NCBI GenBank assembly: GCA_003554615.1
Contig: PWGX01000027.1
Span: 38,619-102,618 of the forward strand
Reading direction: 5' to 3'
Length of the DNA: 64,000 nucleotides
DNA from: Syntrophomonadaceae bacterium
GTDB taxonomy: Bacteria; Bacillota; Dethiobacteria; DTU022
A program made the position numbers and the translations under genes. The number at the start of each line of letters is the position of its first letter. Within the stretch, counting starts at the first letter, position 1. A model generated the notes under the pieces. That model was not told the origin of the DNA. It did no database searches and worked only from the letters and a program-made list of their open reading frames with translations. Shown here piece by piece: positions 1-64,000 of this stretch.

Positions 1-163
1 TGCACCAGGTTCCGGCTCTCTGGGAAACTTCCCTGCTTACTGCTTCCCTTCATCGAAAGGTATTGGGCACCTCGAGTACACTAAACATTATATGCATGGC
101 ACAAAATCTTGTCAATAGCAGCCCTAAATTTTGTGTCCCTGAAATTTTTAATCGCCCAGGCTA

Positions 164-1066
164 TTAATTGTTTTGTCCGCCCACCTCGACCAGGTAAGAA
201 CTGCCCGACTGCATGTCGATAATCATCATTCTATCAGCAGGCAGAACCCCTTCGAGACCGGCCAGCAGTTTTACTGCTTCACCAGCCTGGTAAGCAGCCA
301 GCATGGCCGGGGTAAAAGCCGGATTGCCCAGCCTAACCTCCACTCCCTGGCTGGCCCCACTTTCCCTGACATTGCCGTAAATCAGGGAAAGGAGCGGGCG
401 CTCCGGCCTGATTACGGCCAGCTGTCCGATAAAACCGGCTATCGCACCGTGGACCATGGCCACACCCAGTTGGCCGCACACTTCTTCCAGCTCAAAACGA
501 GAAGGCAGGTTATCCAGGCAATCTAAAACCAGGTGGCAGCCGGAAAAAATTGGGCCCATATTGGAGCGTTCCCCCCGGCAGTGGTGAACTTCCACCTCCA
601 GGGAACTATTTATTTCAGAGATCCGCCTGGCTGCTTCAAATGCTTTCGATTGGCCCATTGTTGATTCGGTAGCCAGCAGCTGGCGGTTCAGGTTGCTCTC
701 AGAAAAATTATCACCGTCAATTATGACCAGCCTGCCCACACCCATGCGGGCCAGGAGTTCCAGGGCAAAACCGCCCAGCCCTCCCGCGCCGACCACCCCG
801 ATCGAGGAAGCAAGCAGTTTTTTCTGCCCTTCCAGCCCGAGGCTACTTATACTGCGCTGGTAACGTTCCGGAATTACTTCGCTTTCCAGGGCGGCAATCT
901 CGACCCACCACCCGGCCAGATCGTGCAGGCGGGCCAATTCTCCGACTGCAGCCACCGAAATACTCAAATACTTTTCTTCGGCCGGGTTTACCCTTTCAGT
1001 TGCCTTTTGTAAAACAGCTTCTTGGATTTGGTTCTTATCCATACCTCTTTCACCCGCCGCCAGCAA
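164..1066 (-). CDS. ThiF/MoeB/HesA-family E1-like adenylyltransferase
   Basis: 300-aa ORF. Segment RYQRSISSLGLEGQKKLLASSIGVVGAGGLGG matches the ThiF/MoeB N-terminal signature (RYSRQ...G..GQ.KL....V.IVG.GGLG Rossmann loop). About 70 aa precede this motif, so the true start may be internal. Confidence 0.7.
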   Translation of the reverse strand: MLAAGERGMDKNQIQEAVLQKATERVNPAEEKYLSISVAAVGELARLHDLAGWWVEIAALESEVIPERYQRSISSLGLEGQKKLLASSIGVVGAGGLGGFALELLARMGVGRLVIIDGDNFSESNLNRQLLATESTMGQSKAFEAARRISEINSSLEVEVHHCRGERSNMGPIFSGCHLVLDCLDNLPSRFELEEVCGQLGVAMVHGAIAGFIGQLAVIRPERPLLSLIYGNVRESGASQGVEVRLGNPAFTPAMLAAYQAGEAVKLLAGLEGVLPADRMMIIDMQSGSSYLVEVGGQNN

Positions 1067-1104
1067 TTAATTTATCCGTCACCTGTTGAATCCTCTCGTT
1101 GGGC

Positions 1105-1503
1105 CTATTCGTTGAGAAGGAAAGATCCGTCTGGTTCTTCTTCCACGTCAACTTGAGGTGCCTCCGACCAGAGCCTTTCGAGGTCATAGAATTCTCTTGA
1201 TTCCGGTTGAAAAATATGGATAACAACCGAACCGTAATCAAGGACTACCCACCAGCCTTCACGGTAACCTTCAACCCGAGAAGCATAATAGCCCTCTTTC
1301 TTGAGTTTTTCTATAAGGTGATCACAAATGGCATGGACCTGGATCGCCGTTGCTCCGGTCCCGATTATAAAGTAATCCGCTATAATCGATACTTTCCCTA
1401 CTTCCAGCAAAAGCATATCCTGCGCTTTCTTTTCCGCTGCCAACTTAACGGCCATTGAAGCCAATTCCCGGGAGCCGCTGTCTGGTTCCCGTGTCAAATA
1501 CAA
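1105..1503 (-). CDS. rsfS: ribosomal silencing factor RsfS (Iojap family)
   Basis: 132 aa. Iojap/RsfS-like core (…SIIADYFIIGTGATAIQVHAI…WVVLDYGSVVIHIF). Sits in the conserved nadD-yqeK-rsfS neighbourhood. Confidence 0.85.
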   Translation of the reverse strand: MYLTREPDSGSRELASMAVKLAAEKKAQDMLLLEVGKVSIIADYFIIGTGATAIQVHAICDHLIEKLKKEGYYASRVEGYREGWWVVLDYGSVVIHIFQPESREFYDLERLWSEAPQVDVEEEPDGSFLLNE

Positions 1504-1564
1504 TCACCTCCGTCTTTTAAACCTGCTCAACATTTAAACCATTTCCCGCCCGGCGGCACAGCAG

Positions 1565-2164
1565 TTATATTAGATCACCAGGCCCTTTATCAGCCCTGTC
1601 TCTCTGTGCCTCCACCAGTTCGTTACGAAAAGCAACCGACCGCGGGTGCAGCATTAGCCCCCGCCCCAGCACCGACCTGATTGCAAATTCAACCGCTTCC
1701 AGTAAAGCCAGGTCAAGATCCTCAAGGGCAGCCTGCCTGATTTTATCAGCAGCGGGAAAATCCCTGCCCTTTTCGATATAATCAGCCAGGTAAACCACTT
1801 TTTCCAGCCTGCCCATCCCGCGGCGGCCGGTAGTGTGGTTAGCTACAGCCCGGATGATGTCCGGATCGGTAAGCTGCAAATCCTTTTCAAGCAAAGCAGC
1901 CCCTACCGGAGCGTGCAGCAGGCGCGATTCCCGGCGGCTGATGCGGTCCAGGGGTATTCCCAGCTTTTTTGCTATCTCCACCAGTTCCCGCCCTGAAAAT
2001 TGCTTACCATAATCATGGACAATACCTGACAGGTAAGCCTTGCTTTTATCGGCACCGTACCGAACGGCCAATTCCGCCGCGGCTTCCGCTACACCCAGGG
2101 AATGCTCAAACAGCTCATGATCGAGTTTTTCCCGCATCAATTCCTTGTAGTGGTCAGGTTGCAT
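1565..2164 (-). CDS. yqeK: HD-domain phosphohydrolase, YqeK family (bis(5'-nucleosyl)-tetraphosphatase)
   Basis: 199 aa. HD motif (…HSLGVAEAAAELA…GIVHDYGK…). Lies immediately downstream of nadD, as in Firmicutes. Confidence 0.8.
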   Translation of the reverse strand: MQPDHYKELMREKLDHELFEHSLGVAEAAAELAVRYGADKSKAYLSGIVHDYGKQFSGRELVEIAKKLGIPLDRISRRESRLLHAPVGAALLEKDLQLTDPDIIRAVANHTTGRRGMGRLEKVVYLADYIEKGRDFPAADKIRQAALEDLDLALLEAVEFAIRSVLGRGLMLHPRSVAFRNELVEAQRDRADKGPGDLI

Positions 2165-2217
2165 AGACTAATCCTATCTGCCTATCCAGATTAAATAATA
2201 AAAAATAAATGCAGCTG

Positions 2218-2469
2218 CTACTGTTCCCGCGGTTTGGCCTCGTTAACAACCAGTTTCCGCCCTTCCATTTCAGTACCGTTTGTCTTTTCCATGATCTCTT
2301 CCATCTGGTCTTCGTTCACTTCTACAAAGCCGTAGCCACGGGAGCGCCCGGTAGCCCGTTCAGTAATGATCCGGCACTCCAACACTTCGCCAAACTCGGA
2401 AAAAAACTTTTCCAGGTCGCCTTCTTTGGTACTCCAGGGAATGTTGCCTACATACAAAGTTTTTACCAT
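2218..2469 (-). CDS. RNA-binding protein with a single RRM domain
   Basis: RNP-2 (LYVGNI) and RNP-1 (RGYGFVEV) motifs. Start placed at the internal Met of MVKTLYVGN rather than the upstream ORF-track Met. Confidence 0.8.
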   Translation of the reverse strand: MVKTLYVGNIPWSTKEGDLEKFFSEFGEVLECRIITERATGRSRGYGFVEVNEDQMEEIMEKTNGTEMEGRKLVVNEAKPREQ

Positions 2470-2529
2470 TAAACAAAACACCTCCGCTTATATTATAACC
2501 TATTTACAGGTTAGTAGAACCGTTAATCA

Positions 2530-3138
2530 TTACCCGGACAGGTACAAATCGTGTTTCTTGATGTACTGCTCAACCGGTTCAGGAGTCAAGTACTTGATCG
2601 TTTTGCCCAGGGCAGCCCTTTCCCGGATGTAAGTCGATGAAACAGCCAGAGCCGGTATTTCCAGCAGGTGGACCTTGTTGACCATCTCGGGGCAAGCCCG
2701 GTTTAAGCTTTCACGAAACCGATCCAGCGAGTAACCGGGCCTGGATACAGCTATAAAAGTACAAAGCCTGAGCAGTTCTTCGTAATCTTTCCAGGTAAAT
2801 ATTTCTAAAATGGCATCAGCGCCGGTGATAAAATACACTTCGGGGCCTTCTTTTTCACTGCCTGAAAAATGCCTGACTGTATCAATGGTATAAGTGGGAG
2901 TTTTAGAGTTAATCTCGACTGTAGATACGAAAAAGTAGGGGTTGGACATAACGGCCAGTGAAGTCATCAGGTACCGGTGTTCGGGAAGGGAGATTGTTTC
3001 TTTTTCTTTGTGAGGGGGGTTTCCGGTGGGTACAAAAATCACGTAGTTCAGGTCAAACTGCTGCCTGGCCTCTTCGGCGGTTACCAGGTGCCCCATATGA
3101 ATGGGGTCGAAAGTCCCGCCCATTAATCCAATGCTCAT
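2530..3138 (-). CDS. nadD: nicotinate-nucleotide adenylyltransferase
   Basis: GGTFDPIHMGH (T/HxGH nucleotidyltransferase motif). About 200 aa, with the typical NadD C-terminal region. Start placed at MSIGLMGG. Confidence 0.85.
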   Translation of the reverse strand: MSIGLMGGTFDPIHMGHLVTAEEARQQFDLNYVIFVPTGNPPHKEKETISLPEHRYLMTSLAVMSNPYFFVSTVEINSKTPTYTIDTVRHFSGSEKEGPEVYFITGADAILEIFTWKDYEELLRLCTFIAVSRPGYSLDRFRESLNRACPEMVNKVHLLEIPALAVSSTYIRERAALGKTIKYLTPEPVEQYIKKHDLYLSG

Positions 3139-3194
3139 CGCAGCAGCATTTCCATTGTTACGGAGAAAGAGCACTTATGGCAACTCCTTTTACT

Positions 3195-4475
3195 TTATTC
3201 GTAGTAATAAAATTCTTCGCCGCCAATACGAACGGTATCGCCTTCCGTGATCCCTTTTTTCTTCAACTCTTTGTCCAGGCCGATCTTACGGGTATAGTTT
3301 TGAAAACGCTGCAGGGCTTCTTCATTCTCAAAGTCGGTCTTTGCCGCCATTCTCTCGATCGCCGTACCCGTAACTTTAAAAACACCATCTTCCAGTTCCA
3401 CCCTGATCGGTTCCCCGGCAGTCTCCTCCACCCGAATTTCTTCTTCCGTTTCAACAGGCAGCCGCTCTTCGGCCAGTTTATCAACTCTCCTGAATAAAAA
3501 GCGGACCATTTCATCAAGACCTTCGCCGGTGGCGGCAGAGATGCCAAAAATTGGTATGTCTTCTTTTTCTGTTTCAGTGATTTCCTGCTTCAGTTCCTGC
3601 AGCCGCTCTTTCGTCCCGGGAAGATCCAGTTTGTTCCCGGCTACAACTCTCGGGTATTTTATGAGCTGAGAACTGTATGCTTCCAATTCTTTTTTCAATA
3701 ACCGGTATGCTTCACCGGGCTCCGGATCCGCCCCGGATGACAGGTCGATCAAAAAAAGCAGGAGCAGGTTTCTTTCAATATGCCTCAAAAAACGGTGGCC
3801 CAGCCCGGCTCCCTGGTGAGCGCCTTCAATTAACCCGGGCAAATCGGCCACAATAAAACTACCCTCCTCGCCAACTTTTACCATTCCCAAGTTGGGGGCA
3901 AGGGTAGTAAACGGATAAGAGTCAACCTTCGGCTTTGCAGCAGTGATCCTGCTCAACAAGGTAGATTTACCAGCATTAGGCAATCCGACCATTCCCACCT
4001 GGGCAATCAGTTTTAGCTCAAGCTTAATAGTTCGTTCTTCGCCAGGCAGCCCGTTTTCCGCCAGGCGGGGCACCCGGCGCCTGGAGGTGGCAAAGCGGGC
4101 ATTGCCTTTTCCCCCTTTTCCGCCCCTGGCGATAAGCGCCTTCTGGCCTGCAGTGGTTAAATCGGCCAAAATATTACCTTTTTCATCACGAACAACCGTG
4201 CCGGGAGGCACGGGCACATATGTATCCTCACCCCTGGCTCCATGCTGGTTTTTCCTTCGTCCGTGCTCACCGTTTCCGGCCTTAAGGAGGCGGCGGTAAC
4301 TCAGGTCGAGAAAGCTGTGCTTGGAAGAATCGGCCCACAGGTAAACATTACCTCCGTCGCCTCCGTCCCCCCCGTCGGGACCGCCCCTGGGCACATACTT
4401 TTCCCTCCGGAACGAGACTGCACCATTACCACCTCGGCCTCCGCGCACGACAAGCTCTAATTCGTCTACGAACAT
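3195..4475 (-). CDS. obg: GTPase Obg/CgtA
   Basis: Glycine-rich Obg fold (GGRGGNGAVSFRREKYVPRGGPDGGDGGDGG), G1 motif GLPNAGKST, C-terminal OCT-like domain. Start placed at MFVDE (canonical Obg N-terminus) rather than the longer ORF-track Met. Confidence 0.9.
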   Translation of the reverse strand: MFVDELELVVRGGRGGNGAVSFRREKYVPRGGPDGGDGGDGGNVYLWADSSKHSFLDLSYRRLLKAGNGEHGRRKNQHGARGEDTYVPVPPGTVVRDEKGNILADLTTAGQKALIARGGKGGKGNARFATSRRRVPRLAENGLPGEERTIKLELKLIAQVGMVGLPNAGKSTLLSRITAAKPKVDSYPFTTLAPNLGMVKVGEEGSFIVADLPGLIEGAHQGAGLGHRFLRHIERNLLLLFLIDLSSGADPEPGEAYRLLKKELEAYSSQLIKYPRVVAGNKLDLPGTKERLQELKQEITETEKEDIPIFGISAATGEGLDEMVRFLFRRVDKLAEERLPVETEEEIRVEETAGEPIRVELEDGVFKVTGTAIERMAAKTDFENEEALQRFQNYTRKIGLDKELKKKGITEGDTVRIGGEEFYYYE

Positions 4476-4559
4476 TAGTCCCTCATCACCTACAGCGCTG
4501 CCAGTAAAGTAAAGGTCAAGTAAAACAAAGGCCCGGGATTCTACCCGGACCATTTTATC

Positions 4560-4832
4560 CTAGTTTGCCGCCGCGCCTTCTAATGGCAGTACGCTAACCT
4601 GCTTTTTGGCACGATTGGTATGTTCAAATACCACGCGGCCTTCGGCCTTGGCAAATAATGTATCGTCGCCGCCCCTGCCGACGTTAATGCCCGGGTGGAA
4701 TTTGGTCCCTCTCTGGCGCACAATAATGCTTCCGGCCTTGACAACCTGGCCGCCATAATTTTTTACACCCAGTCGTTTCGCATTACTGTCGCGGCCGTTG
4801 CGGGAACTGCCAACTCCTTTTTTATGAGCCAT
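4560..4832 (-). CDS. rpmA: 50S ribosomal protein L27
   Basis: [24 protein letters not shown]… is a canonical L27 N-terminus. Confidence 0.95.
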
Positions 4833-4881
4833 TTATGACACCTCTCTTTCAAGCCTGCTCTTATGGTTTAAAATTAAGCCT

Positions 4882-5193
4882 TTAACTGTTGATTTTTTCA
4901 ATCATGACTTCGCTGTAAGGCTGGCGATGCCCTTTCTTGCGGCTGTAATTCTTTTTCGGTTTATACTTGTAAACCGTAATTTTACGGCCGCGCCCGTTGT
5001 TCAATAATTTACCCTCTACCTTACAGTTATCCAGGTAGGGATTGCCAACCTGCACTTCGTCCCCGTTTTTACACAACAGGACCCGGTCAAAGGTGACCGC
5101 CTCGCCTTTCCCTGCCGGCAATTTTTCCACGCGGATCGTTTTGCCTTCCTCCACGCGGTACTGTTTGCCGCCCGTTTCAATAATTGCGTACAT
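4882..5193 (-). CDS. rplU: 50S ribosomal protein L21
   Basis: [17 protein letters not shown]… is a canonical L21 start. No Prp (ysxB) gene lies between rplU and rpmA; the gap is about 50 bp. Confidence 0.95.
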
Positions 5194-5199
5194 AAACAA

Positions 5200-5315
5200 A
5201 CCCCCTGTAAGGACTCGCCGAATCAGGTAGCCCGAGTTTTACGGGGCTTTTAAGACCATCTTCGTGCGGTTTTCAATCTATTGCTGAGTTTAACACGCGC
5301 CCACGCCTTTGTCAA
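5200..5315 (-). promoter_or_regulatory. rplU promoter (TTGACA-17-TAAACT on minus strand) plus ~85-nt leader with hairpin (possible L21 leader)
   Basis: Minus-strand -35 TTGACA (5310-5315) and -10 TAAACT (5287-5292) with a 17-nt spacer. The leader contains an AGCCCCG…CGGGCU hairpin. An L21 leader element is known upstream of rplU in Firmicutes. Confidence 0.4.
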
Positions 5316-5434
5316 TCAAATTGGCGCTTTCCGGAGCAGATAAGCTTTTCCTGCTTTCCATAGATGACATATTATCATGATCATTAACAAGGTGACATTA
5401 TCACGTCCTAACCACACAAATTTTATCCCAAAAC

Positions 5435-5462
5435 TTGACGGTGCTTTCTGCTTGTTATAAAA
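5435..5462 (+). promoter_or_regulatory. candidate sigma-A promoter for tupABC (TTGACG … TGtTATAAA)
   Basis: -35 TTGACG at 5435-5440 and extended -10 TGnTATAAA at 5453-5461. The 15-16-nt spacer is short. The resulting 5'UTR would be about 210 nt. Confidence 0.35.
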
Positions 5463-5479
5463 TGCTCATGGACCAGGAA

Positions 5480-5688
5480 TTGAATAGCGCTACCTTCGAT
5501 CCATTTTATCTAAGGGTTGCCTCTTTGGGTGAGCTAGGGTAAATGGACGTCAGGGTACAGGTGGAAACGGCTGTGCCTCCCGTTGCGGAAAGAAGGATTG
5601 TTCGGATCTGACTGAGCATAATCGCATTTTCCAGCGGGAACTGCGATTTTTTTATGATTCAGATCCTGGGAGGGGAGTATCACCGGCC
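5480..5688 (+). ncRNA. candidate Moco/tungsten-cofactor riboswitch in tupA 5'UTR
   Basis: Long untranslated leader of a tungstate transporter operon. It contains …GUGCCUCCCGUUGCGGAAAGAAGGA…, which resembles conserved elements recalled for the Moco RNA motif. The structure was not folded and no covariance model was run. Confidence 0.3.
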
Positions 5689-6564
5689 ATGTCTTTAAAA
5701 GTATTGAATAAACCACTCACAAAGTTTATGCTTTGTATTTTGGCGATCGGCTTTCTGGCGACAGGCTGCACGCAAGAACCGGCGCCTGAAGAAGAGGACC
5801 CGGGCGGAAATTTGAATAAAGGCACCCTCACCCTGACTACTACAACCAGCACCTATGATTCAGGCCTGCTTGATTATATTAACCCGATCTTTGAACAGGA
5901 AACCGGCCTGCGGGTGGAAGTAATTTCCCAGGGAACGGGCGCCGCCCTTGAAACAGGGAAACGGGGCGATGCCGATGTCCTGCTGGTGCATGATCGTGAA
6001 ACTGAGCTGGAACTGGTAGATGAAGGTTATTTTGTTGATCGCCATGATGTGATGTACAATGACTTCATATTGATCGGCCCTGAAGCCGATCCGGCGGGGA
6101 TAAAAGCTGCAGGCAATGCTGTCGTGGCTTTAGGATTGATCGCTGAAAACGAAAGCACTTTTGTTTCCCGCGGTGACGATTCGGGAACCCACCGGAGGGA
6201 AATGAAATTATGGGAAAACGCCGGCATTATCCCCGACGAAGAAGACTGGTACCTCTCCATCGGGCAGGGTATGGGCAATACCCTGAACCTGGCCGATCAA
6301 ACTTTGGGCTATACGATAGCCGATCGGGGCACCTACATCGCCGTTAAAGACAATCTGGAACTGACCCTTTTATTTGAGGGCGATCCCGATCTCTCCAACC
6401 AGTACGGGGTAATGGCCGTCAATCCCGACAGGCACCCCCACGTTGAATACAATTGCGTTTCGAAGTATATCGAATTTTTAATCTCGGACCGGGGCCAGGA
6501 ATTAATCGGTTCGTACCAGGTTGAAAGTGAAGCCCTATTTTTCCCCGGTTTCGGGTTAGAGTAA
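5689..6564 (+). CDS. tupA: tungstate ABC transporter substrate-binding lipoprotein TupA
   Basis: Lipoprotein signal with lipobox LATGC. Motif TTTSTYDSGLLDYINPIFEQETG…VLLVHD is characteristic of TupA, as in Eubacterium acidaminophilum TupA. Confidence 0.85.
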   Translation: MSLKVLNKPLTKFMLCILAIGFLATGCTQEPAPEEEDPGGNLNKGTLTLTTTTSTYDSGLLDYINPIFEQETGLRVEVISQGTGAALETGKRGDADVLLVHDRETELELVDEGYFVDRHDVMYNDFILIGPEADPAGIKAAGNAVVALGLIAENESTFVSRGDDSGTHRREMKLWENAGIIPDEEDWYLSIGQGMGNTLNLADQTLGYTIADRGTYIAVKDNLELTLLFEGDPDLSNQYGVMAVNPDRHPHVEYNCVSKYIEFLISDRGQELIGSYQVESEALFFPGFGLE

Positions 6565-6592
6565 GCTCAATCCATCTGGAGGTATATAAAAA

Positions 6593-7291
6593 TTGTCCCT
6601 GCTACTGGAAGGAATTTTGGAAGCTTTAAGGTTGATTACATCTTTTGACCCGGATCTGCTGCAGATTGTATTCCTGTCGCTCAGGGTTTCTGTCATCGCG
6701 ATCGTAATCGCCACCCTGATCGGGGTGCCACTGGGCGCATTCCTGGGGCTGAAATCGGAAAAAAAGACCCGCCTTTTTAACAAGATTATTTTTACTTTTA
6801 TGGGCATGCCACCTGTTGTAGGCGGGTTGATCATTTACCTTCTCCTGTCCAGGCAGGGCCCCCTGGGGGTACTGGGCCTGCTTTACACCCCTTCTGCGAT
6901 GATCATTGCCCAGGTGCTGCTCGCCACGCCGATCATTACCGGTTTAACCCTGGTCGGGATCAGGGCCAAGGGCACGGAAATAGTTGAAACGGCCCGTTCG
7001 CTCGGCGCTGATTCGGCCCTGGCCACCTGGACGGTAGTTAAAGAATCCCGCCTCGCGATTCTCGGGGCGGTTATAACCGGGTTCAGCCGGATCATCGCCG
7101 AAGTCGGGGCAGTCATGATCGTCGGGGGTAATATTGCGGGGCGGACCAGGGTAATGACCACCGCCATAGTCCTGGAAACAAGGAGAGGCAACTTCGAGCT
7201 GGCCATTGGGCTGGGCATTATCCTATTGATCCTGGCCTTTGTAATTAATTCATTCCTTTACAATATCCAGACAGGAGGGCAGGACAATTAA
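6593..7291 (+). CDS. tupB: tungstate ABC transporter permease TupB
   Basis: 232 aa with about 5 TM helices. ABC permease EAA-like loop. Immediately follows tupA. Confidence 0.85.
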   Translation: MSLLLEGILEALRLITSFDPDLLQIVFLSLRVSVIAIVIATLIGVPLGAFLGLKSEKKTRLFNKIIFTFMGMPPVVGGLIIYLLLSRQGPLGVLGLLYTPSAMIIAQVLLATPIITGLTLVGIRAKGTEIVETARSLGADSALATWTVVKESRLAILGAVITGFSRIIAEVGAVMIVGGNIAGRTRVMTTAIVLETRRGNFELAIGLGIILLILAFVINSFLYNIQTGGQDN

Positions 7292-8042
7292 AACCATAAA
7301 TAACATTTTCAATAACGTAATCGTCCAGCTGGACGGAATAAAAAAAGAATATGACCAGGAAGTTTTAAGGGTCGATAAACTGGAGCTGAAAAAGGGCCTT
7401 ATCTATGGCATTATCGGGCCGAGCGGGGCCGGTAAGAGCACCCTTCTGCGCATAATTAACCTGCTTACATCACCAAGCAGCGGCACCTATTATTTCCACG
7501 GCCAGAAAGTACCCCACAATACCCGGGAACGGATCAACATCCAGCGTAAGATGAGCCTGGTTTTTCAAAAAACAATCCTGTTCAGGGAAAACGTCTGGAA
7601 CAATGTTACGTACGGATTGAAAGCACGGGGTTATAAAAAACCCGAAATCAATGAACGGGTAGAAACCCTGCTGGAGCAGGTCGGCTTAAAAGAACTGGCC
7701 TGGCGCAGGGCCGATACCTTATCTGGCGGGGAAGCACAACGGGTTGCCATAGCGCGCGCCGTTGCCTTCGATCCGGAGCTGCTGCTGTTGGATGAGCCGA
7801 CCGCCAACCTGGACCCGTACAATATTGAATTGATCGAAGAAATGATCAAAAAACTGAACCGGTCAAAAACAATAACCGTGGTTATCGTCACCCACAATGT
7901 CTTCCAGGCCCGCCGCATAACCGATGAAGTTATTTTTATCGACAGGGGCAATATCGTAGAAATGGGACCGGCAGAAAAAATTTTTACCGGCCCCGATCAT
8001 GAAAAAACGCGCCTTTATGTTGAAGGCAAAGTGATTTCTTAA
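7287..8042 (+). CDS. tupC: tungstate ABC transporter ATP-binding protein TupC (start uncertain, probably ATT at 7287)
   Basis: Walker A (GPSGAGKST), ABC signature (LSGGEAQRVAIARA) and Walker B (LLLLDEP). The reading frame is open from 7245 with no ATG, GTG or TTG before the Walker A. A strong SD (AGGAGGG, 7273-7279) lies 8 nt before ATT 7287. Confidence 0.8.
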   Translation: MKTINNIFNNVIVQLDGIKKEYDQEVLRVDKLELKKGLIYGIIGPSGAGKSTLLRIINLLTSPSSGTYYFHGQKVPHNTRERINIQRKMSLVFQKTILFRENVWNNVTYGLKARGYKKPEINERVETLLEQVGLKELAWRRADTLSGGEAQRVAIARAVAFDPELLLLDEPTANLDPYNIELIEEMIKKLNRSKTITVVIVTHNVFQARRITDEVIFIDRGNIVEMGPAEKIFTGPDHEKTRLYVEGKVIS

Positions 8043-8088
8043 GCCCGTGCTCTTTCAAATTCCCTTTGCAGCATCCTCACAGCACCGC

Positions 8089-9771
8089 CTATTTAAGGGT
8101 TCCCCGGGCAAAGGTGCGGTTGACGTCTTTAATTTCTACTTTGACCGTCCGGCCCACTTTATCGCCGGCATTTTCAACGTTGATTACAAACCCGTGGATC
8201 CGGGAAATGCCGTGATTCGGGTTGGTCGAATGAGGTTCTTCGATATACAGCTCCAGCACTTCGCCAGCTTTAACCGGCAAGGCCAGTTTTTGGATTTCTT
8301 TCTGGCTGCCCCTGGCCGCGATCCGGTACTTCTCAATATGGATATCCTCAGCGCCGCGAATAAAAATGCTGCGGTTCAATTCTTCTTCCAGTTTTTTCAG
8401 ATTGCCCCCGCCGGTGCCGATAATTATGGCCGCTACTTCATGGTGCATTTCAACTAAAACTGCTTCGCTCTTTTCTTCCTGCAGCTGCCTTTTCAACTCC
8501 CCCTCGATCCTGGTACTGACCACCAGGGGAGTCAGGACCTTGCCGGAACCGCTGCAATAGGGACAGGCCTGCTGAAGGTATTCCGACAAATCCTGGCGTA
8601 CTTTTTTCCTGGTCATTTCCACCAGGCCCAGGTTGGTAAGCCCCAGGACATAGGTCTTGGTCCGGTCGTTTTTAATGGAAGCATTGAGCCTGTCTATAAC
8701 TTTGCGGCGGTGCTCTTCAAGGCTCATATCTATAAAATCGATAATGATGATGCCCCCGATATCGCGCAGGCGCACCTGGCGGGCAATTTCTTCAGCCGCT
8801 TCCAGGTTGGTTTTCAGGATCGTGTCGGCCAGGTTGCGGCGACCGATATAGCGCCCCGTATTGACATCAACGACGGTCAGGGCCTCGGTTTCGTCAAAAA
8901 CCAGGTAACCTCCGCTTTTTAGCCAGACCTGCCGGGACAGGGCTTTTTCCAGATCTTTTTCCACCCCGTACCGCTCAAAAATCGGTTCTTCATCCTTGTA
9001 GAGTTTGACCTTATTCTTCAGGTGGGGCGAAATATAGTCGACTATCTCCCGGACCTTGTCGTATTCGTGCTTGTCATCGACCAGGAAACTGCTGAAATCC
9101 TCAACGAACAGATCCCTTGCAATCCGGCAGGTCAGGGACAAATCCTGGTACAGAATAGCCGGGGCGGTTTTCTGCTGAAAGCGGGTTAAAATCCGGTTCC
9201 AGAGCTGAACCAAAAACTGCAGGTCCTGTTCCATGACCTCGGTCTCGACCCCTTCGGCCACGGTCCGGACGATCAAACCAAGTTCTTTTGGCTTGAGCTT
9301 CTCCACTTCCCGGCGCAGCCTCTCCCGTTCCGTCTGGCTTTCAATCCGCCTCGAAACACCGATATAATCGGCTCCGGGCACCAGCACCAGGTACCGGCCG
9401 GGGATGGTGATTTGCCCGGTTACCCGGGCCCCCTTGCTGCCAAAGGGTTCCTTGATCACCTGAACCATTATTTCTTTCCCCGCCCGGAGCAGTTTGTCAA
9501 TAGACATCCGGGAAGGCGGGGGGCTTTCTTCCGATTCGTCGGTGAAAACATCATCAACATATAAAAATGCATTTTTTTCCAACCCAATGTCGGTGAAGGC
9601 AGCCTGCATGCCCGGCAGGACATTGGCCACGATCCCCTTGTAAAGGTTGCCTACTACCCTGTACTGCAGGGGCCTTTCTATATCCAGCTCCACCAGCTTG
9701 CCCTTTTCCAGCAGGGCGACCCGGGTGGCCCGGTTATCACAATTAACAATAATTTTCTTGTCGATATCAAT
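8089..9771 (-). CDS. rng: ribonuclease G / RNase E-family endoribonuclease (Rng), with C-terminal Zn-link and TRAM-like extension
   Basis: S1 domain (…NLYKGIVANVLPGMQAAFTDIGLEKNAFLYVDDV…) followed by a DNase I-like catalytic core. The first in-frame GTG is at 9693, but the conserved N-terminus (KKIIVNCDNRATRVALLEKGKL) is encoded upstream. The frame opens at ATT 9771, immediately after the upstream TGA. Confidence 0.85.
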   Translation of the reverse strand: MDIDKKIIVNCDNRATRVALLEKGKLVELDIERPLQYRVVGNLYKGIVANVLPGMQAAFTDIGLEKNAFLYVDDVFTDESEESPPPSRMSIDKLLRAGKEIMVQVIKEPFGSKGARVTGQITIPGRYLVLVPGADYIGVSRRIESQTERERLRREVEKLKPKELGLIVRTVAEGVETEVMEQDLQFLVQLWNRILTRFQQKTAPAILYQDLSLTCRIARDLFVEDFSSFLVDDKHEYDKVREIVDYISPHLKNKVKLYKDEEPIFERYGVEKDLEKALSRQVWLKSGGYLVFDETEALTVVDVNTGRYIGRRNLADTILKTNLEAAEEIARQVRLRDIGGIIIIDFIDMSLEEHRRKVIDRLNASIKNDRTKTYVLGLTNLGLVEMTRKKVRQDLSEYLQQACPYCSGSGKVLTPLVVSTRIEGELKRQLQEEKSEAVLVEMHHEVAAIIIGTGGGNLKKLEEELNRSIFIRGAEDIHIEKYRIAARGSQKEIQKLALPVKAGEVLELYIEEPHSTNPNHGISRIHGFVINVENAGDKVGRTVKVEIKDVNRTFARGTLK

Positions 9772-10494
9772 TCACATCCCTTCAGACAAAGGCTGCAGGA
9801 ATTGATCTTGGTCTTGGTACAACCTCTCGCGGTGCAATTCCCAGTGCGCTTTATAGTTACATTCAACGGTTAATTCTTTCTCCAGCTGTTCAATTACAAA
9901 AAAAGGCGACACCCCGCCCCTGCTGCCGGTTTGCAGCAGCATATTAAGTTCTAAGGGGCGTTCCTTTTCCGGTTCGTTAAAATATGCTTCATAAATATAA
10001 GGTTTAACATTGACAAAAACTTTTTTCTTCTTCTTTTTTTTCGTTTTCGGGGCCAGGATTTCTTCTTTGGACAGGAGGTTGTCCAGGGCTTGCCGGTAGT
10101 GAACGGGATCGACACGGCACCCTTCTTCCGCCACCAGGGTGGCCCGGTAAAGAGCGGCGCCGACGGTGGATGGCAGGGCCGGCGCGCTGTAATCATCTTC
10201 AATCCAGGCGCCGGTCAAATCCAGTCCGGCAGGAAGCTGCTCGCCAAAAGCGACCATAAACTGATCAGGAGTTACCGAATCAGACAAAATAACCTCACCA
10301 TATTCTTCTGAAGCAGTAACATTAACCGGCAGCGGAAGGGCGAGGTTGAAGCGTAAATGCGGATTATAGCCTTCGCTGTAAACCAGAGGAAGCCCGCTTC
10401 TACGCAGGGCCCTCTGAATCAGGCGCATCATATCCAGGTGTGAAATATGTTTCAAAACCTCGCCACGGGTAAAACTAAATCGAATCCGGGTCAT
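9772..10494 (-). CDS. TIGR03936/DUF2344-family radical-SAM-associated protein
   Basis: 240 aa. Partnered with the upstream TIGR03960 radical SAM gene. Contains a poly-lysine tract KTKKKKKKKV encoded by the A/T homopolymer run at 10021-10050. Confidence 0.7.
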   Translation of the reverse strand: MTRIRFSFTRGEVLKHISHLDMMRLIQRALRRSGLPLVYSEGYNPHLRFNLALPLPVNVTASEEYGEVILSDSVTPDQFMVAFGEQLPAGLDLTGAWIEDDYSAPALPSTVGAALYRATLVAEEGCRVDPVHYRQALDNLLSKEEILAPKTKKKKKKKVFVNVKPYIYEAYFNEPEKERPLELNMLLQTGSRGGVSPFFVIEQLEKELTVECNYKAHWELHRERLYQDQDQFLQPLSEGM

Positions 10495-12293
10495 TGAGCT
10501 TCTCCTTGCTCTGGTTTGTCAATATTAAAAGCTTTTTGGTGCTCCCTGATCAAAACTGCTTTATCCACTCCGCAATGCAAATGGTCCCAGGGCAGCAGAT
10601 CGTCATAACCAAACCGGCGAAGGGCATAATCCTCCGGTTCAATACCTGTTTCCCGGAATGCCTGCCTCCATCTGGGCATGGAAAAATGCTCCGACCAGCC
10701 GTCAAAGCGGCAGCCCAGGCGCCAGGCCTTTTCCAGGGCCGGAGCCAAGAGGCGATCTCCGCGCGCAAAAACTGCCTCCAGAAAACTGGTTTCGGCATCA
10801 TGCCAGCTCAGATCTATCCCGGGCATTTTCTTAAAACCTTTTTGCAGGATTTCCTGGCGTCCGGTAACCTCCGGCAGCGAGAGCTGCGGTTCCCACTGAA
10901 AAGGGGTATGGGCCTTGGGGACAAAGGTGGAAACACTGACCGAAATGCCGATCTTGCGGCTGCTTTTATGGCGGAAATACTGCCTGAGCCTTCGGCACAG
11001 ATCGACAATCGCTTCAACATCTTCTTCCGTTTCAGTAGGCAGCCCGATCATAAAGTAAAGCTTGAAGCCCTGCCAGCCGGCATCGATGGCATCGTTGAGC
11101 GCCGAAAAAATTTCAGCTTCAGAAATGTTTTTCCTGATCACCCGGCGCAGTCTTTCGGTCGCCGCTTCCGGGGCAAAAGTAAGGTTGCTTCGTTTGCCCC
11201 GGTGCAGCCGGTCCGCCAGCTTGATCGAATAGGAATCCAGGCGCAGGGAGGGCAGGTTACATTTAACCTGTTCCCCGTATAAACTTCGGTCCAGCTCGTT
11301 GATCAACTCTTCAAGCTCCGGGTAATCGGTGCTGCTCAGGGACGCTAAAGAAAGCTCTTCGTAACCGGTTTCAGCAATCTGCTGCTTTGCTGTTTCAACC
11401 AGTTTATCCCGGCTGCGGCGGCGGACGGGGCGGAAAATATAGCCGGCCTGGCAAAACCGGCAGCCCCTGCTGCAGCCCCGAAACAGCTCCACCACGGCGC
11501 GGTCGTGGATTGCCTGCAGGTAGGGCACAATTGGGGCGGTGGGATAGGGGGCCCGGTCGAGATCGCGGACCAGTCTTTTACTGATCACCGCCGGCGCCCG
11601 GGAGTCGGTCCTTTCAATGGCACTAAATCTTTTCTCTTTATAGGCCGGCTGATACAAAGAGGGGACATAAATTCCTTCCCATGCGGAGAGCCGGGCCAAA
11701 AGCTCTTTTCGATCCGGCGCTTCTCTTTTTAAACGATCCAGACCAGCAAGCAGTTCCGGCAGGCATTCTTCCGATTCCCCCAGCACAAAAAAGTCAAAAA
11801 ATGGAGCCAGCGGTTCCGGGTTAAAAGCGCATGGCCCACCGCCAACAACCAGCGGATCTGATTCGCCGCGTTGATCGGCGTAAAGAGGGATCCCGGCCAG
11901 GTCCAGCATGTTAAGAACGTTGGTATAACTCAGTTCATACTGCAGGGAAAAACCGATCAGATCAAATTCCGCAAGCGGCTTTCCACTCTCCAGGGCAAAC
12001 AGGGGTTGATCGTAAGCCCGCATCAGCTCTTCCATGTCCATGCCCGGAGCAAAAGCCCTTTCCATCAACATTCCCGGCCTGCTGTTGACGCTTTCATAAA
12101 GGATTTTCAAACCCTGGTTGGACATGCCCACTTCGTAAAGATCGGGAAAAGCCAAAACCATTCTGACCGCCGCTTCAGCATGGTCTTTTTGCCGGGCATT
12201 CCACTCGTTGCCCATGTAACGGGCCGGTTTCTGCACCTGGGATAGGAGTCGTTTAAGTTTTGTATCTATAGCCTGCATATCAACACTTCGCAA
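10491..12293 (-). CDS. TIGR03960-family B12-binding-domain radical SAM protein
   Basis: 600 aa. Radical SAM cysteine motif CSRGCRFCQAGY. Overlaps the DUF2344 gene by 4 nt. This pair is conserved upstream of rng in Firmicutes. Confidence 0.8.
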   Translation of the reverse strand: MRSVDMQAIDTKLKRLLSQVQKPARYMGNEWNARQKDHAEAAVRMVLAFPDLYEVGMSNQGLKILYESVNSRPGMLMERAFAPGMDMEELMRAYDQPLFALESGKPLAEFDLIGFSLQYELSYTNVLNMLDLAGIPLYADQRGESDPLVVGGGPCAFNPEPLAPFFDFFVLGESEECLPELLAGLDRLKREAPDRKELLARLSAWEGIYVPSLYQPAYKEKRFSAIERTDSRAPAVISKRLVRDLDRAPYPTAPIVPYLQAIHDRAVVELFRGCSRGCRFCQAGYIFRPVRRRSRDKLVETAKQQIAETGYEELSLASLSSTDYPELEELINELDRSLYGEQVKCNLPSLRLDSYSIKLADRLHRGKRSNLTFAPEAATERLRRVIRKNISEAEIFSALNDAIDAGWQGFKLYFMIGLPTETEEDVEAIVDLCRRLRQYFRHKSSRKIGISVSVSTFVPKAHTPFQWEPQLSLPEVTGRQEILQKGFKKMPGIDLSWHDAETSFLEAVFARGDRLLAPALEKAWRLGCRFDGWSEHFSMPRWRQAFRETGIEPEDYALRRFGYDDLLPWDHLHCGVDKAVLIREHQKAFNIDKPEQGEAQ

Positions 12294-12396
12294 TCGTGAC
12301 CAGTCTAACGCCCGGTGATCGGGCCAGCCTGAAAAAGATTCCTGACCTTAAATCAGGTTCATAATACCATATCATTCCTGTTTTGATAAGCAGCTG

Positions 12397-13095
12397 CTAA
12401 AGCAACCCTTTTTCCCTGAAACTGAAGAAACAGCCGTCCCCAATAATAATATGATCTCTGACCGCGATGCCGAGGATGTTACCGGCGTCAACCAACCGCC
12501 TGGTAACCTCTAAATCCTGCTGGCTGGGAGCCGGATCGCCGCTGGGGTGATTGTGGAACAAGATCACCGAGGCCGCACTCTTACGCAGGGGCAAGCTAAA
12601 AATTTCGCGCGGATGGACAATCGAGGCGCTTAAACTGCCCACCGAGATTTCTTCCCTGGAAATAACATGGTTCTTGGTATTTAAAAGCAGGATTTTGAAA
12701 TACTCTTTTTTCTTATACCGCAGCTCTTCCATAAACAGATCGGCAGCCTGCCTCGGGGTGGTTATGCTGCCGGCTTCCTCACGGGGGGCGGTGGCCAGCC
12801 TGGATCCCAGTTCGAGAGCCGCTTTAATCGTGACCGCTTTGTCGGGCCCGATGCCTTTATTTTCCTGCAGATCTTCCAGGGAGAGGGGGGGCAGGTTCCG
12901 CAGCCCACCGCTCCTGGTAATTATCCTGGTGGCCAGTTGAACGGCCGATTCGGTCCTGCTTCCCACGCGGAGCAGGATCGCCAGCAGTTCGGCAGTGGAA
13001 AGGGCGCCTGCGCCTAAGGCAATCAGTTTTTCCCGGGGTCTTTCCTCAAGGGGCATATCTTTGATCGTAATGCATTCATTATCCATTGCCGCCAT
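12397..13095 (-). CDS. radC: RadC-family JAB/MPN-domain protein (UPF0758)
   Basis: N-terminal HhH (…LSTAELLAILLRVGS…) and C-terminal JAMM motif (HNHPSGDPAPSQQD). Confidence 0.85.
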   Translation of the reverse strand: MAAMDNECITIKDMPLEERPREKLIALGAGALSTAELLAILLRVGSRTESAVQLATRIITRSGGLRNLPPLSLEDLQENKGIGPDKAVTIKAALELGSRLATAPREEAGSITTPRQAADLFMEELRYKKKEYFKILLLNTKNHVISREEISVGSLSASIVHPREIFSLPLRKSAASVILFHNHPSGDPAPSQQDLEVTRRLVDAGNILGIAVRDHIIIGDGCFFSFREKGLL

Positions 13096-13678
13096 CCCTT
13101 CTGCTTAGCCATGTTGGAACCTTCATCCGGAGCAATAATTCAAAAAGCAAACTCAGGGGCAAACCGACCACGTTAAAATAACAACCTTCGATTTTGTCTA
13201 TAAATACGGCCCCCCGGCCCTGGATGCCGTAAGCGCCTGCCTTGTCAAGCGGCTCGCCGCTTTTAATATAACGGTCAATATGTTCCTTTTCCAGGGGCTT
13301 CATCCATACTTTTGTTCTCGAAAAACCGGTTTCAAACCCGGCCGGCCCGGCATCAAAAAGGGCCAGGCCGGTAAAAACTTCGTGTTCTTTTCCGCTCAGC
13401 GACTCAAGCATGCGGCGGGCATGATCATCATCTACCGGTTTGCCCAGGATTTGCCCGCCGCAAACCACAACCGTATCGGCGGCCAGGACAAAGCCGCTGT
13501 CCAGGCGGCGGGTTACATCCAAAGCTTTTTTTTGGGCCAGCTCTACCACCATGTTCCCGGGATCCCCGCCACCGGTCATGTCTTCATCAACCGCCGGCTC
13601 AATAATTTCGAAAGCAAGGCCGGCCTGCTTTAGCAGTTCGGCCCGGCGAGGGGATGCAGAAGCTAAAATAAGGGTCAT
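13079..13678 (-). CDS. maf: Maf-family nucleoside triphosphate pyrophosphatase
   Basis: MTLILASASPRRAELLKQAGLAFEI… is a canonical Maf N-terminus. Upstream of radC, as usual. Confidence 0.9.
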   Translation of the reverse strand: MTLILASASPRRAELLKQAGLAFEIIEPAVDEDMTGGGDPGNMVVELAQKKALDVTRRLDSGFVLAADTVVVCGGQILGKPVDDDHARRMLESLSGKEHEVFTGLALFDAGPAGFETGFSRTKVWMKPLEKEHIDRYIKSGEPLDKAGAYGIQGRGAVFIDKIEGCYFNVVGLPLSLLFELLLRMKVPTWLSRRDGGNG

Positions 13679-14238
13679 CGGGCATCACCTGGATTGGTCT
13701 GCCTGATCATCCTGCCGGTCACTCCTTCCAGGTAATAAGCGGCCAGGCCGGTAAAGATACCGGTCGGCACCGACAGGAGCAGTAAAAAGGGGAAATAGCC
13801 CCTTAACAGATCAAAACTGGCAATAATGATGCTGGCCATGGTAAGCTGGGTCAGGTTGTGGGCGGCCGCCCCGATAACGCTGACAGAAATCAGGCTGACC
13901 AGGCCCTTTCTTTGAAAAACCAGGACAAGGGCCATGGCCAGGCAGCTCACTATACCGGCGGTAACGCTCAACCAAAAGCCAAACCCGAACAAGCCGCCGA
14001 CAAAAATGCTGCCCAGCACTGAACGGATCACGGCAACCATCAGGCCGCTGCGCAGTCCAAACAAGATCAAAGTTAGGAGGGTAATGATATTGGCAAACCC
14101 AATCCTTACTCCCGGAACCGGCATCGGTAAAGGCATAGCGGCCTCAACAGTATGGATTACCACCGCAAAAGTGATCAGCAAGGCCAGGTAGGTTAAATAT
14201 TTTAAACGGTTTCCAACCCGAAAACCGGGATGCTGCAT
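13675..14238 (-). CDS. Gx-transporter-family membrane protein (heptaprenyl diphosphate synthase component I-like, PF07456)
   Basis: 187 aa, about 5 TM helices, Gly-rich helices (FVGGLFGFGFWLSV). Assignment is from family resemblance only. Confidence 0.5.
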   Translation of the reverse strand: MQHPGFRVGNRLKYLTYLALLITFAVVIHTVEAAMPLPMPVPGVRIGFANIITLLTLILFGLRSGLMVAVIRSVLGSIFVGGLFGFGFWLSVTAGIVSCLAMALVLVFQRKGLVSLISVSVIGAAAHNLTQLTMASIIIASFDLLRGYFPFLLLLSVPTGIFTGLAAYYLEGVTGRMIRQTNPGDAR

Positions 14239-14357
14239 AATAATTACATCCCTTTCACCAAAAACCCGTGTTTAAACAAGCAGAAAAGTTTTTCCTTAAA
14301 TACAACCGATATTACAAGCGGCCTGTGACAGGTTAAACAATCCTCTATAAAAGGAAG

Positions 14358-15512
14358 CTATTCCAATTCAATAATATCTTCAAGGCCCCTGGTATAGGTT
14401 ATATCCAGCCCGGGAGTAACAAAAATCCCTTCCACTCCAGCCAGCTCTTCGATCAGTTCAAAACCATCCCCCGGACCGAGGATAAAGGCAAGCGTGGATA
14501 AAACATCCGCTTCCATTGTTGTATCGGCTACAACGGTAACGCTGGCCAGTTCTTTGGCCGGCATCCCGGTAGTGGCATCGAGAATGTGATGATATTTGAC
14601 CCCGTCTTCCTCAAAAGCGCGTTCATAGTCGCCCGAAGTATCCACGGCCTTATCGGTCAGGGCCAGAACAGCAATCATATCCCTTTCATCGCGGGGATTC
14701 CTGACCCCGATCCGCCATGGTTCACCATCGGGCCGGGTTCCAAGGAGCCCGATATCACCGGCATTGACATAGGCGTTTTCCACTCCCTCCTCCGAAAGAA
14801 TCTCCAAAGCCTGATCAACAATAAATCCCTTGGCAATACCGCCCAGCTCCAGCCCCGTGCCGGACACCGGTAGATAAATGGTTCTTTCTTCCGGGTCAAG
14901 CTCTACCAGTGAATAATCTACCAGCTGCAGGGTTTCTTCTATTTCTTCAGGTTGGGGAACCCGGTAGTCTTGATCGGAAAAGAATCCCCACAAATCAGTA
15001 AGCGGCGCTACGGTAGGATCAAAAGCCCCTTCACTGAGTTCGGCATATTCAAGAGCCCGTTCTGTCACATAAAAAACCTCGGGGCTGACCTGAACCGGCT
15101 TCCGGCCTGCGTTCTCGTTTACAGCAACTACATCGCTTTCCGGAATACTCCTGCTGAACAGCTCTTCCAGCCGTTCTATTTCAGTAAAAACTTCGTCTTT
15201 TATCTCTTCTGCTTCCCTTACCCCCCGGGCCTGAAATCTTAACTCAGCCATCGTATCCATTGTCATATGGGTATAGGTAAAAGTATCAACAGTATGAAAG
15301 GTCCGTGTGTAAAAGTACCCCATAAGCAGGAGCAGGACAAATACAGGTATAATATATACCGGCTTTAATAACCCGGCAGCCCGGCCGCTTTTTTTATCCG
15401 TCGGATCGTTATTCTTTCTCCCTGGCAAAATATGCGATACCCTCCTTGCCTGATCTAGAAAAATCGCCGGCCGAGAAAGCCCTGCCAGCATAAGATCAAA
15501 AGGACAGGGCAA
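14358..15512 (-). CDS. apbE: FAD:protein FMN transferase ApbE (membrane-anchored)
   Basis: N-terminal TM helix, then an ApbE fold (…GGIAKGFIVDQALEIL…AYVNAGDIGLLGTRPDGEPWRIGVRNP…VDTSGDYERAF…). Lies 55 bp downstream of the last antiporter gene on the same strand. Confidence 0.85.
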   Translation of the reverse strand: MPCPFDLMLAGLSRPAIFLDQARRVSHILPGRKNNDPTDKKSGRAAGLLKPVYIIPVFVLLLLMGYFYTRTFHTVDTFTYTHMTMDTMAELRFQARGVREAEEIKDEVFTEIERLEELFSRSIPESDVVAVNENAGRKPVQVSPEVFYVTERALEYAELSEGAFDPTVAPLTDLWGFFSDQDYRVPQPEEIEETLQLVDYSLVELDPEERTIYLPVSGTGLELGGIAKGFIVDQALEILSEEGVENAYVNAGDIGLLGTRPDGEPWRIGVRNPRDERDMIAVLALTDKAVDTSGDYERAFEEDGVKYHHILDATTGMPAKELASVTVVADTTMEADVLSTLAFILGPGDGFELIEELAGVEGIFVTPGLDITYTRGLEDIIELE

Positions 15513-15567
15513 ATGCGGACGATATCACCCTGTCCGCTCTATTACCGTTTTGGCCGACGATCCAATT

Positions 15568-17580
15568 TTAACGCCCGGTGTAAAAAATGACAACCAGCAC
15601 AGCGCCAAGCAGCAGGGCCAGGATCAGCTGGTCAAAATTCAGGTTCTTTGTAGTCCACTCGACTGGGTTGAAGCGAAGCCGACGGTTGATGGCGCCTTCC
15701 TCCTCTTCATCATGGCCGCCCTCCGATCTGTCGGCCATCCGGCGCATCGCTTCACCTGTTTTCAGGTATCCATCATCTATGCTTTCATCTAACCTCCGGG
15801 AACGGTCGGCCAGGCTCCGGGCCGCATCACCCGTCCTGGTATACCCTTCATCAATAGCCTGATCCAGGTAGCGGGTCCGATCGGCCAAGCCACGGCCGAT
15901 CTCGGAAGACCGTTGAAAGGCACTGTCAATCCCTTTATCCAGGGTGGTTATATACTGGCAGAACTGGTACAAATTCTGCCCGGTTTTCATGTAAAAGTTG
16001 TCAACAGATGAATCGACAGCAGTCCCGTACTGGCAGAGGCGCTTATACAGGGCTTTGCCCAGGGGATTAAAAATCATGTATTCGACGCTTACCCAGGGCG
16101 GCAAATGGATCCCGCGCTGTAAAATCGCAGCCAGGTTAAGGAAAACCAGAAGGCCTGCTAAAGCCAGCCTGACTGCACCCCAAATCCCGTCAAAGGTGTA
16201 GATCCCCACCACTTTTGAGGCATAGGGTATGATCGGGGCGATCATCTGTGGATAGACACCGAGTATAATACAGAAGGCTGCCGTCCCAATGATTGCCAGG
16301 ATGCTTGTAATCGGAATCTTTCTGTGAATTTTTGCCCTTCCTTTAATAAAACCAAAACCGATCAGTTTGCAGAAAGAAGCTGCCGTGCCGATGCTGGCTA
16401 CCATCAACATCGTTTCGGCCGGCCCCATATCATAAAAAGCATACTTAATCAGGTATTTGCTGACATAGCCGTTAAAAAGCGGGAACCCTGAAATGGCCAG
16501 GGCCCCTACAATACCACCGATTGTAGCCAGAGGCATTGCTTTCCAGATACTTTCTTTTTCCTGTTCTTCTTCTTCTGAATCAACATGGGTCAAGTCATGC
16601 AAATCTTCTGTATTGGTAGCGTAAAAAACCGCCCCCACGCTCATAAACAGCAGCGCCTTATAAAGCATATGGTTAACCACATGCAGAAGGGCCCCGTCGG
16701 TGGCCAGCTCCGTGGCCAGGCCTACCCCGGCCACCATGTAACCGACCTGGCTGATAATATGATAGGAGAGGAGGCGGCGCATGTTATGCTGGAGCATGGC
16801 CATGGTCACACCGGCCAGGGCCATGGCAGCACCCATGTACATAATTATTTCGCTCGGGGGTAAAATCCTGGCAATGGCAAAAACTCCGATCTTTGTCGTC
16901 AGCCCGGCCAGGATAACACTGGACGGAAAGTTGGCCGAAGGATATCCCCGGGCTACCCATAAATGAAAAGGCAGGAATGCCGCTTTAAAGCCAAAACCGA
17001 CGATGAAGAAAGCCAGGCCAGCCTCGGGTTTGGTCAGCACAAAACTCTGCGCCTGCTCGTAGTGGAGCAGGATCCCCAGTAAGACTATCAGCCCCCCGGC
17101 CAGGTGAAAAGAAAGGAAATATAAACCGGCCATCAAGGAATCGGGGGTTTTCCGGAGCAGGATTAAACCAGCTGTAGACAGGGTAAGCATTTCCCAGAAA
17201 ATAAAGAGGGTGACAAAGTTGTCTGAAAAAACAACCCCAACGGCGCTGGCCAGGGCTATCAGGGCTGCGGCCTGTTCGCTCGGCCTTGACAGCTGCAGCC
17301 CGTAAAGCAAAGCAAAAGCTCCGACCAGGGTAAATCCAAAAACGGCAATCCTGCTGTATTCATGTTCGCTAAACGACACCGGGGCCAGAACAACATCCCC
17401 GAACAATACTGCATAACCCAGCGTTGCTTCCGTCAAATCGTAGTAAGCTAAAAACAGCAGGGCCCCGATTACTCCAAGCATTAAAATATATCGCATCAGC
17501 CTGGGTCCGAATACAACACCCGGAACCAGTATTATGGGTAGCGCTATACCTGTTATCACAAAGATATCGATCCTAATCAC
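15568..17580 (-). CDS. NuoL/MrpA-type antiporter-like membrane subunit, paralogue L3, with repeat-containing C-terminal tail
   Basis: 670 aa. Proton-conducting-antiporter family motifs (…RLLSYHIISQVGYMVAGVGL…). About 14 TM helices, then a hydrophilic tail and a final TM helix. The tail carries three near-repeats (GLADRTRYLDQAIDEGYTRTGDAA / SLADRSRRLDESIDDGYLKTGEAM / RMADRSEG) and ends …KNLNFDQL…TGR. Confidence 0.8.
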   Translation of the reverse strand: MIRIDIFVITGIALPIILVPGVVFGPRLMRYILMLGVIGALLFLAYYDLTEATLGYAVLFGDVVLAPVSFSEHEYSRIAVFGFTLVGAFALLYGLQLSRPSEQAAALIALASAVGVVFSDNFVTLFIFWEMLTLSTAGLILLRKTPDSLMAGLYFLSFHLAGGLIVLLGILLHYEQAQSFVLTKPEAGLAFFIVGFGFKAAFLPFHLWVARGYPSANFPSSVILAGLTTKIGVFAIARILPPSEIIMYMGAAMALAGVTMAMLQHNMRRLLSYHIISQVGYMVAGVGLATELATDGALLHVVNHMLYKALLFMSVGAVFYATNTEDLHDLTHVDSEEEEQEKESIWKAMPLATIGGIVGALAISGFPLFNGYVSKYLIKYAFYDMGPAETMLMVASIGTAASFCKLIGFGFIKGRAKIHRKIPITSILAIIGTAAFCIILGVYPQMIAPIIPYASKVVGIYTFDGIWGAVRLALAGLLVFLNLAAILQRGIHLPPWVSVEYMIFNPLGKALYKRLCQYGTAVDSSVDNFYMKTGQNLYQFCQYITTLDKGIDSAFQRSSEIGRGLADRTRYLDQAIDEGYTRTGDAARSLADRSRRLDESIDDGYLKTGEAMRRMADRSEGGHDEEEEGAINRRLRFNPVEWTTKNLNFDQLILALLLGAVLVVIFYTGR

Positions 17581-17623
17581 TCCATTACTGATGGTAGTTT
17601 GTTGTATTTTATGGTTACTAATG

Positions 17624-17655
17624 TTTTAGACGATCATAGCTTAAAAGTCAACCAA
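17624..17655 (-). repeat. conserved ~32-bp intergenic block upstream of paralogue L3 (promoter-like TTGACT-17-TAAAAC on minus strand); second copy at 19805-19836 upstream of L2
   Basis: tgttttagacgatcatagcttaaaagtcaacc (17624-17655) versus tgttttagacgataaaggctttaaagtcaacc (19805-19836). Duplicated together with the paralogous genes. Confidence 0.6.
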
Positions 17656-17690
17656 TGCAAAACATCAGCGTTTTCATAAAGATATACATA

Positions 17691-19724
17691 TCAGTTTCCG
17701 TATAAAAACACAATAAAGAGGATCACCCCTAACATAAACACCAGCAGCAGGTTGTCGAAATTCAGGTTTTTAATAGACCATTGCTCCTGATCCCACCAGA
17801 AAAAGCGCTTAAAATGTTCTTTTAAAAGTCGGTCCCGATCCAGTCCTTTACCGTAAACACAGTATGCCGATTGACCCGCCTCATCATGGGCCGGGTCAGG
17901 GATTTCTTCCATATCGCTTGAGTAATACTCAGCATACTTGTCTTCTTTATCGGCATGCTCGTAAAATTGTCCCAGGGCCATATCATTGATATTTGTTTCC
18001 CGTAAGAAGAATGACAGGACCAGCTGCGGGATAGGTTGAATAATAAGTCTTTGCATACAAAGTATGGGTGGAGGAGTCCATTCAAACCAGCCCCTGGTCG
18101 ATGCCGGCAGGTAAATAAACAGGGCCAGCAGGGTTACCAGCACCATTTTGCGCAGGGGATACCACTCAAAAAAACCGAACCCGTAAAGGTTGGCAATGCC
18201 GTAATCGCTGAACTCCAGCAGCTGTGCCCCGGGTACCAGCAGCCGTTCCAAAAGAAAGTTGGGGAAAATGCCCACTACCAGCACCAGGGCGGCAAAAACA
18301 ACCATTACAAAGTTGGCTGAAAGCGGAAGCTTGTAGTCCCGATCCAGTTTTTCCGGCACCGGGCCAAGAAACACCCCCTGAAAAAGCTTTAAGAAATAAC
18401 AAATCGTTAAAGCGCTGGTGATGAAGAAAAAGCGCTCGGCGACATAAATGCCGTAAATATCAAAGTGCTTGTAGGACTCCAGCATGGCATCGTGAATCAA
18501 AGTTTTGCTGGCAAAACCGTTAAATCCTGGAATGCCGGCGATGCCCAGGGCGGCGATTACAAAAACAACTGTTACCAGAGGCATCTTCCTGGCCATGCCG
18601 CCCAGACGGGATAAATCCTGTTCGTGGGTCAGCATGTAAACGACCCCGATCATGGAAAAGAGCCCGGCCTTGAAAACAGCATGATTGGCGATGTGATATA
18701 GAGAACCGGTAAAACCCATAGCTCCTTCTAAGCCCATAAACACGGCCACGCCAAGACCGGCGGCAATATATCCCATCTGGCTGATGCTGCTGTAAGCTAA
18801 AATTCTCTTGGCATTGCTTTGCAGCAGTGCCATCAAAGCCCCGGCCAGCATGGTCACAATCCCGATCCACATCAGGATATAGCCGCTGTTAAAGATAAAG
18901 GACCAGTCGGCGGTACTGCCCTCACCTGCAGGCCGGAACAGGATCAGGCTGACTCTCAGGATACCGTAAGCCCCGGCCTTGATCATAATCCCCGACAGCA
19001 GGGCGCTGGCCGGCGAAGGGGCCACGGGGTGGGCCAACGGAAGCCAGATGTGCAGGGGCACCAGGCCGGCTTTAATGCCAAAGCCAATCATAAAAAGAAC
19101 CAGGATGGCCAGGCGCTGCGCTCCCAGCTCTTCAAGCGCTGGAACCATGGCCAGGTGTCCGATATTGCCGTACACCAGAAGGAGGCCAAAGAAAAGCGAA
19201 AGGCCGCCAATTATAGCCATGTAAAGATACAGAGAACCGGCCTGCAGGGCTTCCCGGTCCTGCTTGTGGATAACCAAAACCAAAGAGCTAAATGTCATAA
19301 TCTCAAAAAAGATAAACAGTAAAAAAAAGTCGCCGGCAAATACAATCCCGAGCATAGCTCCCAGTGTAAAAATCAGGAAGCTGTAGTAGCGACGCCGGTT
19401 ATGCTCATAATCCATGTAAGAGAATGAAAATAAAATAGCCAGAAAATAAACCAGGGTGATCAGGACGGCAAAGACCCAGCTGATAATATCAATGCTAAAT
19501 AAAAGGCTAAACTGCAAGAATTCGATCAGGTCGCAGCCAACTTCCCCAACGAGAACATAAGGTAGGAGCCAGATTACACCGGCCAAAGAGAATAACGAGG
19601 CTAAAATAGAAACCACTTTACGAACCAGCATCTGATTTTCAGGGAAAAAGTACAGCACTATCCCGGTCAACATGGGAACCAGAACCAGGTAGAGGGGAAT
19701 ATATGTGGTAAATGTAACCTCCAC
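17691..19724 (-). CDS. NuoL/MrpA-type antiporter-like membrane subunit, paralogue L2
   Basis: 677 aa. Motif LAYSSISQMGYIAAGLGVAVFMG. Roughly 75% identical by eye to paralogue L1 (19890-21920). C-terminal tail ~110 aa hydrophilic, then …SIKNLNFDNLLLVFMLGVILFIVFLYGN. Confidence 0.8.
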   Translation of the reverse strand: MEVTFTTYIPLYLVLVPMLTGIVLYFFPENQMLVRKVVSILASLFSLAGVIWLLPYVLVGEVGCDLIEFLQFSLLFSIDIISWVFAVLITLVYFLAILFSFSYMDYEHNRRRYYSFLIFTLGAMLGIVFAGDFFLLFIFFEIMTFSSLVLVIHKQDREALQAGSLYLYMAIIGGLSLFFGLLLVYGNIGHLAMVPALEELGAQRLAILVLFMIGFGIKAGLVPLHIWLPLAHPVAPSPASALLSGIMIKAGAYGILRVSLILFRPAGEGSTADWSFIFNSGYILMWIGIVTMLAGALMALLQSNAKRILAYSSISQMGYIAAGLGVAVFMGLEGAMGFTGSLYHIANHAVFKAGLFSMIGVVYMLTHEQDLSRLGGMARKMPLVTVVFVIAALGIAGIPGFNGFASKTLIHDAMLESYKHFDIYGIYVAERFFFITSALTICYFLKLFQGVFLGPVPEKLDRDYKLPLSANFVMVVFAALVLVVGIFPNFLLERLLVPGAQLLEFSDYGIANLYGFGFFEWYPLRKMVLVTLLALFIYLPASTRGWFEWTPPPILCMQRLIIQPIPQLVLSFFLRETNINDMALGQFYEHADKEDKYAEYYSSDMEEIPDPAHDEAGQSAYCVYGKGLDRDRLLKEHFKRFFWWDQEQWSIKNLNFDNLLLVFMLGVILFIVFLYGN

Positions 19725-19889
19725 GGGCTAGATCACCTCATTATAAAGATAAATCTGTAAAAAAACCATAATCCATATTTTAATATAATTTTATTATTTA
19801 CTACTGTTTTAGACGATAAAGGCTTTAAAGTCAACCTGCTACTAAAAAGCGTGTTCTTGTTATCTTGAGTAACAGTGTCGATTGACCAA

Positions 19890-21920
19890 TCAATTGACGT
19901 ATAAAAACGCGATAAAAAGAATAACTGCCAGCACAAAAGCAAAAAGAAGGGTATCAAAACCTAAATTTTCCACGCGCCACTTACACTGATCCCACCGGGG
20001 AGAGCAATAAAAATCTTTTTCAAGATGCCTGCCCCGATCGAGTCCTTTGCCCGATATGTAGTAGGCAGATTGCCCCGTTTCATCATCAGCTGGATCCTGA
20101 ACTACTTCCATGTCGCTTAAATACTCAGTTTGTAAATTTTCTTTAACAGGATGCTCGTAAAACTGACCCAGGGCCATATCATTTACATTGATTTCCCTGA
20201 AAAGAAACTTCAAGACCAGATTCCACAGAGGCTCAAAAATTAGTTTTTGAATGCTCAGCCATGACGGCGGAGTCCAGTCAAACCAGCCCCTGGCAGACGC
20301 CGGCATGTAAATGAATAAGGCCAACAGAACAACAACCAGCGCTTTTTGCAAGGGGAACCATTCATAAAAATCAAACCCTGGCAGGTGCTCGATGTTATAT
20401 GCGCTAAAGTCCAACAACTGCGCTCCCGGTATAAGTAGCCGTTCCAGCAGCAGGTTCGGCAAAACCCCTACCCCCAAAACCAGAATGGCATAAACAACCA
20501 GGGCAATACTGGCTGAAACAGGCATTTTATAATCCTGGTCAAGTTTCCCAGGAACAGGGCCCAAAAACACCCCCTTAAACAACTTAATAAGGTAACAAAT
20601 CGTCAGGGCTCCAGCAATGATAAAAAAGCGTTCAGCAACAAAGATACCGTAAATATCATAATGCTTATAGGCTTCCAACATAGCATTATGAAGCAAAATC
20701 TTGCTGGTAAACCCGTTAAATCCCGGTATACCAGCGATTCCCAGGGCGGTAATTACAAAGGTAACCGTCACCAGGGGCATCTTTCTGGCCATCCCGCCCA
20801 GGCGGGAGAGGTCCAGTTCGTGGGTCAGCAAGTAAACAACCCCGATCATGGTAAAGAGCCCGGCCTTAAAAACAGTGTGGTTGGCAATGTGATAAAGAGC
20901 GCCGGTAAAACCTTTTGCTCCTTCCAACCCCATAAACACGGCCACACCAAGGCCGGCGGCAATATATCCCACCTGGCTGATACTGCTGTAGGCCAGAATC
21001 CTCCTGGTATTGCTCTGCAGCAAAGCCATCAAAGCCCCGCCAATCATAGTCACAATCCCGATCCACATCAGGATATAGCCGCTATTAAAAATAAAGATCC
21101 AGTCGGAGACACTGCCTCCATCTGCCGGCCGGAACAGGATCAGGCTGACCCTCAGAATACCGTAAATTCCGACCTTACTCATGATACCAGCCATTACGAC
21201 TGTAACCGGTGAGGGAGCCGCTGAATAAGCCGGGGGTGCCCATATATGAAACGGAACCAGGCCAATTTTTATCCCAAAACAAATCATGAAAAGGAATAAA
21301 ATAGGCAATCGCTGGGCTCCCAGCTCTTCAAGCACCGGGATCATGTCTAGATGACCACTTTTATCATATAAGAGCAGGATGGCAAATAACAATGCCAAAC
21401 CGCCTATAATATTCATGTACAGGTAAAGCGAACCTGCCTGCAAAGAATCACGGTCCTGTTTATGTATAACCAGGACAAATGAACTCAAAGTTAAAATTTC
21501 GAAAAAAATAAAAAACGAAAAAAAATCACCGGCGAAAACTACCCCCAGGATCGCACCAAGGGTAAAAAACAAGAAGCTGTAGTAGCGGCGCGGATTATGA
21601 TCCTGATCCATATAAGAAAAAGAAAACAATATAACCAGAAAATAGACCAGGGTAATCAGGCTCGCAAAAATCCAGCTGATTAGATCGATGCTGAAATAAA
21701 GCCCTAATTCCATGAATTTGGTCAGGCCACAGAAAATTTCACCTTGCAACACATAAGGAAGAAGCCAGATCACACCGATCATTGAAAACAAGGAGACAAC
21801 CATGGCTCCCACTTTGTGAATTAGCAATCGGTCTTTAGGAAACAAGTACAGCAATATCCCCGTCAACATGGGCAATAAGACCAGGTATAAAGGGACAAGT
21901 GTGTTAAATGTAACCACCAC
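19890..21920 (-). CDS. NuoL/MrpA-type antiporter-like membrane subunit, paralogue L1
   Basis: 676 aa. A tandem duplicate of paralogue L2: the sequences align along their whole length. Tail ends …RVENLGFDTLLFAFVLAVILFIAFLYVN. Confidence 0.8.
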   Translation of the reverse strand: MVVTFNTLVPLYLVLLPMLTGILLYLFPKDRLLIHKVGAMVVSLFSMIGVIWLLPYVLQGEIFCGLTKFMELGLYFSIDLISWIFASLITLVYFLVILFSFSYMDQDHNPRRYYSFLFFTLGAILGVVFAGDFFSFFIFFEILTLSSFVLVIHKQDRDSLQAGSLYLYMNIIGGLALLFAILLLYDKSGHLDMIPVLEELGAQRLPILFLFMICFGIKIGLVPFHIWAPPAYSAAPSPVTVVMAGIMSKVGIYGILRVSLILFRPADGGSVSDWIFIFNSGYILMWIGIVTMIGGALMALLQSNTRRILAYSSISQVGYIAAGLGVAVFMGLEGAKGFTGALYHIANHTVFKAGLFTMIGVVYLLTHELDLSRLGGMARKMPLVTVTFVITALGIAGIPGFNGFTSKILLHNAMLEAYKHYDIYGIFVAERFFIIAGALTICYLIKLFKGVFLGPVPGKLDQDYKMPVSASIALVVYAILVLGVGVLPNLLLERLLIPGAQLLDFSAYNIEHLPGFDFYEWFPLQKALVVVLLALFIYMPASARGWFDWTPPSWLSIQKLIFEPLWNLVLKFLFREINVNDMALGQFYEHPVKENLQTEYLSDMEVVQDPADDETGQSAYYISGKGLDRGRHLEKDFYCSPRWDQCKWRVENLGFDTLLFAFVLAVILFIAFLYVN

Positions 21921-21952
21921 GTGCTAAATCACCTCAATCGAACATTGGATTC

Positions 21953-23461
21953 TTAAAACCACCCTCCCTTTAATAAGAAGTCCGAGGTCATCTGGGACAA
22001 ATCAAATGGCACATTTATAGGTGACAGCCCGAAAATAACAGTGAAAATGGCCAGTATTATCATTGGGGCCAGCATCTTTGGGGGGACATCCTGGACACTT
22101 AATTTTAAAGCATGTCCCTGCTCCTCATCCCCGACCATCTCGAAAAAGGCGGGGACAATGATCGGCAGATAGTAAAGAGCGTTAAGCAAACTGCTGATTA
22201 AAAGCACAATGACATAGAAGGTAGCATTGGCATCAAGGGCCCCCAATCCCAGGGTCCATTTGCTCAAAAACCCGCTCAAAGGCGGAATTCCGATCATGGC
22301 CAGGGCAGCAATAGAAAAGCAGGCCATAGTGAAAGGCATTTCCCGGCCGATGCTGCCCAGCTCAGAAATAGTCCGTTTGCCGGTTTTCCATATGATCGCT
22401 CCTGCGGCAAGGAAGAGGCAGCTCTTCATGATAGCATGGCAAAAGATGTGAAACACGGCCCCAATGATGGCATTTTCATTGAGCACGCTCAAACCTAAAA
22501 GCACGTACCCCATCATCCCCACACTTGAATAAGCCAGGCGCCTCTTAAGGTCATTCTGGGTCAGGGCAACAGCGGAGCCCAGTAAAATAGTTATAACAGC
22601 CAGGACTCCCAGGACTATATCCCAGTTGTTAGTTTGCATAACTTCAATCGAAAAGGCGTTAAATATAACCCTGAACAAGCCGTAAGCCCCGGTTTTCAGC
22701 ATTACCCCGGAAAGGAGGGCGCTGGCGGGTGAAGGGGCAACCGGGTGGGCATCCGGGAGCCAGACGTGAAGCGGGAACATCCCGGCCTTCATCCCGAAGC
22801 CAATCAAGAAACACATAAAGGCCAGGAAAGCGATCAGGGTCCCTTCTTCTATAATTGATCCCACCCCGAACGATACAGTTCCGCCAAGCTCAAAGGTAAT
22901 GATAATGCCAAAGAAGAGGGCCAAACCGCCGATAATGGTCATAACCAGGTACTTGTAGCCGGCTTTCAGGGCCTCTTCCGTTTCCTCGTGAACTACCAGG
23001 ATATAAGAAATAAGAGACATTAACTCAAAAAACACAAAGAGAGTAAAAAAGTCGCCGGCCAGGAAAATACCAAGACAGCTGCCCAGAGTAAACATCAAAA
23101 CCGGGTAATAACGGCTCCCCCCGTGTTCTTTCGCCATGTAGTCAATAGAATAGATCGTGCTCAGAAGCCAGATGAAGGAAGCAATAGCTGTCAGGCTAAA
23201 ACTAAGAACATCAAGCCTGATCGAAATTTCCAGATTCGGCAATATCTCAAAGAATGTATGTTGAACAATGCCGCCTCTCACTACAAAAGGATAGAGAGTC
23301 AGGACCAGCAGGAAAGTAATTGCGCTTGTCACCACGGCCAGGATATCGCGTAGTTTTTCTGAGCGGTCGCTTACCGACATCAGGATCGGGGTCATTATGA
23401 TTGGGAAAAAGATTACAACCAGGATTACTGTTATTGCTGTCGCTTCATCCACCGAAGCCAC
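21953..23461 (-). CDS. mrpD: MrpD/NuoM-N-type antiporter-like subunit (paralogue D2)
   Basis: 502 aa, 14 TM helices. Motifs …RLAYSSVGMMGYVLLGL… and HPVAPSPASALLSGVMLKTGAYGLFR. Confidence 0.8.
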   Translation of the reverse strand: MASVDEATAITVILVVIFFPIIMTPILMSVSDRSEKLRDILAVVTSAITFLLVLTLYPFVVRGGIVQHTFFEILPNLEISIRLDVLSFSLTAIASFIWLLSTIYSIDYMAKEHGGSRYYPVLMFTLGSCLGIFLAGDFFTLFVFFELMSLISYILVVHEETEEALKAGYKYLVMTIIGGLALFFGIIITFELGGTVSFGVGSIIEEGTLIAFLAFMCFLIGFGMKAGMFPLHVWLPDAHPVAPSPASALLSGVMLKTGAYGLFRVIFNAFSIEVMQTNNWDIVLGVLAVITILLGSAVALTQNDLKRRLAYSSVGMMGYVLLGLSVLNENAIIGAVFHIFCHAIMKSCLFLAAGAIIWKTGKRTISELGSIGREMPFTMACFSIAALAMIGIPPLSGFLSKWTLGLGALDANATFYVIVLLISSLLNALYYLPIIVPAFFEMVGDEEQGHALKLSVQDVPPKMLAPMIILAIFTVIFGLSPINVPFDLSQMTSDFLLKGGWF

Positions 23462-23526
23462 CTCCAGGGTTCATTATATAGTTCAATTAAGTACACGGCA
23501 GTATTTTAAAACAGTCCCAGGGATTG

Positions 23527-25029
23527 TTAAAAAAACAATGCTAATGCCTCATCCAGCAATACTATGGCAGGCCTGGAGAAAACTCCGAAAAAGATTATGG
23601 CTGCCATCCCGACAATAAGCGGGATCAACATCTTGCGGGGGACCGGCTTTACCTGATGCTGGAACTGTTCCTGCTGCATAAAAGCATTGACGATGATCGG
23701 CATGTAATAAACCGCGTTCAACAAACTGCTGGCCAGGATGATTACTACAAAAATGGGCCTTCCGATTTCCAGGGCACCAAGGGCCAGGTACCACTTGCTG
23801 ATCAGTCCCCCGGTCCCCGGAATACCGATCATAGAAGCGCTTCCAATGGTAAAGGCAATCATGGTGATCGGCAATACCTGCCCGATCCCTCCCAGCTGTT
23901 TGATCTGGCGAATCCCGGTGGTGTAAATAATTATCCCGGCACACATAAAAAGCATTGATTTCATGATCGCATGCACCAATAAATGATAAAAACCACCGGT
24001 CATGGCGATAATGTCGTCCAAACCGATACCGAGAAATACATAGCCGATCTGGCCGATACTGGAATACGCCAGCATCTTTTTTAAATCAACCTGAACCATC
24101 GCAAATATAGAACCAAACATGATCCCCATAGAAGAAAGCCAGAGCACGATCTCATTCAAGGGTATAGACTCAAGCAGCGAGCGTGGAAACAGCTGGTAAA
24201 ACATAATAAAGAGGGCAAATGCGTATATCTTAATCACCAGGCCCGAAAGCATTGCGCTCGATGGCGAAGGTGCCGAAGCATGGGCGTCGGGGAGCCACAC
24301 ATGGAGCGGGAATAGGGCCGCCTTGGTTCCAAAAGCCACTATGAAAAGGGCCGCTGCGGCAAACATGTTGTTCGGATATAATTCAACGGCCTCAGGCAAA
24401 GCCGCATTAACCAGGTCGTAATTCATCTGCCCGGTAACCATGTAAATCATGGCCACCCCGAGCAGGAAACAGCCAGTTCCCATGGCGCTCAAAATGAGAT
24501 ATTTGAAGCTTGCTTCCAGACAGGCGCGATCTTCCTTAATTGAAATAATAGCACAGGCAGAGATAGCGCATATTTCCATTAACACGAACAAGTTAAAGAG
24601 GTCATTGGTCAGGGCCATGCCGGCCATCGAGCCGACCACCAGGGCATAGAGGGTATAATACCAGCCCATAACTTCCGTTTTTAATTCATGTTCCAGGTCT
24701 TTCAAAGCATAAACCATGATCCAGAGGCTGACGGCCAGGACAATCAAAAGCATATAAACCCTGAGCAGGTTAACTTTGAACTCAATGCCCCACGGCGGAG
24801 GCCAGCCGCCCATATAATAGGTAAATTCACCAACCTGTAAAACCTGGACCAACAGGTAAACCGCCATCACCAGGGCCAGGAACAGGGAGGCAATCAAGGC
24901 CGGAGCACTGGCCTTTCTGGCCCAGCGGTATAAAATTGGGGACAAAAATGAAATGCCTAAAAGAATTGCTAAGATTAATGCTGGAAAATGATTGGTTAAT
25001 TCCACTACTCCCGGCTCCTTATCAGGCAA
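23527..25029 (-). CDS. mrpD: MrpD/NuoM-N-type antiporter-like subunit (paralogue D1)
   Basis: 500 aa. Motif …KMLAYSSIGQIGYVFLGIG…. Start overlaps mrpC. Confidence 0.8.
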   Translation of the reverse strand: MPDKEPGVVELTNHFPALILAILLGISFLSPILYRWARKASAPALIASLFLALVMAVYLLVQVLQVGEFTYYMGGWPPPWGIEFKVNLLRVYMLLIVLAVSLWIMVYALKDLEHELKTEVMGWYYTLYALVVGSMAGMALTNDLFNLFVLMEICAISACAIISIKEDRACLEASFKYLILSAMGTGCFLLGVAMIYMVTGQMNYDLVNAALPEAVELYPNNMFAAAALFIVAFGTKAALFPLHVWLPDAHASAPSPSSAMLSGLVIKIYAFALFIMFYQLFPRSLLESIPLNEIVLWLSSMGIMFGSIFAMVQVDLKKMLAYSSIGQIGYVFLGIGLDDIIAMTGGFYHLLVHAIMKSMLFMCAGIIIYTTGIRQIKQLGGIGQVLPITMIAFTIGSASMIGIPGTGGLISKWYLALGALEIGRPIFVVIILASSLLNAVYYMPIIVNAFMQQEQFQHQVKPVPRKMLIPLIVGMAAIIFFGVFSRPAIVLLDEALALFF

Positions 25030-25376
25030 ATTTCGTCGTAATCAACAGTTCCGTAATAGCGGTAAATTTTTACAACCAGGCTTAAAGCATAAGCGGTAAT
25101 ACTAACGGCAACCACGATCCCGGTCAGCATCAATGATCCGGGAAGGGGGTTTACATACAGGACTTCGTTGGCCGGAGCCGTTACAATCGGAGCTGCTCCC
25201 CCGTAGGTGTATCCAGTAGCCACAAACATCAAAAAAACAGAGGTGTCCATGATATTCATCGCAATTACTTTTTTGATCAGATTCGAGTGAGTGAGCATGG
25301 TATGCATACCGATGACAAAGAGCAGAATCGCCACCATGTAATAGTAATTGTGGGCAATCTTAATGAGCATCTCCAC
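25005..25376 (-). CDS. mrpC: Mrp antiporter subunit C (NuoK-like)
   Basis: 123 aa, 3 TM helices. Position and size match MrpC/MbhG. Confidence 0.65.
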   Translation of the reverse strand: MEMLIKIAHNYYYMVAILLFVIGMHTMLTHSNLIKKVIAMNIMDTSVFLMFVATGYTYGGAAPIVTAPANEVLYVNPLPGSLMLTGIVVAVSITAYALSLVVKIYRYYGTVDYDEICLIRSRE

Positions 25377-25803
25377 TTTTCTCTTCCCCCTCGATAATGT
25401 TATAGAATAAAGTTACAATGGTACTGGCCACCTTAACCCCAAGGAAAGCCGTGATAATGAAAATCGCTCCGGCGCTGAATAATTCCCCGGCTTCACCCAG
25501 GGGAAAACCGGCCCCCCGGTTGGCCAGAAAATTGGCCCCAACAGCAACTCCCACCAGGCCGGTAACAACAAACCCTAGCGCTCCCCCGCTTTCCAGGACC
25601 GATGCGGTGGTATGAGAAATCTGCTTGGCCCCGACTTCCAGGTTAAAGGAAAGGGCCACCAGGACAAGGCTCGCTCCAAATATCGCTCCTCCAGAGAATC
25701 CCCCACCGGGAGACAGGTGGCCGTGCAGGATTACATAAATCCCGTAAACCTGGATAAAGGGCGTCACAAGCCTGCTGGTTATACGTACAATTTGGTCTTC
25801 CAC
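25360..25803 (-). CDS. mrpB: Mrp antiporter subunit B (MnhB domain)
   Basis: 147 aa. Signature HGHLSPGGGFSGG (compare Bacillus MrpB AGHYTPGGGFVGG). Confidence 0.7.
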   Translation of the reverse strand: MEDQIVRITSRLVTPFIQVYGIYVILHGHLSPGGGFSGGAIFGASLVLVALSFNLEVGAKQISHTTASVLESGGALGFVVTGLVGVAVGANFLANRGAGFPLGEAGELFSAGAIFIITAFLGVKVASTIVTLFYNIIEGEEKSGDAH

Positions 25804-25821
25804 GGCTAACTACCCCCCTTG

Positions 25822-26157
25822 CTAATGGGATTTCAGGGTTGCTATTACCGCGGCAATGGCCACAAAAAGGACCGTCGCTTCACCCAGGGTGTCGAAAGCG
25901 CGGTAATCGATAATAACACTGCTTACGATATTGACGGCACCGGTATCGGTTATCCCCTGTTCCATGTATCGGGCCGGTATTTCATTGAATACCGGGTTAG
26001 TTGGATCCCCAAAAGGCGGCATTTCCGCAACAGTAAAACTGAAGAAAAATCCAATCAGACCGACCAGCAAAATTGTAAACACACCACGAGCCTGGAGGCG
26101 CAATAGATAGCGCATGGCAAAGATGGCTGCGATTATGATAAACAGAATATCTTCCAC
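25822..26157 (-). CDS. MbhE-like small membrane protein (MrpA C-terminal-domain-like; IDYRAFDTLGE motif)
   Basis: 111 aa. Motif NIVSSVIIDYRAFDTLGEATVLF is typical of the MrpA C-terminal / MnhB-related domain. Confidence 0.55.
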   Translation of the reverse strand: MEDILFIIIAAIFAMRYLLRLQARGVFTILLVGLIGFFFSFTVAEMPPFGDPTNPVFNEIPARYMEQGITDTGAVNIVSSVIIDYRAFDTLGEATVLFVAIAAVIATLKSH

Positions 26158-26181
26158 TCAAATATCCCCCCTACAGGAACC

Positions 26182-26442
26182 TTATTCAGCCCGCCTGGTT
26201 TTACTGATAGCCGCTATCAATAGCAGGGTCGTTACCCCGGTGCCCAGGGCCGCTTCAACCATGGCCACGTCGGGTGAGCTGAGCTGCTGCCATACAATAG
26301 CCATAATCAACCCAAAAGAGGCAAAAACGATCACAGCGCTAAGCATATCCCGGATCTGGGCCACCGCGATAGCACAAACAATAAGAAACAGTAACAACAA
26401 AGCATTTAAAACTTCAGTCAGTACTTCGGTCATCTGGCTCAC
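26182..26442 (-). CDS. MbhD-like small membrane protein (DUF4040-like; MrpA C-terminal-domain-like)
   Basis: 86 aa with 2-3 TM helices. Positioned like MbhD in mbhABCDEFGH-type clusters. Confidence 0.5.
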   Translation of the reverse strand: MSQMTEVLTEVLNALLLLFLIVCAIAVAQIRDMLSAVIVFASFGLIMAIVWQQLSSPDVAMVEAALGTGVTTLLLIAAISKTRRAE

Positions 26443-26746
26443 TCCTGCCGATAATGGGGGTGATCCCGGTTGAATAGGCAGCTCTGGCTATAACGTGGGC
26501 AGCCGTCGGGTTGGTGATTAAAATAAAAATAATTAACAGGGCCAGCCTGATCGCCACCGCCAGTTCACTTTGCAAAGCGAGGGACAACAAAACCAGGCCC
26601 GCACCCAGGGTGTCGCACTTGGTCGTCGCGTGAAGGCGGTTATAAACATCGGGCAGCCTCAGCAGGCCGATAGTGGCAACCGCCAGGAAAAATATTCCCA
26701 CGATAAATGATAATATCGACAATATATAAAGTCCCGTATTCAGCAA
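26414..26746 (-). CDS. mrpG: Mrp antiporter subunit G
   Basis: Motif LRLPDVYNRLHATTKCDTLGAG matches the MrpG/MnhG signature (LPDVFTR.HAATKA.TLG). Confidence 0.75.
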   Translation of the reverse strand: MLNTGLYILSILSFIVGIFFLAVATIGLLRLPDVYNRLHATTKCDTLGAGLVLLSLALQSELAVAIRLALLIIFILITNPTAAHVIARAAYSTGITPIIGRSEPDDRSTD

Positions 26747-26754
26747 AGTTTCGA

Positions 26755-27036
26755 TCAGTCCAGGGCTCCTTTCTCCAGGTACTTGGCCACGCCAATTGTG
26801 GTAATAAAGCCCATCAGGGCATAGACCATGGCAATATCAAGAAAATAAACCTGTTCATAAATCCGGGCGATCAGGGTAATAATGATCAAAGTATAGGTCG
26901 TAATGATATTGATGGCCACTACCCTGTCTGGAGCCGTCGGGCCGGCCAGGGCCCTAATCATGGAAAAGAAAATCATGAGCATGACCAGGATCGCCCCTAT
27001 AGTATACGTATAATCCAATATTTGTTCAAAAATCAT
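26755..27036 (-). CDS. mrpF: Mrp antiporter subunit F
   Basis: 93 aa. Motif GPTAPDRVVAINIITT (MrpF DRVVA motif). Confidence 0.7.
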   Translation of the reverse strand: MIFEQILDYTYTIGAILVMLMIFFSMIRALAGPTAPDRVVAINIITTYTLIIITLIARIYEQVYFLDIAMVYALMGFITTIGVAKYLEKGALD

Positions 27037-27530
27037 CCCTCATCACGCTCCATCTGCTGAAGCCTGGCAATGGGATGCCAGGTCTGAACCTCTTCACCGC
27101 TTTCTATGGTCAAAGCATGAATCAGAAAATCCTTCCCATCTGCCAGGACCGTTAAAGTCCCGGGGCACATGGTAATCGAATTGCCCAGAAGCACCCGGCT
27201 GGCCATGCTTTCTATTTCCACCCTCAGCGGGACCATATTCGGGACTATGGGCATTTTTGGGTGCAAAACTATATAGGCTACCTGGAAATTAGCTATAAAA
27301 ATATCTCGGAGCAGTTTAAAGAAATAGCCCAATATCCAAAGAACAGTTTTAAAGGTAACAGGCGGCCTGTCTTCGATTGTAATGAGCAGGTTGCGGTTAA
27401 AATAAACCACAAAAGCAGAAGCGGCAAACCCGACCGCCATCTGGGGCCAGTCAAACCGACCGCTGATAGCCACCCAGAAAGCAAACAGGACCAGGGTAAT
27501 CCCAATATAATTCAACCAGTTCTTACTCAT
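27033..27530 (-). CDS. mrpE: Mrp antiporter subunit E
   Basis: 165 aa. N-terminal TM helices plus a MrpE-like C-terminal region. First gene after rnfB (88-bp gap). Confidence 0.65.
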   Translation of the reverse strand: MSKNWLNYIGITLVLFAFWVAISGRFDWPQMAVGFAASAFVVYFNRNLLITIEDRPPVTFKTVLWILGYFFKLLRDIFIANFQVAYIVLHPKMPIVPNMVPLRVEIESMASRVLLGNSITMCPGTLTVLADGKDFLIHALTIESGEEVQTWHPIARLQQMERDEG

Positions 27531-27618
27531 CTTAATCAGCCACCCGGCAGTTTAATTATATAAACCCGAAAGTATAATAATATTTTCACATGCTCTTAAA
27601 TTTAATATAACAATCCCG

Positions 27619-28482
27619 CTAACCATCTTCTTCAGATACTGCAGCAGCGGTTGGTTGGTCGAGATCAGCCAGTTTCTTTGGTATTGCCGCACGCGGATAA
27701 ATGGTTACCGGTGGACATACAGGGACGCATTTTCCGCAGTCGTCGCACTTGTCAAGATCGATTACGGCCAGGTTGTCATCCATCTCAATTGCTTCCTGGG
27801 GGCAAATTTTGACACAGGCCCTGCAGGCTATACAACCCACCGAGCAGACCTTTGATACGCTTTTACCCCTATCATGGGAACTGCACAATACCAGGTGCCC
27901 CTGGTTGGACCGGCGGGGCAGGGTTTTGATCAAATCCCGCGGGCAGGCATTCACACAGAGGCCGCACCCGGTACATGCTTCCTGATCTACAACGGGCAGT
28001 CCGTGCGGGCCGATTTCTATCGCTTCAAATGGGCAGGCCCAAGCACAGTCACCCAACCCCAGGCAACCGTAAGTACAGGCCTTGAAACCGCCGTAAAAGC
28101 GTCCGGCAACAGCACAGTTTTTTACTCCTTCGTATATAAACCGGTCAGGCGCTTTTTCCTTGTCGCCAATGCAAAAAACCGTCGCCACCAGCGACTCTGT
28201 TTCGGCAAAATCAATCCCTAGTTCAGCAGCCAGAGCTTTTGCCGTCTCGGTCCCTCCCGGAATGCAGCCGGAAGGATTTACTTCACCTTTAACTACGGCC
28301 TCGGCAAACTGGGAGCAGCCGGCATAACCGCAGGCGCCACAATTGGCTCCGGGCAAAATATCTTTAACTTTGTCCACCCTCGGATCTACCTTGACGGCAA
28401 ACACTTTTGCGGCCAGGGAAAGAAGTATTCCGAAAACCAGGCCGATCAGGCCCAGGGCGATGATTGCATATATTATTTGCAC
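27619..28482 (-). CDS. rnfB: Rnf complex subunit B (polyferredoxin)
   Basis: N-terminal TM helix, CGACGYAGC motif, and multiple 4Fe-4S CxxCxxCxxxCP motifs. Confidence 0.9.
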   Translation of the reverse strand: MQIIYAIIALGLIGLVFGILLSLAAKVFAVKVDPRVDKVKDILPGANCGACGYAGCSQFAEAVVKGEVNPSGCIPGGTETAKALAAELGIDFAETESLVATVFCIGDKEKAPDRFIYEGVKNCAVAGRFYGGFKACTYGCLGLGDCAWACPFEAIEIGPHGLPVVDQEACTGCGLCVNACPRDLIKTLPRRSNQGHLVLCSSHDRGKSVSKVCSVGCIACRACVKICPQEAIEMDDNLAVIDLDKCDDCGKCVPVCPPVTIYPRAAIPKKLADLDQPTAAAVSEEDG

Positions 28483-28544
28483 GGCTTATTTCACCTCGTA
28501 AAATTAGTGACTCAAGCTTTTCAGCATTAATCATTTAAGGCAGG

Positions 28545-29126
28545 CTACAGGGTAAGCATACCCCTGAAACCTTGAAAAGCCAGGGATAGAATCCCCGCTG
28601 TAATCAAAGTCACCGCCGAACCCTTTAGTACATCCGGCACATCAGCCAGTTCCAGGCGTTCCCTGATCCCGGCCATGATCACAAGGGCCAGGGAAAAACC
28701 GATAGAAGCTGCGATTCCAAACACCACCGCTTCAATAAAAGCAAATTCTTCCCTTACCGCCAAGAGAGTTACAGCCATAATGGCACAGTTGGTGGTAATC
28801 AGGGGCAGGAAAATACCAAGTCCCTGGTACAGGGTCGGGCTGATCTTGCGCAGTGTGGTTTCAACAAGCTGAACCAGGGAGGCAATGACCAGGATAAATG
28901 TAACAATTTGCAAATACTCCAGGTTTAAAGGGATAAGGACAAAAGTATAGAGCAGCCAGGTAACCAGAGTGGCCATGCTCATTACAAAAATAACCGCCAT
29001 ACTCATCCCCACTGCGGTTTCCATCTTTCTCGAGACGCCCAAAAAGGGGCAAATCCCGAAGAAACGCTGCAACACAAAGTTTTCTACCAGGATATAGATA
29101 AATATTATCGATAACAGTCGTTCCAT
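28545..29126 (-). CDS. rnfA: Rnf complex subunit A
   Basis: 193 aa, 6 TM helices. RnfA/NqrE family (…GICPFLGVS…). Confidence 0.9.
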   Translation of the reverse strand: MERLLSIIFIYILVENFVLQRFFGICPFLGVSRKMETAVGMSMAVIFVMSMATLVTWLLYTFVLIPLNLEYLQIVTFILVIASLVQLVETTLRKISPTLYQGLGIFLPLITTNCAIMAVTLLAVREEFAFIEAVVFGIAASIGFSLALVIMAGIRERLELADVPDVLKGSAVTLITAGILSLAFQGFRGMLTL

Positions 29127-29198
29127 ATTAACCTCCTGCCTCCGGTAGTACTATCTTCCATTTCCTCATTTCTTTAACCTGCATAGGGCGGTATATTA

Positions 29199-29825
29199 TC
29201 AAATATTTAACTTTTTAAAAAGCACATTCGCAAGACCAAGCAAAAGCCCCAGGGCAATGAAAGCTCCGGGCGGCTGGCCAAACAAACCCATTGGTTCAAA
29301 ACCTTCCCCAAACAGCAGGATGGCACTTTCAGGATCGGGCCCCATGATCGTCCCTTGCCCCGCTACTTCGCGGACCAGGGCCAGAATACCCAGGGCCAGG
29401 GTAAAACCTATCCCAACCCCGACTCCATCGACCAGCGAACGCAGGACAGGTTTCTTGCTGGCAAAAGCTTCGGCCCGCCCCAGGATAACGCAGTTCACCA
29501 CGATCAGGGGCACAAATACACCCAGGGCTTCATAAAGGGCCGGTTGAAAAGCCTGCAAAACCATTTCAACCATCGTAACAAAAGTAGCTATAACCACAAT
29601 AAAACAGGGAATCCTGACCTGGGCGGGAATATAGTTCTTCAGGCTGGCAATCACTACGTTGGACGCAATTACAACCGCTGTTGTCGCCAACCCCATTCCC
29701 AGGCCGTTAATAAAATAAGCGGTAACCCCGAGAACCGGGCACATCCCCAGCAGTAAACGGAACACCGGGTTTTCCCTGATTATTCCCCGTGACAAGTCAT
29801 CAACATAAGGATTATGTTCTGCCAT
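29199..29825 (-). CDS. rnfE: Rnf complex subunit E
   Basis: 208 aa. RnfE/NqrD family (…LLGMCPVLGVT…). Confidence 0.9.
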   Translation of the reverse strand: MAEHNPYVDDLSRGIIRENPVFRLLLGMCPVLGVTAYFINGLGMGLATTAVVIASNVVIASLKNYIPAQVRIPCFIVVIATFVTMVEMVLQAFQPALYEALGVFVPLIVVNCVILGRAEAFASKKPVLRSLVDGVGVGIGFTLALGILALVREVAGQGTIMGPDPESAILLFGEGFEPMGLFGQPPGAFIALGLLLGLANVLFKKLNI

Positions 29826-30670
29826 TAGTTATCACCGCCTCCGCTTCCGCTTTCTGGCGCATCCTCCAGGGCGTTTATCACTGCGGTTATAATTCTTTCG
29901 GCGCTTAAAGTCGCACCGGTCTGCACATCTACTTCAAGGCTTTGCTCCTCGATAATTTTTTCAGGAATCTCCGGGTAAGCATCGACAAAGTATGCTTCTG
30001 TTTCATTATGTTCAATGACCTCTATGTTTTGAATTCGCCCATCGCTCAGTTCAACTTCTACCGTAAGGGGACCGTAAGTGCCCTCAACGCTGCCCCGGTA
30101 TACGCCGTCAGCCAATCCTTCGAGTGCAAAGGCCTTCCTCTCCATGTCCAGAATATTTTCGCCGATAGTGATCACGGTGCGCCTGATTGAGTTGATCATC
30201 GAACCGGTACTCATAGTAGCCCCACTGACGGCATCAACATCCTCGCCTTCCTGAATTGGATCTTCAAAGCTTTTACCGATAAACTGCTCCTGGAAATCGT
30301 CGGTGGTAATAACATCACCGATTCCCGGGGTCTCGGAGTGGGAGATAACCCGGATTCCTATTATTTCAGTATCGGTATCAACAGCCAGGTTATAGGTAAT
30401 TGTCCCTTCATAACCCTGGGTTTTAACCGTAGCCATGATCCCGAGCTTTTCGCCATCCTGGTCGTAAACCAGGTCAAACTGATCGCCTTCGATTTCACGG
30501 GTTTCATATTCATTAATGTCCGGGAAAAACCTCTCCAGGGCTTCTAAATACTCCCGCTGTTCCTTCTCCCGGATCACCGGCTCGGTTATATTGTGCATCC
30601 CGGTTAGAAGGGCCGCCGATATTATGGCAACCGCAGCCAGGGTTACGGACAAACGCAGTATATTATGCAC
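29825..30670 (-). CDS. rnfG: Rnf complex subunit G (FMN-binding, flavinylated)
   Basis: N-terminal TM helix. FMN_bind domain with flavinylation motif DAVSGATMSTGS. ApbE is the cognate flavin transferase. Confidence 0.9.
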   Translation of the reverse strand: MHNILRLSVTLAAVAIISAALLTGMHNITEPVIREKEQREYLEALERFFPDINEYETREIEGDQFDLVYDQDGEKLGIMATVKTQGYEGTITYNLAVDTDTEIIGIRVISHSETPGIGDVITTDDFQEQFIGKSFEDPIQEGEDVDAVSGATMSTGSMINSIRRTVITIGENILDMERKAFALEGLADGVYRGSVEGTYGPLTVEVELSDGRIQNIEVIEHNETEAYFVDAYPEIPEKIIEEQSLEVDVQTGATLSAERIITAVINALEDAPESGSGGGDN

Positions 30671-31637
30671 TCTTTTTCACCCCCCCGAAACGCTGGGGAA
30701 TCGTAAAGTTATCTATAATCGGAGTTACCGCGTTCATGAGTAAAATGGCAAAGGTAACCCCTTCCGGCAGAGCTCCCCACAACCTGATCAGCATCGTAAT
30801 CAGGCCGCAGCCGATTCCGAAAATAAGCCGGCCGGCCGGAGTAACAGGTGTGGTAACAAAGTCGGTGGCCATATAGATAGCACCGATCATGACCCCTCCT
30901 GTCACAACATGGAACAAACCGGTCATGAAAATATTAGCATAAAATCCTCCACCAAATAATACACCCAGGATAAAAACAGTACCGATAAAACCACCCGGGA
31001 TCCGGTAATCAATATGGCCTTTATAAACCAGCCAGAGACCCCCGATCAAAAGGGCCAGGGCGGAGGTTTCTCCCAGGCACCCGGGAATATTGCCGATAAA
31101 CATTTCCGGCAGGCTGAAAGTCACCGCTTTTTCCGGGGCAGCCAGGACAGTAGCCCCGGTTACAACGGCCGCATCATATCCAAAAGCAAAAGGCTGCGGC
31201 GAGGGCCATATATCACCGGCCATGTGACCGCCCCAGGAAACAACCAGGATGGCCCGGCCAACCAGGGCCGGGTTGAAAATATTGTAGCCAATCCCGCCAA
31301 AAACTTGCTTGCCGATAATAATGGCTGAAGCCGAACCGACGACCACCAGCCACCAGGGCGCGGCGGCCGGCAGGGTCAGAGCCAGGAGCAACCCGGTAAC
31401 CGCCGCACTGCCGTCACTGAATATATCACTTTTACGAAGCCAGATCGCTTCTGCCAGCATCGCTGCAGCTATCGCGATAAGCATAGTCAGAAGGGCCCGA
31501 TATCCAAAAAGCAATACTGCCATCAGGGCCGCGGGGAAAAGAGCGATCAAAACATCGACCATCACGCTCTGAACCGATTCTACCGATCTTATGTGCGGTG
31601 ATGACGATACGATCAGTTTTTCGTTTATGACCATCAC
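30663..31637 (-). CDS. rnfD: Rnf complex subunit D
   Basis: 324 aa polytopic membrane protein of the RnfD/NqrB family. Confidence 0.9.
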   Translation of the reverse strand: MMVINEKLIVSSSPHIRSVESVQSVMVDVLIALFPAALMAVLLFGYRALLTMLIAIAAAMLAEAIWLRKSDIFSDGSAAVTGLLLALTLPAAAPWWLVVVGSASAIIIGKQVFGGIGYNIFNPALVGRAILVVSWGGHMAGDIWPSPQPFAFGYDAAVVTGATVLAAPEKAVTFSLPEMFIGNIPGCLGETSALALLIGGLWLVYKGHIDYRIPGGFIGTVFILGVLFGGGFYANIFMTGLFHVVTGGVMIGAIYMATDFVTTPVTPAGRLIFGIGCGLITMLIRLWGALPEGVTFAILLMNAVTPIIDNFTIPQRFGGVKKSA

Positions 31638-31658
31638 ATCCTTTCCCGGGTTGCGGAA

Positions 31659-32993
31659 TTATTTATTTTTCCTTTTCATAATTTCATTTTTACCGATCCT
31701 GATCCACTGGACCAGGGGAATTTTAGAAGGGCATATATACGAACAGCACCCGCATTCAAAACAGTCGAGAGCATAAAGTTTTTCAGCCCTCCTGTAATCG
31801 CCGTGTTCTGAGGCCTGGGCTATGGATGTGGGCATCAGGTTCATTGGACAGACACTAACGCACTTGGCACACCTGATACAGGGGCTGCTTTCGGCAAGAT
31901 AAACATCTTCATCGGTCAGGGCCAGGATTCCCGATGTCCCCTTAATGACCGGTATATCGGCACTGGGCTGGGCCAGCCCCATCATCGGGCCGCCCACAAC
32001 CACCTTCAGGGTGGATTCGCTTATACCGCCGCAAAAGTCAAGGGCCTCAGAGGCCAGTGTCCCCAGCCTGGCCTGGACATTGGCCGGTTTGGCAACACCG
32101 GAACCGGTCACGGTCAGGACCCGTTCCACCAGGGGTTTTCCTTCACGAATAGCCTGGGTGATGGCCGCCGCTGTGCCGACATTATGGTTAACTATCCCAA
32201 CTTCCATGGGCAGAGCCCCCGCCGGGACAACCCGGCCGGTGGTGACATAAATTAGCATCTTTTCAGCACCCTGCGGATACTTGGTCGGCAGGGTGCAAAC
32301 CCTGATATTTTCTTCTTCGGCCACCATGCTCTCCACCTGTTTATGAGCATCAGGTTTGTTATCTTCAATACCGATAATTCCTTCCGAAGCGCCCAGGGCT
32401 TTCATCATCGCCTTTAAACCAAAGACGATTTCTTCCGTTTTTTCAAGCATAACCCTGTGATCGGCGGTCAAATATGGTTCACATTCGGCGCCGTTTATAA
32501 TCACCACATCGATCGGTTTGTCTTCAGGGGGTGAAAGCTTGACATGGGAGGGGAAAGTGGCTCCTCCGAGCCCGACAATACCGGCTTCACGGACTATCTT
32601 GCGGATATCGTCGGCGGAAAGATCTTCCAGGCTGCCGGCCGGCTTAATATTTTCATCCCATTCGTCGCGGCCGTCCGATTCTATGGTCACCGCATTGATT
32701 TTCATGCCCAGGGGGTGGTTGTACGGGCCAATATCAACCACCGTACCCGAGATCGGGGCATGGACGGGAGCGGACACAAAACCCTTATTATCGCCAAGTT
32801 TCTGGCCTGCCTTGACCTCAATGCCTTTTTCTATCTTTTCCACATCGGCCAAAAGCTCGCAGGGTGCACCAATATGCTGCTGCATCGGCACCACCACTTT
32901 TTGCGGCAATGGCATTTTCACAATGGCCAGTGTGGAGGTAATTTCTTTACTATATACCGGATGAACGCCTCCCCTGAATGAAAACTTGGCCAT
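31659..32993 (-). CDS. rnfC: Rnf complex subunit C (NADH-binding, 2x[4Fe-4S])
   Basis: 444 aa. Motifs CIRCAKCVSVCP and CFECGCCSYICP. RnfC/NqrF-like NADH/FMN-binding fold. Confidence 0.9.
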   Translation of the reverse strand: MAKFSFRGGVHPVYSKEITSTLAIVKMPLPQKVVVPMQQHIGAPCELLADVEKIEKGIEVKAGQKLGDNKGFVSAPVHAPISGTVVDIGPYNHPLGMKINAVTIESDGRDEWDENIKPAGSLEDLSADDIRKIVREAGIVGLGGATFPSHVKLSPPEDKPIDVVIINGAECEPYLTADHRVMLEKTEEIVFGLKAMMKALGASEGIIGIEDNKPDAHKQVESMVAEEENIRVCTLPTKYPQGAEKMLIYVTTGRVVPAGALPMEVGIVNHNVGTAAAITQAIREGKPLVERVLTVTGSGVAKPANVQARLGTLASEALDFCGGISESTLKVVVGGPMMGLAQPSADIPVIKGTSGILALTDEDVYLAESSPCIRCAKCVSVCPMNLMPTSIAQASEHGDYRRAEKLYALDCFECGCCSYICPSKIPLVQWIRIGKNEIMKRKNK

Positions 32994-32999
32994 TTAATA

Positions 33000-33230
33000 T
33001 ATTCACCCTTTCCAGATAGTTTGCTGCCCCTTTGTTCTTTAACGGCAGGTTTTAATTTTGGGTATAAATAAAAAATTACATTTATACAAATTAACTTAAC
33101 TAACTTTCGTTAAATAATAGTAAATTCCTTCTATAAAACCGTCTTTTTATAGTCTTGATAAAAAATATAATAAATCACCTTTTTAGCAATATTCTAATCT
33201 ATGCCAATTTGCCAGAAGCAAGGCCGGTGG
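33000..33230 (-). promoter_or_regulatory. AT-rich promoter region for the rnf-mrp-apbE transcription unit
   Basis: 230-bp gene-free AT-rich spacer between folC and rnfC. Several sigma-A-like hexamer pairs on the minus strand. Exact promoter not resolved. Confidence 0.4.
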
Positions 33231-34586
33231 TCATTTGACCGGCTGGGTCCACAGGGCCCTGGCATCGCTGACTGTATAAAAAGAACCGGTTACCAGGACC
33301 AGGTCTTCCGGACCGGCGCCGTGCAAAGCCTCTTCCAGCGCCATTTCTAGATCATCATTCACCGAGGCCTTTTCCCGGCTGCAGTAAAGCTGTTCGAGGG
33401 CGGTTTTATGCAATCCTGCAGGATCGGCTGCCCTGGGAATGGAGGCTTTGGTAAAAATGACTCGGTCGGCGAGCGGTAGGATGGCCGACATCATTGCCGG
33501 CGCGTCTTTGTCGGCCATGATCCCAAAAACCAGGATCAGGCGGCGGTAACTGAAATATTCGGTCAGTGCTTCCGCCATTTGCCGGATCGCAGCCGGATTA
33601 TGGGCTCCGTCCATGACCAGCTTCGGGCTGTTTTTCAACAATTCCAGGCGCCCCGGCCAGATTACTTCAGACAGCCCCTGCCGCAGATGCTGTTCATCCA
33701 CCATGGTGCCTCTGTTTTCAAGCAGCTCCACTGCCGCCAGGGCGGTGGCCGCATTGCAAATTTGATATCGGCCCCGCAGGGGAATGAATAGATCCTGGTA
33801 AGAACGTTTAAAGCCAGTGTAATCAAAAACCTGGCCCTGGTCGGTTATTACCCGGCGATTAAACACCGGCCGGTTGATCTTCTCTCCGCCGTTACCCTGG
33901 GGTGCAAACAAGCTGTACAAGGGGGCATTAAGCTCAGAGGCCCTGGCTTTAATCACCGCAAGCACCCTGGGATCTTCGCTGGCAGTCAGAACCGGGATCC
34001 CTTCTTTTATGATGCCTGCTTTCTCGAAAGCAACCTCTTCTACAGTATCGCCGAGCACCTCGGTATGCTCCAGATCAACATTGGTGATGATGCTCAGCAA
34101 CGGATCGACAACATTGGTGGCATCAAGGCGTCCTCCAAGGCCGACTTCCAGGACGACCAGGTCAACTTCCCGGCGGGCAAAATAGATCAGAGCCAGGACA
34201 GTGACCACTTCAAATTCAGTTGGCTGCCCGAAACGCTCATCGGCGGTCACTTCTTCCACGACCGGCCGGACCAAACCGACCATGTCGGCCAGCTCCTCCT
34301 GCTCAATATCACAGCCGTTAATAGCCATCCGATTGGTAAATGAAAGAAGGTAGGGAGAAGTATAAAGGCCTATCCGGTAACCGGCCGCCTCAAAAATAGA
34401 GGCAAGGATAGCCGCCGTGGAACCCTTCCCGTTCGTCCCCGCTATATGGACATAATCAACCTGCCGGTGGGGATTGTCCAGCTTATCGAGCATGGCATTC
34501 ATCCGCTCCAGACCCGGTTTGCTCCCAAACCGGCTCAGGCCATGAATCCAATCCAGGGCTTCCATATAACGCAGCTCACTTTTCAT
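33231..34586 (-). CDS. folC: bifunctional folylpolyglutamate synthase / dihydrofolate synthase
   Basis: Mur-ligase-type P-loop HIAGTNGKGST. FolC family. 3 bp downstream of valS, as in Bacillus. Confidence 0.85.
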   Translation of the reverse strand: MKSELRYMEALDWIHGLSRFGSKPGLERMNAMLDKLDNPHRQVDYVHIAGTNGKGSTAAILASIFEAAGYRIGLYTSPYLLSFTNRMAINGCDIEQEELADMVGLVRPVVEEVTADERFGQPTEFEVVTVLALIYFARREVDLVVLEVGLGGRLDATNVVDPLLSIITNVDLEHTEVLGDTVEEVAFEKAGIIKEGIPVLTASEDPRVLAVIKARASELNAPLYSLFAPQGNGGEKINRPVFNRRVITDQGQVFDYTGFKRSYQDLFIPLRGRYQICNAATALAAVELLENRGTMVDEQHLRQGLSEVIWPGRLELLKNSPKLVMDGAHNPAAIRQMAEALTEYFSYRRLILVFGIMADKDAPAMMSAILPLADRVIFTKASIPRAADPAGLHKTALEQLYCSREKASVNDDLEMALEEALHGAGPEDLVLVTGSFYTVSDARALWTQPVK

Positions 34587-34589
34587 CAG

Positions 34590-37274
34590 CTAATTTAGCT
34601 CCTGCAATCTCTGCTGTAATTTTTGCAACCTGGCTTCTTGTTCTTCGCGGCGGGATTTTTCCTTGGACACGACTTCAGCAGGCGCTTTTTTCAGAAAGCC
34701 TTCACTGTTTAGCTTTCCTTCGGTCCTCTTTATTTCAGCTTCCACCTGGGACAGTTCTTTCCTGAGGCGCGCTTTTTCCGCATCAATGTCGATTACGCCT
34801 TCCAGGGGGAGATAAACTTCAACTTCTTCGCCAATGATAGCAGTCAGGGCCTGCTTCGGCTTTTCCGATTCGGGATGAATGGTCAGGGTGTCTATGGAAG
34901 CCAGTCTTTTAACCTGGTGAGCTTCTTCCCCCAGGCAGGCGGCAGAACGTCCTCCGGCCCTGATAATAACCGGGGCCTTCCAGTCGGGAGGAAGTTTAAC
35001 CTGGCTGCGGAGATTCCTGATCGCCCGGACCACCTGCTGGAACAGCTCCATTTCTTCGGCTTCGCCGGGAAAGTCAAGTTTTTCCGCCGGGCCGGGCCAG
35101 GCTGCCGTTACCAGGGCCTCTTCCCTGCGGTTAGGCAGTTGCTGCCATATTTCTTCGGATATGAAAGGCATGAAGGGGTGCAGGATCCGCATTACTCCAT
35201 CGAGCAGATACACCAAAATACTCCGGGTCCGTTTGCGGTCCGCTTCCACCTCAACACTTTCGCCCTCACGGTAAAGATGGTACTTGCTGATCTCAACATA
35301 CCAGTCACAAAAATCGTTCCAGAGATATTCATAAATCAGGCGGGCTGCCTCGCCCAGCTCATATTCTTCGAATAACTGATCGGTTTTTTTAACCGTTTCA
35401 TTAAAGCGGTGCAGGATCCAGCGGTCGGCCCGGTTAAGGTTTTCCGGCAGTTGATCCGGGTCGAACTGGGCCAATTTCTCTCCCCCTTCTTTTTGTTCTC
35501 CCAGGTTCATCAGGACAAAACGGGAAGCGTTCCAGATCTTGTTGGCAAAATTACGCCCGGCTTCGACGCTTTCCTGCCTGAAACGCTGATCATTGCCCGG
35601 AGCCTGCCCGGTAACCAGGGTGAAACGGAGCGTATCGGCCCCGTAATTTTCAATCACCTCAAGAGGGTCAATGCCGTTACCCAGGGATTTACTCATTTTG
35701 CGCCCCAGGGCATCTCGGACCAGCCCGGTTATATAAACGGTACGGAAAGGAACGTCATTCATAAAGGCCAGGCCCATAAACATCATCCGGGCCACCCAGA
35801 AGAAAATAATGTCGTATCCTGTAACCAGGACGCTGGTGGGGTAAAAATGCTCCAGATCTGCAGTTTTATCAGGCCAGCCCAATGTTGAAAAGGGCCACAG
35901 GGCCGAACTGAACCAGGTGTCAAGGACATCTGGGTCCTGCTTGAGTTCACTGCTGCCACAAGAAGAGCAGCTCTTAGGATCTTTATAATCAACTATCACT
36001 TCCCCGCATTCACAGTACCAGGCCGGGATCCGGTGCCCCCACCAGATCTGCCGCGAAATGCACCAGTCGCGGATATTTTCAAGCCAGTCGTTATAGACCC
36101 TGGTAAAACGGGGTGGGACAAAGCTGGTCTGATCTTCTTTAACCGCCTCCATGGCCGGCTCGGCCAAAGGCTTCATTTTAACAAACCACTGCCGGGATAT
36201 GAGCGGCTCAACCACCGTATCGCACCGCTGGCAGTGGCCGATGGAGTGCTCATAATTTTCGATCTTTTCAATCAGGCCCTGGGCCTTTAAATCTTCAACA
36301 ACCTGCCTGCGGCACTCGAAACGGTCCATCCCCTCATAGGGCCCGGCCTCGGCGGTCATCCGGGCGTCTTCGCCGATCACCTTGATCACTTCCAAGTTGT
36401 GACGTTGGCCGATGGCGAAGTCATTGGGGTCGTGCCCGGGGGTGACTTTGACGGCGCCGCTGCCAAATTCGGGATCGACATATTCATCGGCTACGATGGG
36501 AATTTCACGGTTTAAAAGGGGTAAAATAACTTTTTTGCCCACCAGGTCCCGGTAACGCTCATCATCAGGGTGGACGGCAACCGCGCTGTCACCAAGCATC
36601 GATTCAGGGCGGGTGGTGGCCACGGTAATTATTTTCCCGTTTTCAGACAGGGGGTACCTGATATGGGTAATCGTAGAAGCCTCAGTTTCATGCTCCACTT
36701 CTATGTCGGACAGGGCAGTAGAACAGCGCGAGCACCAGTTAATCATGTAGTCGCCGCGGTAAATCAAACCCTGGTGGTAAAGATCGACAAATACTTTTCG
36801 CACCGCCCGGGAACATCCCTCGTCCATCGTGAACCGCTCCCTCGACCAGTCGCAGGAGCAACCCAGGCGGTGCAGCTGTTTGGTTATCCGCTTCAGATAA
36901 GTATCCTTCCAGGCCCAAACCCGCTCCAGGAATTTTTCCCGACCCAGTTTCCGGCTGTCTATACCCTCTTCAGCCAGGTGCTTCTCGACAACATTCTGGG
37001 TGGCAATTCCGGCATGGTCGCAGCCCGGCAGCCACAGGGTATCGTACCCCTGCATCCTGCAGCGGCGGATCAAGACATCCTGAATGGTATTGTTCAAAGC
37101 ATGCCCCATGTGCAGGGAACCGGTAACGTTAGGCGGAGGTATCACTATGGTAAAAGGAGTTTTGCCGGGATTTCCAGAAGCGCGAAAGTAATCACCATCA
37201 AGCCAAAAACGGTATCTTTCCATCTCCACTTGATCCGGATCATAAACAGGCGGCAGCATATTTTCAGTCATCAT
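34590..37274 (-). CDS. valS: valine--tRNA ligase
   Basis: 894 aa. HIGH motif (PPPNVTGSLHMGHA), KMSKS motif (KMSKSLGN) and a C-terminal coiled coil. Confidence 0.95.
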   Translation of the reverse strand: MMTENMLPPVYDPDQVEMERYRFWLDGDYFRASGNPGKTPFTIVIPPPNVTGSLHMGHALNNTIQDVLIRRCRMQGYDTLWLPGCDHAGIATQNVVEKHLAEEGIDSRKLGREKFLERVWAWKDTYLKRITKQLHRLGCSCDWSRERFTMDEGCSRAVRKVFVDLYHQGLIYRGDYMINWCSRCSTALSDIEVEHETEASTITHIRYPLSENGKIITVATTRPESMLGDSAVAVHPDDERYRDLVGKKVILPLLNREIPIVADEYVDPEFGSGAVKVTPGHDPNDFAIGQRHNLEVIKVIGEDARMTAEAGPYEGMDRFECRRQVVEDLKAQGLIEKIENYEHSIGHCQRCDTVVEPLISRQWFVKMKPLAEPAMEAVKEDQTSFVPPRFTRVYNDWLENIRDWCISRQIWWGHRIPAWYCECGEVIVDYKDPKSCSSCGSSELKQDPDVLDTWFSSALWPFSTLGWPDKTADLEHFYPTSVLVTGYDIIFFWVARMMFMGLAFMNDVPFRTVYITGLVRDALGRKMSKSLGNGIDPLEVIENYGADTLRFTLVTGQAPGNDQRFRQESVEAGRNFANKIWNASRFVLMNLGEQKEGGEKLAQFDPDQLPENLNRADRWILHRFNETVKKTDQLFEEYELGEAARLIYEYLWNDFCDWYVEISKYHLYREGESVEVEADRKRTRSILVYLLDGVMRILHPFMPFISEEIWQQLPNRREEALVTAAWPGPAEKLDFPGEAEEMELFQQVVRAIRNLRSQVKLPPDWKAPVIIRAGGRSAACLGEEAHQVKRLASIDTLTIHPESEKPKQALTAIIGEEVEVYLPLEGVIDIDAEKARLRKELSQVEAEIKRTEGKLNSEGFLKKAPAEVVSKEKSRREEQEARLQKLQQRLQELN

Positions 37275-37579
37275 ATCACCCCATCTTATCTGGCAGTCAG
37301 AAGCAGCAACTGGTAATTCGGCCAGCCTGGTAAAGGACTTGCAATATTATTTATTCTGATCTTATAAATAGTATTATTTTACGGGCTGAAAGTCAATGCA
37401 ACGGGTGCTGCGAAATGCATAAAAAGCCATGACTAGATCTCTTTTTGATGCAACGATACCACCCTCGAGTACTTTTAAATATGAGGCATCGGGGCTTGAT
37501 AGAACAATTGAACAATTATTATGGTCCACAAGGGTTCTCCTGCAATCAACATCAAGTTGTACCGCGAAATAAGAGAAAT
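37275..37579 (-). promoter_or_regulatory. valS leader, candidate T-box riboswitch (degenerate T-box GAGGGUGGUAUCGUUG)
   Basis: 305-nt untranslated leader before valS. The minus-strand transcript contains GGGUGGUAUCG, resembling the T-box consensus GGGUGGNACCGCG. No clean terminator or specifier loop could be identified by eye. Confidence 0.3.
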
Positions 37580-38608
37580 CTAGTCAATTTCTTTAATTGA
37601 CACATAGTAACTTTTATCATCAACAAACAACCTGAAATGCTTTTCCCCCTGATCCCGTTGAGACACATACTCAGTTAAACCCTGGAACCATTTGTTGTAA
37701 TGATTTTTTTTCTCTTTTGCCTGATCAAGGGAAACACTTCTGAAAGAAAGCTGATCACCCGGCTTTGCCTGACCCAGGCGATAAATTTCATAAGAAGCCG
37801 CCGTAGCAATTTTGGGGTAGCCACCGGTCGTCTGACGATCTTTCATCATTATTATTGGCTGTTTGTGCCCCGGCACCTGTATTGCACCCAGTGGAATCCC
37901 GTCAGAAATAATATCCGCTTTATCCACATGCACAACTTCCGGCCCCGTTAACCTGTATCCCATCCGGTCGGCTGATTCACTGATTTGGAAGGTTTCATTC
38001 AAAAAAGTGTTAACTCCTTCCTCGGTAAAAAAATCTGCCTGGGGCCCCATGATGACATCTATTTCAAAAGGAGGCAGATAAGAAGGCCATCGCTCCTCAG
38101 TCAAAGCCCGCCCCAGGGAATTGTTACTTTGGAGCGCAGAGAGTACTTCTTCTCCTTTTAAACGCCTCCCTTCAAAACCTCCAATTTTACCCCTTAAGTA
38201 AGTTGAACGGCTCTGCATAATTAAGGGGACGTCAAAACCCCCCTTTACAGCAAGATATCCCCGCACTCCTTCAGTTATCCATTCAATATCTATTTGATCT
38301 CCGCTTTTAACTTCGATTGGTTCAAAAATAAAATACTTCCGGTGCCCGTTCACGGTAACAACACATCTTCCCCCGGTTACTGCCAGGGTCGTATCATGTA
38401 AGATTTCCAACCGGGGCCCTTTTAAAGTAAACTCTAAGGACGCCGCATTTGGTTCATTTCCTAAAATTAAATTCCCCAGTAGATAAGAAACCTCATCCAT
38501 AGCCCCTGCTGGAGCCATTCCATATCGCTGGTATCCGTACCGTCCTCCATCCTGCACGGTTGTAAAAGGCCCGGATTCAATAACTTTAATCACTTGCAAT
38601 TCTTTCAC
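37580..38608 (-). CDS. pxpC: 5-oxoprolinase subunit C (biotin-dependent carboxyltransferase family / KipA-like)
   Basis: 342 aa. Carboxyltransferase/allophanate hydrolase subunit 2 family. Follows pxpA and pxpB. Confidence 0.8.
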   Translation of the reverse strand: MKELQVIKVIESGPFTTVQDGGRYGYQRYGMAPAGAMDEVSYLLGNLILGNEPNAASLEFTLKGPRLEILHDTTLAVTGGRCVVTVNGHRKYFIFEPIEVKSGDQIDIEWITEGVRGYLAVKGGFDVPLIMQSRSTYLRGKIGGFEGRRLKGEEVLSALQSNNSLGRALTEERWPSYLPPFEIDVIMGPQADFFTEEGVNTFLNETFQISESADRMGYRLTGPEVVHVDKADIISDGIPLGAIQVPGHKQPIIMMKDRQTTGGYPKIATAASYEIYRLGQAKPGDQLSFRSVSLDQAKEKKNHYNKWFQGLTEYVSQRDQGEKHFRLFVDDKSYYVSIKEID

Positions 38609-38638
38609 CCGCCTATATATTAAGCTCGTTTATTGAGA

Positions 38639-39325
38639 TTAAACCTGTAGATACGATTCAAATTCATGCTCGCTGATCGGGTAAAATTTTAAATAATGAC
38701 CTGGTTTGGGCAAAAAAGGATCTTCTTTAGAAGGATCAAATAATTTCAAAGGAGTTCGACCTATTAACCGCCACCCTCCGGGGCTTTCCAGGGGATAAAT
38801 GCCTGTTTGACTGCCGGCTATACCAACAGAACCGGCAGGGATCTGGGTGCGAGGGTTTTCCAGGCGCGGAGTGGCAATTTTGGAGGACATTCCGCCCAGG
38901 TAGGGGAAACCGGGCACAAAACCCAGCATATATATCAAATAAGTTGAAGAGTGGTGAATTTCAATTACTGCTTCGATCGTTAAGTTGTTATGTTCCGCCA
39001 CATAATCAATATCCGGACCGTACTCCCCTCCATAGAGAACCGGTATTTCTAAAGTTTCAGGATTTGGAATTGCAACATCTTTTAAATGTTCCCCTATATT
39101 AAGCAAAATCTCTTTTAAATCTACATAATTCCAAACATCCGGATCATAATAAACCAGTAATGAGCGGTAGGTTGGGACGGTTTCCAAAAGACCTTCCAGT
39201 TTACTTTCCCTCGTTAAATAGTAGTCTGCAGCCCGGACTTTGGAATTTATCTCGGGATCGATTCGGTTCTCAAATTCTAGCGCCAGGGCCTGATCACCTG
39301 CCGGCACTACGTTAATTTCCGGCAT
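38639..39325 (-). CDS. pxpB: 5-oxoprolinase subunit B (KipI-like)
   Basis: 228 aa. Allophanate hydrolase subunit 1/KipI family (cyclophilin-like fold). Confidence 0.8.
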   Translation of the reverse strand: MPEINVVPAGDQALALEFENRIDPEINSKVRAADYYLTRESKLEGLLETVPTYRSLLVYYDPDVWNYVDLKEILLNIGEHLKDVAIPNPETLEIPVLYGGEYGPDIDYVAEHNNLTIEAVIEIHHSSTYLIYMLGFVPGFPYLGGMSSKIATPRLENPRTQIPAGSVGIAGSQTGIYPLESPGGWRLIGRTPLKLFDPSKEDPFLPKPGHYLKFYPISEHEFESYLQV

Positions 39326-39429
39326 ACATATCCTCCCCCAGTTAAATAATACTCCGTTGATTGGCTTATTTTGTCAGTAGAAAATATCTCGAACCATACC
39401 ACAGGCCATTGACCTGCTGCAATTTTAAA

Positions 39430-40191
39430 TTACACAGACAGCGGCTTGCTTTTAATACCCTCTTCATTCAACCTGGCTTTTAACTGCCTGGTAAGCTCAA
39501 CCGCTTCAGGGTTATCGCCATGGACACATATAGTGTCCGGATTAATATCGATATCTTCACCTGAGACAGTACGGACCTTGCCTTCTTGAACCATTCGCAA
39601 TACCCTTTCAACAACCATCTCAGGATCGTGAATTACCGCTCCCGGTTGCTTTCTTGAAACCAACATTCCTTCAGAATCATAAGCCCGATCGGCAAAGCCC
39701 TCCCGGGCCACGTTCAACCCCTCTTCCTTACCTGCTTTTTCCATTTCAGAAAAAGCAAGAGCAACAAATATTAACCTGGGATCTACCGCTTTAATAGACC
39801 GGGCAATAGTAAATGCCAGCTCCTTGTTTACGCTGGCTATATTATTTAATGCACCATGGGCTTTTACATGAACCATTTTTACCCCGTTGGTTTTACAAAA
39901 ACCTTGCATGGCTCCTATTTGATAAATCAATTCCTTTTCCAGTTCTTCAGGAGCAATATCAATCCTTCGGCGGCCAAACCCGTTAAGATCGGCAAAACCG
40001 AGGTGGGCGCCAACAGCTACTCCATGCTTTTTGGCTAGCTTTACAGTGTAATCCATAATCTGGGGATCTCCTGCGTGAAAGCCGCAGGCAATGTTAGCTG
40101 AAGAAATATTTTGGATAACCTCGTCATCAGAACCCAATTTGTATACTCCAAAACTTTCCCCCATGTCGCAGTTCAAATCAATTGTCCTCAT
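39430..40191 (-). CDS. pxpA: 5-oxoprolinase subunit A (LamB/YcsF family)
   Basis: MRTIDLNCDMGESFG… is the LamB/YcsF N-terminal signature. Confidence 0.85.
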   Translation of the reverse strand: MRTIDLNCDMGESFGVYKLGSDDEVIQNISSANIACGFHAGDPQIMDYTVKLAKKHGVAVGAHLGFADLNGFGRRRIDIAPEELEKELIYQIGAMQGFCKTNGVKMVHVKAHGALNNIASVNKELAFTIARSIKAVDPRLIFVALAFSEMEKAGKEEGLNVAREGFADRAYDSEGMLVSRKQPGAVIHDPEMVVERVLRMVQEGKVRTVSGEDIDINPDTICVHGDNPEAVELTRQLKARLNEEGIKSKPLSV

Positions 40192-40581
40192 ATCTGATCT
40201 CCCATCTCCTTCCTTAGTATTGATTCGCCGCAGCCTGAATTAATCCCTGCCCAAAAGCTCCTTATGCCCACATGTCCTTAACAGCCCTGGTACACTAAAA
40301 TAAAAAACCGCTACTATTTACCGTTAAAGATATATCATATTATCCTGGGCCCCGGATAAAAACTCTGCCTTCAGGTCAATCCGACTGAAATCCAGACCTG
40401 ATCCATGGCAATATATAATATAATAAGCAGATTAATATTGAATGAACCATAAATGAGATTGTAATCCAAGCAGAAAAGTATAGAGTGTAAGAGCCCCCAA
40501 GGGATTAAATTATAACGTGATGTTTTAATTTCCCTTGTTGAGGTAAGCCAAGCATAAAAGTGGTTAAAAATTCCTCTATAA

Positions 40582-40938
40582 TTAGTTATTTCTTGATTTT
40601 GATTGGACTATGTTGCCAATTTTTGATTGTTGCAGTGTTTCTTCAGATAAAAAGTACTTGCCATCTTCAGTCATCTGTATTACATCCAGCTGGAAAAGAG
40701 AATCGAAAACGTAGGGTTTATAGTCGCGCGGCTTAAACATACCGTCGGTTAACTTGGTTTCAGAAGAAGCCTTCAGGCTCAGTTCATTACCGGTTTTGGC
40801 ACTTTCCGGATCCAGAGCCTCTTTTTCCCTGAAAATCCTGATAACCTGCTTTAAGGCCCGGCCCATCATAAAGCGAAGCAAAAGTACTCCCAATCCGATC
40901 AGAGCCACAATGATCAACAGTAAAATTACATAAGCCAC
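40582..40938 (-). CDS. hypothetical membrane-anchored protein
   Basis: 118 aa. One N-terminal TM helix (YVILLLIIVALIGLGVLLL). No recognisable family. Confidence 0.4.
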   Translation of the reverse strand: MAYVILLLIIVALIGLGVLLLRFMMGRALKQVIRIFREKEALDPESAKTGNELSLKASSETKLTDGMFKPRDYKPYVFDSLFQLDVIQMTEDGKYFLSEETLQQSKIGNIVQSKSRNN

Positions 40939-41049
40939 AGGCTTAAATCACCTTCCTTATTAAAAATCATCTAGATCATTTTATAACCATTTATGCGATA
41001 CAGGCAGGGCTGACTGCTTTGAACCTTTATAAAAAAGCCACCAGGCGAG

Positions 41050-41091
41050 ATTTATGGAAAAGCTCATCGAGAACCCGAAGTTACGATGAGC
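41050..41091 (-). terminator. intrinsic terminator after 2-oxoacid:ferredoxin oxidoreductase operon
   Basis: 8-bp stem GCTCATCG/CGATGAGC with a 14-nt loop, followed on the minus strand by CUUUUCC. Confidence 0.4.
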
Positions 41092-41184
41092 CTTTTCTTG
41101 CAAAAAAATAATGCCGTATACAAGTCCCAAAATACATATTCCGGGCCATTATTGCTGCAATAATACCGGGGCCGCCTAAACCTC

Positions 41185-41769
41185 TTATTGAGGAGTTTGC
41201 GCTGATTGATTGGTATCCTGTCCCGAACCCTGCTCATATAGAGAATAGCCTATGTCAAACGCCTTTTGATTGATCTCGCCGCTGCCTTTGGGGGCCAGTT
41301 CAAAAATACTTTCCCGGAAAATGTCCCGATCCAACAACCCGGCGGCGGCATTCACCACGCCCAGGGCCAGCATATTGGCAACCACTTCTTTGCCCACTTT
41401 TTCTTTGGCCACCTTGGTGATCGGATAACTCTGTACTTTATACTCTTCCCGGAAGGGTCCGCTGACAAAGGTCGAGTCGACAATGACAATGCACTCCCCG
41501 ACTCTCTTAAGCTTGGGCAGGTATTTGTTAAAAGAAGCCTGGTTCATGCAAAGCAGGACTGTTGGATTAACCACCTTGGGGTATTCAATTGTATCAATGT
41601 CGATTATCACGCCGGCCATGCTGGCTCCGCCCCGGGCTTCCGGACCGTAAGATTGGGTTTGAACCACGTTTTTGTTGTCGTTTACGGCAGCATGGGCAAG
41701 GATAATCGAGGCCAGGATCAAACCCTGTCCCCCGGCTCCGGTCAGTAAAATTTCCTGCCTGTTACCCAA
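41185..41769 (-). CDS. 2-oxoacid:ferredoxin oxidoreductase gamma subunit
   Basis: LLTGAGGQGLILAS… is the PorC/KorC gamma-subunit family signature. Confidence 0.85.
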   Translation of the reverse strand: MGNRQEILLTGAGGQGLILASIILAHAAVNDNKNVVQTQSYGPEARGGASMAGVIIDIDTIEYPKVVNPTVLLCMNQASFNKYLPKLKRVGECIVIVDSTFVSGPFREEYKVQSYPITKVAKEKVGKEVVANMLALGVVNAAAGLLDRDIFRESIFELAPKGSGEINQKAFDIGYSLYEQGSGQDTNQSAQTPQ

Positions 41770-41786
41770 AAGAACTCCCTCCGCTT

Positions 41787-42623
41787 TTAACCGCTCGATT
41801 TTACCGGGATATCTTTACCAATTGAATGGTAATACTCAGCGGCGTATTCAGGTTCATCATAGTTAAAAATAACCCCGGTGATTGTTTTGCCTTTCAGTTC
41901 CGATTCTTCTTTGCCGGCAGCCCGCTCGGTTGAAATGCTGTTTTCTTTCAGTTCCTTCATCATATCAACCGGCCCCCCAAGCTTGTTTCTTCTGCCATAA
42001 GCAATGGGGCAGGGCGATAATGCTTCCACTATCGAAAACCCTTTATGGTTTGCCCCCCTGGTAATAAGCTGTTCAAGCTGGCGGGGTTGAGCGGCATTGC
42101 CCCTGGCCCCAAAAGTTGCACCGGCACCCCTGGCCAGTTCCAGCAGGTTAAATTCCCGCTCCAAAGTCCCGCGGGGAGCTGTGGTCGCCTTTTTCCCGAT
42201 TGGTGTCAGCGGTGAATGCTGTCCGCCGGTCATGCCATAGATGTGATTATTGACCACGATAGCATTCAAGTCAATATTCCTCCTGGCCGAATGAATAAAG
42301 TGGTTGCCTCCGATGGCACTGCAATCACCGTCACCCATGATCACAAACAGTTTTAATTCCGGCCTGGCCATTTTCAAACCGGTGGCAAAAGCCAGGGCCC
42401 GGCCGTGAGTAGTGTGCAGGGTGTTGAAGTTTAAATACCCTGCCGCCCTGGAAGAACAGCCTATACCTGAAACAATTACTACATCGCGCTGGTCATAATC
42501 AGCCCTTTCAATGGCCCTGACCAGGGCGGCGGTCACGATCCCGTTCCCACATCCGGGGCACCAGATATGGGGCAACTTCTTCGTCCTTAAAAAATCCTGT
42601 GTTAACTGTTCTATGATAGCCAC
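41787..42623 (-). CDS. 2-oxoacid:ferredoxin oxidoreductase beta subunit (TPP-binding)
   Basis: Motifs WCPGCGNGIV and GDGD (TPP binding). Substrate (2-oxoglutarate vs branched-chain) not determinable. Confidence 0.85.
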   Translation of the reverse strand: MAIIEQLTQDFLRTKKLPHIWCPGCGNGIVTAALVRAIERADYDQRDVVIVSGIGCSSRAAGYLNFNTLHTTHGRALAFATGLKMARPELKLFVIMGDGDCSAIGGNHFIHSARRNIDLNAIVVNNHIYGMTGGQHSPLTPIGKKATTAPRGTLEREFNLLELARGAGATFGARGNAAQPRQLEQLITRGANHKGFSIVEALSPCPIAYGRRNKLGGPVDMMKELKENSISTERAAGKEESELKGKTITGVIFNYDEPEYAAEYYHSIGKDIPVKSSG

Positions 42624-43747
42624 CTCCCCATAATATCTGAAATCTGCTCAGGACTGATCATTTCACCGTCATAGCGGTTCAAAGGAATAACTTCTGCTTC
42701 GCCTTTGACATGGCGTTCCACTTCGCCGATAATCTGGCCCATATTCATTTCCGGTACTATGACCACATCGGCCTTTTTGGCTATTTCCTGGACTTCTTTA
42801 TCTGGAAACGGCCACAGGGTCTGCAGGCTCAGCAGTCCCACCGGCTGGCGATTATTCCAGTACGCTTTTTTAACAACGGCCCGGGCCGAACGCACTGTGC
42901 AACCGTAAGTCACGATTACTACTCGCGGTTCCTTGTGCCCAATATAGTTTGTGAGGGCCACTTCGTCCCGGTACTTCTCCAATTTTTCATGGATCCGATC
43001 CAGGGACCGTTCAACCTGCTGAGGATCCCCGGTGGGGAACCCGTACTGGTCGTGAAACAGGCCGGTAACATGGTAGTAATGGCCAAAACCAAATGGAACC
43101 AGGGGAGTAAGCCCTTTATCATCATAGGGCTTCCAGTCGGCAGGCACCTTGTCGCTCGCTTTTTCCACCATTAATTTGCTGCCCTTAGGGATGGTAACCT
43201 TTTCCCTCATGTGGCCGATTACTTCATCAAGGAGCAAAATAATTGGCTGTCTTAATTTTTGGCTTAAATTAACGGCCGCAACAGTCAAGTAATAGGTTTC
43301 ATAAACTGAAGCGGGAGAAAACACTATAACCGGGTGGTCGCCATGGGTACCCCAGCGGGCCTGCATAACATCTCCCTGGGAAGGCGCGGTGGGGACACCC
43401 GTGCTGGGCCCCATCCGTTGAACATTAACTATGACACAGGGTATTTCGGCCATTATGGCATACCCTATATTTTCCTGCTTAAGTGAAAAACCGGGTCCGC
43501 TGGTAGCGGTGAGAGTCCGCATGCCGCCGATGGATGCCCCGATAACGGCAGCCATACTGGCTATTTCATCCTCCATCTGAATAAAAACTCCCCCTATATC
43601 AGGCAGCCTGACCGCCATCCGTTCAGCCACCTCTGTAGAAGGAGTTATCGGGTACCCGGCATAAAAACGAACCCCTGCACTGATTGCTCCTTCAGCGCAG
43701 GCTTCATTTCCTTGCATCAAGACCGGTTTCGTCTCCGGCATTTGCAA
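42611..43747 (-). CDS. 2-oxoacid:ferredoxin oxidoreductase alpha subunit
   Basis: 378 aa. Pyruvate/2-oxoglutarate:ferredoxin oxidoreductase alpha domain. Confidence 0.85.
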   Translation of the reverse strand: MQMPETKPVLMQGNEACAEGAISAGVRFYAGYPITPSTEVAERMAVRLPDIGGVFIQMEDEIASMAAVIGASIGGMRTLTATSGPGFSLKQENIGYAIMAEIPCVIVNVQRMGPSTGVPTAPSQGDVMQARWGTHGDHPVIVFSPASVYETYYLTVAAVNLSQKLRQPIILLLDEVIGHMREKVTIPKGSKLMVEKASDKVPADWKPYDDKGLTPLVPFGFGHYYHVTGLFHDQYGFPTGDPQQVERSLDRIHEKLEKYRDEVALTNYIGHKEPRVVIVTYGCTVRSARAVVKKAYWNNRQPVGLLSLQTLWPFPDKEVQEIAKKADVVIVPEMNMGQIIGEVERHVKGEAEVIPLNRYDGEMISPEQISDIMGRWLS

Positions 43748-43964
43748 AAAGCCTCCTCTTGATCAGTGAAATCGCAAAGTCCGGACAAAAAGTTTCGCAG
43801 ATGCCGCATTTAGTGCATTTTTCCATGTCTTTTTGAGCTTTGCTCTGTTCATCCAAAAAAAGAGCCTCCCTGGGACAGAAAGCTACACAAATACCGCATC
43901 CTTTACACCATTCTTCTTTGATAATAAGATCTGCAGTAAAATCACCCTGATTAGCCTGCACCAA
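43704..43964 (-). CDS. 2-oxoacid:ferredoxin oxidoreductase delta subunit (2x[4Fe-4S] ferredoxin)
   Basis: Motifs CKGCGICVAFCP and CTKCGICETFCP. Confidence 0.8.
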   Translation of the reverse strand: MVQANQGDFTADLIIKEEWCKGCGICVAFCPREALFLDEQSKAQKDMEKCTKCGICETFCPDFAISLIKRRLFANAGDETGLDARK

Positions 43965-44227
43965 GAACTTATTTCCTCCTTTTGAATAAAACCTGTCATT
44001 TTTCTATTATAACTACTGTTTTAAAGTTTATATCCCTTATGCTGGAAATAACAATAACATGCTACAGATCGCTGTTTATGGTTGATATATTCACATCTAA
44101 CTTATAATTTTCTGAAATAATTAGCAAATCACCGGTTGAAGCAGAGGCGAGCCCTGAGCCCTCCCCTGCTTCAAAAAACTCTTACTTAATCGCAAATTCT
44201 TAGTTATATTCCCCAAAGCTAACATTT

Positions 44228-45520
44228 TTATGTATACATACCATTATGCAGCCAGCCCCGATATTGCATTGCTTCAGCAAGTCGTTTGATAGAATACATA
44301 TAAGCGCCGGTCCGCATATCGGAATCGACACATTTTTCACAGAAATAACTGTAAACGCTGTTAAAAGCACTAACCATTTTATCTTCTAAGTGCGTATTAA
44401 CCGTATTTAGATCCCAGCTAAAACCGTAATTATTCTGGACCCACTCAAAATAGGAAACGGTAACCCCGCCGCTGTTGGAAAGAATATCAGGAACCACCAA
44501 AATCTTTTTATCCTTAAGAATCTTGTCTGCTTCCGGGGTTGTCGGCCCGTTTGCCGCTTCCACTATAACTTTTGCCTTGACAGCGTCAGCATTACTGCCG
44601 GTAATCTGATTCTCCAGGGCAGCGGGAATAAGAATATCGCAATCCAAGGCCAAAAGATCTTCGTTACTGATTGGTTCGGCACCAGGGAAATCCTTTACAT
44701 TACCGGTTTCCTTCACATGAGCTGTTAATTTCCCCACATCGATACCGTCTTTGTCGAAGATAGCACCGCTAATATCGCCCACCCCTATGATTGGGCACCC
44801 TTCGTCATGAAACATTTTCGCCGCATTGCTGCCTACGTTACCAAAACCTTGAATCACAATCCTGCTCTTCTCAAGGGGAATTCTGTAAGCCCTGGCCGCT
44901 TCCCTGGTCACAAAAAAAGCACCTCGCCCGGTTGCTTCATTCCTGCCGACACAACCTCCAACAGCCAAAGGCTTCCCTGTAACCACACCAAATGAAGGTT
45001 CACGCACATTAGCGCTGTATTCATCGGCCATCCAGGCCATTACCTGGGCATCGGTAAAAAGATCCGGAGCGGGAATATCGATTTCGGGGCCAAGAATGGT
45101 ACCTAGAGATCTCACATAACTTCTTGTCAGGCGCTCCCTTTCTCTATCGCTCATTTTCAAAGGATCGCAAACGATTGCTCCTTTACCTCCTCCAAAAGGC
45201 ACTCCAACCAGGGAACACTTTAAAGTCATCCACATTGAAAGGGCTTTGAGGCTGTCCGCTGTTACATCCCAGTGATAGCGGAGGCCACCTTTAAAAGGGC
45301 CGTAAACATTGTTATGCTGCGAACGATAACCGGTAAATACTTTTGTCGAACCATCATCCATTTCTACCGGGATGGCAACTTCAACAAAACGCATTGGAGT
45401 TTTTAAGTGTTCATAAACATCGGGAGACAGCTCCGCAAACTCTATAGCCTGCTTCATCATACTAAGGGTGGAATTTAAAATATTATCTTCTTTTTTTGTT
45501 TTACTCACTTCTGACAACAT
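44228..45520 (-). CDS. gdh: NAD(P)-dependent glutamate dehydrogenase
   Basis: 430 aa. Glu/Leu/Phe/Val dehydrogenase active-site region (…GGGKGAIVCDP…) and Rossmann motif GFGNVGSNAA. Confidence 0.9.
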   Translation of the reverse strand: MLSEVSKTKKEDNILNSTLSMMKQAIEFAELSPDVYEHLKTPMRFVEVAIPVEMDDGSTKVFTGYRSQHNNVYGPFKGGLRYHWDVTADSLKALSMWMTLKCSLVGVPFGGGKGAIVCDPLKMSDRERERLTRSYVRSLGTILGPEIDIPAPDLFTDAQVMAWMADEYSANVREPSFGVVTGKPLAVGGCVGRNEATGRGAFFVTREAARAYRIPLEKSRIVIQGFGNVGSNAAKMFHDEGCPIIGVGDISGAIFDKDGIDVGKLTAHVKETGNVKDFPGAEPISNEDLLALDCDILIPAALENQITGSNADAVKAKVIVEAANGPTTPEADKILKDKKILVVPDILSNSGGVTVSYFEWVQNNYGFSWDLNTVNTHLEDKMVSAFNSVYSYFCEKCVDSDMRTGAYMYSIKRLAEAMQYRGWLHNGMYT

Positions 45521-45532
45521 TAATTATCCTCC

Positions 45533-45560
45533 TTGTTGTTGCTGAATTGTTGTTGCTGAA
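45533..45560 (-). repeat. 2 x 14-nt tandem repeat (UUCAGCAACAACAA on the mRNA) immediately 5' of the gdh Shine-Dalgarno
   Basis: Perfect direct repeat ttgttgttgctgaa ×2 at 45533-45560. It sits 12 nt upstream of the gdh ATG, adjacent to GGAGGA. Confidence 0.9.
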
Positions 45561-45892
45561 TTAGTGATTAAATAATATTTAAAACCTTATTCCTGTAACC
45601 TGGAAATACTGACTATATTTTTGCCTCCTTTCAACGCATTAAGCTTTTTTATAAATTTAATTTTTAGCACACCAACTTTCACATTTCTATAGATTATTCC
45701 GGCATTAACAGTCTATAAGGCAAAAATTTTTTGCACAAATAACTTGCCTCTTCATTTTTATGCTCCCAAAAGGATCTCTTCCTCGTAAATTACAGTAACT
45801 GTAAACAAAAAATAACCTGCCTGTAATATTCCTGTAATGTTCGGCGATTATAATTATAAATGAGTTGACCCCCTCTTTTTATATATATCTTT

Positions 45893-45924
45893 GAGCGCAG
45901 TTAAAACAAACTGCGCTTTTTTTT
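45893..45924 (+). terminator. orphan plus-strand intrinsic terminator (GCGCAG-10nt-CTGCGC-T8)
   Basis: Perfect 6-8 bp GC stem followed by T8 on the plus strand. There is no annotated plus-strand gene upstream. Confidence 0.6.
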
Positions 45925-46077
45925 GTCCGAATGCCGGGCCGCCCATTCTACATCCCTTCTTCCGCCTTTTTTTGCGGGTGTAACATTAAGCCGTCCGTCA
46001 TTAATGAACCGGATATTTTCTGCAAAAAAAATTACCTGCCGCCGGTTTAGCCCCCTGCAAAGAGCTGCGGGATATAT

Positions 46078-46131
46078 TGTAAACCTTTTTATCCGGCTCA
46101 AGTTGACAATTTCGGCTCAATCCGATACTAT
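46078..46131 (+). promoter_or_regulatory. birA-bioY promoter (TTGACA-17-TACTAT) with overlapping candidate BirA operator (TTGTAAACC-N15-GTTGACAA)
   Basis: -35 TTGACA at 46103-46108, 17-nt spacer, -10 TACTAT at 46126-46131. Imperfect inverted repeat TTGTAAACC (46078-46086) / GTTGACAA (46102-46109) overlaps the -35. Confidence 0.4.
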
Positions 46132-46160
46132 TTTAACAAATATTTTCGCCCGGGGATAGT

Positions 46161-47102
46161 ATGAAAAAAAATATTTTGGAGTTCCTACAAAATAAGCAAG
46201 ACGGTTACATCTCAGGTAGCTATATCAGCAGAGAGCTGGGTATTAGCCGGGCCGCCGTCTGGAAACAAATCCGGGAGCTGCGCCGTAAAGGTTACCAGAT
46301 CAGCGCCCGCTCAAACTGCGGCTACCGCCTGGAGGAAGAGCCGGACAAGTTAGACAGCGACCTTTTAGAAAAGCACGGCATTAAATATCTCCCCTCAGTT
46401 GATTCAACTAACCTGGTCGCCCGTCACCTGGCTGAAGAAGGACATCCTTCCTACACCACGATCATTGCCGAGGAACAGCTCCGGGGGCGCGGCCGGCGTG
46501 GCCGGGATTGGTATTCTCCTTCGTACAGCGGGCTCTGGTTTTCAGTGATCCTGCGTCCTGAAATGATCAACCCGGCTGCAGCGGCCCCGGTAACCCTCGT
46601 TACCGCTGCCTCCCTGGCCTCCAGTTTAAATAAAAACCAGGATCTGCCGGTTAAGATCAAATGGCCGAATGATCTTTTAATCAAGAGCAAAAAATTTGGA
46701 GGAATCTTGAGCGAAATAAAAGGGGAACCGGACCGGATCGAATACCTGGTTCTCGGAATCGGCCTCAACATAAACCAGCAAGAAGAAAATTTTCCGGCGG
46801 ACATAAAAACCAGGGCCACTTCCCTTTTACTTGAAAGCGGCAAGGTATTCGACCGCACCTCGCTTTTTTTAACACTGTGGAAGGATCTATGCCGGGCTTA
46901 CGAAGTCTTCTTGGAGGAAGGTTTTGCCCCGTTCAGGGATCAACTTTTAACCTACAATTCATTTCTGGGACAGGAAGTCAAGGTTACATGGGCCGGAGGT
47001 TCCCTGGAGGGTGTAGCCTGCGACCTTGATCGGGACGGATCCTTGTTAATCATGGACAACAAAGGAGAGCTGCAAAAAATATACTATGGTGAAATCAGCT
47101 AA
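46161..47102 (+). CDS. birA: bifunctional biotin--[acetyl-CoA-carboxylase] ligase / biotin operon repressor
   Basis: N-terminal HTH (…YISGSYISRELGISRAAVWKQIRELRRKGYQI…), then a biotin protein ligase catalytic domain (GRGRRGRDW) and a C-terminal SH3-like domain. Confidence 0.9.
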   Translation: MKKNILEFLQNKQDGYISGSYISRELGISRAAVWKQIRELRRKGYQISARSNCGYRLEEEPDKLDSDLLEKHGIKYLPSVDSTNLVARHLAEEGHPSYTTIIAEEQLRGRGRRGRDWYSPSYSGLWFSVILRPEMINPAAAAPVTLVTAASLASSLNKNQDLPVKIKWPNDLLIKSKKFGGILSEIKGEPDRIEYLVLGIGLNINQQEENFPADIKTRATSLLLESGKVFDRTSLFLTLWKDLCRAYEVFLEEGFAPFRDQLLTYNSFLGQEVKVTWAGGSLEGVACDLDRDGSLLIMDNKGELQKIYYGEIS

Positions 47103-47685
47103 AAATCCTGCTGCAGAAAGCACCGCCAGATCCCTGCCGCTGGGCAGGCTGACCTTAAGTGCCCTGTTTACGGCCCTGACTGCCGTGTTAGCCCAGTTTG
47201 CCATCCCTGTGCCTTTCAGCCCGGTCCCATTCACCGGCCAGATCATTGGTGTTTTCCTCGCCGGAAGCCTGCTTGGGAAAAGGGCCGGCCTTTTGTCAAT
47301 TACCGCCTATTTGCTGCTCGGGGCCGCCGGAGCCCCGGTCTTTTCCCTGGCCCGCGGGGGTCTGCACATTTTAATGGGGCCCAGTGGGGGCTATTTGTGG
47401 GGGTTCATACCGGCAGTTTACATCATCGGCCTGATCGCTGAAAGAATTTCCCGGCCCACTATTTTCAGCAGTGCAGGGGCCATGCTTGCGGCCCTGGCCG
47501 TAATCTATTTCTGCGGAGCTTTACAGCTCGCCTTTATCATGGGCTATAATATTTACCAGGCTGTGCTGGTGGGAGTGCTGCCGTTTCTTCCTCTCGATCT
47601 GGTTAAGGCCTTTTTGGCCGCCTACCTGGGCTTAGAGCTTAAAAAAAAGCTTCTTCTCAACCGTCTGGAGCATAATCTGTCCTAA
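47086..47685 (+). CDS. bioY: biotin transporter BioY (ECF S-component)
   Basis: 199 aa, 6 TM helices. BioY family. Overlaps birA by 17 nt, the common birA-bioY operon arrangement. Confidence 0.85.
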   Translation: MVKSAKNPAAESTARSLPLGRLTLSALFTALTAVLAQFAIPVPFSPVPFTGQIIGVFLAGSLLGKRAGLLSITAYLLLGAAGAPVFSLARGGLHILMGPSGGYLWGFIPAVYIIGLIAERISRPTIFSSAGAMLAALAVIYFCGALQLAFIMGYNIYQAVLVGVLPFLPLDLVKAFLAAYLGLELKKKLLLNRLEHNLS

Positions 47686-47706
47686 TGATAAAAATGCCGC
47701 CGCCGT

Positions 47707-48486
47707 TCAGGATTTCTGGGCCAACTCATCCCTGGCCAGCAACGCGGCGCCGAGGGCTCCGACAATCTGAGGTTCCCGGGGCACAATCAACTTTTTATTC
47801 AGCTTTTCGTTGAGGGCTTTAACTACCGCCTTGTTTTTGGCCACCCCGCCCGTAATCATCACTTTTTCCTCCAGGCCGACCCGGCGCACCAATCCAGCGG
47901 TACGATCGGCAATTGCCTGGTGAAGGCCGCGGGCTATATCTTCCCTCGGCAATCCTCTGGCAATTAATGACACTACTTCCGACTCGGCAAAAACCGTGCA
48001 CATGCTGCTGATCGATACCGTTTCCCTGGCCTGATTGCTTAATTCAGCCAGGTTCTCCAGTTCCACTTCAAGGGCCTGGGCCATTACCTCGAGGAACCTT
48101 CCGGTCCCGGCAGCACATTTGTCGTTCATGGCAAAATCAAGGACCCGGCCGCTATCACCCAGCAGGATAACTTTACTATCCTGCCCGCCGATATCAATAA
48201 CCGTCCTGACGGAAGGATCCAGGAAGTAAGCCCCCCGGCCGTGACAGGTTATCTCGGTAATCCGCTTGTCGGCAAAATCGATACTGATCCGCCCGTAACC
48301 GGTAGCGACAACAAATTCCAGGTCGGCCTTTTCAAGGCCGGCTGCACCAAGGGCTTGCTCCATTGCTTTTTCAGCGGCCCCCCTGCTGTTCGCTCCCGTC
48401 GGTACAATGACAGACTGAACAATATCCTGCTCAAATATAACAACCTCGGCTGTAAGTGATCCTACATCTATTCCGGCTACCGGCAT
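47707..48486 (-). CDS. BadF/BadG/BcrA/BcrD-type ATPase; (R)-2-hydroxyacyl-CoA dehydratase / benzoyl-CoA reductase-type activase (HgdC-like)
   Basis: 259 aa. Acetate/sugar kinase-like fold (MPVAGIDVGS…, ITGGVAKN). Cluster-ligating cysteines are typical of HgdC-like activases. No dehydratase subunits lie nearby. Confidence 0.75.
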   Translation of the reverse strand: MPVAGIDVGSLTAEVVIFEQDIVQSVIVPTGANSRGAAEKAMEQALGAAGLEKADLEFVVATGYGRISIDFADKRITEITCHGRGAYFLDPSVRTVIDIGGQDSKVILLGDSGRVLDFAMNDKCAAGTGRFLEVMAQALEVELENLAELSNQARETVSISSMCTVFAESEVVSLIARGLPREDIARGLHQAIADRTAGLVRRVGLEEKVMITGGVAKNKAVVKALNEKLNKKLIVPREPQIVGALGAALLARDELAQKS

Positions 48487-48512
48487 CTTTTAAACCTCCA
48501 TTAAGCAGATTA

Positions 48513-49100
48513 TCAATGCGGGAGAAGGGAGCTGATCGCTTTCCAGAGTTCGTCCCGGCCGCTTCCGGTTTGAGCAGAAAATGGAATCAGCAGCTCTTCT
48601 TCGAACAGGCCCAGCTGAGATCTGATCACCCTGTTCTGCCTGATCAGGGCCCCCCGGGAAAGCTTGTCCGCCTTGGTAGCCGCGGTGATGCGGGGGATAC
48701 TGTTCATCCGTAACCAATCTGCCATCAACCGGTCGTCTTCCGTCGGCTCGTGGCGGCAGTCTACCAGGTGGACGCACCCGTAAAGATTACCCCTCGCTTC
48801 CAGGTATGCTTCGATAATCGGCGCCCAGCGCTGCCGTTCCTTCTTAGAAATTTTTGCATATCCATAACCGGGAAGGTCGACAAAACATAATTTGCCGTTT
48901 AACAGGTAAAAATAAAGGCCCCGCGTTTTCCCGGGTGTTGAACTGGTTCGGGCTAGATTTTTCCGCCCGATCAGCTTATTAATCAAAGATGATTTGCCCA
49001 CATTGGAGCGGCCCAGAAAGGATATTTCCGGTATGTCCCACTCCGGAAAAGCATCGATGCTGTGGGCGGCGGCTTTCAGCTCTGCCTGCTTGATCTTCAC
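48513..49100 (-). CDS. engB: ribosome biogenesis GTP-binding protein YihA/YsxC (EngB)
   Basis: G1 motif GRSNVGKSSLIN. Located downstream of lon, as usual. Confidence 0.9.
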   Translation of the reverse strand: MKIKQAELKAAAHSIDAFPEWDIPEISFLGRSNVGKSSLINKLIGRKNLARTSSTPGKTRGLYFYLLNGKLCFVDLPGYGYAKISKKERQRWAPIIEAYLEARGNLYGCVHLVDCRHEPTEDDRLMADWLRMNSIPRITAATKADKLSRGALIRQNRVIRSQLGLFEEELLIPFSAQTGSGRDELWKAISSLLPH

Positions 49101-49124
49101 CTTTTCACCTGTTACCCCTTATTT

Positions 49125-51542
49125 TCAATGGCGGATCGAAGAATCCCGATTTTCTTCAGGCGCGTTTAAATCCTTTTCACCAAGGGCTTTTTCCGGAAGC
49201 TTATCCTTGATACCTTCAATCGGTTCGGCCAGGGCCATTTCCAGGATCTCGTCCATGTGTTCCACCAGTTTAGCTTCGACCTTGCGCTTAACATTCGCCG
49301 GTATATCGCTCAGATCCCGGCGGTTTTCGGCCGGCATGATCATATGCCTGATTCCGGCCCTGTGGGCGGCAAGCATCTTTTCCTTCACGCCGCCGACCGG
49401 CAAAACCCGGCCCCTTAAGGTGATCTCCCCGGTCATAGTGACATCGTTTCGGACCGGGATCCTGGTAAAGGCCGAAGCGAGGGCGGTCGCCATGGAGATA
49501 CCGGCCGACGGGCCGTCCTTGGGGATGGCTCCCTCGGGGACGTGGATGTGGATATCCACTTTTTCATAGAAATTTTCTTCCAGTCCGAGCTCTTCGGCCC
49601 GGGAGCGGATGTAACTCATGGCCGCCTTGGCCGATTCCTGCATTACTTCGCCCAGCTGACCGGTCAGGGTCATTTTCCCCTTGCCCTTCATCAGGCTTAC
49701 CTCGATCGAGAGCAGATCGCCCCCGCTTTCAGTCCAGGCCAACCCTGTGGCCACCCCAATTTCTTTTTTCTTCTCCGCCACCCCGAAGCGGTAGCGGGGG
49801 ATACCCAGGTATTTTTGCAGGTTATTGCTGGTCAATCTGACCTTCTTCTTACGATCTTTGACCACTTCACGGGCCACTTTGCGGCAGATTGCGGATATGC
49901 TCCTTTCCAGGTTGCGCACCCCCGCTTCCCGGGTATATTCCCGGATAATCCGCCGGATTGCCCCTTCCGAAATCTTGAGCTGGTCCTCACCGAGCCCGTT
50001 TTCCCTGAGCTGTTTAGGAATCAGGTACTGCCTGGCAATTTCCACCTTGTCTTCCTCGGTGTAACCGGGAATATGGATCAGTTCCATCCGGTCCAGCAAG
50101 GGCTGGGGGATGTTAAAAGAAGTATTCCCGGTGGTAATAAACATCACCTGGGACAGATCAAAAGGAATTTCGATGTAATGATCGCTGAAAACACTATTTT
50201 GCTCGGGGTCGAGGACTTCCAGCAGGGCCGAAGAAGGATCCCCCCGGAAATCGGTGGACATCTTGTCTATCTCGTCCATCAGGAAGATGGGGTTTTTTGA
50301 CTTGGCTTCACGCATGCCCTGGATAATCCTGCCCGGCAGGGCCCCGATGTAAGTGCGGCGGTGGCCCCTGATTTCAGCTTCATCGCGCACTCCGCCCAGG
50401 GAAATTCGCACAAAGTTGCGTTCAAGAGCCCTGGCTACGGATTTAGCCAGTGAAGTTTTGCCTACACCGGGAGGACCGATCAGGCACAGGATTGGCCCTT
50501 TCAGCTTATCAGCCAGCTGGCGAACCGCCAGGTATTCAATGATCCGCTCTTTAACATTTTGCAGGCCGTAATGATCTTCATCCAGGATCTGTTCGGCCAC
50601 ATCCAGATCAAGGCGATCCGTGGTTTCTCCCGACCAGGGCAGTTCCAGCAGCCAGTCCAGGTAAGTCCTGATTACAATGGCTTCAGCAGCAGCGGGAGGC
50701 ATTTTCTCCAACCGGTCAACTTCTTTGAGCGCTTTCTCCTCGACTTCTTCGGGGAGGCCGGTCTCGGCAATTTTTTCCCGGTACTCTTCCGCTTCCGCTT
50801 CTCTTTCATCTTTTTCGCCCAGTTCTTTCTGGATTGCCTTCATCTGCTCCCGCAGGTAATATTCTTTTTGAGTCTTTTCCATCTGCTTGCGGACCCTTAA
50901 ATTTATCTTCTGTTCTATTTCCTGGATTTCAATTTCATTGCTCAAGATTTCATTTAATTTTTCCAGGCGCTCTTTGATCTCAATCGCTTCCAGTAACTGC
51001 TGCTTTTGCTCAACCTTCATGCTCAGGTGAGAGGCAATAACATCGGCAAACCGGCCCGGTTCTTCTATATCGGAAACCGTGGACAGGGTTTCCGGGGGAA
51101 CCTTGCGGTTAATCTTGATGTACTGCTCGAACTGGTTGAGCACACTCCTCATCAAGGCTTCCATTTCCTGGGTTTTTTCCGCCTCATCTTCGACAATATC
51201 AGCATCCGCTTCAAAAAACAGTTCCTCGGTATGCATTTTCAAAATTTTAGCCCTGTTAAGGCCTTCAACCAGGACGCGGATAGTCCCGCCGGGCAGCTTG
51301 ATCATTTGCTTAACTGTAGCCAGGGTTCCCACGTCATGAAGATCTTCTTCACCGGGTTCGGACATCTTGGCTTCCTTCTGGGTGATCAAGATGATCCGGT
51401 TATCATTCATCATTGAACGTTCCAGAGCCGATACCGATCTTTCCCGCCCGACATCAAGATGCAAAACCATGCTGGGAAATACCAGTACACCCCTTAAAGG
51501 CAGAACCGGTAGTTTTTCTTCTTTCGTCATAGTTAAAACCAC
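49125..51542 (-). CDS. lon: ATP-dependent Lon protease
   Basis: 805 aa. N-terminal Lon domain, AAA+ Walker A (GPPGVGKTS) and C-terminal Ser-Lys protease domain (PKDGPSAG). Confidence 0.95.
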
Positions 51543-51547
51543 CTATC

Positions 51548-51601
51548 TATAATAAAAGTTAAAGCGAGAAGCCTCCGGGTGTTAACTATTCGCTTCCCGC
51601 T
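51548..51601 (-). terminator. hairpin terminator/attenuator between clpX and lon (bidirectional-type)
   Basis: Stem AGCGAGAAGC…GCTTCCCGCT (one mismatch) flanked by U-rich tracts on both strands. Confidence 0.4.
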
Positions 51602-51668
51602 TTATTTTTACCTGTTCAGGTTCCGGATTATCGCCTGTTCCGGTTAGTTTGTTTATATCACTGTTATT

Positions 51669-52928
51669 TCAGGCTGATTCCTCTTTCTTATTGCTTTTAT
51701 CTTTGGTAACTAAAATTGGCGTATCCCCGTTAAGGACCACTTCCCTGGTGATGATACAGCGTTCGATATCCTCCCGGGAGGGCAGTTCATACATCACGTT
51801 TAGCAGGGTTTCTTCCAGGATCGCCCTGAGGCCCCTGGCTCCCGTGTTCCTGTTCATCGCTTCTTCGGCTATCGCCCTGAGGCTGTTTTCTTTAAATTCG
51901 AGGGTGACACCGTCAAGTTCGAAAATTTTCTGGTACTGTTTGACCAGTGCATTGCGCGGCTCCGTCAGGATGCGCACAAAGGCGTCGACATCTAGCGGAT
52001 CAAGGGTGGCAATAACCGGAATCCGGCCTACAAATTCAGGAATCAGGCCATACTTGAGCAGGTCCTGTGGAAGGATCTGCTTTAATATAGCTCCCAGGTT
52101 TTTATCATCGGGCGTGGTCACTTCAGCTCCAAAACCGATTCCCTTGTTGCCGACCCGGTTCTGGATAAGTTTTTCCAGGCCGTCAAAGGCGCCGCCGCAA
52201 ATAAACAGGATGTCGGTCGTGTCGATCTGCATGAATTCCTGGTGCGGGTGCTTGCGTCCCCCCTGGGGCGGCACGCTGGCCACGGTCCCTTCCAGGATCT
52301 TCAGCAGGGCCTGCTGGACCCCTTCACCGGAAACATCCCGGGTTATGGAAGGGTTGTCCGTTTTGCGGGCTACCTTATCGATTTCATCGATATAGACAAT
52401 CCCTTTTTCCGCTTTTTCCAGGTCGTAGTCGGCGGCCTGGATCAACTTGAGCAATATATTCTCCACGTCTTCGCCTACATAACCGGCTTCTGTAAGCGAG
52501 GTCGCATCAGCAATGGCAAAAGGCACATTCAGGATCCGGGCCAAAGTCTGGGCCAGCAAGGTTTTACCTACCCCGGTCGGCCCGATCAGGACAATATTGC
52601 TCTTTTGCAGTTCCACATCTTCCACTTTCTGACCGGCGTTTACCCGCTTGTAGTGGTTATACACGGCAACGGAGAGGCTCCTCTTGGCCGCTTCCTGGCC
52701 GATCACATATTGATCAAGGACCTCGTTAATATCCTGCGGTTTGGGAAGTTCCACAAATCCCAGGTCCGATTGTTCCCCCATCTCTTCTTCTATGATTTCG
52801 TTGCACAACTCGATACACTCATCGCAGATATAAACGCCGGGCCCGGCAACAAGCTTGCGCACCTGCTCCTGCGTTTTTCCGCAAAATGAGCATTTCAGCT
52901 GTCCTTTTTCTTCATTAAATTTAAACAT
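51669..52928 (-). CDS. clpX: ATP-dependent Clp protease ATP-binding subunit ClpX
   Basis: Zn-finger CSFCGK…CDEC, and Walker A GPTGVGKT. Confidence 0.95.
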
Positions 52929-52967
52929 CGGGAGAAATCACCTCATCTCCACTTTAGAGTTGCATTA

Positions 52968-53555
52968 TTAAGTTCTGTTAGCCAGTATATCATCAACAAT
53001 CCCGTATTGTTGGGAATCCTCAGCCGACATAAAGAAATCACGGTCGGTATCTTTGGCAATGGTTTCCACCGGTTGGCCGGTATGATGGGACAGGATTTCG
53101 TTTAATGTCTCCCTGACCTTGATAATTTCCCGGGCATGGATGTCGATATCGACAGCCTGGCCCTGGGCCCCACCGGCCGGCTGGTGCAGCATGATCCTGG
53201 AGTGGGGGAGGGCAAACCGTTTGCCTTCTTCTCCAGCTGCCAGCAGCACGGCGCCAAAGCTGGCTGCCAAACCGACACAGATAGTCGATATATTCGGTTT
53301 TACATATAACATTGTATCATAAATGGCCATCCCGGCATAAACCGCTCCCCCGGGGGAATTTATGTACAAACTGATATCTTTCTTCGGATCTTCCGATTCC
53401 AGGAACAGCATCTGGGCCACAATCAGGTTTGCCACATTGTCATCTATGGGGCTACCCAGGAAAATGATCCGATCCTTGAGCAGACGCGAGTAAATATCAT
53501 AGGCTCTTTCGCCGCGGCTGGTCTGTTCAACCACCATTGGCACCAATACACTCAT
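52968..53555 (-). CDS. clpP: ATP-dependent Clp protease proteolytic subunit ClpP
   Basis: 195 aa. Catalytic Ser context [11 protein letters not shown] and His/Asp triad region. Confidence 0.95.
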
Positions 53556-53603
53556 TTTTTATGTCCTCCCTATTATTTCTCTTTTGTTATATAATATCAT
53601 GTT

Positions 53604-55067
53604 TTATTGATCTTCGGAGTCTTTATTAATTTTCTCTTCACCGCTTTTTTCTTCACCGGCCTCTTCGGCGGCTTCTGCACGGCCGGTTTTTTCCTTTTCC
53701 TCTTCTGCTGTCACTTCTTCTCCGCCGCTCTCTTCCTTTTTATCGGACGGTTCTACCATTTTATCGGACGGTTCTACCATCGTGATATTGGCTGTTTCAA
53801 CAAGCAGATCCACTGCCTTGCGAATTCTTAATTCTTCGCGAATGGAAGGCAGGCGGCCCTGTTTTTCCAGAATTTCCTTGATCCGGTCTACCTGGTCCTC
53901 GTAGGCTTCGGCTATTTCAGCAAGCTTAGCATCTATTTCGCTGTCGTCGACCGTAAATCCTTCTTTTTTCGCTATAGCGTCCAGGACCAGGTTGGCCTTG
54001 GTCCGTTTTTCCGCCTCCGGCCGGTTCTGCTCGCGTAATTCTTCCCTGGTTTTGCCTGAAAGCTCCAGGAATTGATCGAGTCCCAGTCCCTGCCGACGGA
54101 GGTAATTTTCCATCTCGTCGATCATCCGGTCTATCTGTCGATCAACCAGGATTTCCGGCAGTTTGACTTCCGAGGCGTCGGTAACCTTTTCGATTAAAGA
54201 TTCCTCCAGCTTTGTTTTCGACTGTTCCTCCGCATTCTTAAGCAGTTTTTCTTTTAAATCAGCTTTCATTTCCTCAAAGGTATCAAATTCACTGACTTCC
54301 TTGACAAAATCATCATTAAGTTCAGGAAGCTGTTTCTCCTTTACCTGCTTCAGGCTGACCTGGAAAGTGGCTTCTTTGCCGGCCAGATCTTCATTGCTGT
54401 AGTCTTCAGGAAATGTTACCTTGATTTCTTTTTCGTCACCCTGCTTTAATCCCACCAACTGTTCTTCAAAACCGGGCACAAAAGAATGTGAGCCCAGCTC
54501 CAGGGAATGATCTTCAGCCTCCCCGCCTTCAAAAGGTTCGCCGTCGACAAAACCTTTAAAATCTATGGTTACCAGGTCACCGTCCTGGGCCGGTTGATCT
54601 TCTTTTGGAACCAGGCGGGAATTTTGTTCCCGCAGCATGTAGATTTGATGATCCACCTGCAGGTCATCGATATTTACTTCCCCCTGCTCGGCCTCAAGGC
54701 CCCTGTATTCGCCCAGTTCAATCTCGGGCAGGACTTCGACCACGGCATTGAACAGGAGGGGTTTGCCTTCTTCGATCTGGACCAGCTCAAATTCGGGCTG
54801 GTTTATGGGATCGATATCGGCCTCTTCCAGCGCTTTTTCATAGGCCGGAGGGACCAGTTCTTCCAGGGCTTCCTCGTGCAGGACTTCCGGTCCGAAGTGT
54901 GATTCCATCACCCGGCGCGGAACTTTGCCTTTACGGAAACCCGGCAGGCTAACTTTTTTTACAACCTTGCGGTAAGCCTTGTCCAGCGCCGTGTCAACCT
55001 CCGGTACATCGACCTCGACTTCTAATTTTACCTTGTTGTCCTCTATTTTTTCATAGCGGTTTAACAT
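53604..55067 (-). CDS. tig: trigger factor with acidic Glu/Lys-rich C-terminal extension
   Basis: 487 aa. N-terminal ribosome-binding domain, FKBP-type PPIase domain and C-terminal arm. The tail contains a duplicated heptapeptide MVEPSDKMVEPSDK. Confidence 0.9.
   Translation of the reverse strand: MLNRYEKIEDNKVKLEVEVDVPEVDTALDKAYRKVVKKVSLPGFRKGKVPRRVMESHFGPEVLHEEALEELVPPAYEKALEEADIDPINQPEFELVQIEEGKPLLFNAVVEVLPEIELGEYRGLEAEQGEVNIDDLQVDHQIYMLREQNSRLVPKEDQPAQDGDLVTIDFKGFVDGEPFEGGEAEDHSLELGSHSFVPGFEEQLVGLKQGDEKEIKVTFPEDYSNEDLAGKEATFQVSLKQVKEKQLPELNDDFVKEVSEFDTFEEMKADLKEKLLKNAEEQSKTKLEESLIEKVTDASEVKLPEILVDRQIDRMIDEMENYLRRQGLGLDQFLELSGKTREELREQNRPEAEKRTKANLVLDAIAKKEGFTVDDSEIDAKLAEIAEAYEDQVDRIKEILEKQGRLPSIREELRIRKAVDLLVETANITMVEPSDKMVEPSDKKEESGGEEVTAEEEKEKTGRAEAAEEAGEEKSGEEKINKDSEDQ
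53738..53779 (-). repeat. perfect 21-bp tandem duplication inside tig coding sequence (in-frame, encodes MVEPSDK x2)
   Basis: The 21-nt unit ttttatcggacggttctacca occurs twice in tandem, at 53738-53758 and 53759-53779. Confidence 0.95.
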
Positions 55068-55366
55068 ATTATACTCCTTTCCTTGCCATCTGTTTCCTTT
55101 CAGTTTATAGATATACCATTATATTGAAATATATCTTAACACATCTCCGTGATGTTGGCATCAATTAAAATTCACAATAAAAACGCCCTTGTATGCAGGC
55201 GTTAAAAACAACTATATCTTAACATAGAAAAAAAGCGGTTACAACCGATTCAATCAAAGTTCATTTATTATTAGCGGCCAGTGCCAATGCCATCCCGGCG
55301 CAGCCGCCCTACTTACCCGCTTGATTATTTTTATCGATTCCACTTTTTAAATAATAGCGACAAATC

Positions 55367-55421
55367 TTGATTATTATCTCAAAATATTGTACAATACAAA
55401 AACGAATGAGCCTTCATTCAT
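55367..55421 (+). promoter_or_regulatory. promoter (TTGATT-17-TACAAT) with FadR-type operator acGAATGAgcctTCATTCAT immediately downstream
   Basis: -35 TTGATT at 55367-55372, -10 TACAAT at 55390-55395. Palindrome at 55402-55421 matches the Bacillus FadR/YsiA box form ATGAATGA-N4-TCATTCAT. Confidence 0.5.
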
Positions 55422-55448
55422 TAATCTTTGTAATCAACCGGAGGGCAT

Positions 55449-56030
55449 ATGGCCAAAAGAAGCGGCGAAAAACACCAGGTTATCCTTGACGCGGCAGTAA
55501 AAACCTTTGCCCGGACCGGTTATCACCGCACCAGGATCTCAGACATTGCCGGCGAAGCCGGTGTAGCAGACGGGACTGTCTACATTTATTTTGACAACAA
55601 GGAGGATATTTTAATCTCCCTCTTTCAAAATTTAATGAACCGTTTTGTGGAAGAACTAAGGGCAGAACTCGCCCAATGCCATGACGCCAATGTAAAACTG
55701 GAAACTATAATCGATTACCACCTGCGGACCCTGGCCAGCAAACCCGATCAGGCCAGGGTCACCCAGATCGAATTGAGACAGATAGATCAGGATATCAATG
55801 AAGGCATATCCAAACCGCTTTTATGTTACTTTCAGCTGATCGAGGAGGTGATTGAAGAAGGCAAAAAGCAGGCCCTTTACAGGCAAGAATTAAACACCAG
55901 AACCGCCCGCAAAGTAGTATTCGGCGCTATAGACGAAGTTGTCACCTGCTGGGTCATGTCCAGCAAACCCTATCCGCTGGCCGAACTAAAAAAACCTGTC
56001 TTTGACCTGCTGGTAAGAGGGCTGCAGTGA
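55449..56030 (+). CDS. TetR-family transcriptional regulator (FadR/YsiA-like fatty-acid degradation repressor)
   Basis: N-terminal TetR HTH (…AAVKTFARTGYHRTRISDIAGEAGVADGTVYIYFDNKEDIL…). Preceded by a FadR-box palindrome and followed by beta-oxidation genes. Confidence 0.75.
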   Translation: MAKRSGEKHQVILDAAVKTFARTGYHRTRISDIAGEAGVADGTVYIYFDNKEDILISLFQNLMNRFVEELRAELAQCHDANVKLETIIDYHLRTLASKPDQARVTQIELRQIDQDINEGISKPLLCYFQLIEEVIEEGKKQALYRQELNTRTARKVVFGAIDEVVTCWVMSSKPYPLAELKKPVFDLLVRGLQ

Positions 56031-56118
56031 TCTTTTCAATAAATCCTTTACTTTAAAGCGTACTCTTTTTTAAAAGCACTATAAGTCCATTAAACATGAA
56101 GTTGAAGGAGGTATTTAG

Positions 56119-58527
56119 ATGGCCTTGAAAGAAATTCGAAAGGCTGCTGTTCTCGGCGCCGGAGTAATGGGCGCCACCATTGCTGCTCATCTGGCCAATG
56201 TGGGCATCCCGGTTTTACTGCTCGACATTGTCCCCCGTGAGCTGACCCCGAAAGAAGAAAAAAAGGGTCTGACCCTGGAAAGCCCCGAAGTTCGAAACCG
56301 CCTGGCCAACAACGGGAAAAATGAATTATTGAAGCAAAAATTAAATCCCTTCTACCGCAAATCCAACATCGACCGCATCACGACCGGCAATTTTGAGGAT
56401 GACATTGACAAGCTGAAAGATATGGACTGGGTAATAGAAGTTATTGTTGAAAACATGGACATCAAGAAAAAGATGTTCAAGCAAGTCGAGGAAAACTGGA
56501 TCGAGGGAACTATTGTCTCTTCCAATACATCCGGCCTTTCCATCAATGAAATGGTCAGCGATAGCTCTCAGGAATTTCGCAAGCATTTCCTGGGAACCCA
56601 CTTTTTTAACCCTCCCCGCTATATGAAACTGCTGGAGTTAATCCCCTGCGAGGACACTTCGAAGGAAGTCCTCGACTACATGCACCGCTTCTGCGAACGG
56701 GCCCTTGGCAAGGGGGTAGTATATGCCAAGGATACCCCCAACTTTATCGCCAACCGCATCGGCACCTATGCCATGATGTATACGATCAAACTGATGCAGG
56801 AAGAAAACATGAGCATCGAGGAAGTCGATACCATCACCGGGCCGCCGATGGGCCACCCTAAGAGCGCCTCTTTCCGGACCCTCGACATGGTCGGCGCCGA
56901 CACCTTTTACCATGTAGCCAACACGGTCTATAACCAGTCGGATGACCCGGAAGAGAAACAAGTCTTTAAAATTCCCGACCTGCTGCAAAAAATGGTCGAC
57001 AACAAAATGCTCGGCGAAAAAACCCAGCAGGGCTTCTACAAAAAAGTCAAGGGCGAAAGCGGTTCCGAAATTTTAGCCCTCGACTATGAAAAGTTCGACT
57101 ACCGGCCCAAGGAAAAACCTCGTTTTGATATCCTCTCCAAGACCAAGCAGGCCGGCCTTAAGAAAGGCTACAAAATGCTGGTCGAATCCGACGACAAAGC
57201 CGGCAAGTTTGCCTGGAACCTGACCAAAAAACTCCTTGTTTACACGGCCAGGCTGATCCCTGAAATTGCCGACGATATCGTCAATGTCGACCGGGCCATG
57301 CGCTGGGGCTTTAACTGGAAACTGGGCCCCTTTGAAACCTGGGATACAATCGGGATAAAAGAAAGCGTCGAACGGATGAAAAACGAGGGTGAAGAAATCC
57401 CGGCCAACGTGGAGCAAATGCTAGAAAAAGGATACGAAAGCTTTTATAAGGAAGACGAGGAAGGATACCGCTTCTTCTACGACTTTGATACCGGAGCTTA
57501 CAATCCGGTCCCGATCAGCCCCGAGGTGATCAGCCTGCCCGCCCTGAAAAAGCAGAACAGGCTGATTAAAGGCAACGACGACGGCAGCCTGGTCGATCTG
57601 GGCGACGGGATCTGCTGCCTGGAACAGCACAGCCCGCGCCAGGCTTTGTCTCCCCAATTCTGGGAATTTATCCACGAAGCGGTGGAAGAAGCCGAGAAAA
57701 ATTATGTGGGTATGGTCGTCGGCAACCAGGAAACCAACTTCTGCGTCGGGGCAAATGTGGCCCTGATGCTGATGGCGGCCCAGTCCGGCGACTGGGACAT
57801 GATTGACCAGACCGCCAAAAGGCTCCAGGACGGCCTGATGGCTATGAAATATGCTTCCGTTCCCGTGATTACCGCCCCCCACCGGATGACCTTAGGCGGC
57901 GGGCTGGAAGTGGCCCTGCACGGCGACCGCATGCATGCGGCTGCTGAAACCTACATGGGCCTTGTTGAAGTCGGCATGGGGCTGCTGCCCGGCGGCGGCG
58001 GCAACAAAGAATACCTGATCCGCTTTACTGAAAGCCTTAAGGAAGGCGTCAAGGTAGATCGGCTGCCTTTCGTCCAGAAAGCGTTTGAAGCGATCGCCAT
58101 GGCCACGGTGGCCACCAGCGCCCGCCATGCCCAGGAGCTCGGTTTCATGCGGCCGACGGACAAAATAACTGTCAACCAGGATCACCTCCTCCATGATGCC
58201 AAAAATACCGCCCTGGCCATGCACCTGGAAGGTTACGCCCCCCCCGAACTCAAACCGATCAATGTACTCGGGGAATACGGCGTGGCCACCTTCAAAGTAG
58301 GCGTCCAGAACATGCTCTGGGGCGGTTACATTACCGAACATGAGCAGAAAATAGCCAATGAGATTGCCTTTGTTCTCTGCGGAGGAAATATAAAACCGGA
58401 TTCGCTTGTCAGTGAACAGTACCTGCTGGATCTCGAACGGGAAGCCTTCCTGCGCCTGCTCGGCGAAGAAAAGACACAGGAACGGATCAACCACTTCCTG
58501 TCCACAGGCAAGCCTTTACGTAACTAA
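56119..58527 (+). CDS. fadN: multifunctional 3-hydroxyacyl-CoA dehydrogenase / enoyl-CoA hydratase (FadN/FadB-like)
   Basis: 802 aa. N-terminal NAD-binding 3HCDH domain ([17 protein letters not shown]), C-terminal crotonase-fold domain. Confidence 0.85.
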
Positions 58528-58544
58528 TGAAGGAGGTAAATAAT

Positions 58545-59723
58545 ATGAGAGAAGCTGTTATCGTTTCCATTGTCAGGACAGCTATCGGCAGGGCCCCCCG
58601 GGGCACGCTGCGCAACACCCGGCCTGAACATATGGGCACCACAGCTGTTAAAGAAGCAATTAACCGGGCCAAGGGCCTGGACAGTGCCGAGATAGAAGAC
58701 GTGATCCTGGGCTGCTCCTTCCCGGAAGGAGAACAGGGAATGAACCTTGGCCGCATCGTGGCCCTCCAGTCCGGCCTGCCCGACAGCGTCCCCGGACAGA
58801 CCGTAAACCGCTTCTGCTCCTCCGGCCTGCAGTCAATCACCATGGCCGCAGAAAGGATCATGTGCGGTTTTGCCGATGTGATCGTGGCCGGGGGTGTTGA
58901 AAGTATGAGCGTGGTTCCCATGGGCGGCAACAAGCTGGCCCCGAGCCCGCAATTGGTAGAAGATCACATCGAAGCCTATATTCCCATGGGCATTACCGCC
59001 GAATTTGTCGCCCAGCGCTTTAATATATCCCGTGAAGATCAGGACCAGTTCGGTCTGAAAAGCCACCAGAGGGCTGCAGCGGCCATCGATGAAGGGCGCT
59101 TTAAAGACGAAATAGTACCGTTAAAGGTTGTCGAACGCGAAGTGGGGCCCGACAATAAGATCGTGGAAAAAGAAAAAACCTTTGAGGTGGACGAAGGAGT
59201 CCGCCCGGATACCACCCTGGAAGCCCTATCCAAACTGCGCCCGGCTTTTCAAGCCGGGGGGGCCGTTACCGCCGGCAATTCATCGCAGACCAGTGACGGG
59301 GCTGCAGCATGCGTGGTCATGTCCGCAGAAAAAGCGGAAGCCCTGGGCTTAAAACCGATCGCCGTTTTCAGGGGCTTCAGCGTTGCCGGCTGCCCTCCCG
59401 AAATTATGGGCATTGGACCGGCCGTGGCCATCCCGAAGTTGATGCACCAAACCGGGATGAAGCTTGAAGATATTGACCTGTTTGAACTAAACGAAGCCTT
59501 CGCTTCCCAGGCCCTCTACTGCATCCGCGAGCTGGGCTTGAATGAAGATATTGTCAACGTCAACGGCGGGGCAATCGCTCTCGGCCACCCGCTGGGATGC
59601 ACCGGAACCAAGCTGACCGCCACCCTGCTCCATGAAATGGGCAGACGCGATTACCGGTTCGGTGTAGTTTCCATGTGCATCGGTGGAGGCATGGGCGCAG
59701 CCGGCCTGTTTGAACGGGTCTAA
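58545..59723 (+). CDS. fadA: acetyl-CoA C-acyltransferase / 3-ketoacyl-CoA thiolase
   Basis: Thiolase motifs (…[12 protein letters not shown]…, [22 protein letters not shown]). Start placed at the second ATG (MREAVIVS), preceded by GAAGGAGG. Confidence 0.9.
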
Positions 59724-59769
59724 TTAATCAGGCCAACAACGAAAATATGAGCTAAAACGGGCGATAATC

Positions 59770-59832
59770 AGGACACTGTGCTTAATCATAGCCGGGTTTT
59801 ATGTTATGATAAGAGCACAGTGTCCTTTTCTA
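59770..59832 (+). terminator. long-hairpin intrinsic terminator after fadA (13-bp perfect arms AGGACACTGTGCT / AGCACAGTGTCCT + inner 6-bp stem, then TTTTCT)
   Basis: Arms at 59770-59782 and 59814-59826, inner pairing ATCATA/TATGAT, then a T-rich run. Confidence 0.55.
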
Positions 59833-60063
59833 TCTACAATTCCCCTCTTACCTGACAGGCAGAGGGACCAGAGGCTTGTGCTTTGGATAGTGCGTTCAGA
59901 CACGGTCTTGCTGCCTGCTTTTGAACCTGTAATCTTAAAAGGCTGCCTTAAAGGGCCCGCCCCTGTGATTTAAATAGCCCTGTTTAAACTTTTACCGCCG
60001 GTACTAAATTATACATACCGCCTGCCAGTAAGTACCGGTCATAAAGGAGGATAATATAGCATC

Positions 60064-61239
60064 ATGACTCCGATTGAAGAGCTGCAAAACAGGATCAAGA
60101 AACTGCAGGCCGCCATGCGTGAAAAAGAAATCGGTGGAGCCCTGCTGATCCAGAGGGCCGACCTATTTTACTTCAGCGGCACCGGACAAAACGGGCACCT
60201 TTTTATTCCCGCTGAAGGCGAACCGACCCTGATCATAAAAAAGTCGGTGACCCGAGCCCAGCAGGAAAGCTCCCTGGATAAGATTATTCCTTTTTCAGGC
60301 TGGGGCGCGCTGGTTGACTTAATTGAAAAAACAGTTTCTCCCTCCTCTGTTTTAGGTCTCGAACTGGATGTCCTGCCGGCCAACCTGTACTTTAGGTACA
60401 GGGAAAAACTAAAAAACCACCGGCTCGTTGACATTTCAAACATTATCCGCCAAATCCGGGCTGTCAAATCAGATTATGAAATCGGGCAGATGCGAGAAAC
60501 TGCCACAATCAGCCAGTCTGTCTTTAACTATGCCAAAAATATTATCAGGGAAGGGATGACCGAGGTGGAGCTGGCCGGACACCTTGAATTCCATGCCCGC
60601 ACTTTAGGGCACCAGGGAGCGGTGCGCATGCGCGGTTTTAACCAGGAACTCTATTTCGGCCATGTTCTGACCGGCGATAATGCCACCACCATTTCTTTTT
60701 TTGACGGGCCGACCGGGGGATCGGGGCTTAACCCATCATTCCCCCAAGGTGCCGGGGCTAATGTAATCAGGGAAAATGAACCGATACTAATCGATTTTGT
60801 CAGCGTCCTGAGAGGATACATGGTCGATCAAACCCGAATATTCTGCGTCGGAAAACCGCCCCTCCACCTCCATGAAGCCCACCGCCAGGCGGTTAAAATC
60901 AGGGACGCCCTGGCCGAGATGGGAAAACCCGGGGTAAAATGCAGCGCCCTCTATGAAAAAGCCAAGGAGCTGGTAAACGAAGCCGGGTTGAGCAACCATT
61001 TCATGGGCTACGTGGAACGAGTCAATTTTATCGGTCACGGGGTGGGCATTGAACTGGATGAGCTGCCTGTGATAGCGCCCGGCTTCGATCTGCCTTTAGA
61101 AGAAGGAATGGTCTTTGCCCTGGAACCGAAGTTTATTTTTCCTGCCGAAGGGACCGTGGGTATCGAAGACACCTTCGCGGTTGGTTCTGATCGCCTGGTC
61201 CGGCTGACAAACTTTAGCGCCGATCTGCAGATTATTTAA
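60064..61239 (+). CDS. M24-family Xaa-Pro aminopeptidase / dipeptidase (creatinase-N + peptidase M24 domains)
   Basis: 391 aa. Metal-binding M24 motifs (…HGVGIELDE…, …EPKFIFPAEGTVGIEDTF…). Confidence 0.8.
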   Translation: MTPIEELQNRIKKLQAAMREKEIGGALLIQRADLFYFSGTGQNGHLFIPAEGEPTLIIKKSVTRAQQESSLDKIIPFSGWGALVDLIEKTVSPSSVLGLELDVLPANLYFRYREKLKNHRLVDISNIIRQIRAVKSDYEIGQMRETATISQSVFNYAKNIIREGMTEVELAGHLEFHARTLGHQGAVRMRGFNQELYFGHVLTGDNATTISFFDGPTGGSGLNPSFPQGAGANVIRENEPILIDFVSVLRGYMVDQTRIFCVGKPPLHLHEAHRQAVKIRDALAEMGKPGVKCSALYEKAKELVNEAGLSNHFMGYVERVNFIGHGVGIELDELPVIAPGFDLPLEEGMVFALEPKFIFPAEGTVGIEDTFAVGSDRLVRLTNFSADLQII

Positions 61240-61318
61240 ACCATCATAAAAAATCACCCCCGGATACGACTGCCCGTAAGCGCGTATACGGAGGATACTT
61301 ATTTATTGCCAAAAATTT

Positions 61319-61340
61319 AAGAGCCGACCGGCTCTTTATT
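61319..61340. terminator. bidirectional hairpin terminator (AAGAGCC-gacc-GGCTCTT flanked by A-run/T-run)
   Basis: 7-bp stem with 4-nt loop, A5 upstream and TTTATT downstream. It can terminate pepP (+) and the small minus-strand ORF. Confidence 0.45.
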
Positions 61341-61350
61341 AAAGCCTTTA

Positions 61351-61434
61351 TCAGCCCCCGCCGGTATTGCACCCAAACAGCAGCAGCATACCCATAACAG
61401 TTATTGCCAGCAATGCCACTTTGGCCAGGCCCAT
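61351..61434 (-). CDS. 27-codon ORF encoding a lipoprotein-type signal peptide (MGLAKVALLAITVMGMLLLFGC|NTGGG); possible entericidin-like small lipoprotein or frameshifted remnant
   Basis: ATG preceded by GGGGGUG. Sequence K-hydrophobic core-LLFGC resembles a lipobox. Only 5 residues follow the Cys. An adjacent frame continues with an amphipathic GLIKALIKSRSALKFLAINK stretch. Followed by the hairpin terminator. Confidence 0.25.
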   Translation of the reverse strand: MGLAKVALLAITVMGMLLLFGCNTGGG

Positions 61435-61658
61435 TTAAGCACCCCCGCTTTAGTATTAATAAAATTAATACCACAACTGCCTATAATTAGCAACTTGTAA
61501 ATGTTCAAAAAACGCTAGCCCGGGGTTTATTTTTTCACAGGTAACCGTTATGAAAGCTGATTATGAAAATTACTTTATGTTAACAAAAAATAGATTTTAA
61601 ATTATTATTAGCCGTAAAATCAACTTTTTTTACAGGCAAATACCAGTTCTGTTCACAG

Positions 61659-61720
61659 TATACACAGAGTTATCCACAGGCTTTAGCCGATATCTCCGTT
61701 TGAAGATCATATTATCCACA
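61659..61720 (+). promoter_or_regulatory. cluster of three same-orientation DnaA boxes (gTATaCACA, TTATCCACA, TTATCCACA)
   Basis: Perfect 9-mers TTATCCACA at 61670-61678 and 61712-61720, and a 2-mismatch box at 61659-61668. Located about 220 bp upstream of the ferredoxin gene. Confidence 0.45.
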
Positions 61721-61939
61721 TTATTCGCACCCGGTAACCATAACATACTGCCTGTTTCTGGCAATAAAGATGGCATGTAAATTGAGGTCAAGTTCAAAAA
61801 TACAACCTTTTTTGGTACCCGTTAACTGTCCTGCGGTTAAATTCAAATTGCAAAAAATAAGCTTTAAAAAAAGGGAAAACGGATTAATTAGCGAATATCA
61901 TTATGGAAAAACTCTATTACTATTTAAGGAGGCATCAGC

Positions 61940-62122
61940 ATGGAAATCAGAGTAAACGATGATTGCAGCGCCTGCGGTATTTGTGAGGATATTTGCCCTG
62001 AAGTTTTTGAATTAGGAGATGAAAAGGCAGAAGTCAAAGTCAATCCAGTGCCTGCAGAACACGAAGACAGCGTTCGTGAAGCAGCTGAAGAATGTCCTAC
62101 CGAGTCGATTGAAATCTCCTAA
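61940..62122 (+). CDS. small single-cluster ferredoxin ([4Fe-4S]/[3Fe-4S], ~60 aa)
   Basis: CSACGICEDICP … CP pattern. Size and spacing match Thermotoga/Desulfovibrio-type monocluster ferredoxins. Preceded by the RBS AAGGAGG. Confidence 0.8.
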   Translation: MEIRVNDDCSACGICEDICPEVFELGDEKAEVKVNPVPAEHEDSVREAAEECPTESIEIS

Positions 62123-62146
62123 TAAAACAACATAACCGTCTCAGAC

Positions 62147-62175
62147 AAAGCCCGCTTTATGCGGGTTTTGTTTTT
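62147..62175 (+). terminator. intrinsic terminator after ferredoxin gene (AAAGCCCGC-tttat-GCGGGTTTTGTTTTT)
   Basis: GC-rich 5-8 bp stem followed by a T-run. Confidence 0.7.
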
Positions 62176-62324
62176 ACCTCTAAACACGGACGGTTAATGA
62201 CCACTACTTTAAGATGGCTTGATTTAACCCGCCGGCCCGGGTCCCGGCCGGTTATAAGTTTCCCGGGGTGAAGGAATTTTTTTCTAACTGCCGAATTGAT
62301 ATAAAGACCATTTGTTGAAAACTC

Positions 62325-63902
62325 ATGAGAGAAGAAGGGGAAAATTTGAAGCTGGATAACTTGTTACAAAGCATCTCGGTCCTTGAAGAACACTCCGGAT
62401 CCGGCAGCATGCCGGAACCGGATCAAAACATCACGGGCCTGGCCTACCACTCAGGGCAGGTCGAAGAGGAATTCCTTTTTGTCTGCCTCAAAGGTTATAA
62501 GACCGACGGGCACCTGTACCTGGAACAGGCCTGTGAAAAAGGAGCGGCGGCGGCTGTAGTCGAGTATTTCCGGGAGGATATTGATCTGCCCCAGTACCGT
62601 GTAGCCGACAGCCGGGCCGCCCTGGCGGCCCTGGCCGATCACTTTTATGATCACCCCTCCTCGAAAATCCACGTCACCGGGGTAACTGCAACCAACGGCA
62701 AAACCACCACTACCTACATGTTAAACGCAATCCTGGAGGAGCAGGGCCTGAACACCGGACTGGTCGGAACGGTAATTGTTAAAACAGGCCCTGTTGTCCG
62801 GCCGGCCGAATTGACCACCCCCGAATCCCTCGATCTGCACCGTATTTTCCACCAGATAGTCGAACAAAATGTTTCCCACGCTGTAATGGAGGTTTCTTCT
62901 TCAGGGCTGGAACTAAAACGGGTGGGCCACATCGATTACGATACCGTGGTCCTGAACAACATCAGCCGCGAACATATCGACCTGCACGGGTCCTTCGAAG
63001 ACTACTTCAAGGCCAAGGCCGGGTTGATCCGGACTGCCAAAAAGGGCAGCCGGGCGGTGCTCAACCTGGATTGCCCCTACAGCTCCTCTTTACAAAACGA
63101 AACTGCAGCAGCAGTTTTTACTTACGGCCTGAAAAACAGGGAAGCGGACTGCCTGGTCCATGACCTCGATCTGAGTACCGGCCGGGCTCGCTTTAAGGTT
63201 GAAGTACAGAAAAGGTCGCCGGCTGACATATCTGCCGCCTATCCCGAGCCATTCCGGGTAGAGCTTTCGGTACTGGGCCTGCACAGCGTCTACAATGCCA
63301 TGGCCGCAATCTTGTCCGCCTTGATCCTGCGCATTCCCGTCCCGGTAATCCAGAAAGCCCTGCAGGAATTTCGCGGGGTGGAAAGGCGGTTTGAACTAAT
63401 TTTTGAAGATGATTTTAAAGTAATCGACGATCACTTCGCCAATTACGGCAACATCAATGTAACCCTGGAAACCCTGCAAATGATGGACTACAACCGCCTG
63501 CACCTGGTCTATGCAATCAGGGGCGGCCGGGGAGTGACCGTCAATCGCGAGAACGCCGAAGCCATCGCCGAATGGGCTCCGCGGCTGGGGCTGGACAAGG
63601 TAATCGCCACCACCAGCGGATCCCATACAGATGAAAAAGATGTGGTCACCGAAGAAGAAAAGGCTGTATATGAAACGGTCATGAAAGAAGCGGGGTTGAA
63701 AACAGAAATTTTTGATGAGCTGCCTGATGCCATCGCCCGGGGCCTGGAAAATGCCGGCCCGGACGATGTTGTTTTGCTGGCCGGCTGCCAGGGCATGGAT
63801 TACGGTGCCGGGATCTGCCTGGAACAAATCCACCGTTTGAAACCGCACCTGGACAAAGAAAAAGTTTTTGCCGCCCTTAAAAACAGGGTGGCCGGGATTT
63901 GA
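62325..63902 (+). CDS. Mur ligase family protein (MurE-like paralogue)
   Basis: 525 aa. MurE-type N-terminal domain (ITGLAYHSGQVEEEFLFVCLKGYKTDGHLYLEQACEKGAAAAVVE) and Mur ligase P-loop (VTGVTATNGKTTTTYM). C-terminal domain atypical. Not in a dcw cluster, so likely a paralogue rather than the housekeeping murE. Confidence 0.7.
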   Translation: MREEGENLKLDNLLQSISVLEEHSGSGSMPEPDQNITGLAYHSGQVEEEFLFVCLKGYKTDGHLYLEQACEKGAAAAVVEYFREDIDLPQYRVADSRAALAALADHFYDHPSSKIHVTGVTATNGKTTTTYMLNAILEEQGLNTGLVGTVIVKTGPVVRPAELTTPESLDLHRIFHQIVEQNVSHAVMEVSSSGLELKRVGHIDYDTVVLNNISREHIDLHGSFEDYFKAKAGLIRTAKKGSRAVLNLDCPYSSSLQNETAAAVFTYGLKNREADCLVHDLDLSTGRARFKVEVQKRSPADISAAYPEPFRVELSVLGLHSVYNAMAAILSALILRIPVPVIQKALQEFRGVERRFELIFEDDFKVIDDHFANYGNINVTLETLQMMDYNRLHLVYAIRGGRGVTVNRENAEAIAEWAPRLGLDKVIATTSGSHTDEKDVVTEEEKAVYETVMKEAGLKTEIFDELPDAIARGLENAGPDDVVLLAGCQGMDYGAGICLEQIHRLKPHLDKEKVFAALKNRVAGI

Positions 63903-63917
63903 GCAAAAGTCAGGCCT

Positions 63918-64000
63918 TTAAGCTTCCTTAACTTCCACTCCGCCCATGATCGCCCGGGCCTGGATGCGAACGATCTTACTGCTGTCTTCCCGGACATTGC
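63918..64000 (-). CDS. 3' end of an unidentified minus-strand CDS running off the window edge
   Basis: Open frame …KIVRIQARAIMGGVEVKEA* ending at TAA 63918-63920. Only 26 codons are visible. Confidence 0.2.
   Translation of the reverse strand, partial: NVREDSSKIVRIQARAIMGGVEVKEA

Follow-up and report, generated by a model that had tools for sequence, protein, structure and literature searches.

We found that an rnf cluster, an enlarged mrp cluster and apbE are arranged head to tail in the window (the whole 64-kb stretch of DNA analysed here). In our opinion, with a probability of roughly 0.6, these modules encode two separate, co-expressed membrane complexes, which together form a Na+-cycle unit with an expanded number of proton channels. 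The first module, rnfCDGEAB, encodes a canonical Rnf ferredoxin:NAD+ oxidoreductase. The second encodes a complete Mrp, with MrpE, F, G, MbhD-like, MbhE-like, MrpB, MrpC and five antiporter-like subunits. The third is apbE, whose product flavinylates RnfG and RnfD.

Table 1. Features of the rnf-mrp-apbE array and its 3′ neighbor (positions in the window).
Feature	Positions	Strand	Length and evidence
rnfC	31659-32993	-	444 aa; Pfam RnfC_N, Complex1_51K, SLBB, 4Fe-4S dicluster domains
rnfD	30663-31637	-	324 aa; Pfam NQR2_RnfD_RnfE, 364 bits; flavinylation-type motif VVTGATV, residue 160
rnfG	29825-30670	-	281 aa; Pfam FMN_bind on two stretches; NCBIfam rnfG 108 bits (cut-off 102)
rnfE	29199-29825	-	208 aa; Pfam Rnf-Nqr, 220 bits
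rnfA	28545-29126	-	193 aa; Pfam Rnf-Nqr, 189 bits
rnfB	27619-28482	-	287 aa; Pfam FeS (PF04060) and 4Fe-4S; NCBIfam PRK07118.1-2 RnfB 256 bits (cut-off 252)
Conserved 20-nt element GCATGTGAAAATATTATTAT	27574-27593	-	inside the 88-bp rnfB-mrpE spacer
mrpE / MbhA-like	27033-27530	-	165 aa; Pfam MNHE
mrpF / MbhB-like	26755-27036	-	93 aa; Pfam MrpF_PhaF
mrpG / MbhC-like	26414-26746	-	110 aa by longest ORF; Pfam PhaG_MnhG_YufB
MbhD-like, first part of MrpA C-terminal domain	26182-26442	-	86 aa; Pfam MbhD
MbhE-like, second part of MrpA C-terminal domain	25822-26157	-	111 aa; Pfam MbhE
mrpB / MbhF-like	25360-25803	-	147 aa; Pfam MnhB; NCBIfam NF006248 106 bits (cut-off 92)
mrpC / NuoK-like	25005-25376	-	123 aa; Pfam Oxidored_q2
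D1, MrpD/NuoN-like antiporter-like subunit	23527-25029	-	500 aa; Pfam Proton_antipo_M, 205 bits
D2, MrpD/NuoM/MbhH-like antiporter-like subunit	21953-23461	-	502 aa; Pfam Proton_antipo_M, 226 bits
L1, NuoL/MrpA-N-like subunit	19890-21920	-	676 aa; Pfam Proton_antipo_M and Proton_antipo_N
L2, NuoL/MrpA-N-like subunit	17691-19724	-	677 aa; Pfam
L3, divergent NuoL/MrpA-like subunit	15568-17580	-	670 aa; Pfam Proton_antipo_M, 129 bits
apbE flavin transferase	14358-15512	-	384 aa; Pfam ApbE, 294 bits, full length
Gx-type membrane protein, Hpre_diP_synt_I family	13675-14238	-	187 aa; Pfam PF07456

Pfam matches confirm every array gene named in a preliminary description of this DNA, and the gene order and the 88-bp gap between rnfB and mrpE given there agree with our results. 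The statement that all gaps are 120 bp or less holds for this gap and for L2-L3 (110 bp), but the L1-L2 spacer is 165 bp. In addition, apbE had been counted within positions 15568 to 32993, and it lies outside them. Terminators separating rnf, mrp and apbE had been named as an argument against a single unit; no intrinsic terminator was found in any spacer of the array. The genes valS-folC precede the array, with a 237-bp AT-rich spacer ahead of rnfC, and the minus-strand run extends beyond apbE to the Gx/Hpre_diP_synt_I gene, maf and radC. The Gx/Hpre_diP_synt_I gene keeps its place behind apbE in relatives. The rnfG product is unusually long and has two FMN-binding domains; its two flavinylation motifs are at residues 149 (SGAT) and 251 (TGAT). 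The mrpG gene is 110 aa by the longest ORF, but it was called as 102 aa in L080. Furthermore, dN/dS ranged from 0.03 to 0.28 across all genes, and every gene is under purifying selection.

The Mrp module contains homologues of all Mrp parts, with MrpA split into NuoL-like, MbhD and MbhE proteins. It is a complete, self-sufficient cation/proton antiporter of a family with split MrpA and MBH gene order. As described earlier, the order of the small subunits mirrors mbhA-H, and a published homology map equates MbhA-H with MrpE, F, G, A (C-terminal), B, C and D. The MbhD-like subunit matches subunit D of MBH and MBS and has the glutamate of the conserved PDVAMVEA motif. Meanwhile, the MbhE-like subunit matches MBH subunit E and MrpA C-termini, and its DYRAFDTLGE motif is invariant across the clade. 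The glutamates equivalent to MrpA E687 and E780 are both present. Moreover, same-order relatives of the module occur alone in many phyla, for instance between unrelated genes in L016 (acs upstream and a histidine kinase downstream), L085 and L088.

The best solved relatives of MrpF are subunits F of MBS and MBH. Its Asn43 occupies the position of Asp38 in B. pseudofirmus MrpF, a proposed Na+ uptake site. This asparagine is a point against our preferred reading.

The small subunits are nearer to those of MBH/MBS than to Bacillus Mrp. Together with the gene order, this resemblance is an argument for the view that the mrp-like genes supply the membrane part of a respiratory enzyme similar to complex I or to a hydrogenase, with the genes for its redox subunits at another locus. 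Similarly, the paper on Ca. Contubernalis alkaliaceticus, in a passing suggestion, lists HUE98_01720-01765 as an antiporter and also as the putative membrane part of an NADH:quinone oxidoreductase. However, no homologues of NuoH/MbhM, NuoA/J/MbhI, NuoB, NuoD or NuoI were found in the array or the 64-kb window, and the module has MrpE, F, G and a terminal subunit of MrpA/NuoL type, like a free-standing Mrp. Its relatives without adjoining redox genes also speak against a respiratory arm, and we consider this view extremely unlikely. The preliminary description was right that NuoB/C/D/H/I and hydrogenase subunits are absent, at least among the scanned ORFs of at least 150 aa across the window. 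Its premise of a missing partner is not supported, because a Mrp needs none and this one is complete.

D1, D2, L1, L2 and L3 all share the TM5 Glu, TM7 Lys, TM8 Lys, TM11 His/Lys and TM12 Lys; in D2 numbering, the residues invariant among the five paralogues are E146, K225, K256, H338, H342, K346 and K401. Thus, the five antiporter-type channels proposed earlier all have canonical channel residues, but their number is lineage-specific, with three or four antiporter-like subunits in relatives. None of the large subunits attained an NCBIfam equivalog cut-off. D1 has a dN/dS of 0.03 against L007, and the best solved relative of D2 is MbhH (E = 4e-69). L1 and L2 are paralogues (71% identity, dS 1.38). 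L1 (dN/dS 0.28) was found only in the closest relatives of the window; its 14-TM core is followed by TM15, about 110 aa of hydrophilic sequence and one more TM at the C-terminus. L2 (dN/dS 0.18) is the orthologue of the single long subunit (710-815 aa) of deep-branching relatives, with 51-56% identity to that of L083, L084 and L089.

For L3, the nearest NCBIfam model is NF009310 (377 bits, under the cut-off of 564). The AF2 model (mean pLDDT 80, core above 90) predicts an MrpA/NuoL fold whose C-terminal part forms a long helix and a TM anchor; long helices lie at 499-555 and 569-617, and the TM at 649-669. The C-terminal helix comprises four 25-residue repeats followed by the terminal anchor. 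The best Foldseek matches included MrpA, NdhF and NuoL with 600-690 aligned columns, and MrpD and MbhH with about 510-560. Among relatives, the number of NuoL-like genes varied from 1 to 3 with no obvious relation to habitat; for example, Ca. Syntrophonatronum acetioxidans comes from a haloalkaline culture, yet it has only one long subunit. We suggest that the module started out with three antiporter-like subunits, namely D1, D2 and a single long L, and that five would have arisen in the lineage of the window by gain of L3 and duplication of L2.

The preliminary description had named absence of this arrangement from related genomes as a point against it. We found 32 loci in which mrpE comes after rnfB in the same orientation, and they extend to relatives whose ValS is only about 55% identical. 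The junction is inherited in one deep clade of anaerobic Bacillota. The identified members of this clade are soda-lake organisms, including Ca. Syntrophonatronum acetioxidans (L172) and soda-lake "Syntrophomonadaceae" MAGs, and Ca. Contubernalis alkaliaceticus was placed in the clade by its locus tags. In the metagenome scan, rnf was present in 18 of 18 loci with upstream DNA and an MbhE-like identity of at least 52%, and in no locus from L116 on, where most MbhE-like identities are at most 50%.

The flanking genes valS-folC and maf-radC are likewise conserved, also down to about 55% ValS identity, so the conserved junction could reflect a stable region and a single ancestral event rather than selection for linkage. 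According to this explanation, a single insertion in an ancestor placed mrp between rnfB and apbE, the region from valS-folC to maf-radC-mreB was rarely rearranged, and each of Rnf and Mrp has its own regulation and use. Consistent with one event, the rnf-linked Mrps form one sequence group, in which D1 identity is at least 54% within the group and at most 38% to unlinked clusters. Signals in the spacers also favor independent regulation. The element GCATGTGAAAATATTATTAT occurs once in the window (0 matches in 100 shuffles), is kept in about 10 loci of the crown group although the rest of the spacer has diverged there, and overlaps a sigma-70-like match (9/12) at 27599-27571. It may act as an internal promoter, an operator or a processing site. 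Since the rnfB-mrpE spacer has both this element and a promoter-like match, mrp may have its own regulation, and a promoter-like match also lies ahead of apbE. In addition, the junction tolerates moaC, which sits between rnfB and mrpE in eight loci of deep-branching relatives. Nevertheless, the junction outlived gain and loss of moaC, displacement of apbE and addition of L genes, which argues for some selective value. Both modules would act on one cycle of sodium and charge, and they are read jointly in published genome analyses; the lack of a terminator between them also counts against independent use. We regard a historical accident as rather unlikely, although it deserves serious consideration.

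The preliminary description had also proposed a physical Rnf-Mrp supercomplex. In it, Mrp would dock on RnfA/D/E, and ferredoxin:NAD+ electron transfer would either drive ion flow through five extra channels or be driven by it, altering the ion/electron ratio of Rnf. The strict adjacency would suit such a complex: rnf lies ahead of mrpE in every member of the Mrp subfamily with upstream DNA. The same is true of the common strand, of the terminator-free spacers and of apbE, which follows the last antiporter gene instead of directly following rnfB in most relatives. Redox modules have also recruited Mrp-like modules repeatedly in evolution, as published. However, the Mrp is already complete, and homology to Mrp, MBH and complex I structures indicates that both of its docking ends are capped, one by MrpA/NuoL-like subunits and the other by MrpE/F/G/B. 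The array has no connector of NuoH/MbhM/MbhI type. Furthermore, rnfB-mrpE is the loosest junction, and its spacer is longer and more variable than any other (76-715 bp among loci); genes overlap or almost abut within rnf and within mrp, but not across this junction, and moaC can intervene. Close relatives have 1 to 3 L subunits, and in L084, L089 and L104 apbE has moved away or is missing. To our knowledge, an interface between Rnf and an antiporter has no structural precedent. We found nothing in favor of physical docking or of an altered Rnf stoichiometry, and a supercomplex seems very doubtful.

If two separate co-expressed complexes are encoded, Rnf would couple electron flow from ferredoxin to NAD+ to Na+ export and generate a membrane potential, and it might run in reverse during syntrophic oxidation. 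The potential would then drive the uptake of several H+ through Mrp per Na+ expelled, so that, even at about pH 10 and molar Na+, the cytoplasm could remain less alkaline and contain little sodium. According to the literature, transport by Mrp is electrogenic, with no settled stoichiometry. In an illustrative calculation with assumed values (membrane potential -150 to -180 mV, pH 10 outside and 8.5 inside, 10-fold Na+ gradient), export of each Na+ costs 209-239 mV and uptake of each H+ yields 61-91 mV, so the exchange would need an H+/Na+ ratio of about 3 or higher. This exceeds the 2 proposed for Bacillus Mrp. If the large subunits are proton paths, as in current Mrp models, the added subunits would raise the H+/Na+ ratio.

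The window also holds the genes that had been linked to syntrophy, namely a 3-hydroxyacyl-CoA dehydrogenase/enoyl-CoA hydratase fusion, a thiolase, Gdh and subunits of a 2-oxoacid:ferredoxin oxidoreductase. A syntrophic role is compatible with our results, since some of the relatives oxidise acetate syntrophically. However, Mrp chiefly serves homeostasis of sodium and of pH under alkaline conditions, which makes haloalkaliphily the simpler driver.

Among known systems, the Mrp of Bacillus pseudofirmus and Anoxybacillus flavithermus (7QRU, 6Z16) has a homologue here for every one of its subunits. The Lys/Glu pairs and TM12 Lys of its large subunits and the acidic equivalents of MrpA E687/E780 are kept, and the expected function is the same, namely pH homeostasis in alkaline surroundings by electrogenic Na+/H+ antiport. 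However, MrpA is split here into MbhD-like, MbhE-like and NuoL-like genes, the order is E-F-G-...-D instead of A to G, there are five antiporter-like subunits instead of two, and MrpF Asp38 is replaced by Asn. The mbhA-H order of Pyrococcus furiosus MBH/MBS (6CFW, 6U8Y) is that of the first eight mrp genes here, and its small subunits and D2 equivalent are the best matches among solved structures. [quoted passage not shown]

In Methanosarcina acetivorans, a functional pairing of Na+-pumping Rnf and Mrp was proposed, in which Mrp tunes the Na+/H+ ratio for ATP synthesis. This archaeon has a canonical seven-gene MrpABCDEFG that would balance gradients for a promiscuous ATP synthase, whereas the module here is expanded, has a split MrpA and would serve alkaline pH homeostasis. 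The rnf and mrp genes of M. acetivorans presumably lie in separate loci. In the Fdh-Mfh-Mnh cluster of Thermococcus onnurineus, a Mrp/Mnh antiporter is co-transcribed with a primary ion pump for gradient conversion. Meanwhile, the "2M" complex I variants with an extra NuoM are a precedent for changed ion stoichiometry through more antiporter-like subunits (Chadwick et al. 2018). Both systems have NuoH-type redox modules, but the neighbor here is Rnf, of the unrelated Rnf/Nqr family.

The closest parallel in setting is Natranaerofaba carboxydovora, a haloalkaliphilic anaerobic member of Bacillota from a soda lake, in which a Mnh complex in one locus with Na+-Rnf was already noted, with the same functional reading (Sorokin et al. 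2020, PMC8359318). The co-expressed ion-gradient unit of the preliminary description is plausible and matches this passing remark. The published account is one sentence, without subunit composition, conservation or copy number. Its locus tags span eight genes, so that locus probably has fewer subunits than the 12 here; one orphan L3-type gene was found in N. carboxydovora.

All genes of the array were identified by ORF listing and Pfam scans, and their positions are collected in the table below, together with those of related features. The array lies downstream of valS-folC, from which rnfC is separated by a 237-bp AT-rich spacer. Downstream of apbE, the genes for a Gx/Hpre_diP_synt_I membrane protein, maf, and radC follow on the same strand. 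The spacers of the array are short, and the 88 bp given for rnfB-mrpE in the preliminary description was confirmed, but its upper limit of 120 bp does not hold for the L1-L2 spacer (165 bp; L2-L3 has 110 bp). In addition, apbE had been counted within the array coordinates, and it lies just outside them. The Rfam scan gave no match inside the array, and its sole match in the window was a distant Moco (molybdenum/tungsten cofactor) riboswitch (58 bits), which precedes an ABC transporter with the order binding protein, then permease. The ATPase ORF of this transporter aligns to the ABC_tran profile over positions 62-137 only and looks 5'-truncated or frameshifted.

Features of the array and related loci. 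Positions are those of the window unless a locus is named; names of L with three digits are homologous loci fetched from other genomes or metagenomes.
Feature	Position	Strand	Domain or remark
rnfC	31659-32993	-	Pfam RnfC_N, Complex1_51K
rnfD, rnfG, rnfE, rnfA	after rnfC in this order (rnfG 29825-30670)	-	Pfam NQR2_RnfD_RnfE, FMN_bind, Rnf-Nqr, Rnf-Nqr
rnfB	27619-28482	-	Pfam FeS, 4Fe-4S
20-nt spacer element	27574-27593	-	GCATGTGAAAWWWTTATTAT / GCATGTGAAAATATTATTAT
mrpE	27033-27530	-	Pfam MNHE
mrpF, mrpG	3' of mrpE (mrpF 26755-27036)	-	Pfam MrpF_PhaF, PhaG_MnhG_YufB
MbhD-family, MbhE-family genes	3' of mrpG	-	Pfam MbhD, MbhE
mrpB, mrpC (NuoK-like)	3' of MbhE-family gene	-	Pfam MnhB, Oxidored_q2
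D1, D2 (MrpD-like, 500 aa)	3' of mrpC	-	Pfam Proton_antipo_M
L1, L2, L3 (antiporter-like, 670-677 aa)	3' of D2; L3 terminus at 15568	-	Pfam Proton_antipo_M
apbE (ApbE flavin transferase)	14358-15512	-	55-bp spacer from L3
Moco riboswitch	5482-5611	+	
ABC transporter	5689-8042	+	
ATPase ORF	7551-8042	+	
moaC at rnf-mrp junction	L086 1767-2255; L172 8181-8618; also L109, L111, L112-L114		
RnfG gene of a relative	L083 6249-7721		
Extra FMN_bind gene	L172 2274-2621		
Solitary L3 relatives	L170 10001-11860; L171 10001-11665		
Run of antiporter-like genes	L013 1-9342		

The first part of the array can be assigned to the Rnf complexes: a single cluster encodes subunits C, D, G, E, A, and B, each of which has the domains expected of it (Pfam), and the scores for the NCBIfam RnfB and RnfG models were above the cut-offs. 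The covalent-FMN motif S/T-G-A-T is found in RnfD (residue 160) and twice in RnfG, a protein of 281 aa with two FMN-binding domains that carry one flavinylation motif each (SGAT at 149 and TGAT at 251). RnfG of the relative L083 has 490 aa, and Candidatus Syntrophonatronum has an extra FMN_bind gene (115 aa) before rnfC. These additional flavin domains of Rnf are extracytoplasmic. According to a review, the ApbE flavin transferase acts on RnfD and RnfG. The gene for it is also present here, and we read apbE as serving Rnf maturation within the proposed unit. Among the relatives compared, the usual place of apbE is after the last antiporter gene. An opposite-strand gene separates the two in L084, and apbE is missing from this place in L089 and L104, where the contig of L089 ends without apbE being seen.

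By its subunit content, the Mrp part of the array would form a complete antiporter whose set of proton channels is enlarged. [quoted passage not shown] The gene order (E, F, G, MbhD, MbhE, B, C, D) is that of mbhA-H in the published homology map. Furthermore, the best solved relatives of the small subunits and of D2 are MBH/MBS subunits of P. furiosus, ahead of Bacillus Mrp. Seven residues (E146, K225, K256, H338, H342, K346, and K401 in D2 numbering) do not vary among the five large subunits, and these columns are the canonical TM5 Glu, TM7 Lys, TM8 Lys, TM11 His/Lys, and TM12 Lys of the proton paths. The glutamates of PDVAMVEA and DTLGE, equivalents of MrpA E687 and E780 at the proposed Na+ site, are also conserved; the roles of the proton-path and Na+-site residues are taken from the Mrp literature.

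MrpF Asp38 of B. pseudofirmus, the proposed cytoplasmic Na+ uptake residue, is replaced by Asn43 in the window. Across the split-MrpA family this position holds N, G, or A, and MBH, MBS, and Bacillus Mrp have Asp there. We considered the change to Asn as a mark of the rnf-linked clade and rejected it, since the position varies family-wide in rnf-linked and other members. The change is a family trait that is not tied to rnf linkage. All genes of the array are under purifying selection (dN/dS 0.03-0.28 against the relative L007, Nei-Gojobori), with the highest value among the antiporter genes in L1.

The three long subunits differ in their relationships. L1 and L2 share 71% identity (dS 1.38), and each has the NuoL/MrpA layout, in which a core of 14 helices is followed by a 15th helix, ~110 hydrophilic residues, and a C-terminal helix. 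L3 has only 27% identity to L1 and L2. The AlphaFold model of L3 (mean pLDDT 80, core >90) places long helices at residues 499-555 and 569-617 and a transmembrane helix at the terminus; confidence in this C-terminal part is low. The best Foldseek matches of this model included MrpA, NdhF, and NuoL, which aligned over 600-690 columns, and MrpD and MbhH (~510-560 columns) were ranked among them. The divergent L3 shares the predicted MrpA/NuoL fold of the L subunits.

In addition, the C-terminal helix of L3 is made up of four exact 25-residue tandem repeats (residues 523-622) with the pattern D-x-x-[IV]-D-x-x-[YF] ... L-A-D-R-[ST]-x-x-L, and the L3 orthologues have 3-5 copies. The idea that the repeat number in this lateral helix is a ruler of the L-gene count was rejected: four repeats occur with one, two, or three L genes, and five occur in some two-L loci.

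The number of long subunits varied among the loci. The deep branches have one L2-type long subunit of 710-815 aa, L009 and L108 have one of the L3 type, most crown loci have L2 and L3, and only the window and L007 have L1, L2, and L3. Solitary relatives of L3 with 40-51% identity were seen in Natranaerofaba carboxydovora (L170, CP054394.1) and in a Dethiobacter sp. MAG (L171), with no other mrp genes beside them in these two loci; this hints that L3 was recruited to the array end. Another lineage with a five-subunit array of different order was observed in the Bacillota MAG E21_metabat.bin.75 (L013), whose contig opens within a series of five adjacent antiporter-like genes. The first is L3-like, the next two are D-like, the fourth is L3-like (50% identity), and the last is an L2-like gene of 814 aa, after which a ribonucleotide reductase gene follows. 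The contig end cuts off the upstream part.

In total, 32 loci have rnfB followed by mrpE on the same strand. The mrp-apbE part is shared by 12 species-level 'Syntrophomonadaceae'/Bacillota MAGs, mostly from soda-lake sediments, and those with enough upstream DNA also have rnf. Where the MrpE homologue has 50-54% identity, the order valS-folC-rnfCDGEAB-mrp is kept, and in L083 apbE directly follows the mrp part. One homologue at 38% identity still lies in the order rnfA-rnfB-moaC-mrp, and those at 39-40% are without rnf. A metagenome scan with the MbhE-like alignment found rnf before mrpE in 18/18 loci with at least 52% identity and upstream DNA, and in no locus from L116 onward (identity mostly 50% or less). 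The deepest rnf-mrp loci have 55-57% identity to the window in ValS and 52% in RnfC. One locus, L172, carries a protein named by NCBI as Candidatus Syntrophonatronum acetioxidans, and the genes there stand in the order folC, FMN_bind, rnfCDGEAB, moaC, mrp (whose single long subunit has 710 aa), apbE, NusG_II, Gx, maf, radC, mreB.

The array is modular rather than fused. Median spacers across the loci were -8 to 51 bp inside rnf, -29 to 25 bp inside mrp, and 114 bp (range 76-715 bp) between rnfB and mrpE. Furthermore, in 8 deeper-branch loci moaC, a gene of molybdenum cofactor biosynthesis that is absent from the window, stands between rnfB and mrpE. A physical Rnf-Mrp supercomplex, one of the two possibilities raised in the preliminary description, is therefore disfavoured: the junction is loose and open to the moaC insertion, the Mrp module is complete, and the subunit number is variable. 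We consider it very improbable that Rnf and Mrp are physically one machine, in which three to five antiporter-like channels are attached as a chain to the ferredoxin:NAD+ oxidoreductase. If true, it would be the third independent wiring of a redox module to an Mrp arm, besides complex I and the MBH type, and the ion/electron ratio available to reverse electron transport at the thermodynamic limit would be variable and much higher.

The rnfB-mrpE spacer includes a 20-nt element that is unique in the window and is kept in ~10 crown-group loci, although the spacers are otherwise diverged. This element may act as a promoter within the array, as an operator, or as a site of RNA processing; inspection by eye for Rex, CRP/FNR, sigma-54, and Fur-type boxes turned up nothing convincing. 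The terminator scan found no terminator-like hairpins in the array spacers. Promoter-like matches (39 versus 25.5 +/- 5.6 in shuffles) are too weak to decide the operon structure, and those in the rnfB-mrpE, D1-D2, and L2-L3 spacers and before apbE have scores that chance equals.

A genome scan with L3 as query found mrp clusters of the same order in many phyla: E, F, G, MbhD/E/B (often fused), C, D, D, and one long subunit of ~600 aa. No rnf was matched upstream of mrpE in these clusters within the fetched DNA (~5 kb where present). For instance, the cluster is flanked by acetyl-CoA synthetase and histidine kinase genes in a Desulfotomaculum MAG, follows hisG in L085, and lies downstream of an opposite-strand metK-ahcY pair in L088. 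Because same-order clusters stand alone elsewhere, the module needs no neighbouring redox partner. It is unlikely that the mrp genes form a membrane arm for a redox module encoded elsewhere, as no NuoH/MbhM anchor and no NuoB/NuoD/NuoI (MbhJ/L/N) catalytic subunits were found in the array or among the scanned window ORFs of at least 150 aa, and none were seen adjoining the related clusters. In solved structures, the hydrogenase module of MBH occupies the place of MrpA in Mrp, and the Q-module of complex I attaches at the opposite end, beside NuoN/K/J-like subunits. Both ends would appear to be occupied here, with NuoL/MrpA-like subunits at one and MrpE/F/G/B at the other. The preliminary description was borne out in reporting no NuoB/C/D/H/I-type or hydrogenase subunits among the ORFs across the window, and also in its context genes: a 3-hydroxyacyl-CoA dehydrogenase/enoyl-CoA hydratase fusion, thiolase, Gdh, and 2-oxoacid:ferredoxin oxidoreductase subunits.

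The rnf-mrp linkage is already visible in published genomes and was mentioned once in passing. In the literature, we found only a sentence on N. carboxydovora (Mnh in one locus with Na+-Rnf, tags ACONDI 00389-00396; PMC8359318) and, for Candidatus Contubernalis alkaliaceticus, Rnf tags HUE98_01685-01710 that adjoin multisubunit antiporter tags HUE98_01720-01765 without comment in the paper. N. carboxydovora was absent among the best 120 MbhE-like matches, and its orphan L3-type gene lies at a locus other than Rnf-Mnh. For Candidatus Syntrophonatronum acetioxidans, the published draft reported only RnfC, D, and G and placed Mnh on a separate contig; that analysis missed the linkage. We believe that four points are new: the strict conservation of the linkage across a deep clade, the modular anatomy of the array, the conserved element in the spacer, and a free-standing Mrp in which the antiporter-like subunits number up to five and include three of the NuoL type.

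A serious rival is that rnf and mrp are neighbours by history alone. Conservation extends over the entire valS...radC neighbourhood, and the linked Mrps fall into a single sequence group; therefore, the linkage probably had a single origin. Nevertheless, we consider it most likely that Rnf and Mrp are two complexes expressed together as a sodium-cycle unit. Rnf, for which published genome papers on relatives assume Na+ as coupling ion, would export Na+ and build the membrane potential, or would reverse during syntrophic oxidation, and the electrogenic Mrp would spend this potential by taking protons in and moving Na+ out. In the Mrp literature, transport is electrogenic with an unsettled ratio, and 2 H+ per Na+ has been proposed for Bacillus. 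An illustrative calculation with assumed values (-150 to -180 mV, pH 10 outside and 8.5 inside, 10-fold Na+) gave a need of ~3 or more H+/Na+. If each large subunit is one proton path, the expansion from three to five antiporter-like subunits would fit and meet this need.

If co-expression is true, Rnf and Mrp should enter energy models of soda-lake syntrophs jointly, as a single sodium-cycle unit. The conserved Rnf-Mrp-ApbE unit occurs in anaerobes at the energetic limit, syntrophic acetate oxidisers at ~pH 10 and molar sodium, and the genome papers on these organisms so far annotate Rnf and Mrp separately or incompletely. The main value of the clade is that of a natural series, one Mrp with three, four, or five antiporter-like subunits in near-identical contexts, on which the dependence of ion stoichiometry on subunit number could be tested. 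The H+/Na+ ratio of Mrp and the question of one proton per subunit are both unsettled and common to complex I research. As to the pairing itself, a functional coupling of Rnf and Mrp has also been proposed for M. acetivorans.

Follow-up and report, generated by a model that had tools for sequence, protein, structure and literature searches.

An unusual Mrp-type Na+/H+ antiporter cluster with five antiporter-like subunits, located between rnf and apbE genes

Results

A Group-3 Mrp cluster with five antiporter-like subunits

The 64,000-nucleotide stretch of Syntrophomonadaceae DNA analyzed here (hereinafter the window), from a soda-lake bacterium, codes for an unusual variant of a known Na+/H+ exchanger rather than a novel type, with five ion-pumping subunits as against the usual two. 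We lean, with modest confidence, toward the view that the products of its last three genes, La, Lb and Lc, are functional proton-translocating subunits that would co-assemble as the distal end of one extended Na+/H+ antiporter. The cluster, in the order mrpEFG-mbhD-mbhE-mnhB-mrpC-Da-Db-La-Lb-Lc, lies between rnfCDGEAB and apbE (Table 1) and is a Group-3 Mrp, i.e., MrpA-less with an Mbh-type gene order, which La, Lb and Lc close. [quoted passage not shown] The apbE product matched NF007774 (8e-35), its 120 bits falling short of the 498-bit cutoff of that model, and PF02424 (ApbE) is carried by the homologues that occupy this slot in L001, L043 and many metagenome-assembled genomes (MAGs). An earlier note made from the DNA alone had called five antiporter-like units unusually many; they indeed exceed the one to three per complex, with a single lateral helix, of the complexes described in the literature consulted.

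Table 1. Features of the rnf-mrp-apbE unit (positions in the window)
Feature	Position	Strand	Description	Evidence
apbE	14358..15512	-	FAD:protein FMN transferase; directly downstream, ends rnf-mrp-apbE unit	
Lc	15568..17580	-	divergent antiporter-like, 670 aa, terminal-type tail	PF00361 only
Lc NLNFD motif	15631..15645	-	residues 646-650, immediately before TM16; W642-TTK-NLNFD650	
Lc repeat region	15721..16017	-	residues ~522-620, three to four tandem 25-residue repeats	
Promoter-like block, Lb-Lc spacer	17614..17653	-	same 40-nt block as in La-Lb spacer	
Lb	17691..19724	-	antiporter-like, 677 aa, internal-type tail	PF00361 + PF00662
Lb NLNFD motif	17754..17768	-	residues 653-657; W648-SIK-NLNFD657	
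Promoter-like block, La-Lb spacer	19797..19836	-	40 nt, GGTTGAC-N17-TAAAAC	
La	19890..21920	-	antiporter-like, 676 aa, internal-type tail	PF00361 + PF00662
La NLGFD motif	19953..19967	-	residues 652-656; W648-RVE-NLGFD656	
Db	21953..23461	-	MrpD/MbhH-like, 502 aa, tail-less	Pfam; best PDB match MbhH, 237 bits
Da	23527..25029	-	MrpD/MbsH-like, 500 aa, tail-less	Pfam; best PDB match MbsH, 214 bits
Small Mrp subunits, whole block	25005..27530	-		Pfam and NCBIfam
MrpC/NuoK-like	25376-25005	-		Pfam/NCBIfam
MnhB	25803-25360	-		Pfam/NCBIfam
MbhE	26157-25822	-		Pfam/NCBIfam
MbhD	26442-26182	-		Pfam/NCBIfam
MrpG	26746-26414	-		Pfam/NCBIfam
MrpF	27036-26755	-		Pfam/NCBIfam
MrpE	27530-27033	-		Pfam/NCBIfam
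rnfCDGEAB	27619..32993	-	directly upstream	phmmer cross-matches to Pfam-annotated Rnf of N. thermophilus

Architecture and affinities of the L subunits

As previously noted, La, Lb and Lc are three consecutive, intact minus-strand reading frames of 670-677 aa (databases list Lc at 663 aa). Each codes for a 14-helix core followed by TM15, a cytoplasmic linker, a W..KNL(N/G)FD motif and one final helix; compared with the two 500-aa MrpD-like proteins encoded upstream (Da and Db), this amounts to a C-terminal extension of ~170 aa that finishes in a strongly hydrophobic helix. No Pfam family matched the last ~170 residues of any of the three, and the tails showed no sequence similarity to any PDB chain. 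The label "NuoL/MrpA-like" given to them earlier is apt for the TM15-linker-TM16 architecture, which NuoL, MrpA and MbsH' share, but not for the cores. We rejected these as NuoL/MrpA orthologues: they are nearest to MbhH/MbsH' in sequence, Lb lacks the TM8 histidine of MrpA and the C-terminal domain is encoded separately.

For Lb, the best PDB sequence matches were MbhH (211 bits), MbsH' (161 bits) and MrpA (160 bits). In Foldseek comparisons its AF2 model recovered MrpA on top (N-terminal domain of the Bacillus/Anoxybacillus protein, 7qru_A and 6z16_A; ~629 columns, TMq 0.71, TM15-TM16 included), as against ~520 columns and TMq 0.65 for MrpD, with the MrpA alignment running ~100 columns past the MrpD core. 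Lb is, accordingly, MbhH/MrpD-like by sequence and, on its predicted model, would be closest to MrpA by fold. Like MrpA, it conserves the Glu/Lys pair, the Lys-His-Lys triad and the TM12 Lys, its proton-path residues aligning with MrpA Glu140, Lys223 and Lys408 (numbering from PMC9568556); unlike in MrpA, the mobile TM8 His248 aligns to a gap and TM17-21 are not fused to it. The Glu/Lys pair, the TM8 Lys, the TM12 Lys and the His-x3-Lys pair completing the triad are invariant in all five subunits from Da to Lc. The Lc model, with a core pLDDT >90, aligned with NuoL (~650 columns) and NdhF over 610-690 columns; its best NCBIfam model was NF009310/PRK12668 at 377 bits, below the model cutoff of 564 bits.

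Two kinds of tails that track position

The L tails are of two kinds, and the kind tracks the position in the array, not the lineage of the core. Internal tails, as in La and Lb, have a PxWLS-to-NLNFD linker of 100-101 aa (100-102 aa, i.e., constant, across homologues) in which a short amphipathic helix is combined with an acidic spacer; most of the La and Lb linker (residues 575-659) is predicted to be disordered, save for one ~20-residue helix after TM15. Terminal tails have a linker of 152 aa in Lc and 147-195 aa across homologues, in which tandem 25-residue repeats keep an amphipathic helix in phase over ~120 residues. The Lc repeat has the consensus D-x-x-[LI]-D-x-x-Y-x-K-T-G-x-A-A-R-x-L-A-D-R-x-x-x-L, with anchors 25 or 50 residues apart in Lc homologues; the hydrophobicity power spectrum of the linker has a single peak at 100 degrees (18.6 vs 3.1 for the next), and the AF2 model predicts helices at 499-565 and 579-620 (pLDDT 40-75). 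The earlier layout of TM15, hydrophilic linker and final helix stands, whereas its 90-110 aa linker length is wrong for Lc. Similarly, the idea of a lateral-helix-like tail agrees with the architecture and with the strongly amphipathic, in-phase helix of Lc but not with the mostly disordered predictions for La and Lb; on these predictions a long NuoL-like horizontal helix is plausible for Lc only.

We also recovered chimeras whose core resembles that of Lc (68-72% identical) and whose tail resembles that of Lb (43-62%), and the one whose locus was retrieved (P0146 in L042) occupies an internal position. Single-L proteins have Lb-like cores with tails nearer to that of Lc, and all of them possess the 25-residue repeats that have been lost from internal tails. 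The repeats, the tracking of position by tail type and the Rnf/ApbE context were all missing from the earlier note.

The motif preceding the last helix, noted before in La, Lb and Lc, is present in each and recurs widely in other genomes: strict NL[NGS]FD occurs within the last 60 residues of 95/120 La/Lb-family and 48/120 Lc-family homologues, and many of those without it have looser N-[LIF]-[ND]-F-D forms. The block is 96% conserved among Lc orthologues (as W..KNLNFD) and 88% among those of Lb, with NLSFD at this site in the L005 orthologue of La. Judged by this recurrence, the motif is evidently no chance match. Tail segments are 70-96% conserved (71% for the Lc repeat region among orthologues) vs 79% for the cores, the tails thus being almost as well conserved as the cores. 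Conservation of the tails extends beyond this genome, with dN/dS below 1, so that the refutation suggested in the earlier note (tails not conserved elsewhere) fails.

Duplication, selection and intergenic blocks

La and Lb share 71% protein identity and 73% DNA identity, their synonymous sites being saturated (dS ~1.4), and Lc is 28-30% identical to either; in the tree, La nests within the Lb clade on a long branch. La is the fast-evolving tandem duplicate of Lb. The two are lineage-specific duplicates, but not, in absolute terms, the recent ones that had been proposed. All three genes are under purifying selection, with dN/dS of 0.30 for La (against L005), 0.18 for Lb and 0.13 for Lc, an omega of 0.13 for La/Lb since duplication, and values well below 1 for cores and tails alike. 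Moreover, two further sequences, the independent MAG L005 (SKMK01000036), whose Lb is 96% identical, and the JGI soda-lake contig L004, have the five-gene arrangement too, which is therefore no assembly artefact. Hence, even though La has a long branch and the highest dN/dS of the three, that the extra copies are decaying duplicates or artefacts of assembly is a reading we hold to be vanishingly improbable: intact frames, recurrence in independent assemblies, purifying selection and retention of all proton-path residues refute it in practice, and the pseudogene-like frameshifts considered earlier are not present.

The conserved blocks reported upstream of La and Lb were recovered as a shared ribosome-binding-site block, TGAGGTGATyTAGCmC. 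The spacers before Lb and Lc, at 110-165 nt vs 0-40 nt elsewhere in the operon, each hold a promoter-like 40-nt block, the two copies (downstream of La and of Lb) being identical at 34/40 bases by manual count despite the saturated La/Lb synonymous sites. In L005-L012, L024 and L026, the spacer between Lb and Lc likewise has a conserved copy, with TTGAC-N17-TAmAAC kept before Lc in many MAGs and duplicated before Lb. The block showed no significant RNA fold (z = -1.7) and no match in Rfam, and failed a sigma-70 scan at the -10 element.

Occurrence and synteny

The rnf-mrp-apbE synteny is shared by N. thermophilus, Natranaerofaba and ~25 soda-lake "Syntrophomonadaceae" MAG loci, with antiporter sets of D+L, Da+Db+L, Da+Db+Lb+Lc or Da+Db+La+Lb+Lc, i.e., two, three or four antiporter-like subunits per locus in relatives and five in the present lineage. 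Natranaerobiales and the Syntrophomonadaceae of soda lakes keep strictly to this gene order, and the L slot, after mrpD and before apbE, is constant across distant genera. Orphan L-type genes far from any mrp cluster occur in Dethiobacter alkaliphilus (L003) and Natranaerofaba (L044), and in Izemoplasmatales the flanks retrieved for related multi-L clusters showed no rnf genes.

A putative five-module antiporter and its alternatives

We propose that the subunits would line up in one row in the order of their genes, from the small subunits through Da, Db, La and Lb to Lc. In this array each L subunit, an MrpD/MbhH-like core fused to TM15, a cytoplasmic linker and TM16, may clamp its proximal neighbor: La and Lb by a short hydrophobic amphipathic helix and a flexible acidic tether, and Lc by a long amphipathic helix of 25-residue (seven-turn) repeats. 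The lateral helix of MrpA, NuoL and MbsH' runs on the cytoplasmic face of the neighbor and is anchored beyond it, stapling antiporter-like subunits together. With the extra proton modules, more H+ could enter for each Na+ expelled. The exchange would then be more electrogenic and could sustain a larger inverted pH gradient at ~pH 10 in molar Na+, with a Na+-Rnf as the presumed supplier of membrane potential and the Na+ cycle; the Mrp cluster would be co-transcribed, or at least co-inherited, with Rnf and ApbE in haloalkaliphilic anaerobic Firmicutes. Against a single array, solved relatives each have exactly one lateral-helix element, and three would be without precedent and may be hard to accommodate sterically. 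Terminal linkers, at 147-195 aa, do not lengthen as the subunits increase from 2 to 5; at 1.5 angstrom/residue such a linker would far exceed a two-subunit array and is therefore no simple straight neighbor-spanning helix. The predicted disorder of the La/Lb linkers, the low pLDDT of the Lc helices, the hint of separate expression from the block before Lb and Lc, and the orphan genes likewise weigh against it.

In another reading, La, Lb and Lc would be alternative distal subunits. Da-Db would be joined by a single L at any time, and conditions such as pH, Na+ or K+ would decide which, via internal promoters; there would then be isoforms differing in ion affinity or stoichiometry and no five-module array. 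The promoter-like block, the long spacers and the sufficiency of a single L in sister genomes favor this, but the failed -10 element does not, and a tail type that correlates with position, which even the chimeras obey, is expected of neighbors in an array rather than of interchangeable caps. The loss from internal tails of the repeats found in all single-L proteins also speaks against this reading. We regard it as unlikely, if the most serious of the alternatives. Somewhat more doubtful still is that each L protein works by itself as a single-subunit Na+(K+)/H+ antiporter, or as a module docking in trans, and is merely parked in the operon, its tail serving homo-oligomerization or membrane-surface binding. 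The orphan genes and the lone MrpA-like Nt-Nha of N. thermophilus (nther0107), whose electrogenic antiport was demonstrated in vesicles of E. coli (PMC2764116), suggest as much; however, Nt-Nha is only a possible member of the L family, the L slot is constant, and canonical Mrp generally needs all subunits for activity, according to Ito et al. 2017 (PMC5703873). The strict synteny, and a terminal linker much longer than the neighbor span and predicted to be cytoplasmic like RnfB/RnfC, could alternatively indicate that the Mrp array is physically joined to Rnf in a supercomplex. It would resemble complex I or MBH in being a redox-driven pump; Rnf would serve as its input module, and the long repeat tail as a tether or coupling rod. 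This is quite improbable given that no NuoH or MbhM-type coupling subunit is present, there is no known Rnf-Mrp interface, the Izemoplasmatales clusters showed no rnf in the fetched flanks and co-regulation of two Na+-cycle machines accounts more simply for the synteny.

Relationship to known systems

Group-3 Mrp systems are defined by the lack of mrpA, with several mrpD genes allowed (PMC8415708). The stand-alone mrpEFGBB'CD of Pyrococcus furiosus likewise lacks mrpA and has the same small-subunit set and order: E, F, G, two MrpB-domain genes (here MbhD and MbhE, plus MnhB), C and MrpD-type. The present cluster differs from it in having five antiporter-like subunits, not one or two, in the TM15-linker-TM16 of three of these, and in being embedded between rnf and apbE. 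In the archaeal MBS, MbsH' (6u8y_X; PMC7684303) has a 14-TM core, TM15, a loop, the lateral helix (HL) and TM16, also without the MrpA C-terminal domain, and its HL and TM16 hold the neighboring pump (PMC7684303). However, MBS has a single such subunit, which touches the redox module (MbsM, MbsL); the present cluster has no redox-module genes, and its tails are longer (100-195 aa). In MrpA, two TM helices anchor the lateral helix, which is found on the cytoplasmic side. With NuoL the L subunits share the concept of fitting extra antiporter modules through a lateral-helix element, but complex I has one lateral helix, whose length scales with subunit number, whereas here each added distal subunit has its own element and the terminal linker is unscaled. 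Chadwick et al., in 2018 (ISME J 12:2668), reportedly described variants of complex I that have a second NuoM and in which the NuoL helix is longer.

An orthologous operon (rnfCDGEAB, mrpEFG, mbhDE, mnhB, mrpC, D, L, apbE) occurs in Natranaerofaba carboxydovora and Natranaerobius thermophilus, and the genes downstream of apbE are also the same there. The location of its Mnh locus beside a Na+-Rnf has already been noted and linked to the coupling of H+ and Na+ gradients (PMC8359318). The operon has moaC between rnfB and mrpE, and one D with one L (748-806 aa, terminal-type tail), as against two D and three L in the present lineage.

An expanded Group-3 Mrp module in a conserved Rnf-Mrp-ApbE operon

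The tandem tail-bearing genes La, Lb, and Lc are a real, conserved, and selected feature: they belong to a Group-3 Mrp module that has expanded to five antiporter-like subunits, namely the tail-less MrpD-like Da and Db and the three L proteins, each of the latter with its own MrpA/MbsH′-style TM15-linker-TM16 element, in a conserved Rnf-Mrp-ApbE operon. The genes from rnfC to apbE constitute a single minus-strand run (14358-32993), in which Pfam and NCBIfam models recovered the complete Group 3 Mrp (CPA3) gene set (MrpE, MrpF, MrpG, MrpB-domain proteins, MrpC, and at least one MrpD) in one cluster. There is no mrpA, with MbhD and MbhE being encoded by separate genes and none of the L proteins continuing past TM16 into a fused TM17-21 MrpB-like domain. 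Group-3 Mrp is defined by the absence of mrpA and the presence of only mrpD, sometimes in several copies (PMC8415708); under this published classification the cluster is, by its gene content, a Group-3 Mrp with predicted Na+(K+)/H+ antiport activity. Its gene order is that of the stand-alone mrpEFGBB′CD cluster of P. furiosus (PMC8415708). Unlike the operons of MBH/MBS-type respiratory complexes, which include a membrane anchor and a redox module, it has neither: all ORFs between rnfC and apbE could be assigned, and no membrane anchor or redox-module gene (MbhM/NuoH, NuoB/D-like) was found among them. A DabA-like gene, the partner in DAB/Mps-type CO2-hydration systems, was likewise not seen in the cluster.

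Genes of the rnf-mrp-apbE run and the intergenic block repeated within it (window numbering)
Feature	Position	Strand	Model or size
rnfC, rnfD, rnfG, rnfE, rnfA, rnfB (transcription order)	32993-27619	minus	
MrpE, MrpF, MrpG	after rnfB	minus	PF01899; NCBIfam models; PF03334
MbhD	26442-26182	minus	PF13244
MbhE, MnhB, MrpC/NuoK-like	after MbhD	minus	PF20501; PF04039; PF00420
Da, MrpD-like	25029-23527	minus	PF00361; 500 aa class
Db, MrpD-like	23461-21953	minus	PF00361; 500 aa class
La	21920-19890	minus	676 aa
40-nt block before Lb	19797-19836	minus	
Lb	19724-17691	minus	677 aa
40-nt block before Lc	17614-17653	minus	
Lc	17580-15568	minus	670 aa
ApbE	15512-14358	minus	

Public gene calls for Lc (P0121 and P0122; 663 aa) begin seven codons downstream of the GTG at 17580 (ORF list; region 17560-17580). 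Long antisense or out-of-frame ORFs inside Lb and La (18819-19322 and 20661-21212 on the plus strand, 18520-18870 on the minus strand) translate into Gly/Pro/His/Gln-rich shadows of the membrane-protein genes; they almost certainly do not represent genes of their own.

The order rnfCDGEAB-mrp-apbE, followed by Hpre_diP_synt_I, Maf, and RadC, is common to Natranaerobius thermophilus, Natranaerofaba, and about 25 loci of soda-lake 'Syntrophomonadaceae' MAGs; both the operon family and its Rnf association are already in the literature. Full-length homologues of the L proteins abound in soda-lake metagenomes, and the cultured haloalkaliphiles N. thermophilus, Natranaerofaba carboxydovora, Dethiobacter alkaliphilus, and Ca. 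Syntrophonatronum have them too. The complement of antiporter-like genes varies among these loci, from D+L (Natranaerobiales) through Da+Db+L (many MAGs, with an L of ~759 aa) and Da+Db+Lb+Lc (others) to the full Da+Db+La+Lb+Lc set of the window and of L005, a locus from a different MAG; the five-gene arrangement also recurs in a JGI Kulunda soda-lake contig. Complex I variants with two NuoM subunits carry four antiporter-like subunits. The earlier note's remark that five such units are unusually many stands if they form one array, as inferred below, for reviews describe between one and three in a complex. Natranaerobiales have a moaC gene between rnfB and mrpE (L001 5505-5984; L043 5460-5948), which in the window is missing, the gap there being 88 nt.

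Mrp clusters of the same gene order were also recovered from Izemoplasmatales and Bacillales MAGs (L027-L032); they hold either one L gene or two in tandem (703-708 aa), whose products have a PKWLSIEY helix start and a shorter linker and lack the NLNFD motif; no rnf genes were detected in their retrieved flanks. As these clusters too carry tandem L genes, arrays with more than one clamp-bearing subunit arose more than once.

MrpD/MbhH-like cores with the C-terminal architecture of MrpA, NuoL, and MbsH′

In comparisons with PDB sequences, La and Lb best matched MbhH (211 bits), followed by MbsH′ (161) and MrpA (160), with NuoL scoring ~82 bits; the best matches of the other subunits were MbhH for Lc (96 bits) and Db (237 bits) and MbsH for Da (214 bits). 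The closest sequence relatives of the three L proteins are thus MbhH, not NuoL or MrpA, and none of them reached an NCBIfam cutoff: the nearest model for Lc, NF009310/PRK12668 ('Na(+)/H(+) antiporter subunit D'), scored 377.5 bits against a curated cutoff of 564 bits, in a match that spans positions 20-536 of the 584 in the profile and leaves the tail outside. The proton path of Mrp comprises a Glu/Lys pair, a TM8 Lys with His-x3-Lys, and a TM12 Lys (PMC9568556). The Glu/Lys pair, the Lys-His-Lys triad, and the TM12 Lys are invariant columns in our alignment of Da, Db, La, Lb, and Lc, and those of Lb align to MrpA Glu140, Lys223, and Lys408. NuoL has an equivalent of the mobile TM8 His248 of MrpA. 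In Lb, this MrpA-specific residue falls in a gap of the alignment to 7qru_A, and TM8 reads LLSGIMIKAG, as in MbhH/MrpD.

An AF2 model of Lb (core pLDDT ~90) had MrpA as its best Foldseek match (7qru_A, E 2.6e-24, TMq 0.71, 629 columns), with MrpD covering ~520 columns (TMq 0.65); the Lc model aligned with NuoL and NdhF across 610-690 columns. Taken together, the sequence and fold matches mark the 14-TM cores as MrpD/MbhH-like and the C-terminal architecture as that of MrpA, NuoL, and MbsH′. [quoted passage not shown] Lc additionally has an acidic 12-residue insertion (VDSEEEEQEKES) in the loop before TM12 (residues ~328-340; window 16560-16600), which is not seen in La, Lb, Da, or Db in the same alignment.

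Anatomy and conservation of the tails

Relative to Da and Db, each L protein extends ~170 residues beyond TM14, through TM15, a hydrophilic segment, and a last helix of very high hydrophobicity, directly before which La, Lb, and Lc all show a W-x-x-(K/E)-N-L-(N/G)-F-D motif; the alignment therefore bears out the original observation of three tandem NuoL-type genes with a hydrophilic tail, a motif, and a terminal TM helix. The motif does recur in other genomes, a point that the earlier note had raised: the strict form is present in 95 of 120 La/Lb-family matches and 48 of 120 Lc-family matches, and a degenerate N-[LIF]-[ND]-F-D precedes the last helix in many others. Identity among orthologues is 72-74% in the helix after TM15, 71% in the Lc repeats, 88-96% in the motif, and 77-84% in TM16, against 79% in the core, and the acidic spacer (41-49%) is the only tail segment that drifts. 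In conservation the tail segments come close to the core, so that the refuting case set out in the earlier note, tails both disordered and non-conserved outside this genome, does not apply.

All tails share a conserved helix start, P-x-W-[LV]-S-[IV]-[EQ], after TM15, and the motif and TM16 at their end. The internal type, carried by La and Lb, has a linker of constant length (100-102 residues) comprising, in order, a hydrophobic amphipathic helix (~554-577), an acidic Pro-containing spacer predicted to be disordered, and a basic amphipathic helix (~626-649) preceding the motif. The terminal type, found in Lc and in the sole L of one-L genomes, has a linker of 147-195 residues with three to six tandem 25-residue repeats (consensus D-x-x-[LI]-D-x-x-Y-x-K-[TS]-G-x-A-A-R-[RK]-L-A-D-R-x-x-x-L). 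Each repeat of 25 residues, at 100 degrees per residue, makes almost exactly seven turns, which keeps the hydrophobic stripe of this tail in register. In the hydrophobicity power spectrum, Lc 499-620 shows one sharp peak at 100 degrees (18.6 vs 3.1), and its hydrophobic moment is 0.4-0.6. All three L proteins are predicted to have TM15 and TM16, and the Foldseek alignments reach beyond the core, the lateral orientation of the intervening helices being putative. An HL-like horizontal helix may exist in Lc, to which AF2 gives a long amphipathic helix (499-565 and 579-620, pLDDT 40-75); for La and Lb the prediction is a helix of only ~20 residues, with the rest disordered.

Searches of Pfam with the isolated tails (E up to 10) yielded no credible match, and the Lc tail retrieved only chance matches (E ≥ 0.4) from all PDB sequences with phmmer. 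An exhaustive HMMER search of 1.84 billion cluster representatives with the Lc tail returned only 34 matches, almost every one the C-terminal part of an L-type protein, and the repeat tail is thus confined to one clade; no stand-alone full-length tail protein or other host family was evident among these 34.

Tail type follows position rather than core lineage

The type of tail goes with position in the array and not with the lineage of the core. In one-L genomes the core is 61-64% identical to that of Lb and 34% to that of Lc, and the tail is 40-44% identical to that of Lc and 36-40% to that of Lb; in genomes that have Lc, the tail of Lb is of the internal type. The chimeras P0146, P0147, and P0149, from other metagenomes, join an Lc-like core (68-72% identity) to an Lb-like internal tail (43-62%), and in the one chimera locus retrieved (L042, 1300-3132 of a Logan SRR33871324 contig) P0146 lies between Db and a normal Lc. 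These chimeric genes are evidence that tails exchange between core lineages.

Divergence and selection of the paralogues

La and Lb share 71% identity as proteins and 73% as DNA, with omega 0.13 and a saturated dS (~1.4), and in a neighbour-joining tree La and its 94% identical orthologue P0018 sit on a long branch within the Lb orthologue clade. The duplication therefore belongs to this lineage, La having changed at a faster pace, and it is not young, which corrects the reading of the pair as recent tandem duplicates. Lc, a member of a broader family, shares just 28-30% identity with La and Lb. Against the sister MAG locus L005, dN/dS was 0.30 (La), 0.18 (Lb), and 0.13 (Lc), and it was 0.18-0.56 for the tails, where few substitutions underlie the values. 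We reject decay or artefact as the source of the extra copies, and with it the earlier worry about frameshifted, pseudogene-like genes: the five-gene arrangement recurs in independent assemblies (L005 and the JGI contig), and dN/dS is well below 1.

A 40-nt block, GGTTGACwTTwAAGC...ATCGTCTAmAAC, lies before Lc and again before Lb, and is also found in the Lb-Lc spacers of L005-L012, L024, and L026. The copy before Lc is conserved even among MAGs with no more than 70-85% identity between their Lb proteins, and the two copies in the window agree at 34 of 40 bases despite saturated synonymous sites. With its promoter-like pattern TTGAC-N17-TAmAAC, the block may act as a promoter within the operon or as a site where a regulator binds; a sigma-70 scan does not call it because its −10 element lacks the final T. 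Examined as a possible RNA element, it gave no Rfam match, and its folding was not significant (z = −1.7 and −0.2).

Organization of the five antiporter-like subunits

A lateral helix is universal in the superfamily, ties the antiporter-like proton paths together, and matches their number in its length (PMC8165549). Structurally characterised members of the Mrp/complex I superfamily are described with one such element each, its role as clamp or coupling rod having long been debated. On balance, we favour a single linear five-subunit array in gene order in which each L protein would staple its proximal neighbour, and position-specific tails are what is expected if the tail contacts the next neighbour in a fixed array. 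La and Lb would then serve as short tethered clamps and Lc would contribute the long amphipathic helix; more proton modules per Na+ site could make exchange more electrogenic, allowing the membrane potential from a Na+-Rnf to sustain a larger inverted pH gradient. Against such an array, three clamps in one array are without precedent, the internal linkers are mostly predicted to be disordered, and the terminal linker, were it a straight helix, would overshoot a two-subunit system; nor does its length follow the number of subunits in the way of HL in complex I (158 aa with two subunits, 170-195 with three, 147-180 with four, and 152 with five).

The promoter-like block before Lc in many MAGs, and its duplicate before Lb, would also suit La, Lb, and Lc being condition-specific alternative distal subunits, which we consider unlikely. 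That the L proteins act as autonomous antiporters is less probable still; it draws on orphan L-type genes with no mrp genes nearby (L003 10001-12349 of D. alkaliphilus, 782 aa; L044 10001-11860 of N. carboxydovora, 619 aa) and on Nt-Nha (nther0107), a lone MrpA-like antiporter of N. thermophilus reported to catalyse electrogenic antiport on its own (PMC2764116). Membership of Nt-Nha in the L family is putative, and there was no N. thermophilus protein among the homologues of the orphan Lc-type protein. The conserved synteny could, lastly, reflect a physically coupled Rnf-Mrp machine, in which Rnf turnover would drive or gate an array of up to five proton modules, daisy-chained through their own clamps, and the very long cytoplasmic repeat helix of Lc would be tether or coupling rod; such a respiratory supercomplex would be a counterpart of complex I with Rnf as its input module, and we regard it as very improbable, no coupling subunit being present.

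We found no prior description in the literature of multiple clamp-bearing subunits, position-specific swappable tails, or a 25-residue-repeat helix. The terminal tail adds a new kind of predicted amphipathic helix, built from repeats, and tails have been swapped between core lineages by position. The locus belongs to a natural series with two, three, four, and five antiporter-like subunits, in which added distal subunits bring their own element, for testing the role of the lateral element; the series could show whether added proton modules shift the H+/Na+ gear ratio, with a bearing on how anaerobes that live close to the thermodynamic limit maintain an acidified cytoplasm at pH 10 and multi-molar sodium.

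Elsewhere in the window, a molybdenum/tungsten cofactor riboswitch (RF01055; 5482-5611, plus strand; 57.9 bits, E 2.8e-11) lies upstream of a gene for a PBP_like_2 solute-binding protein (5689-6564).
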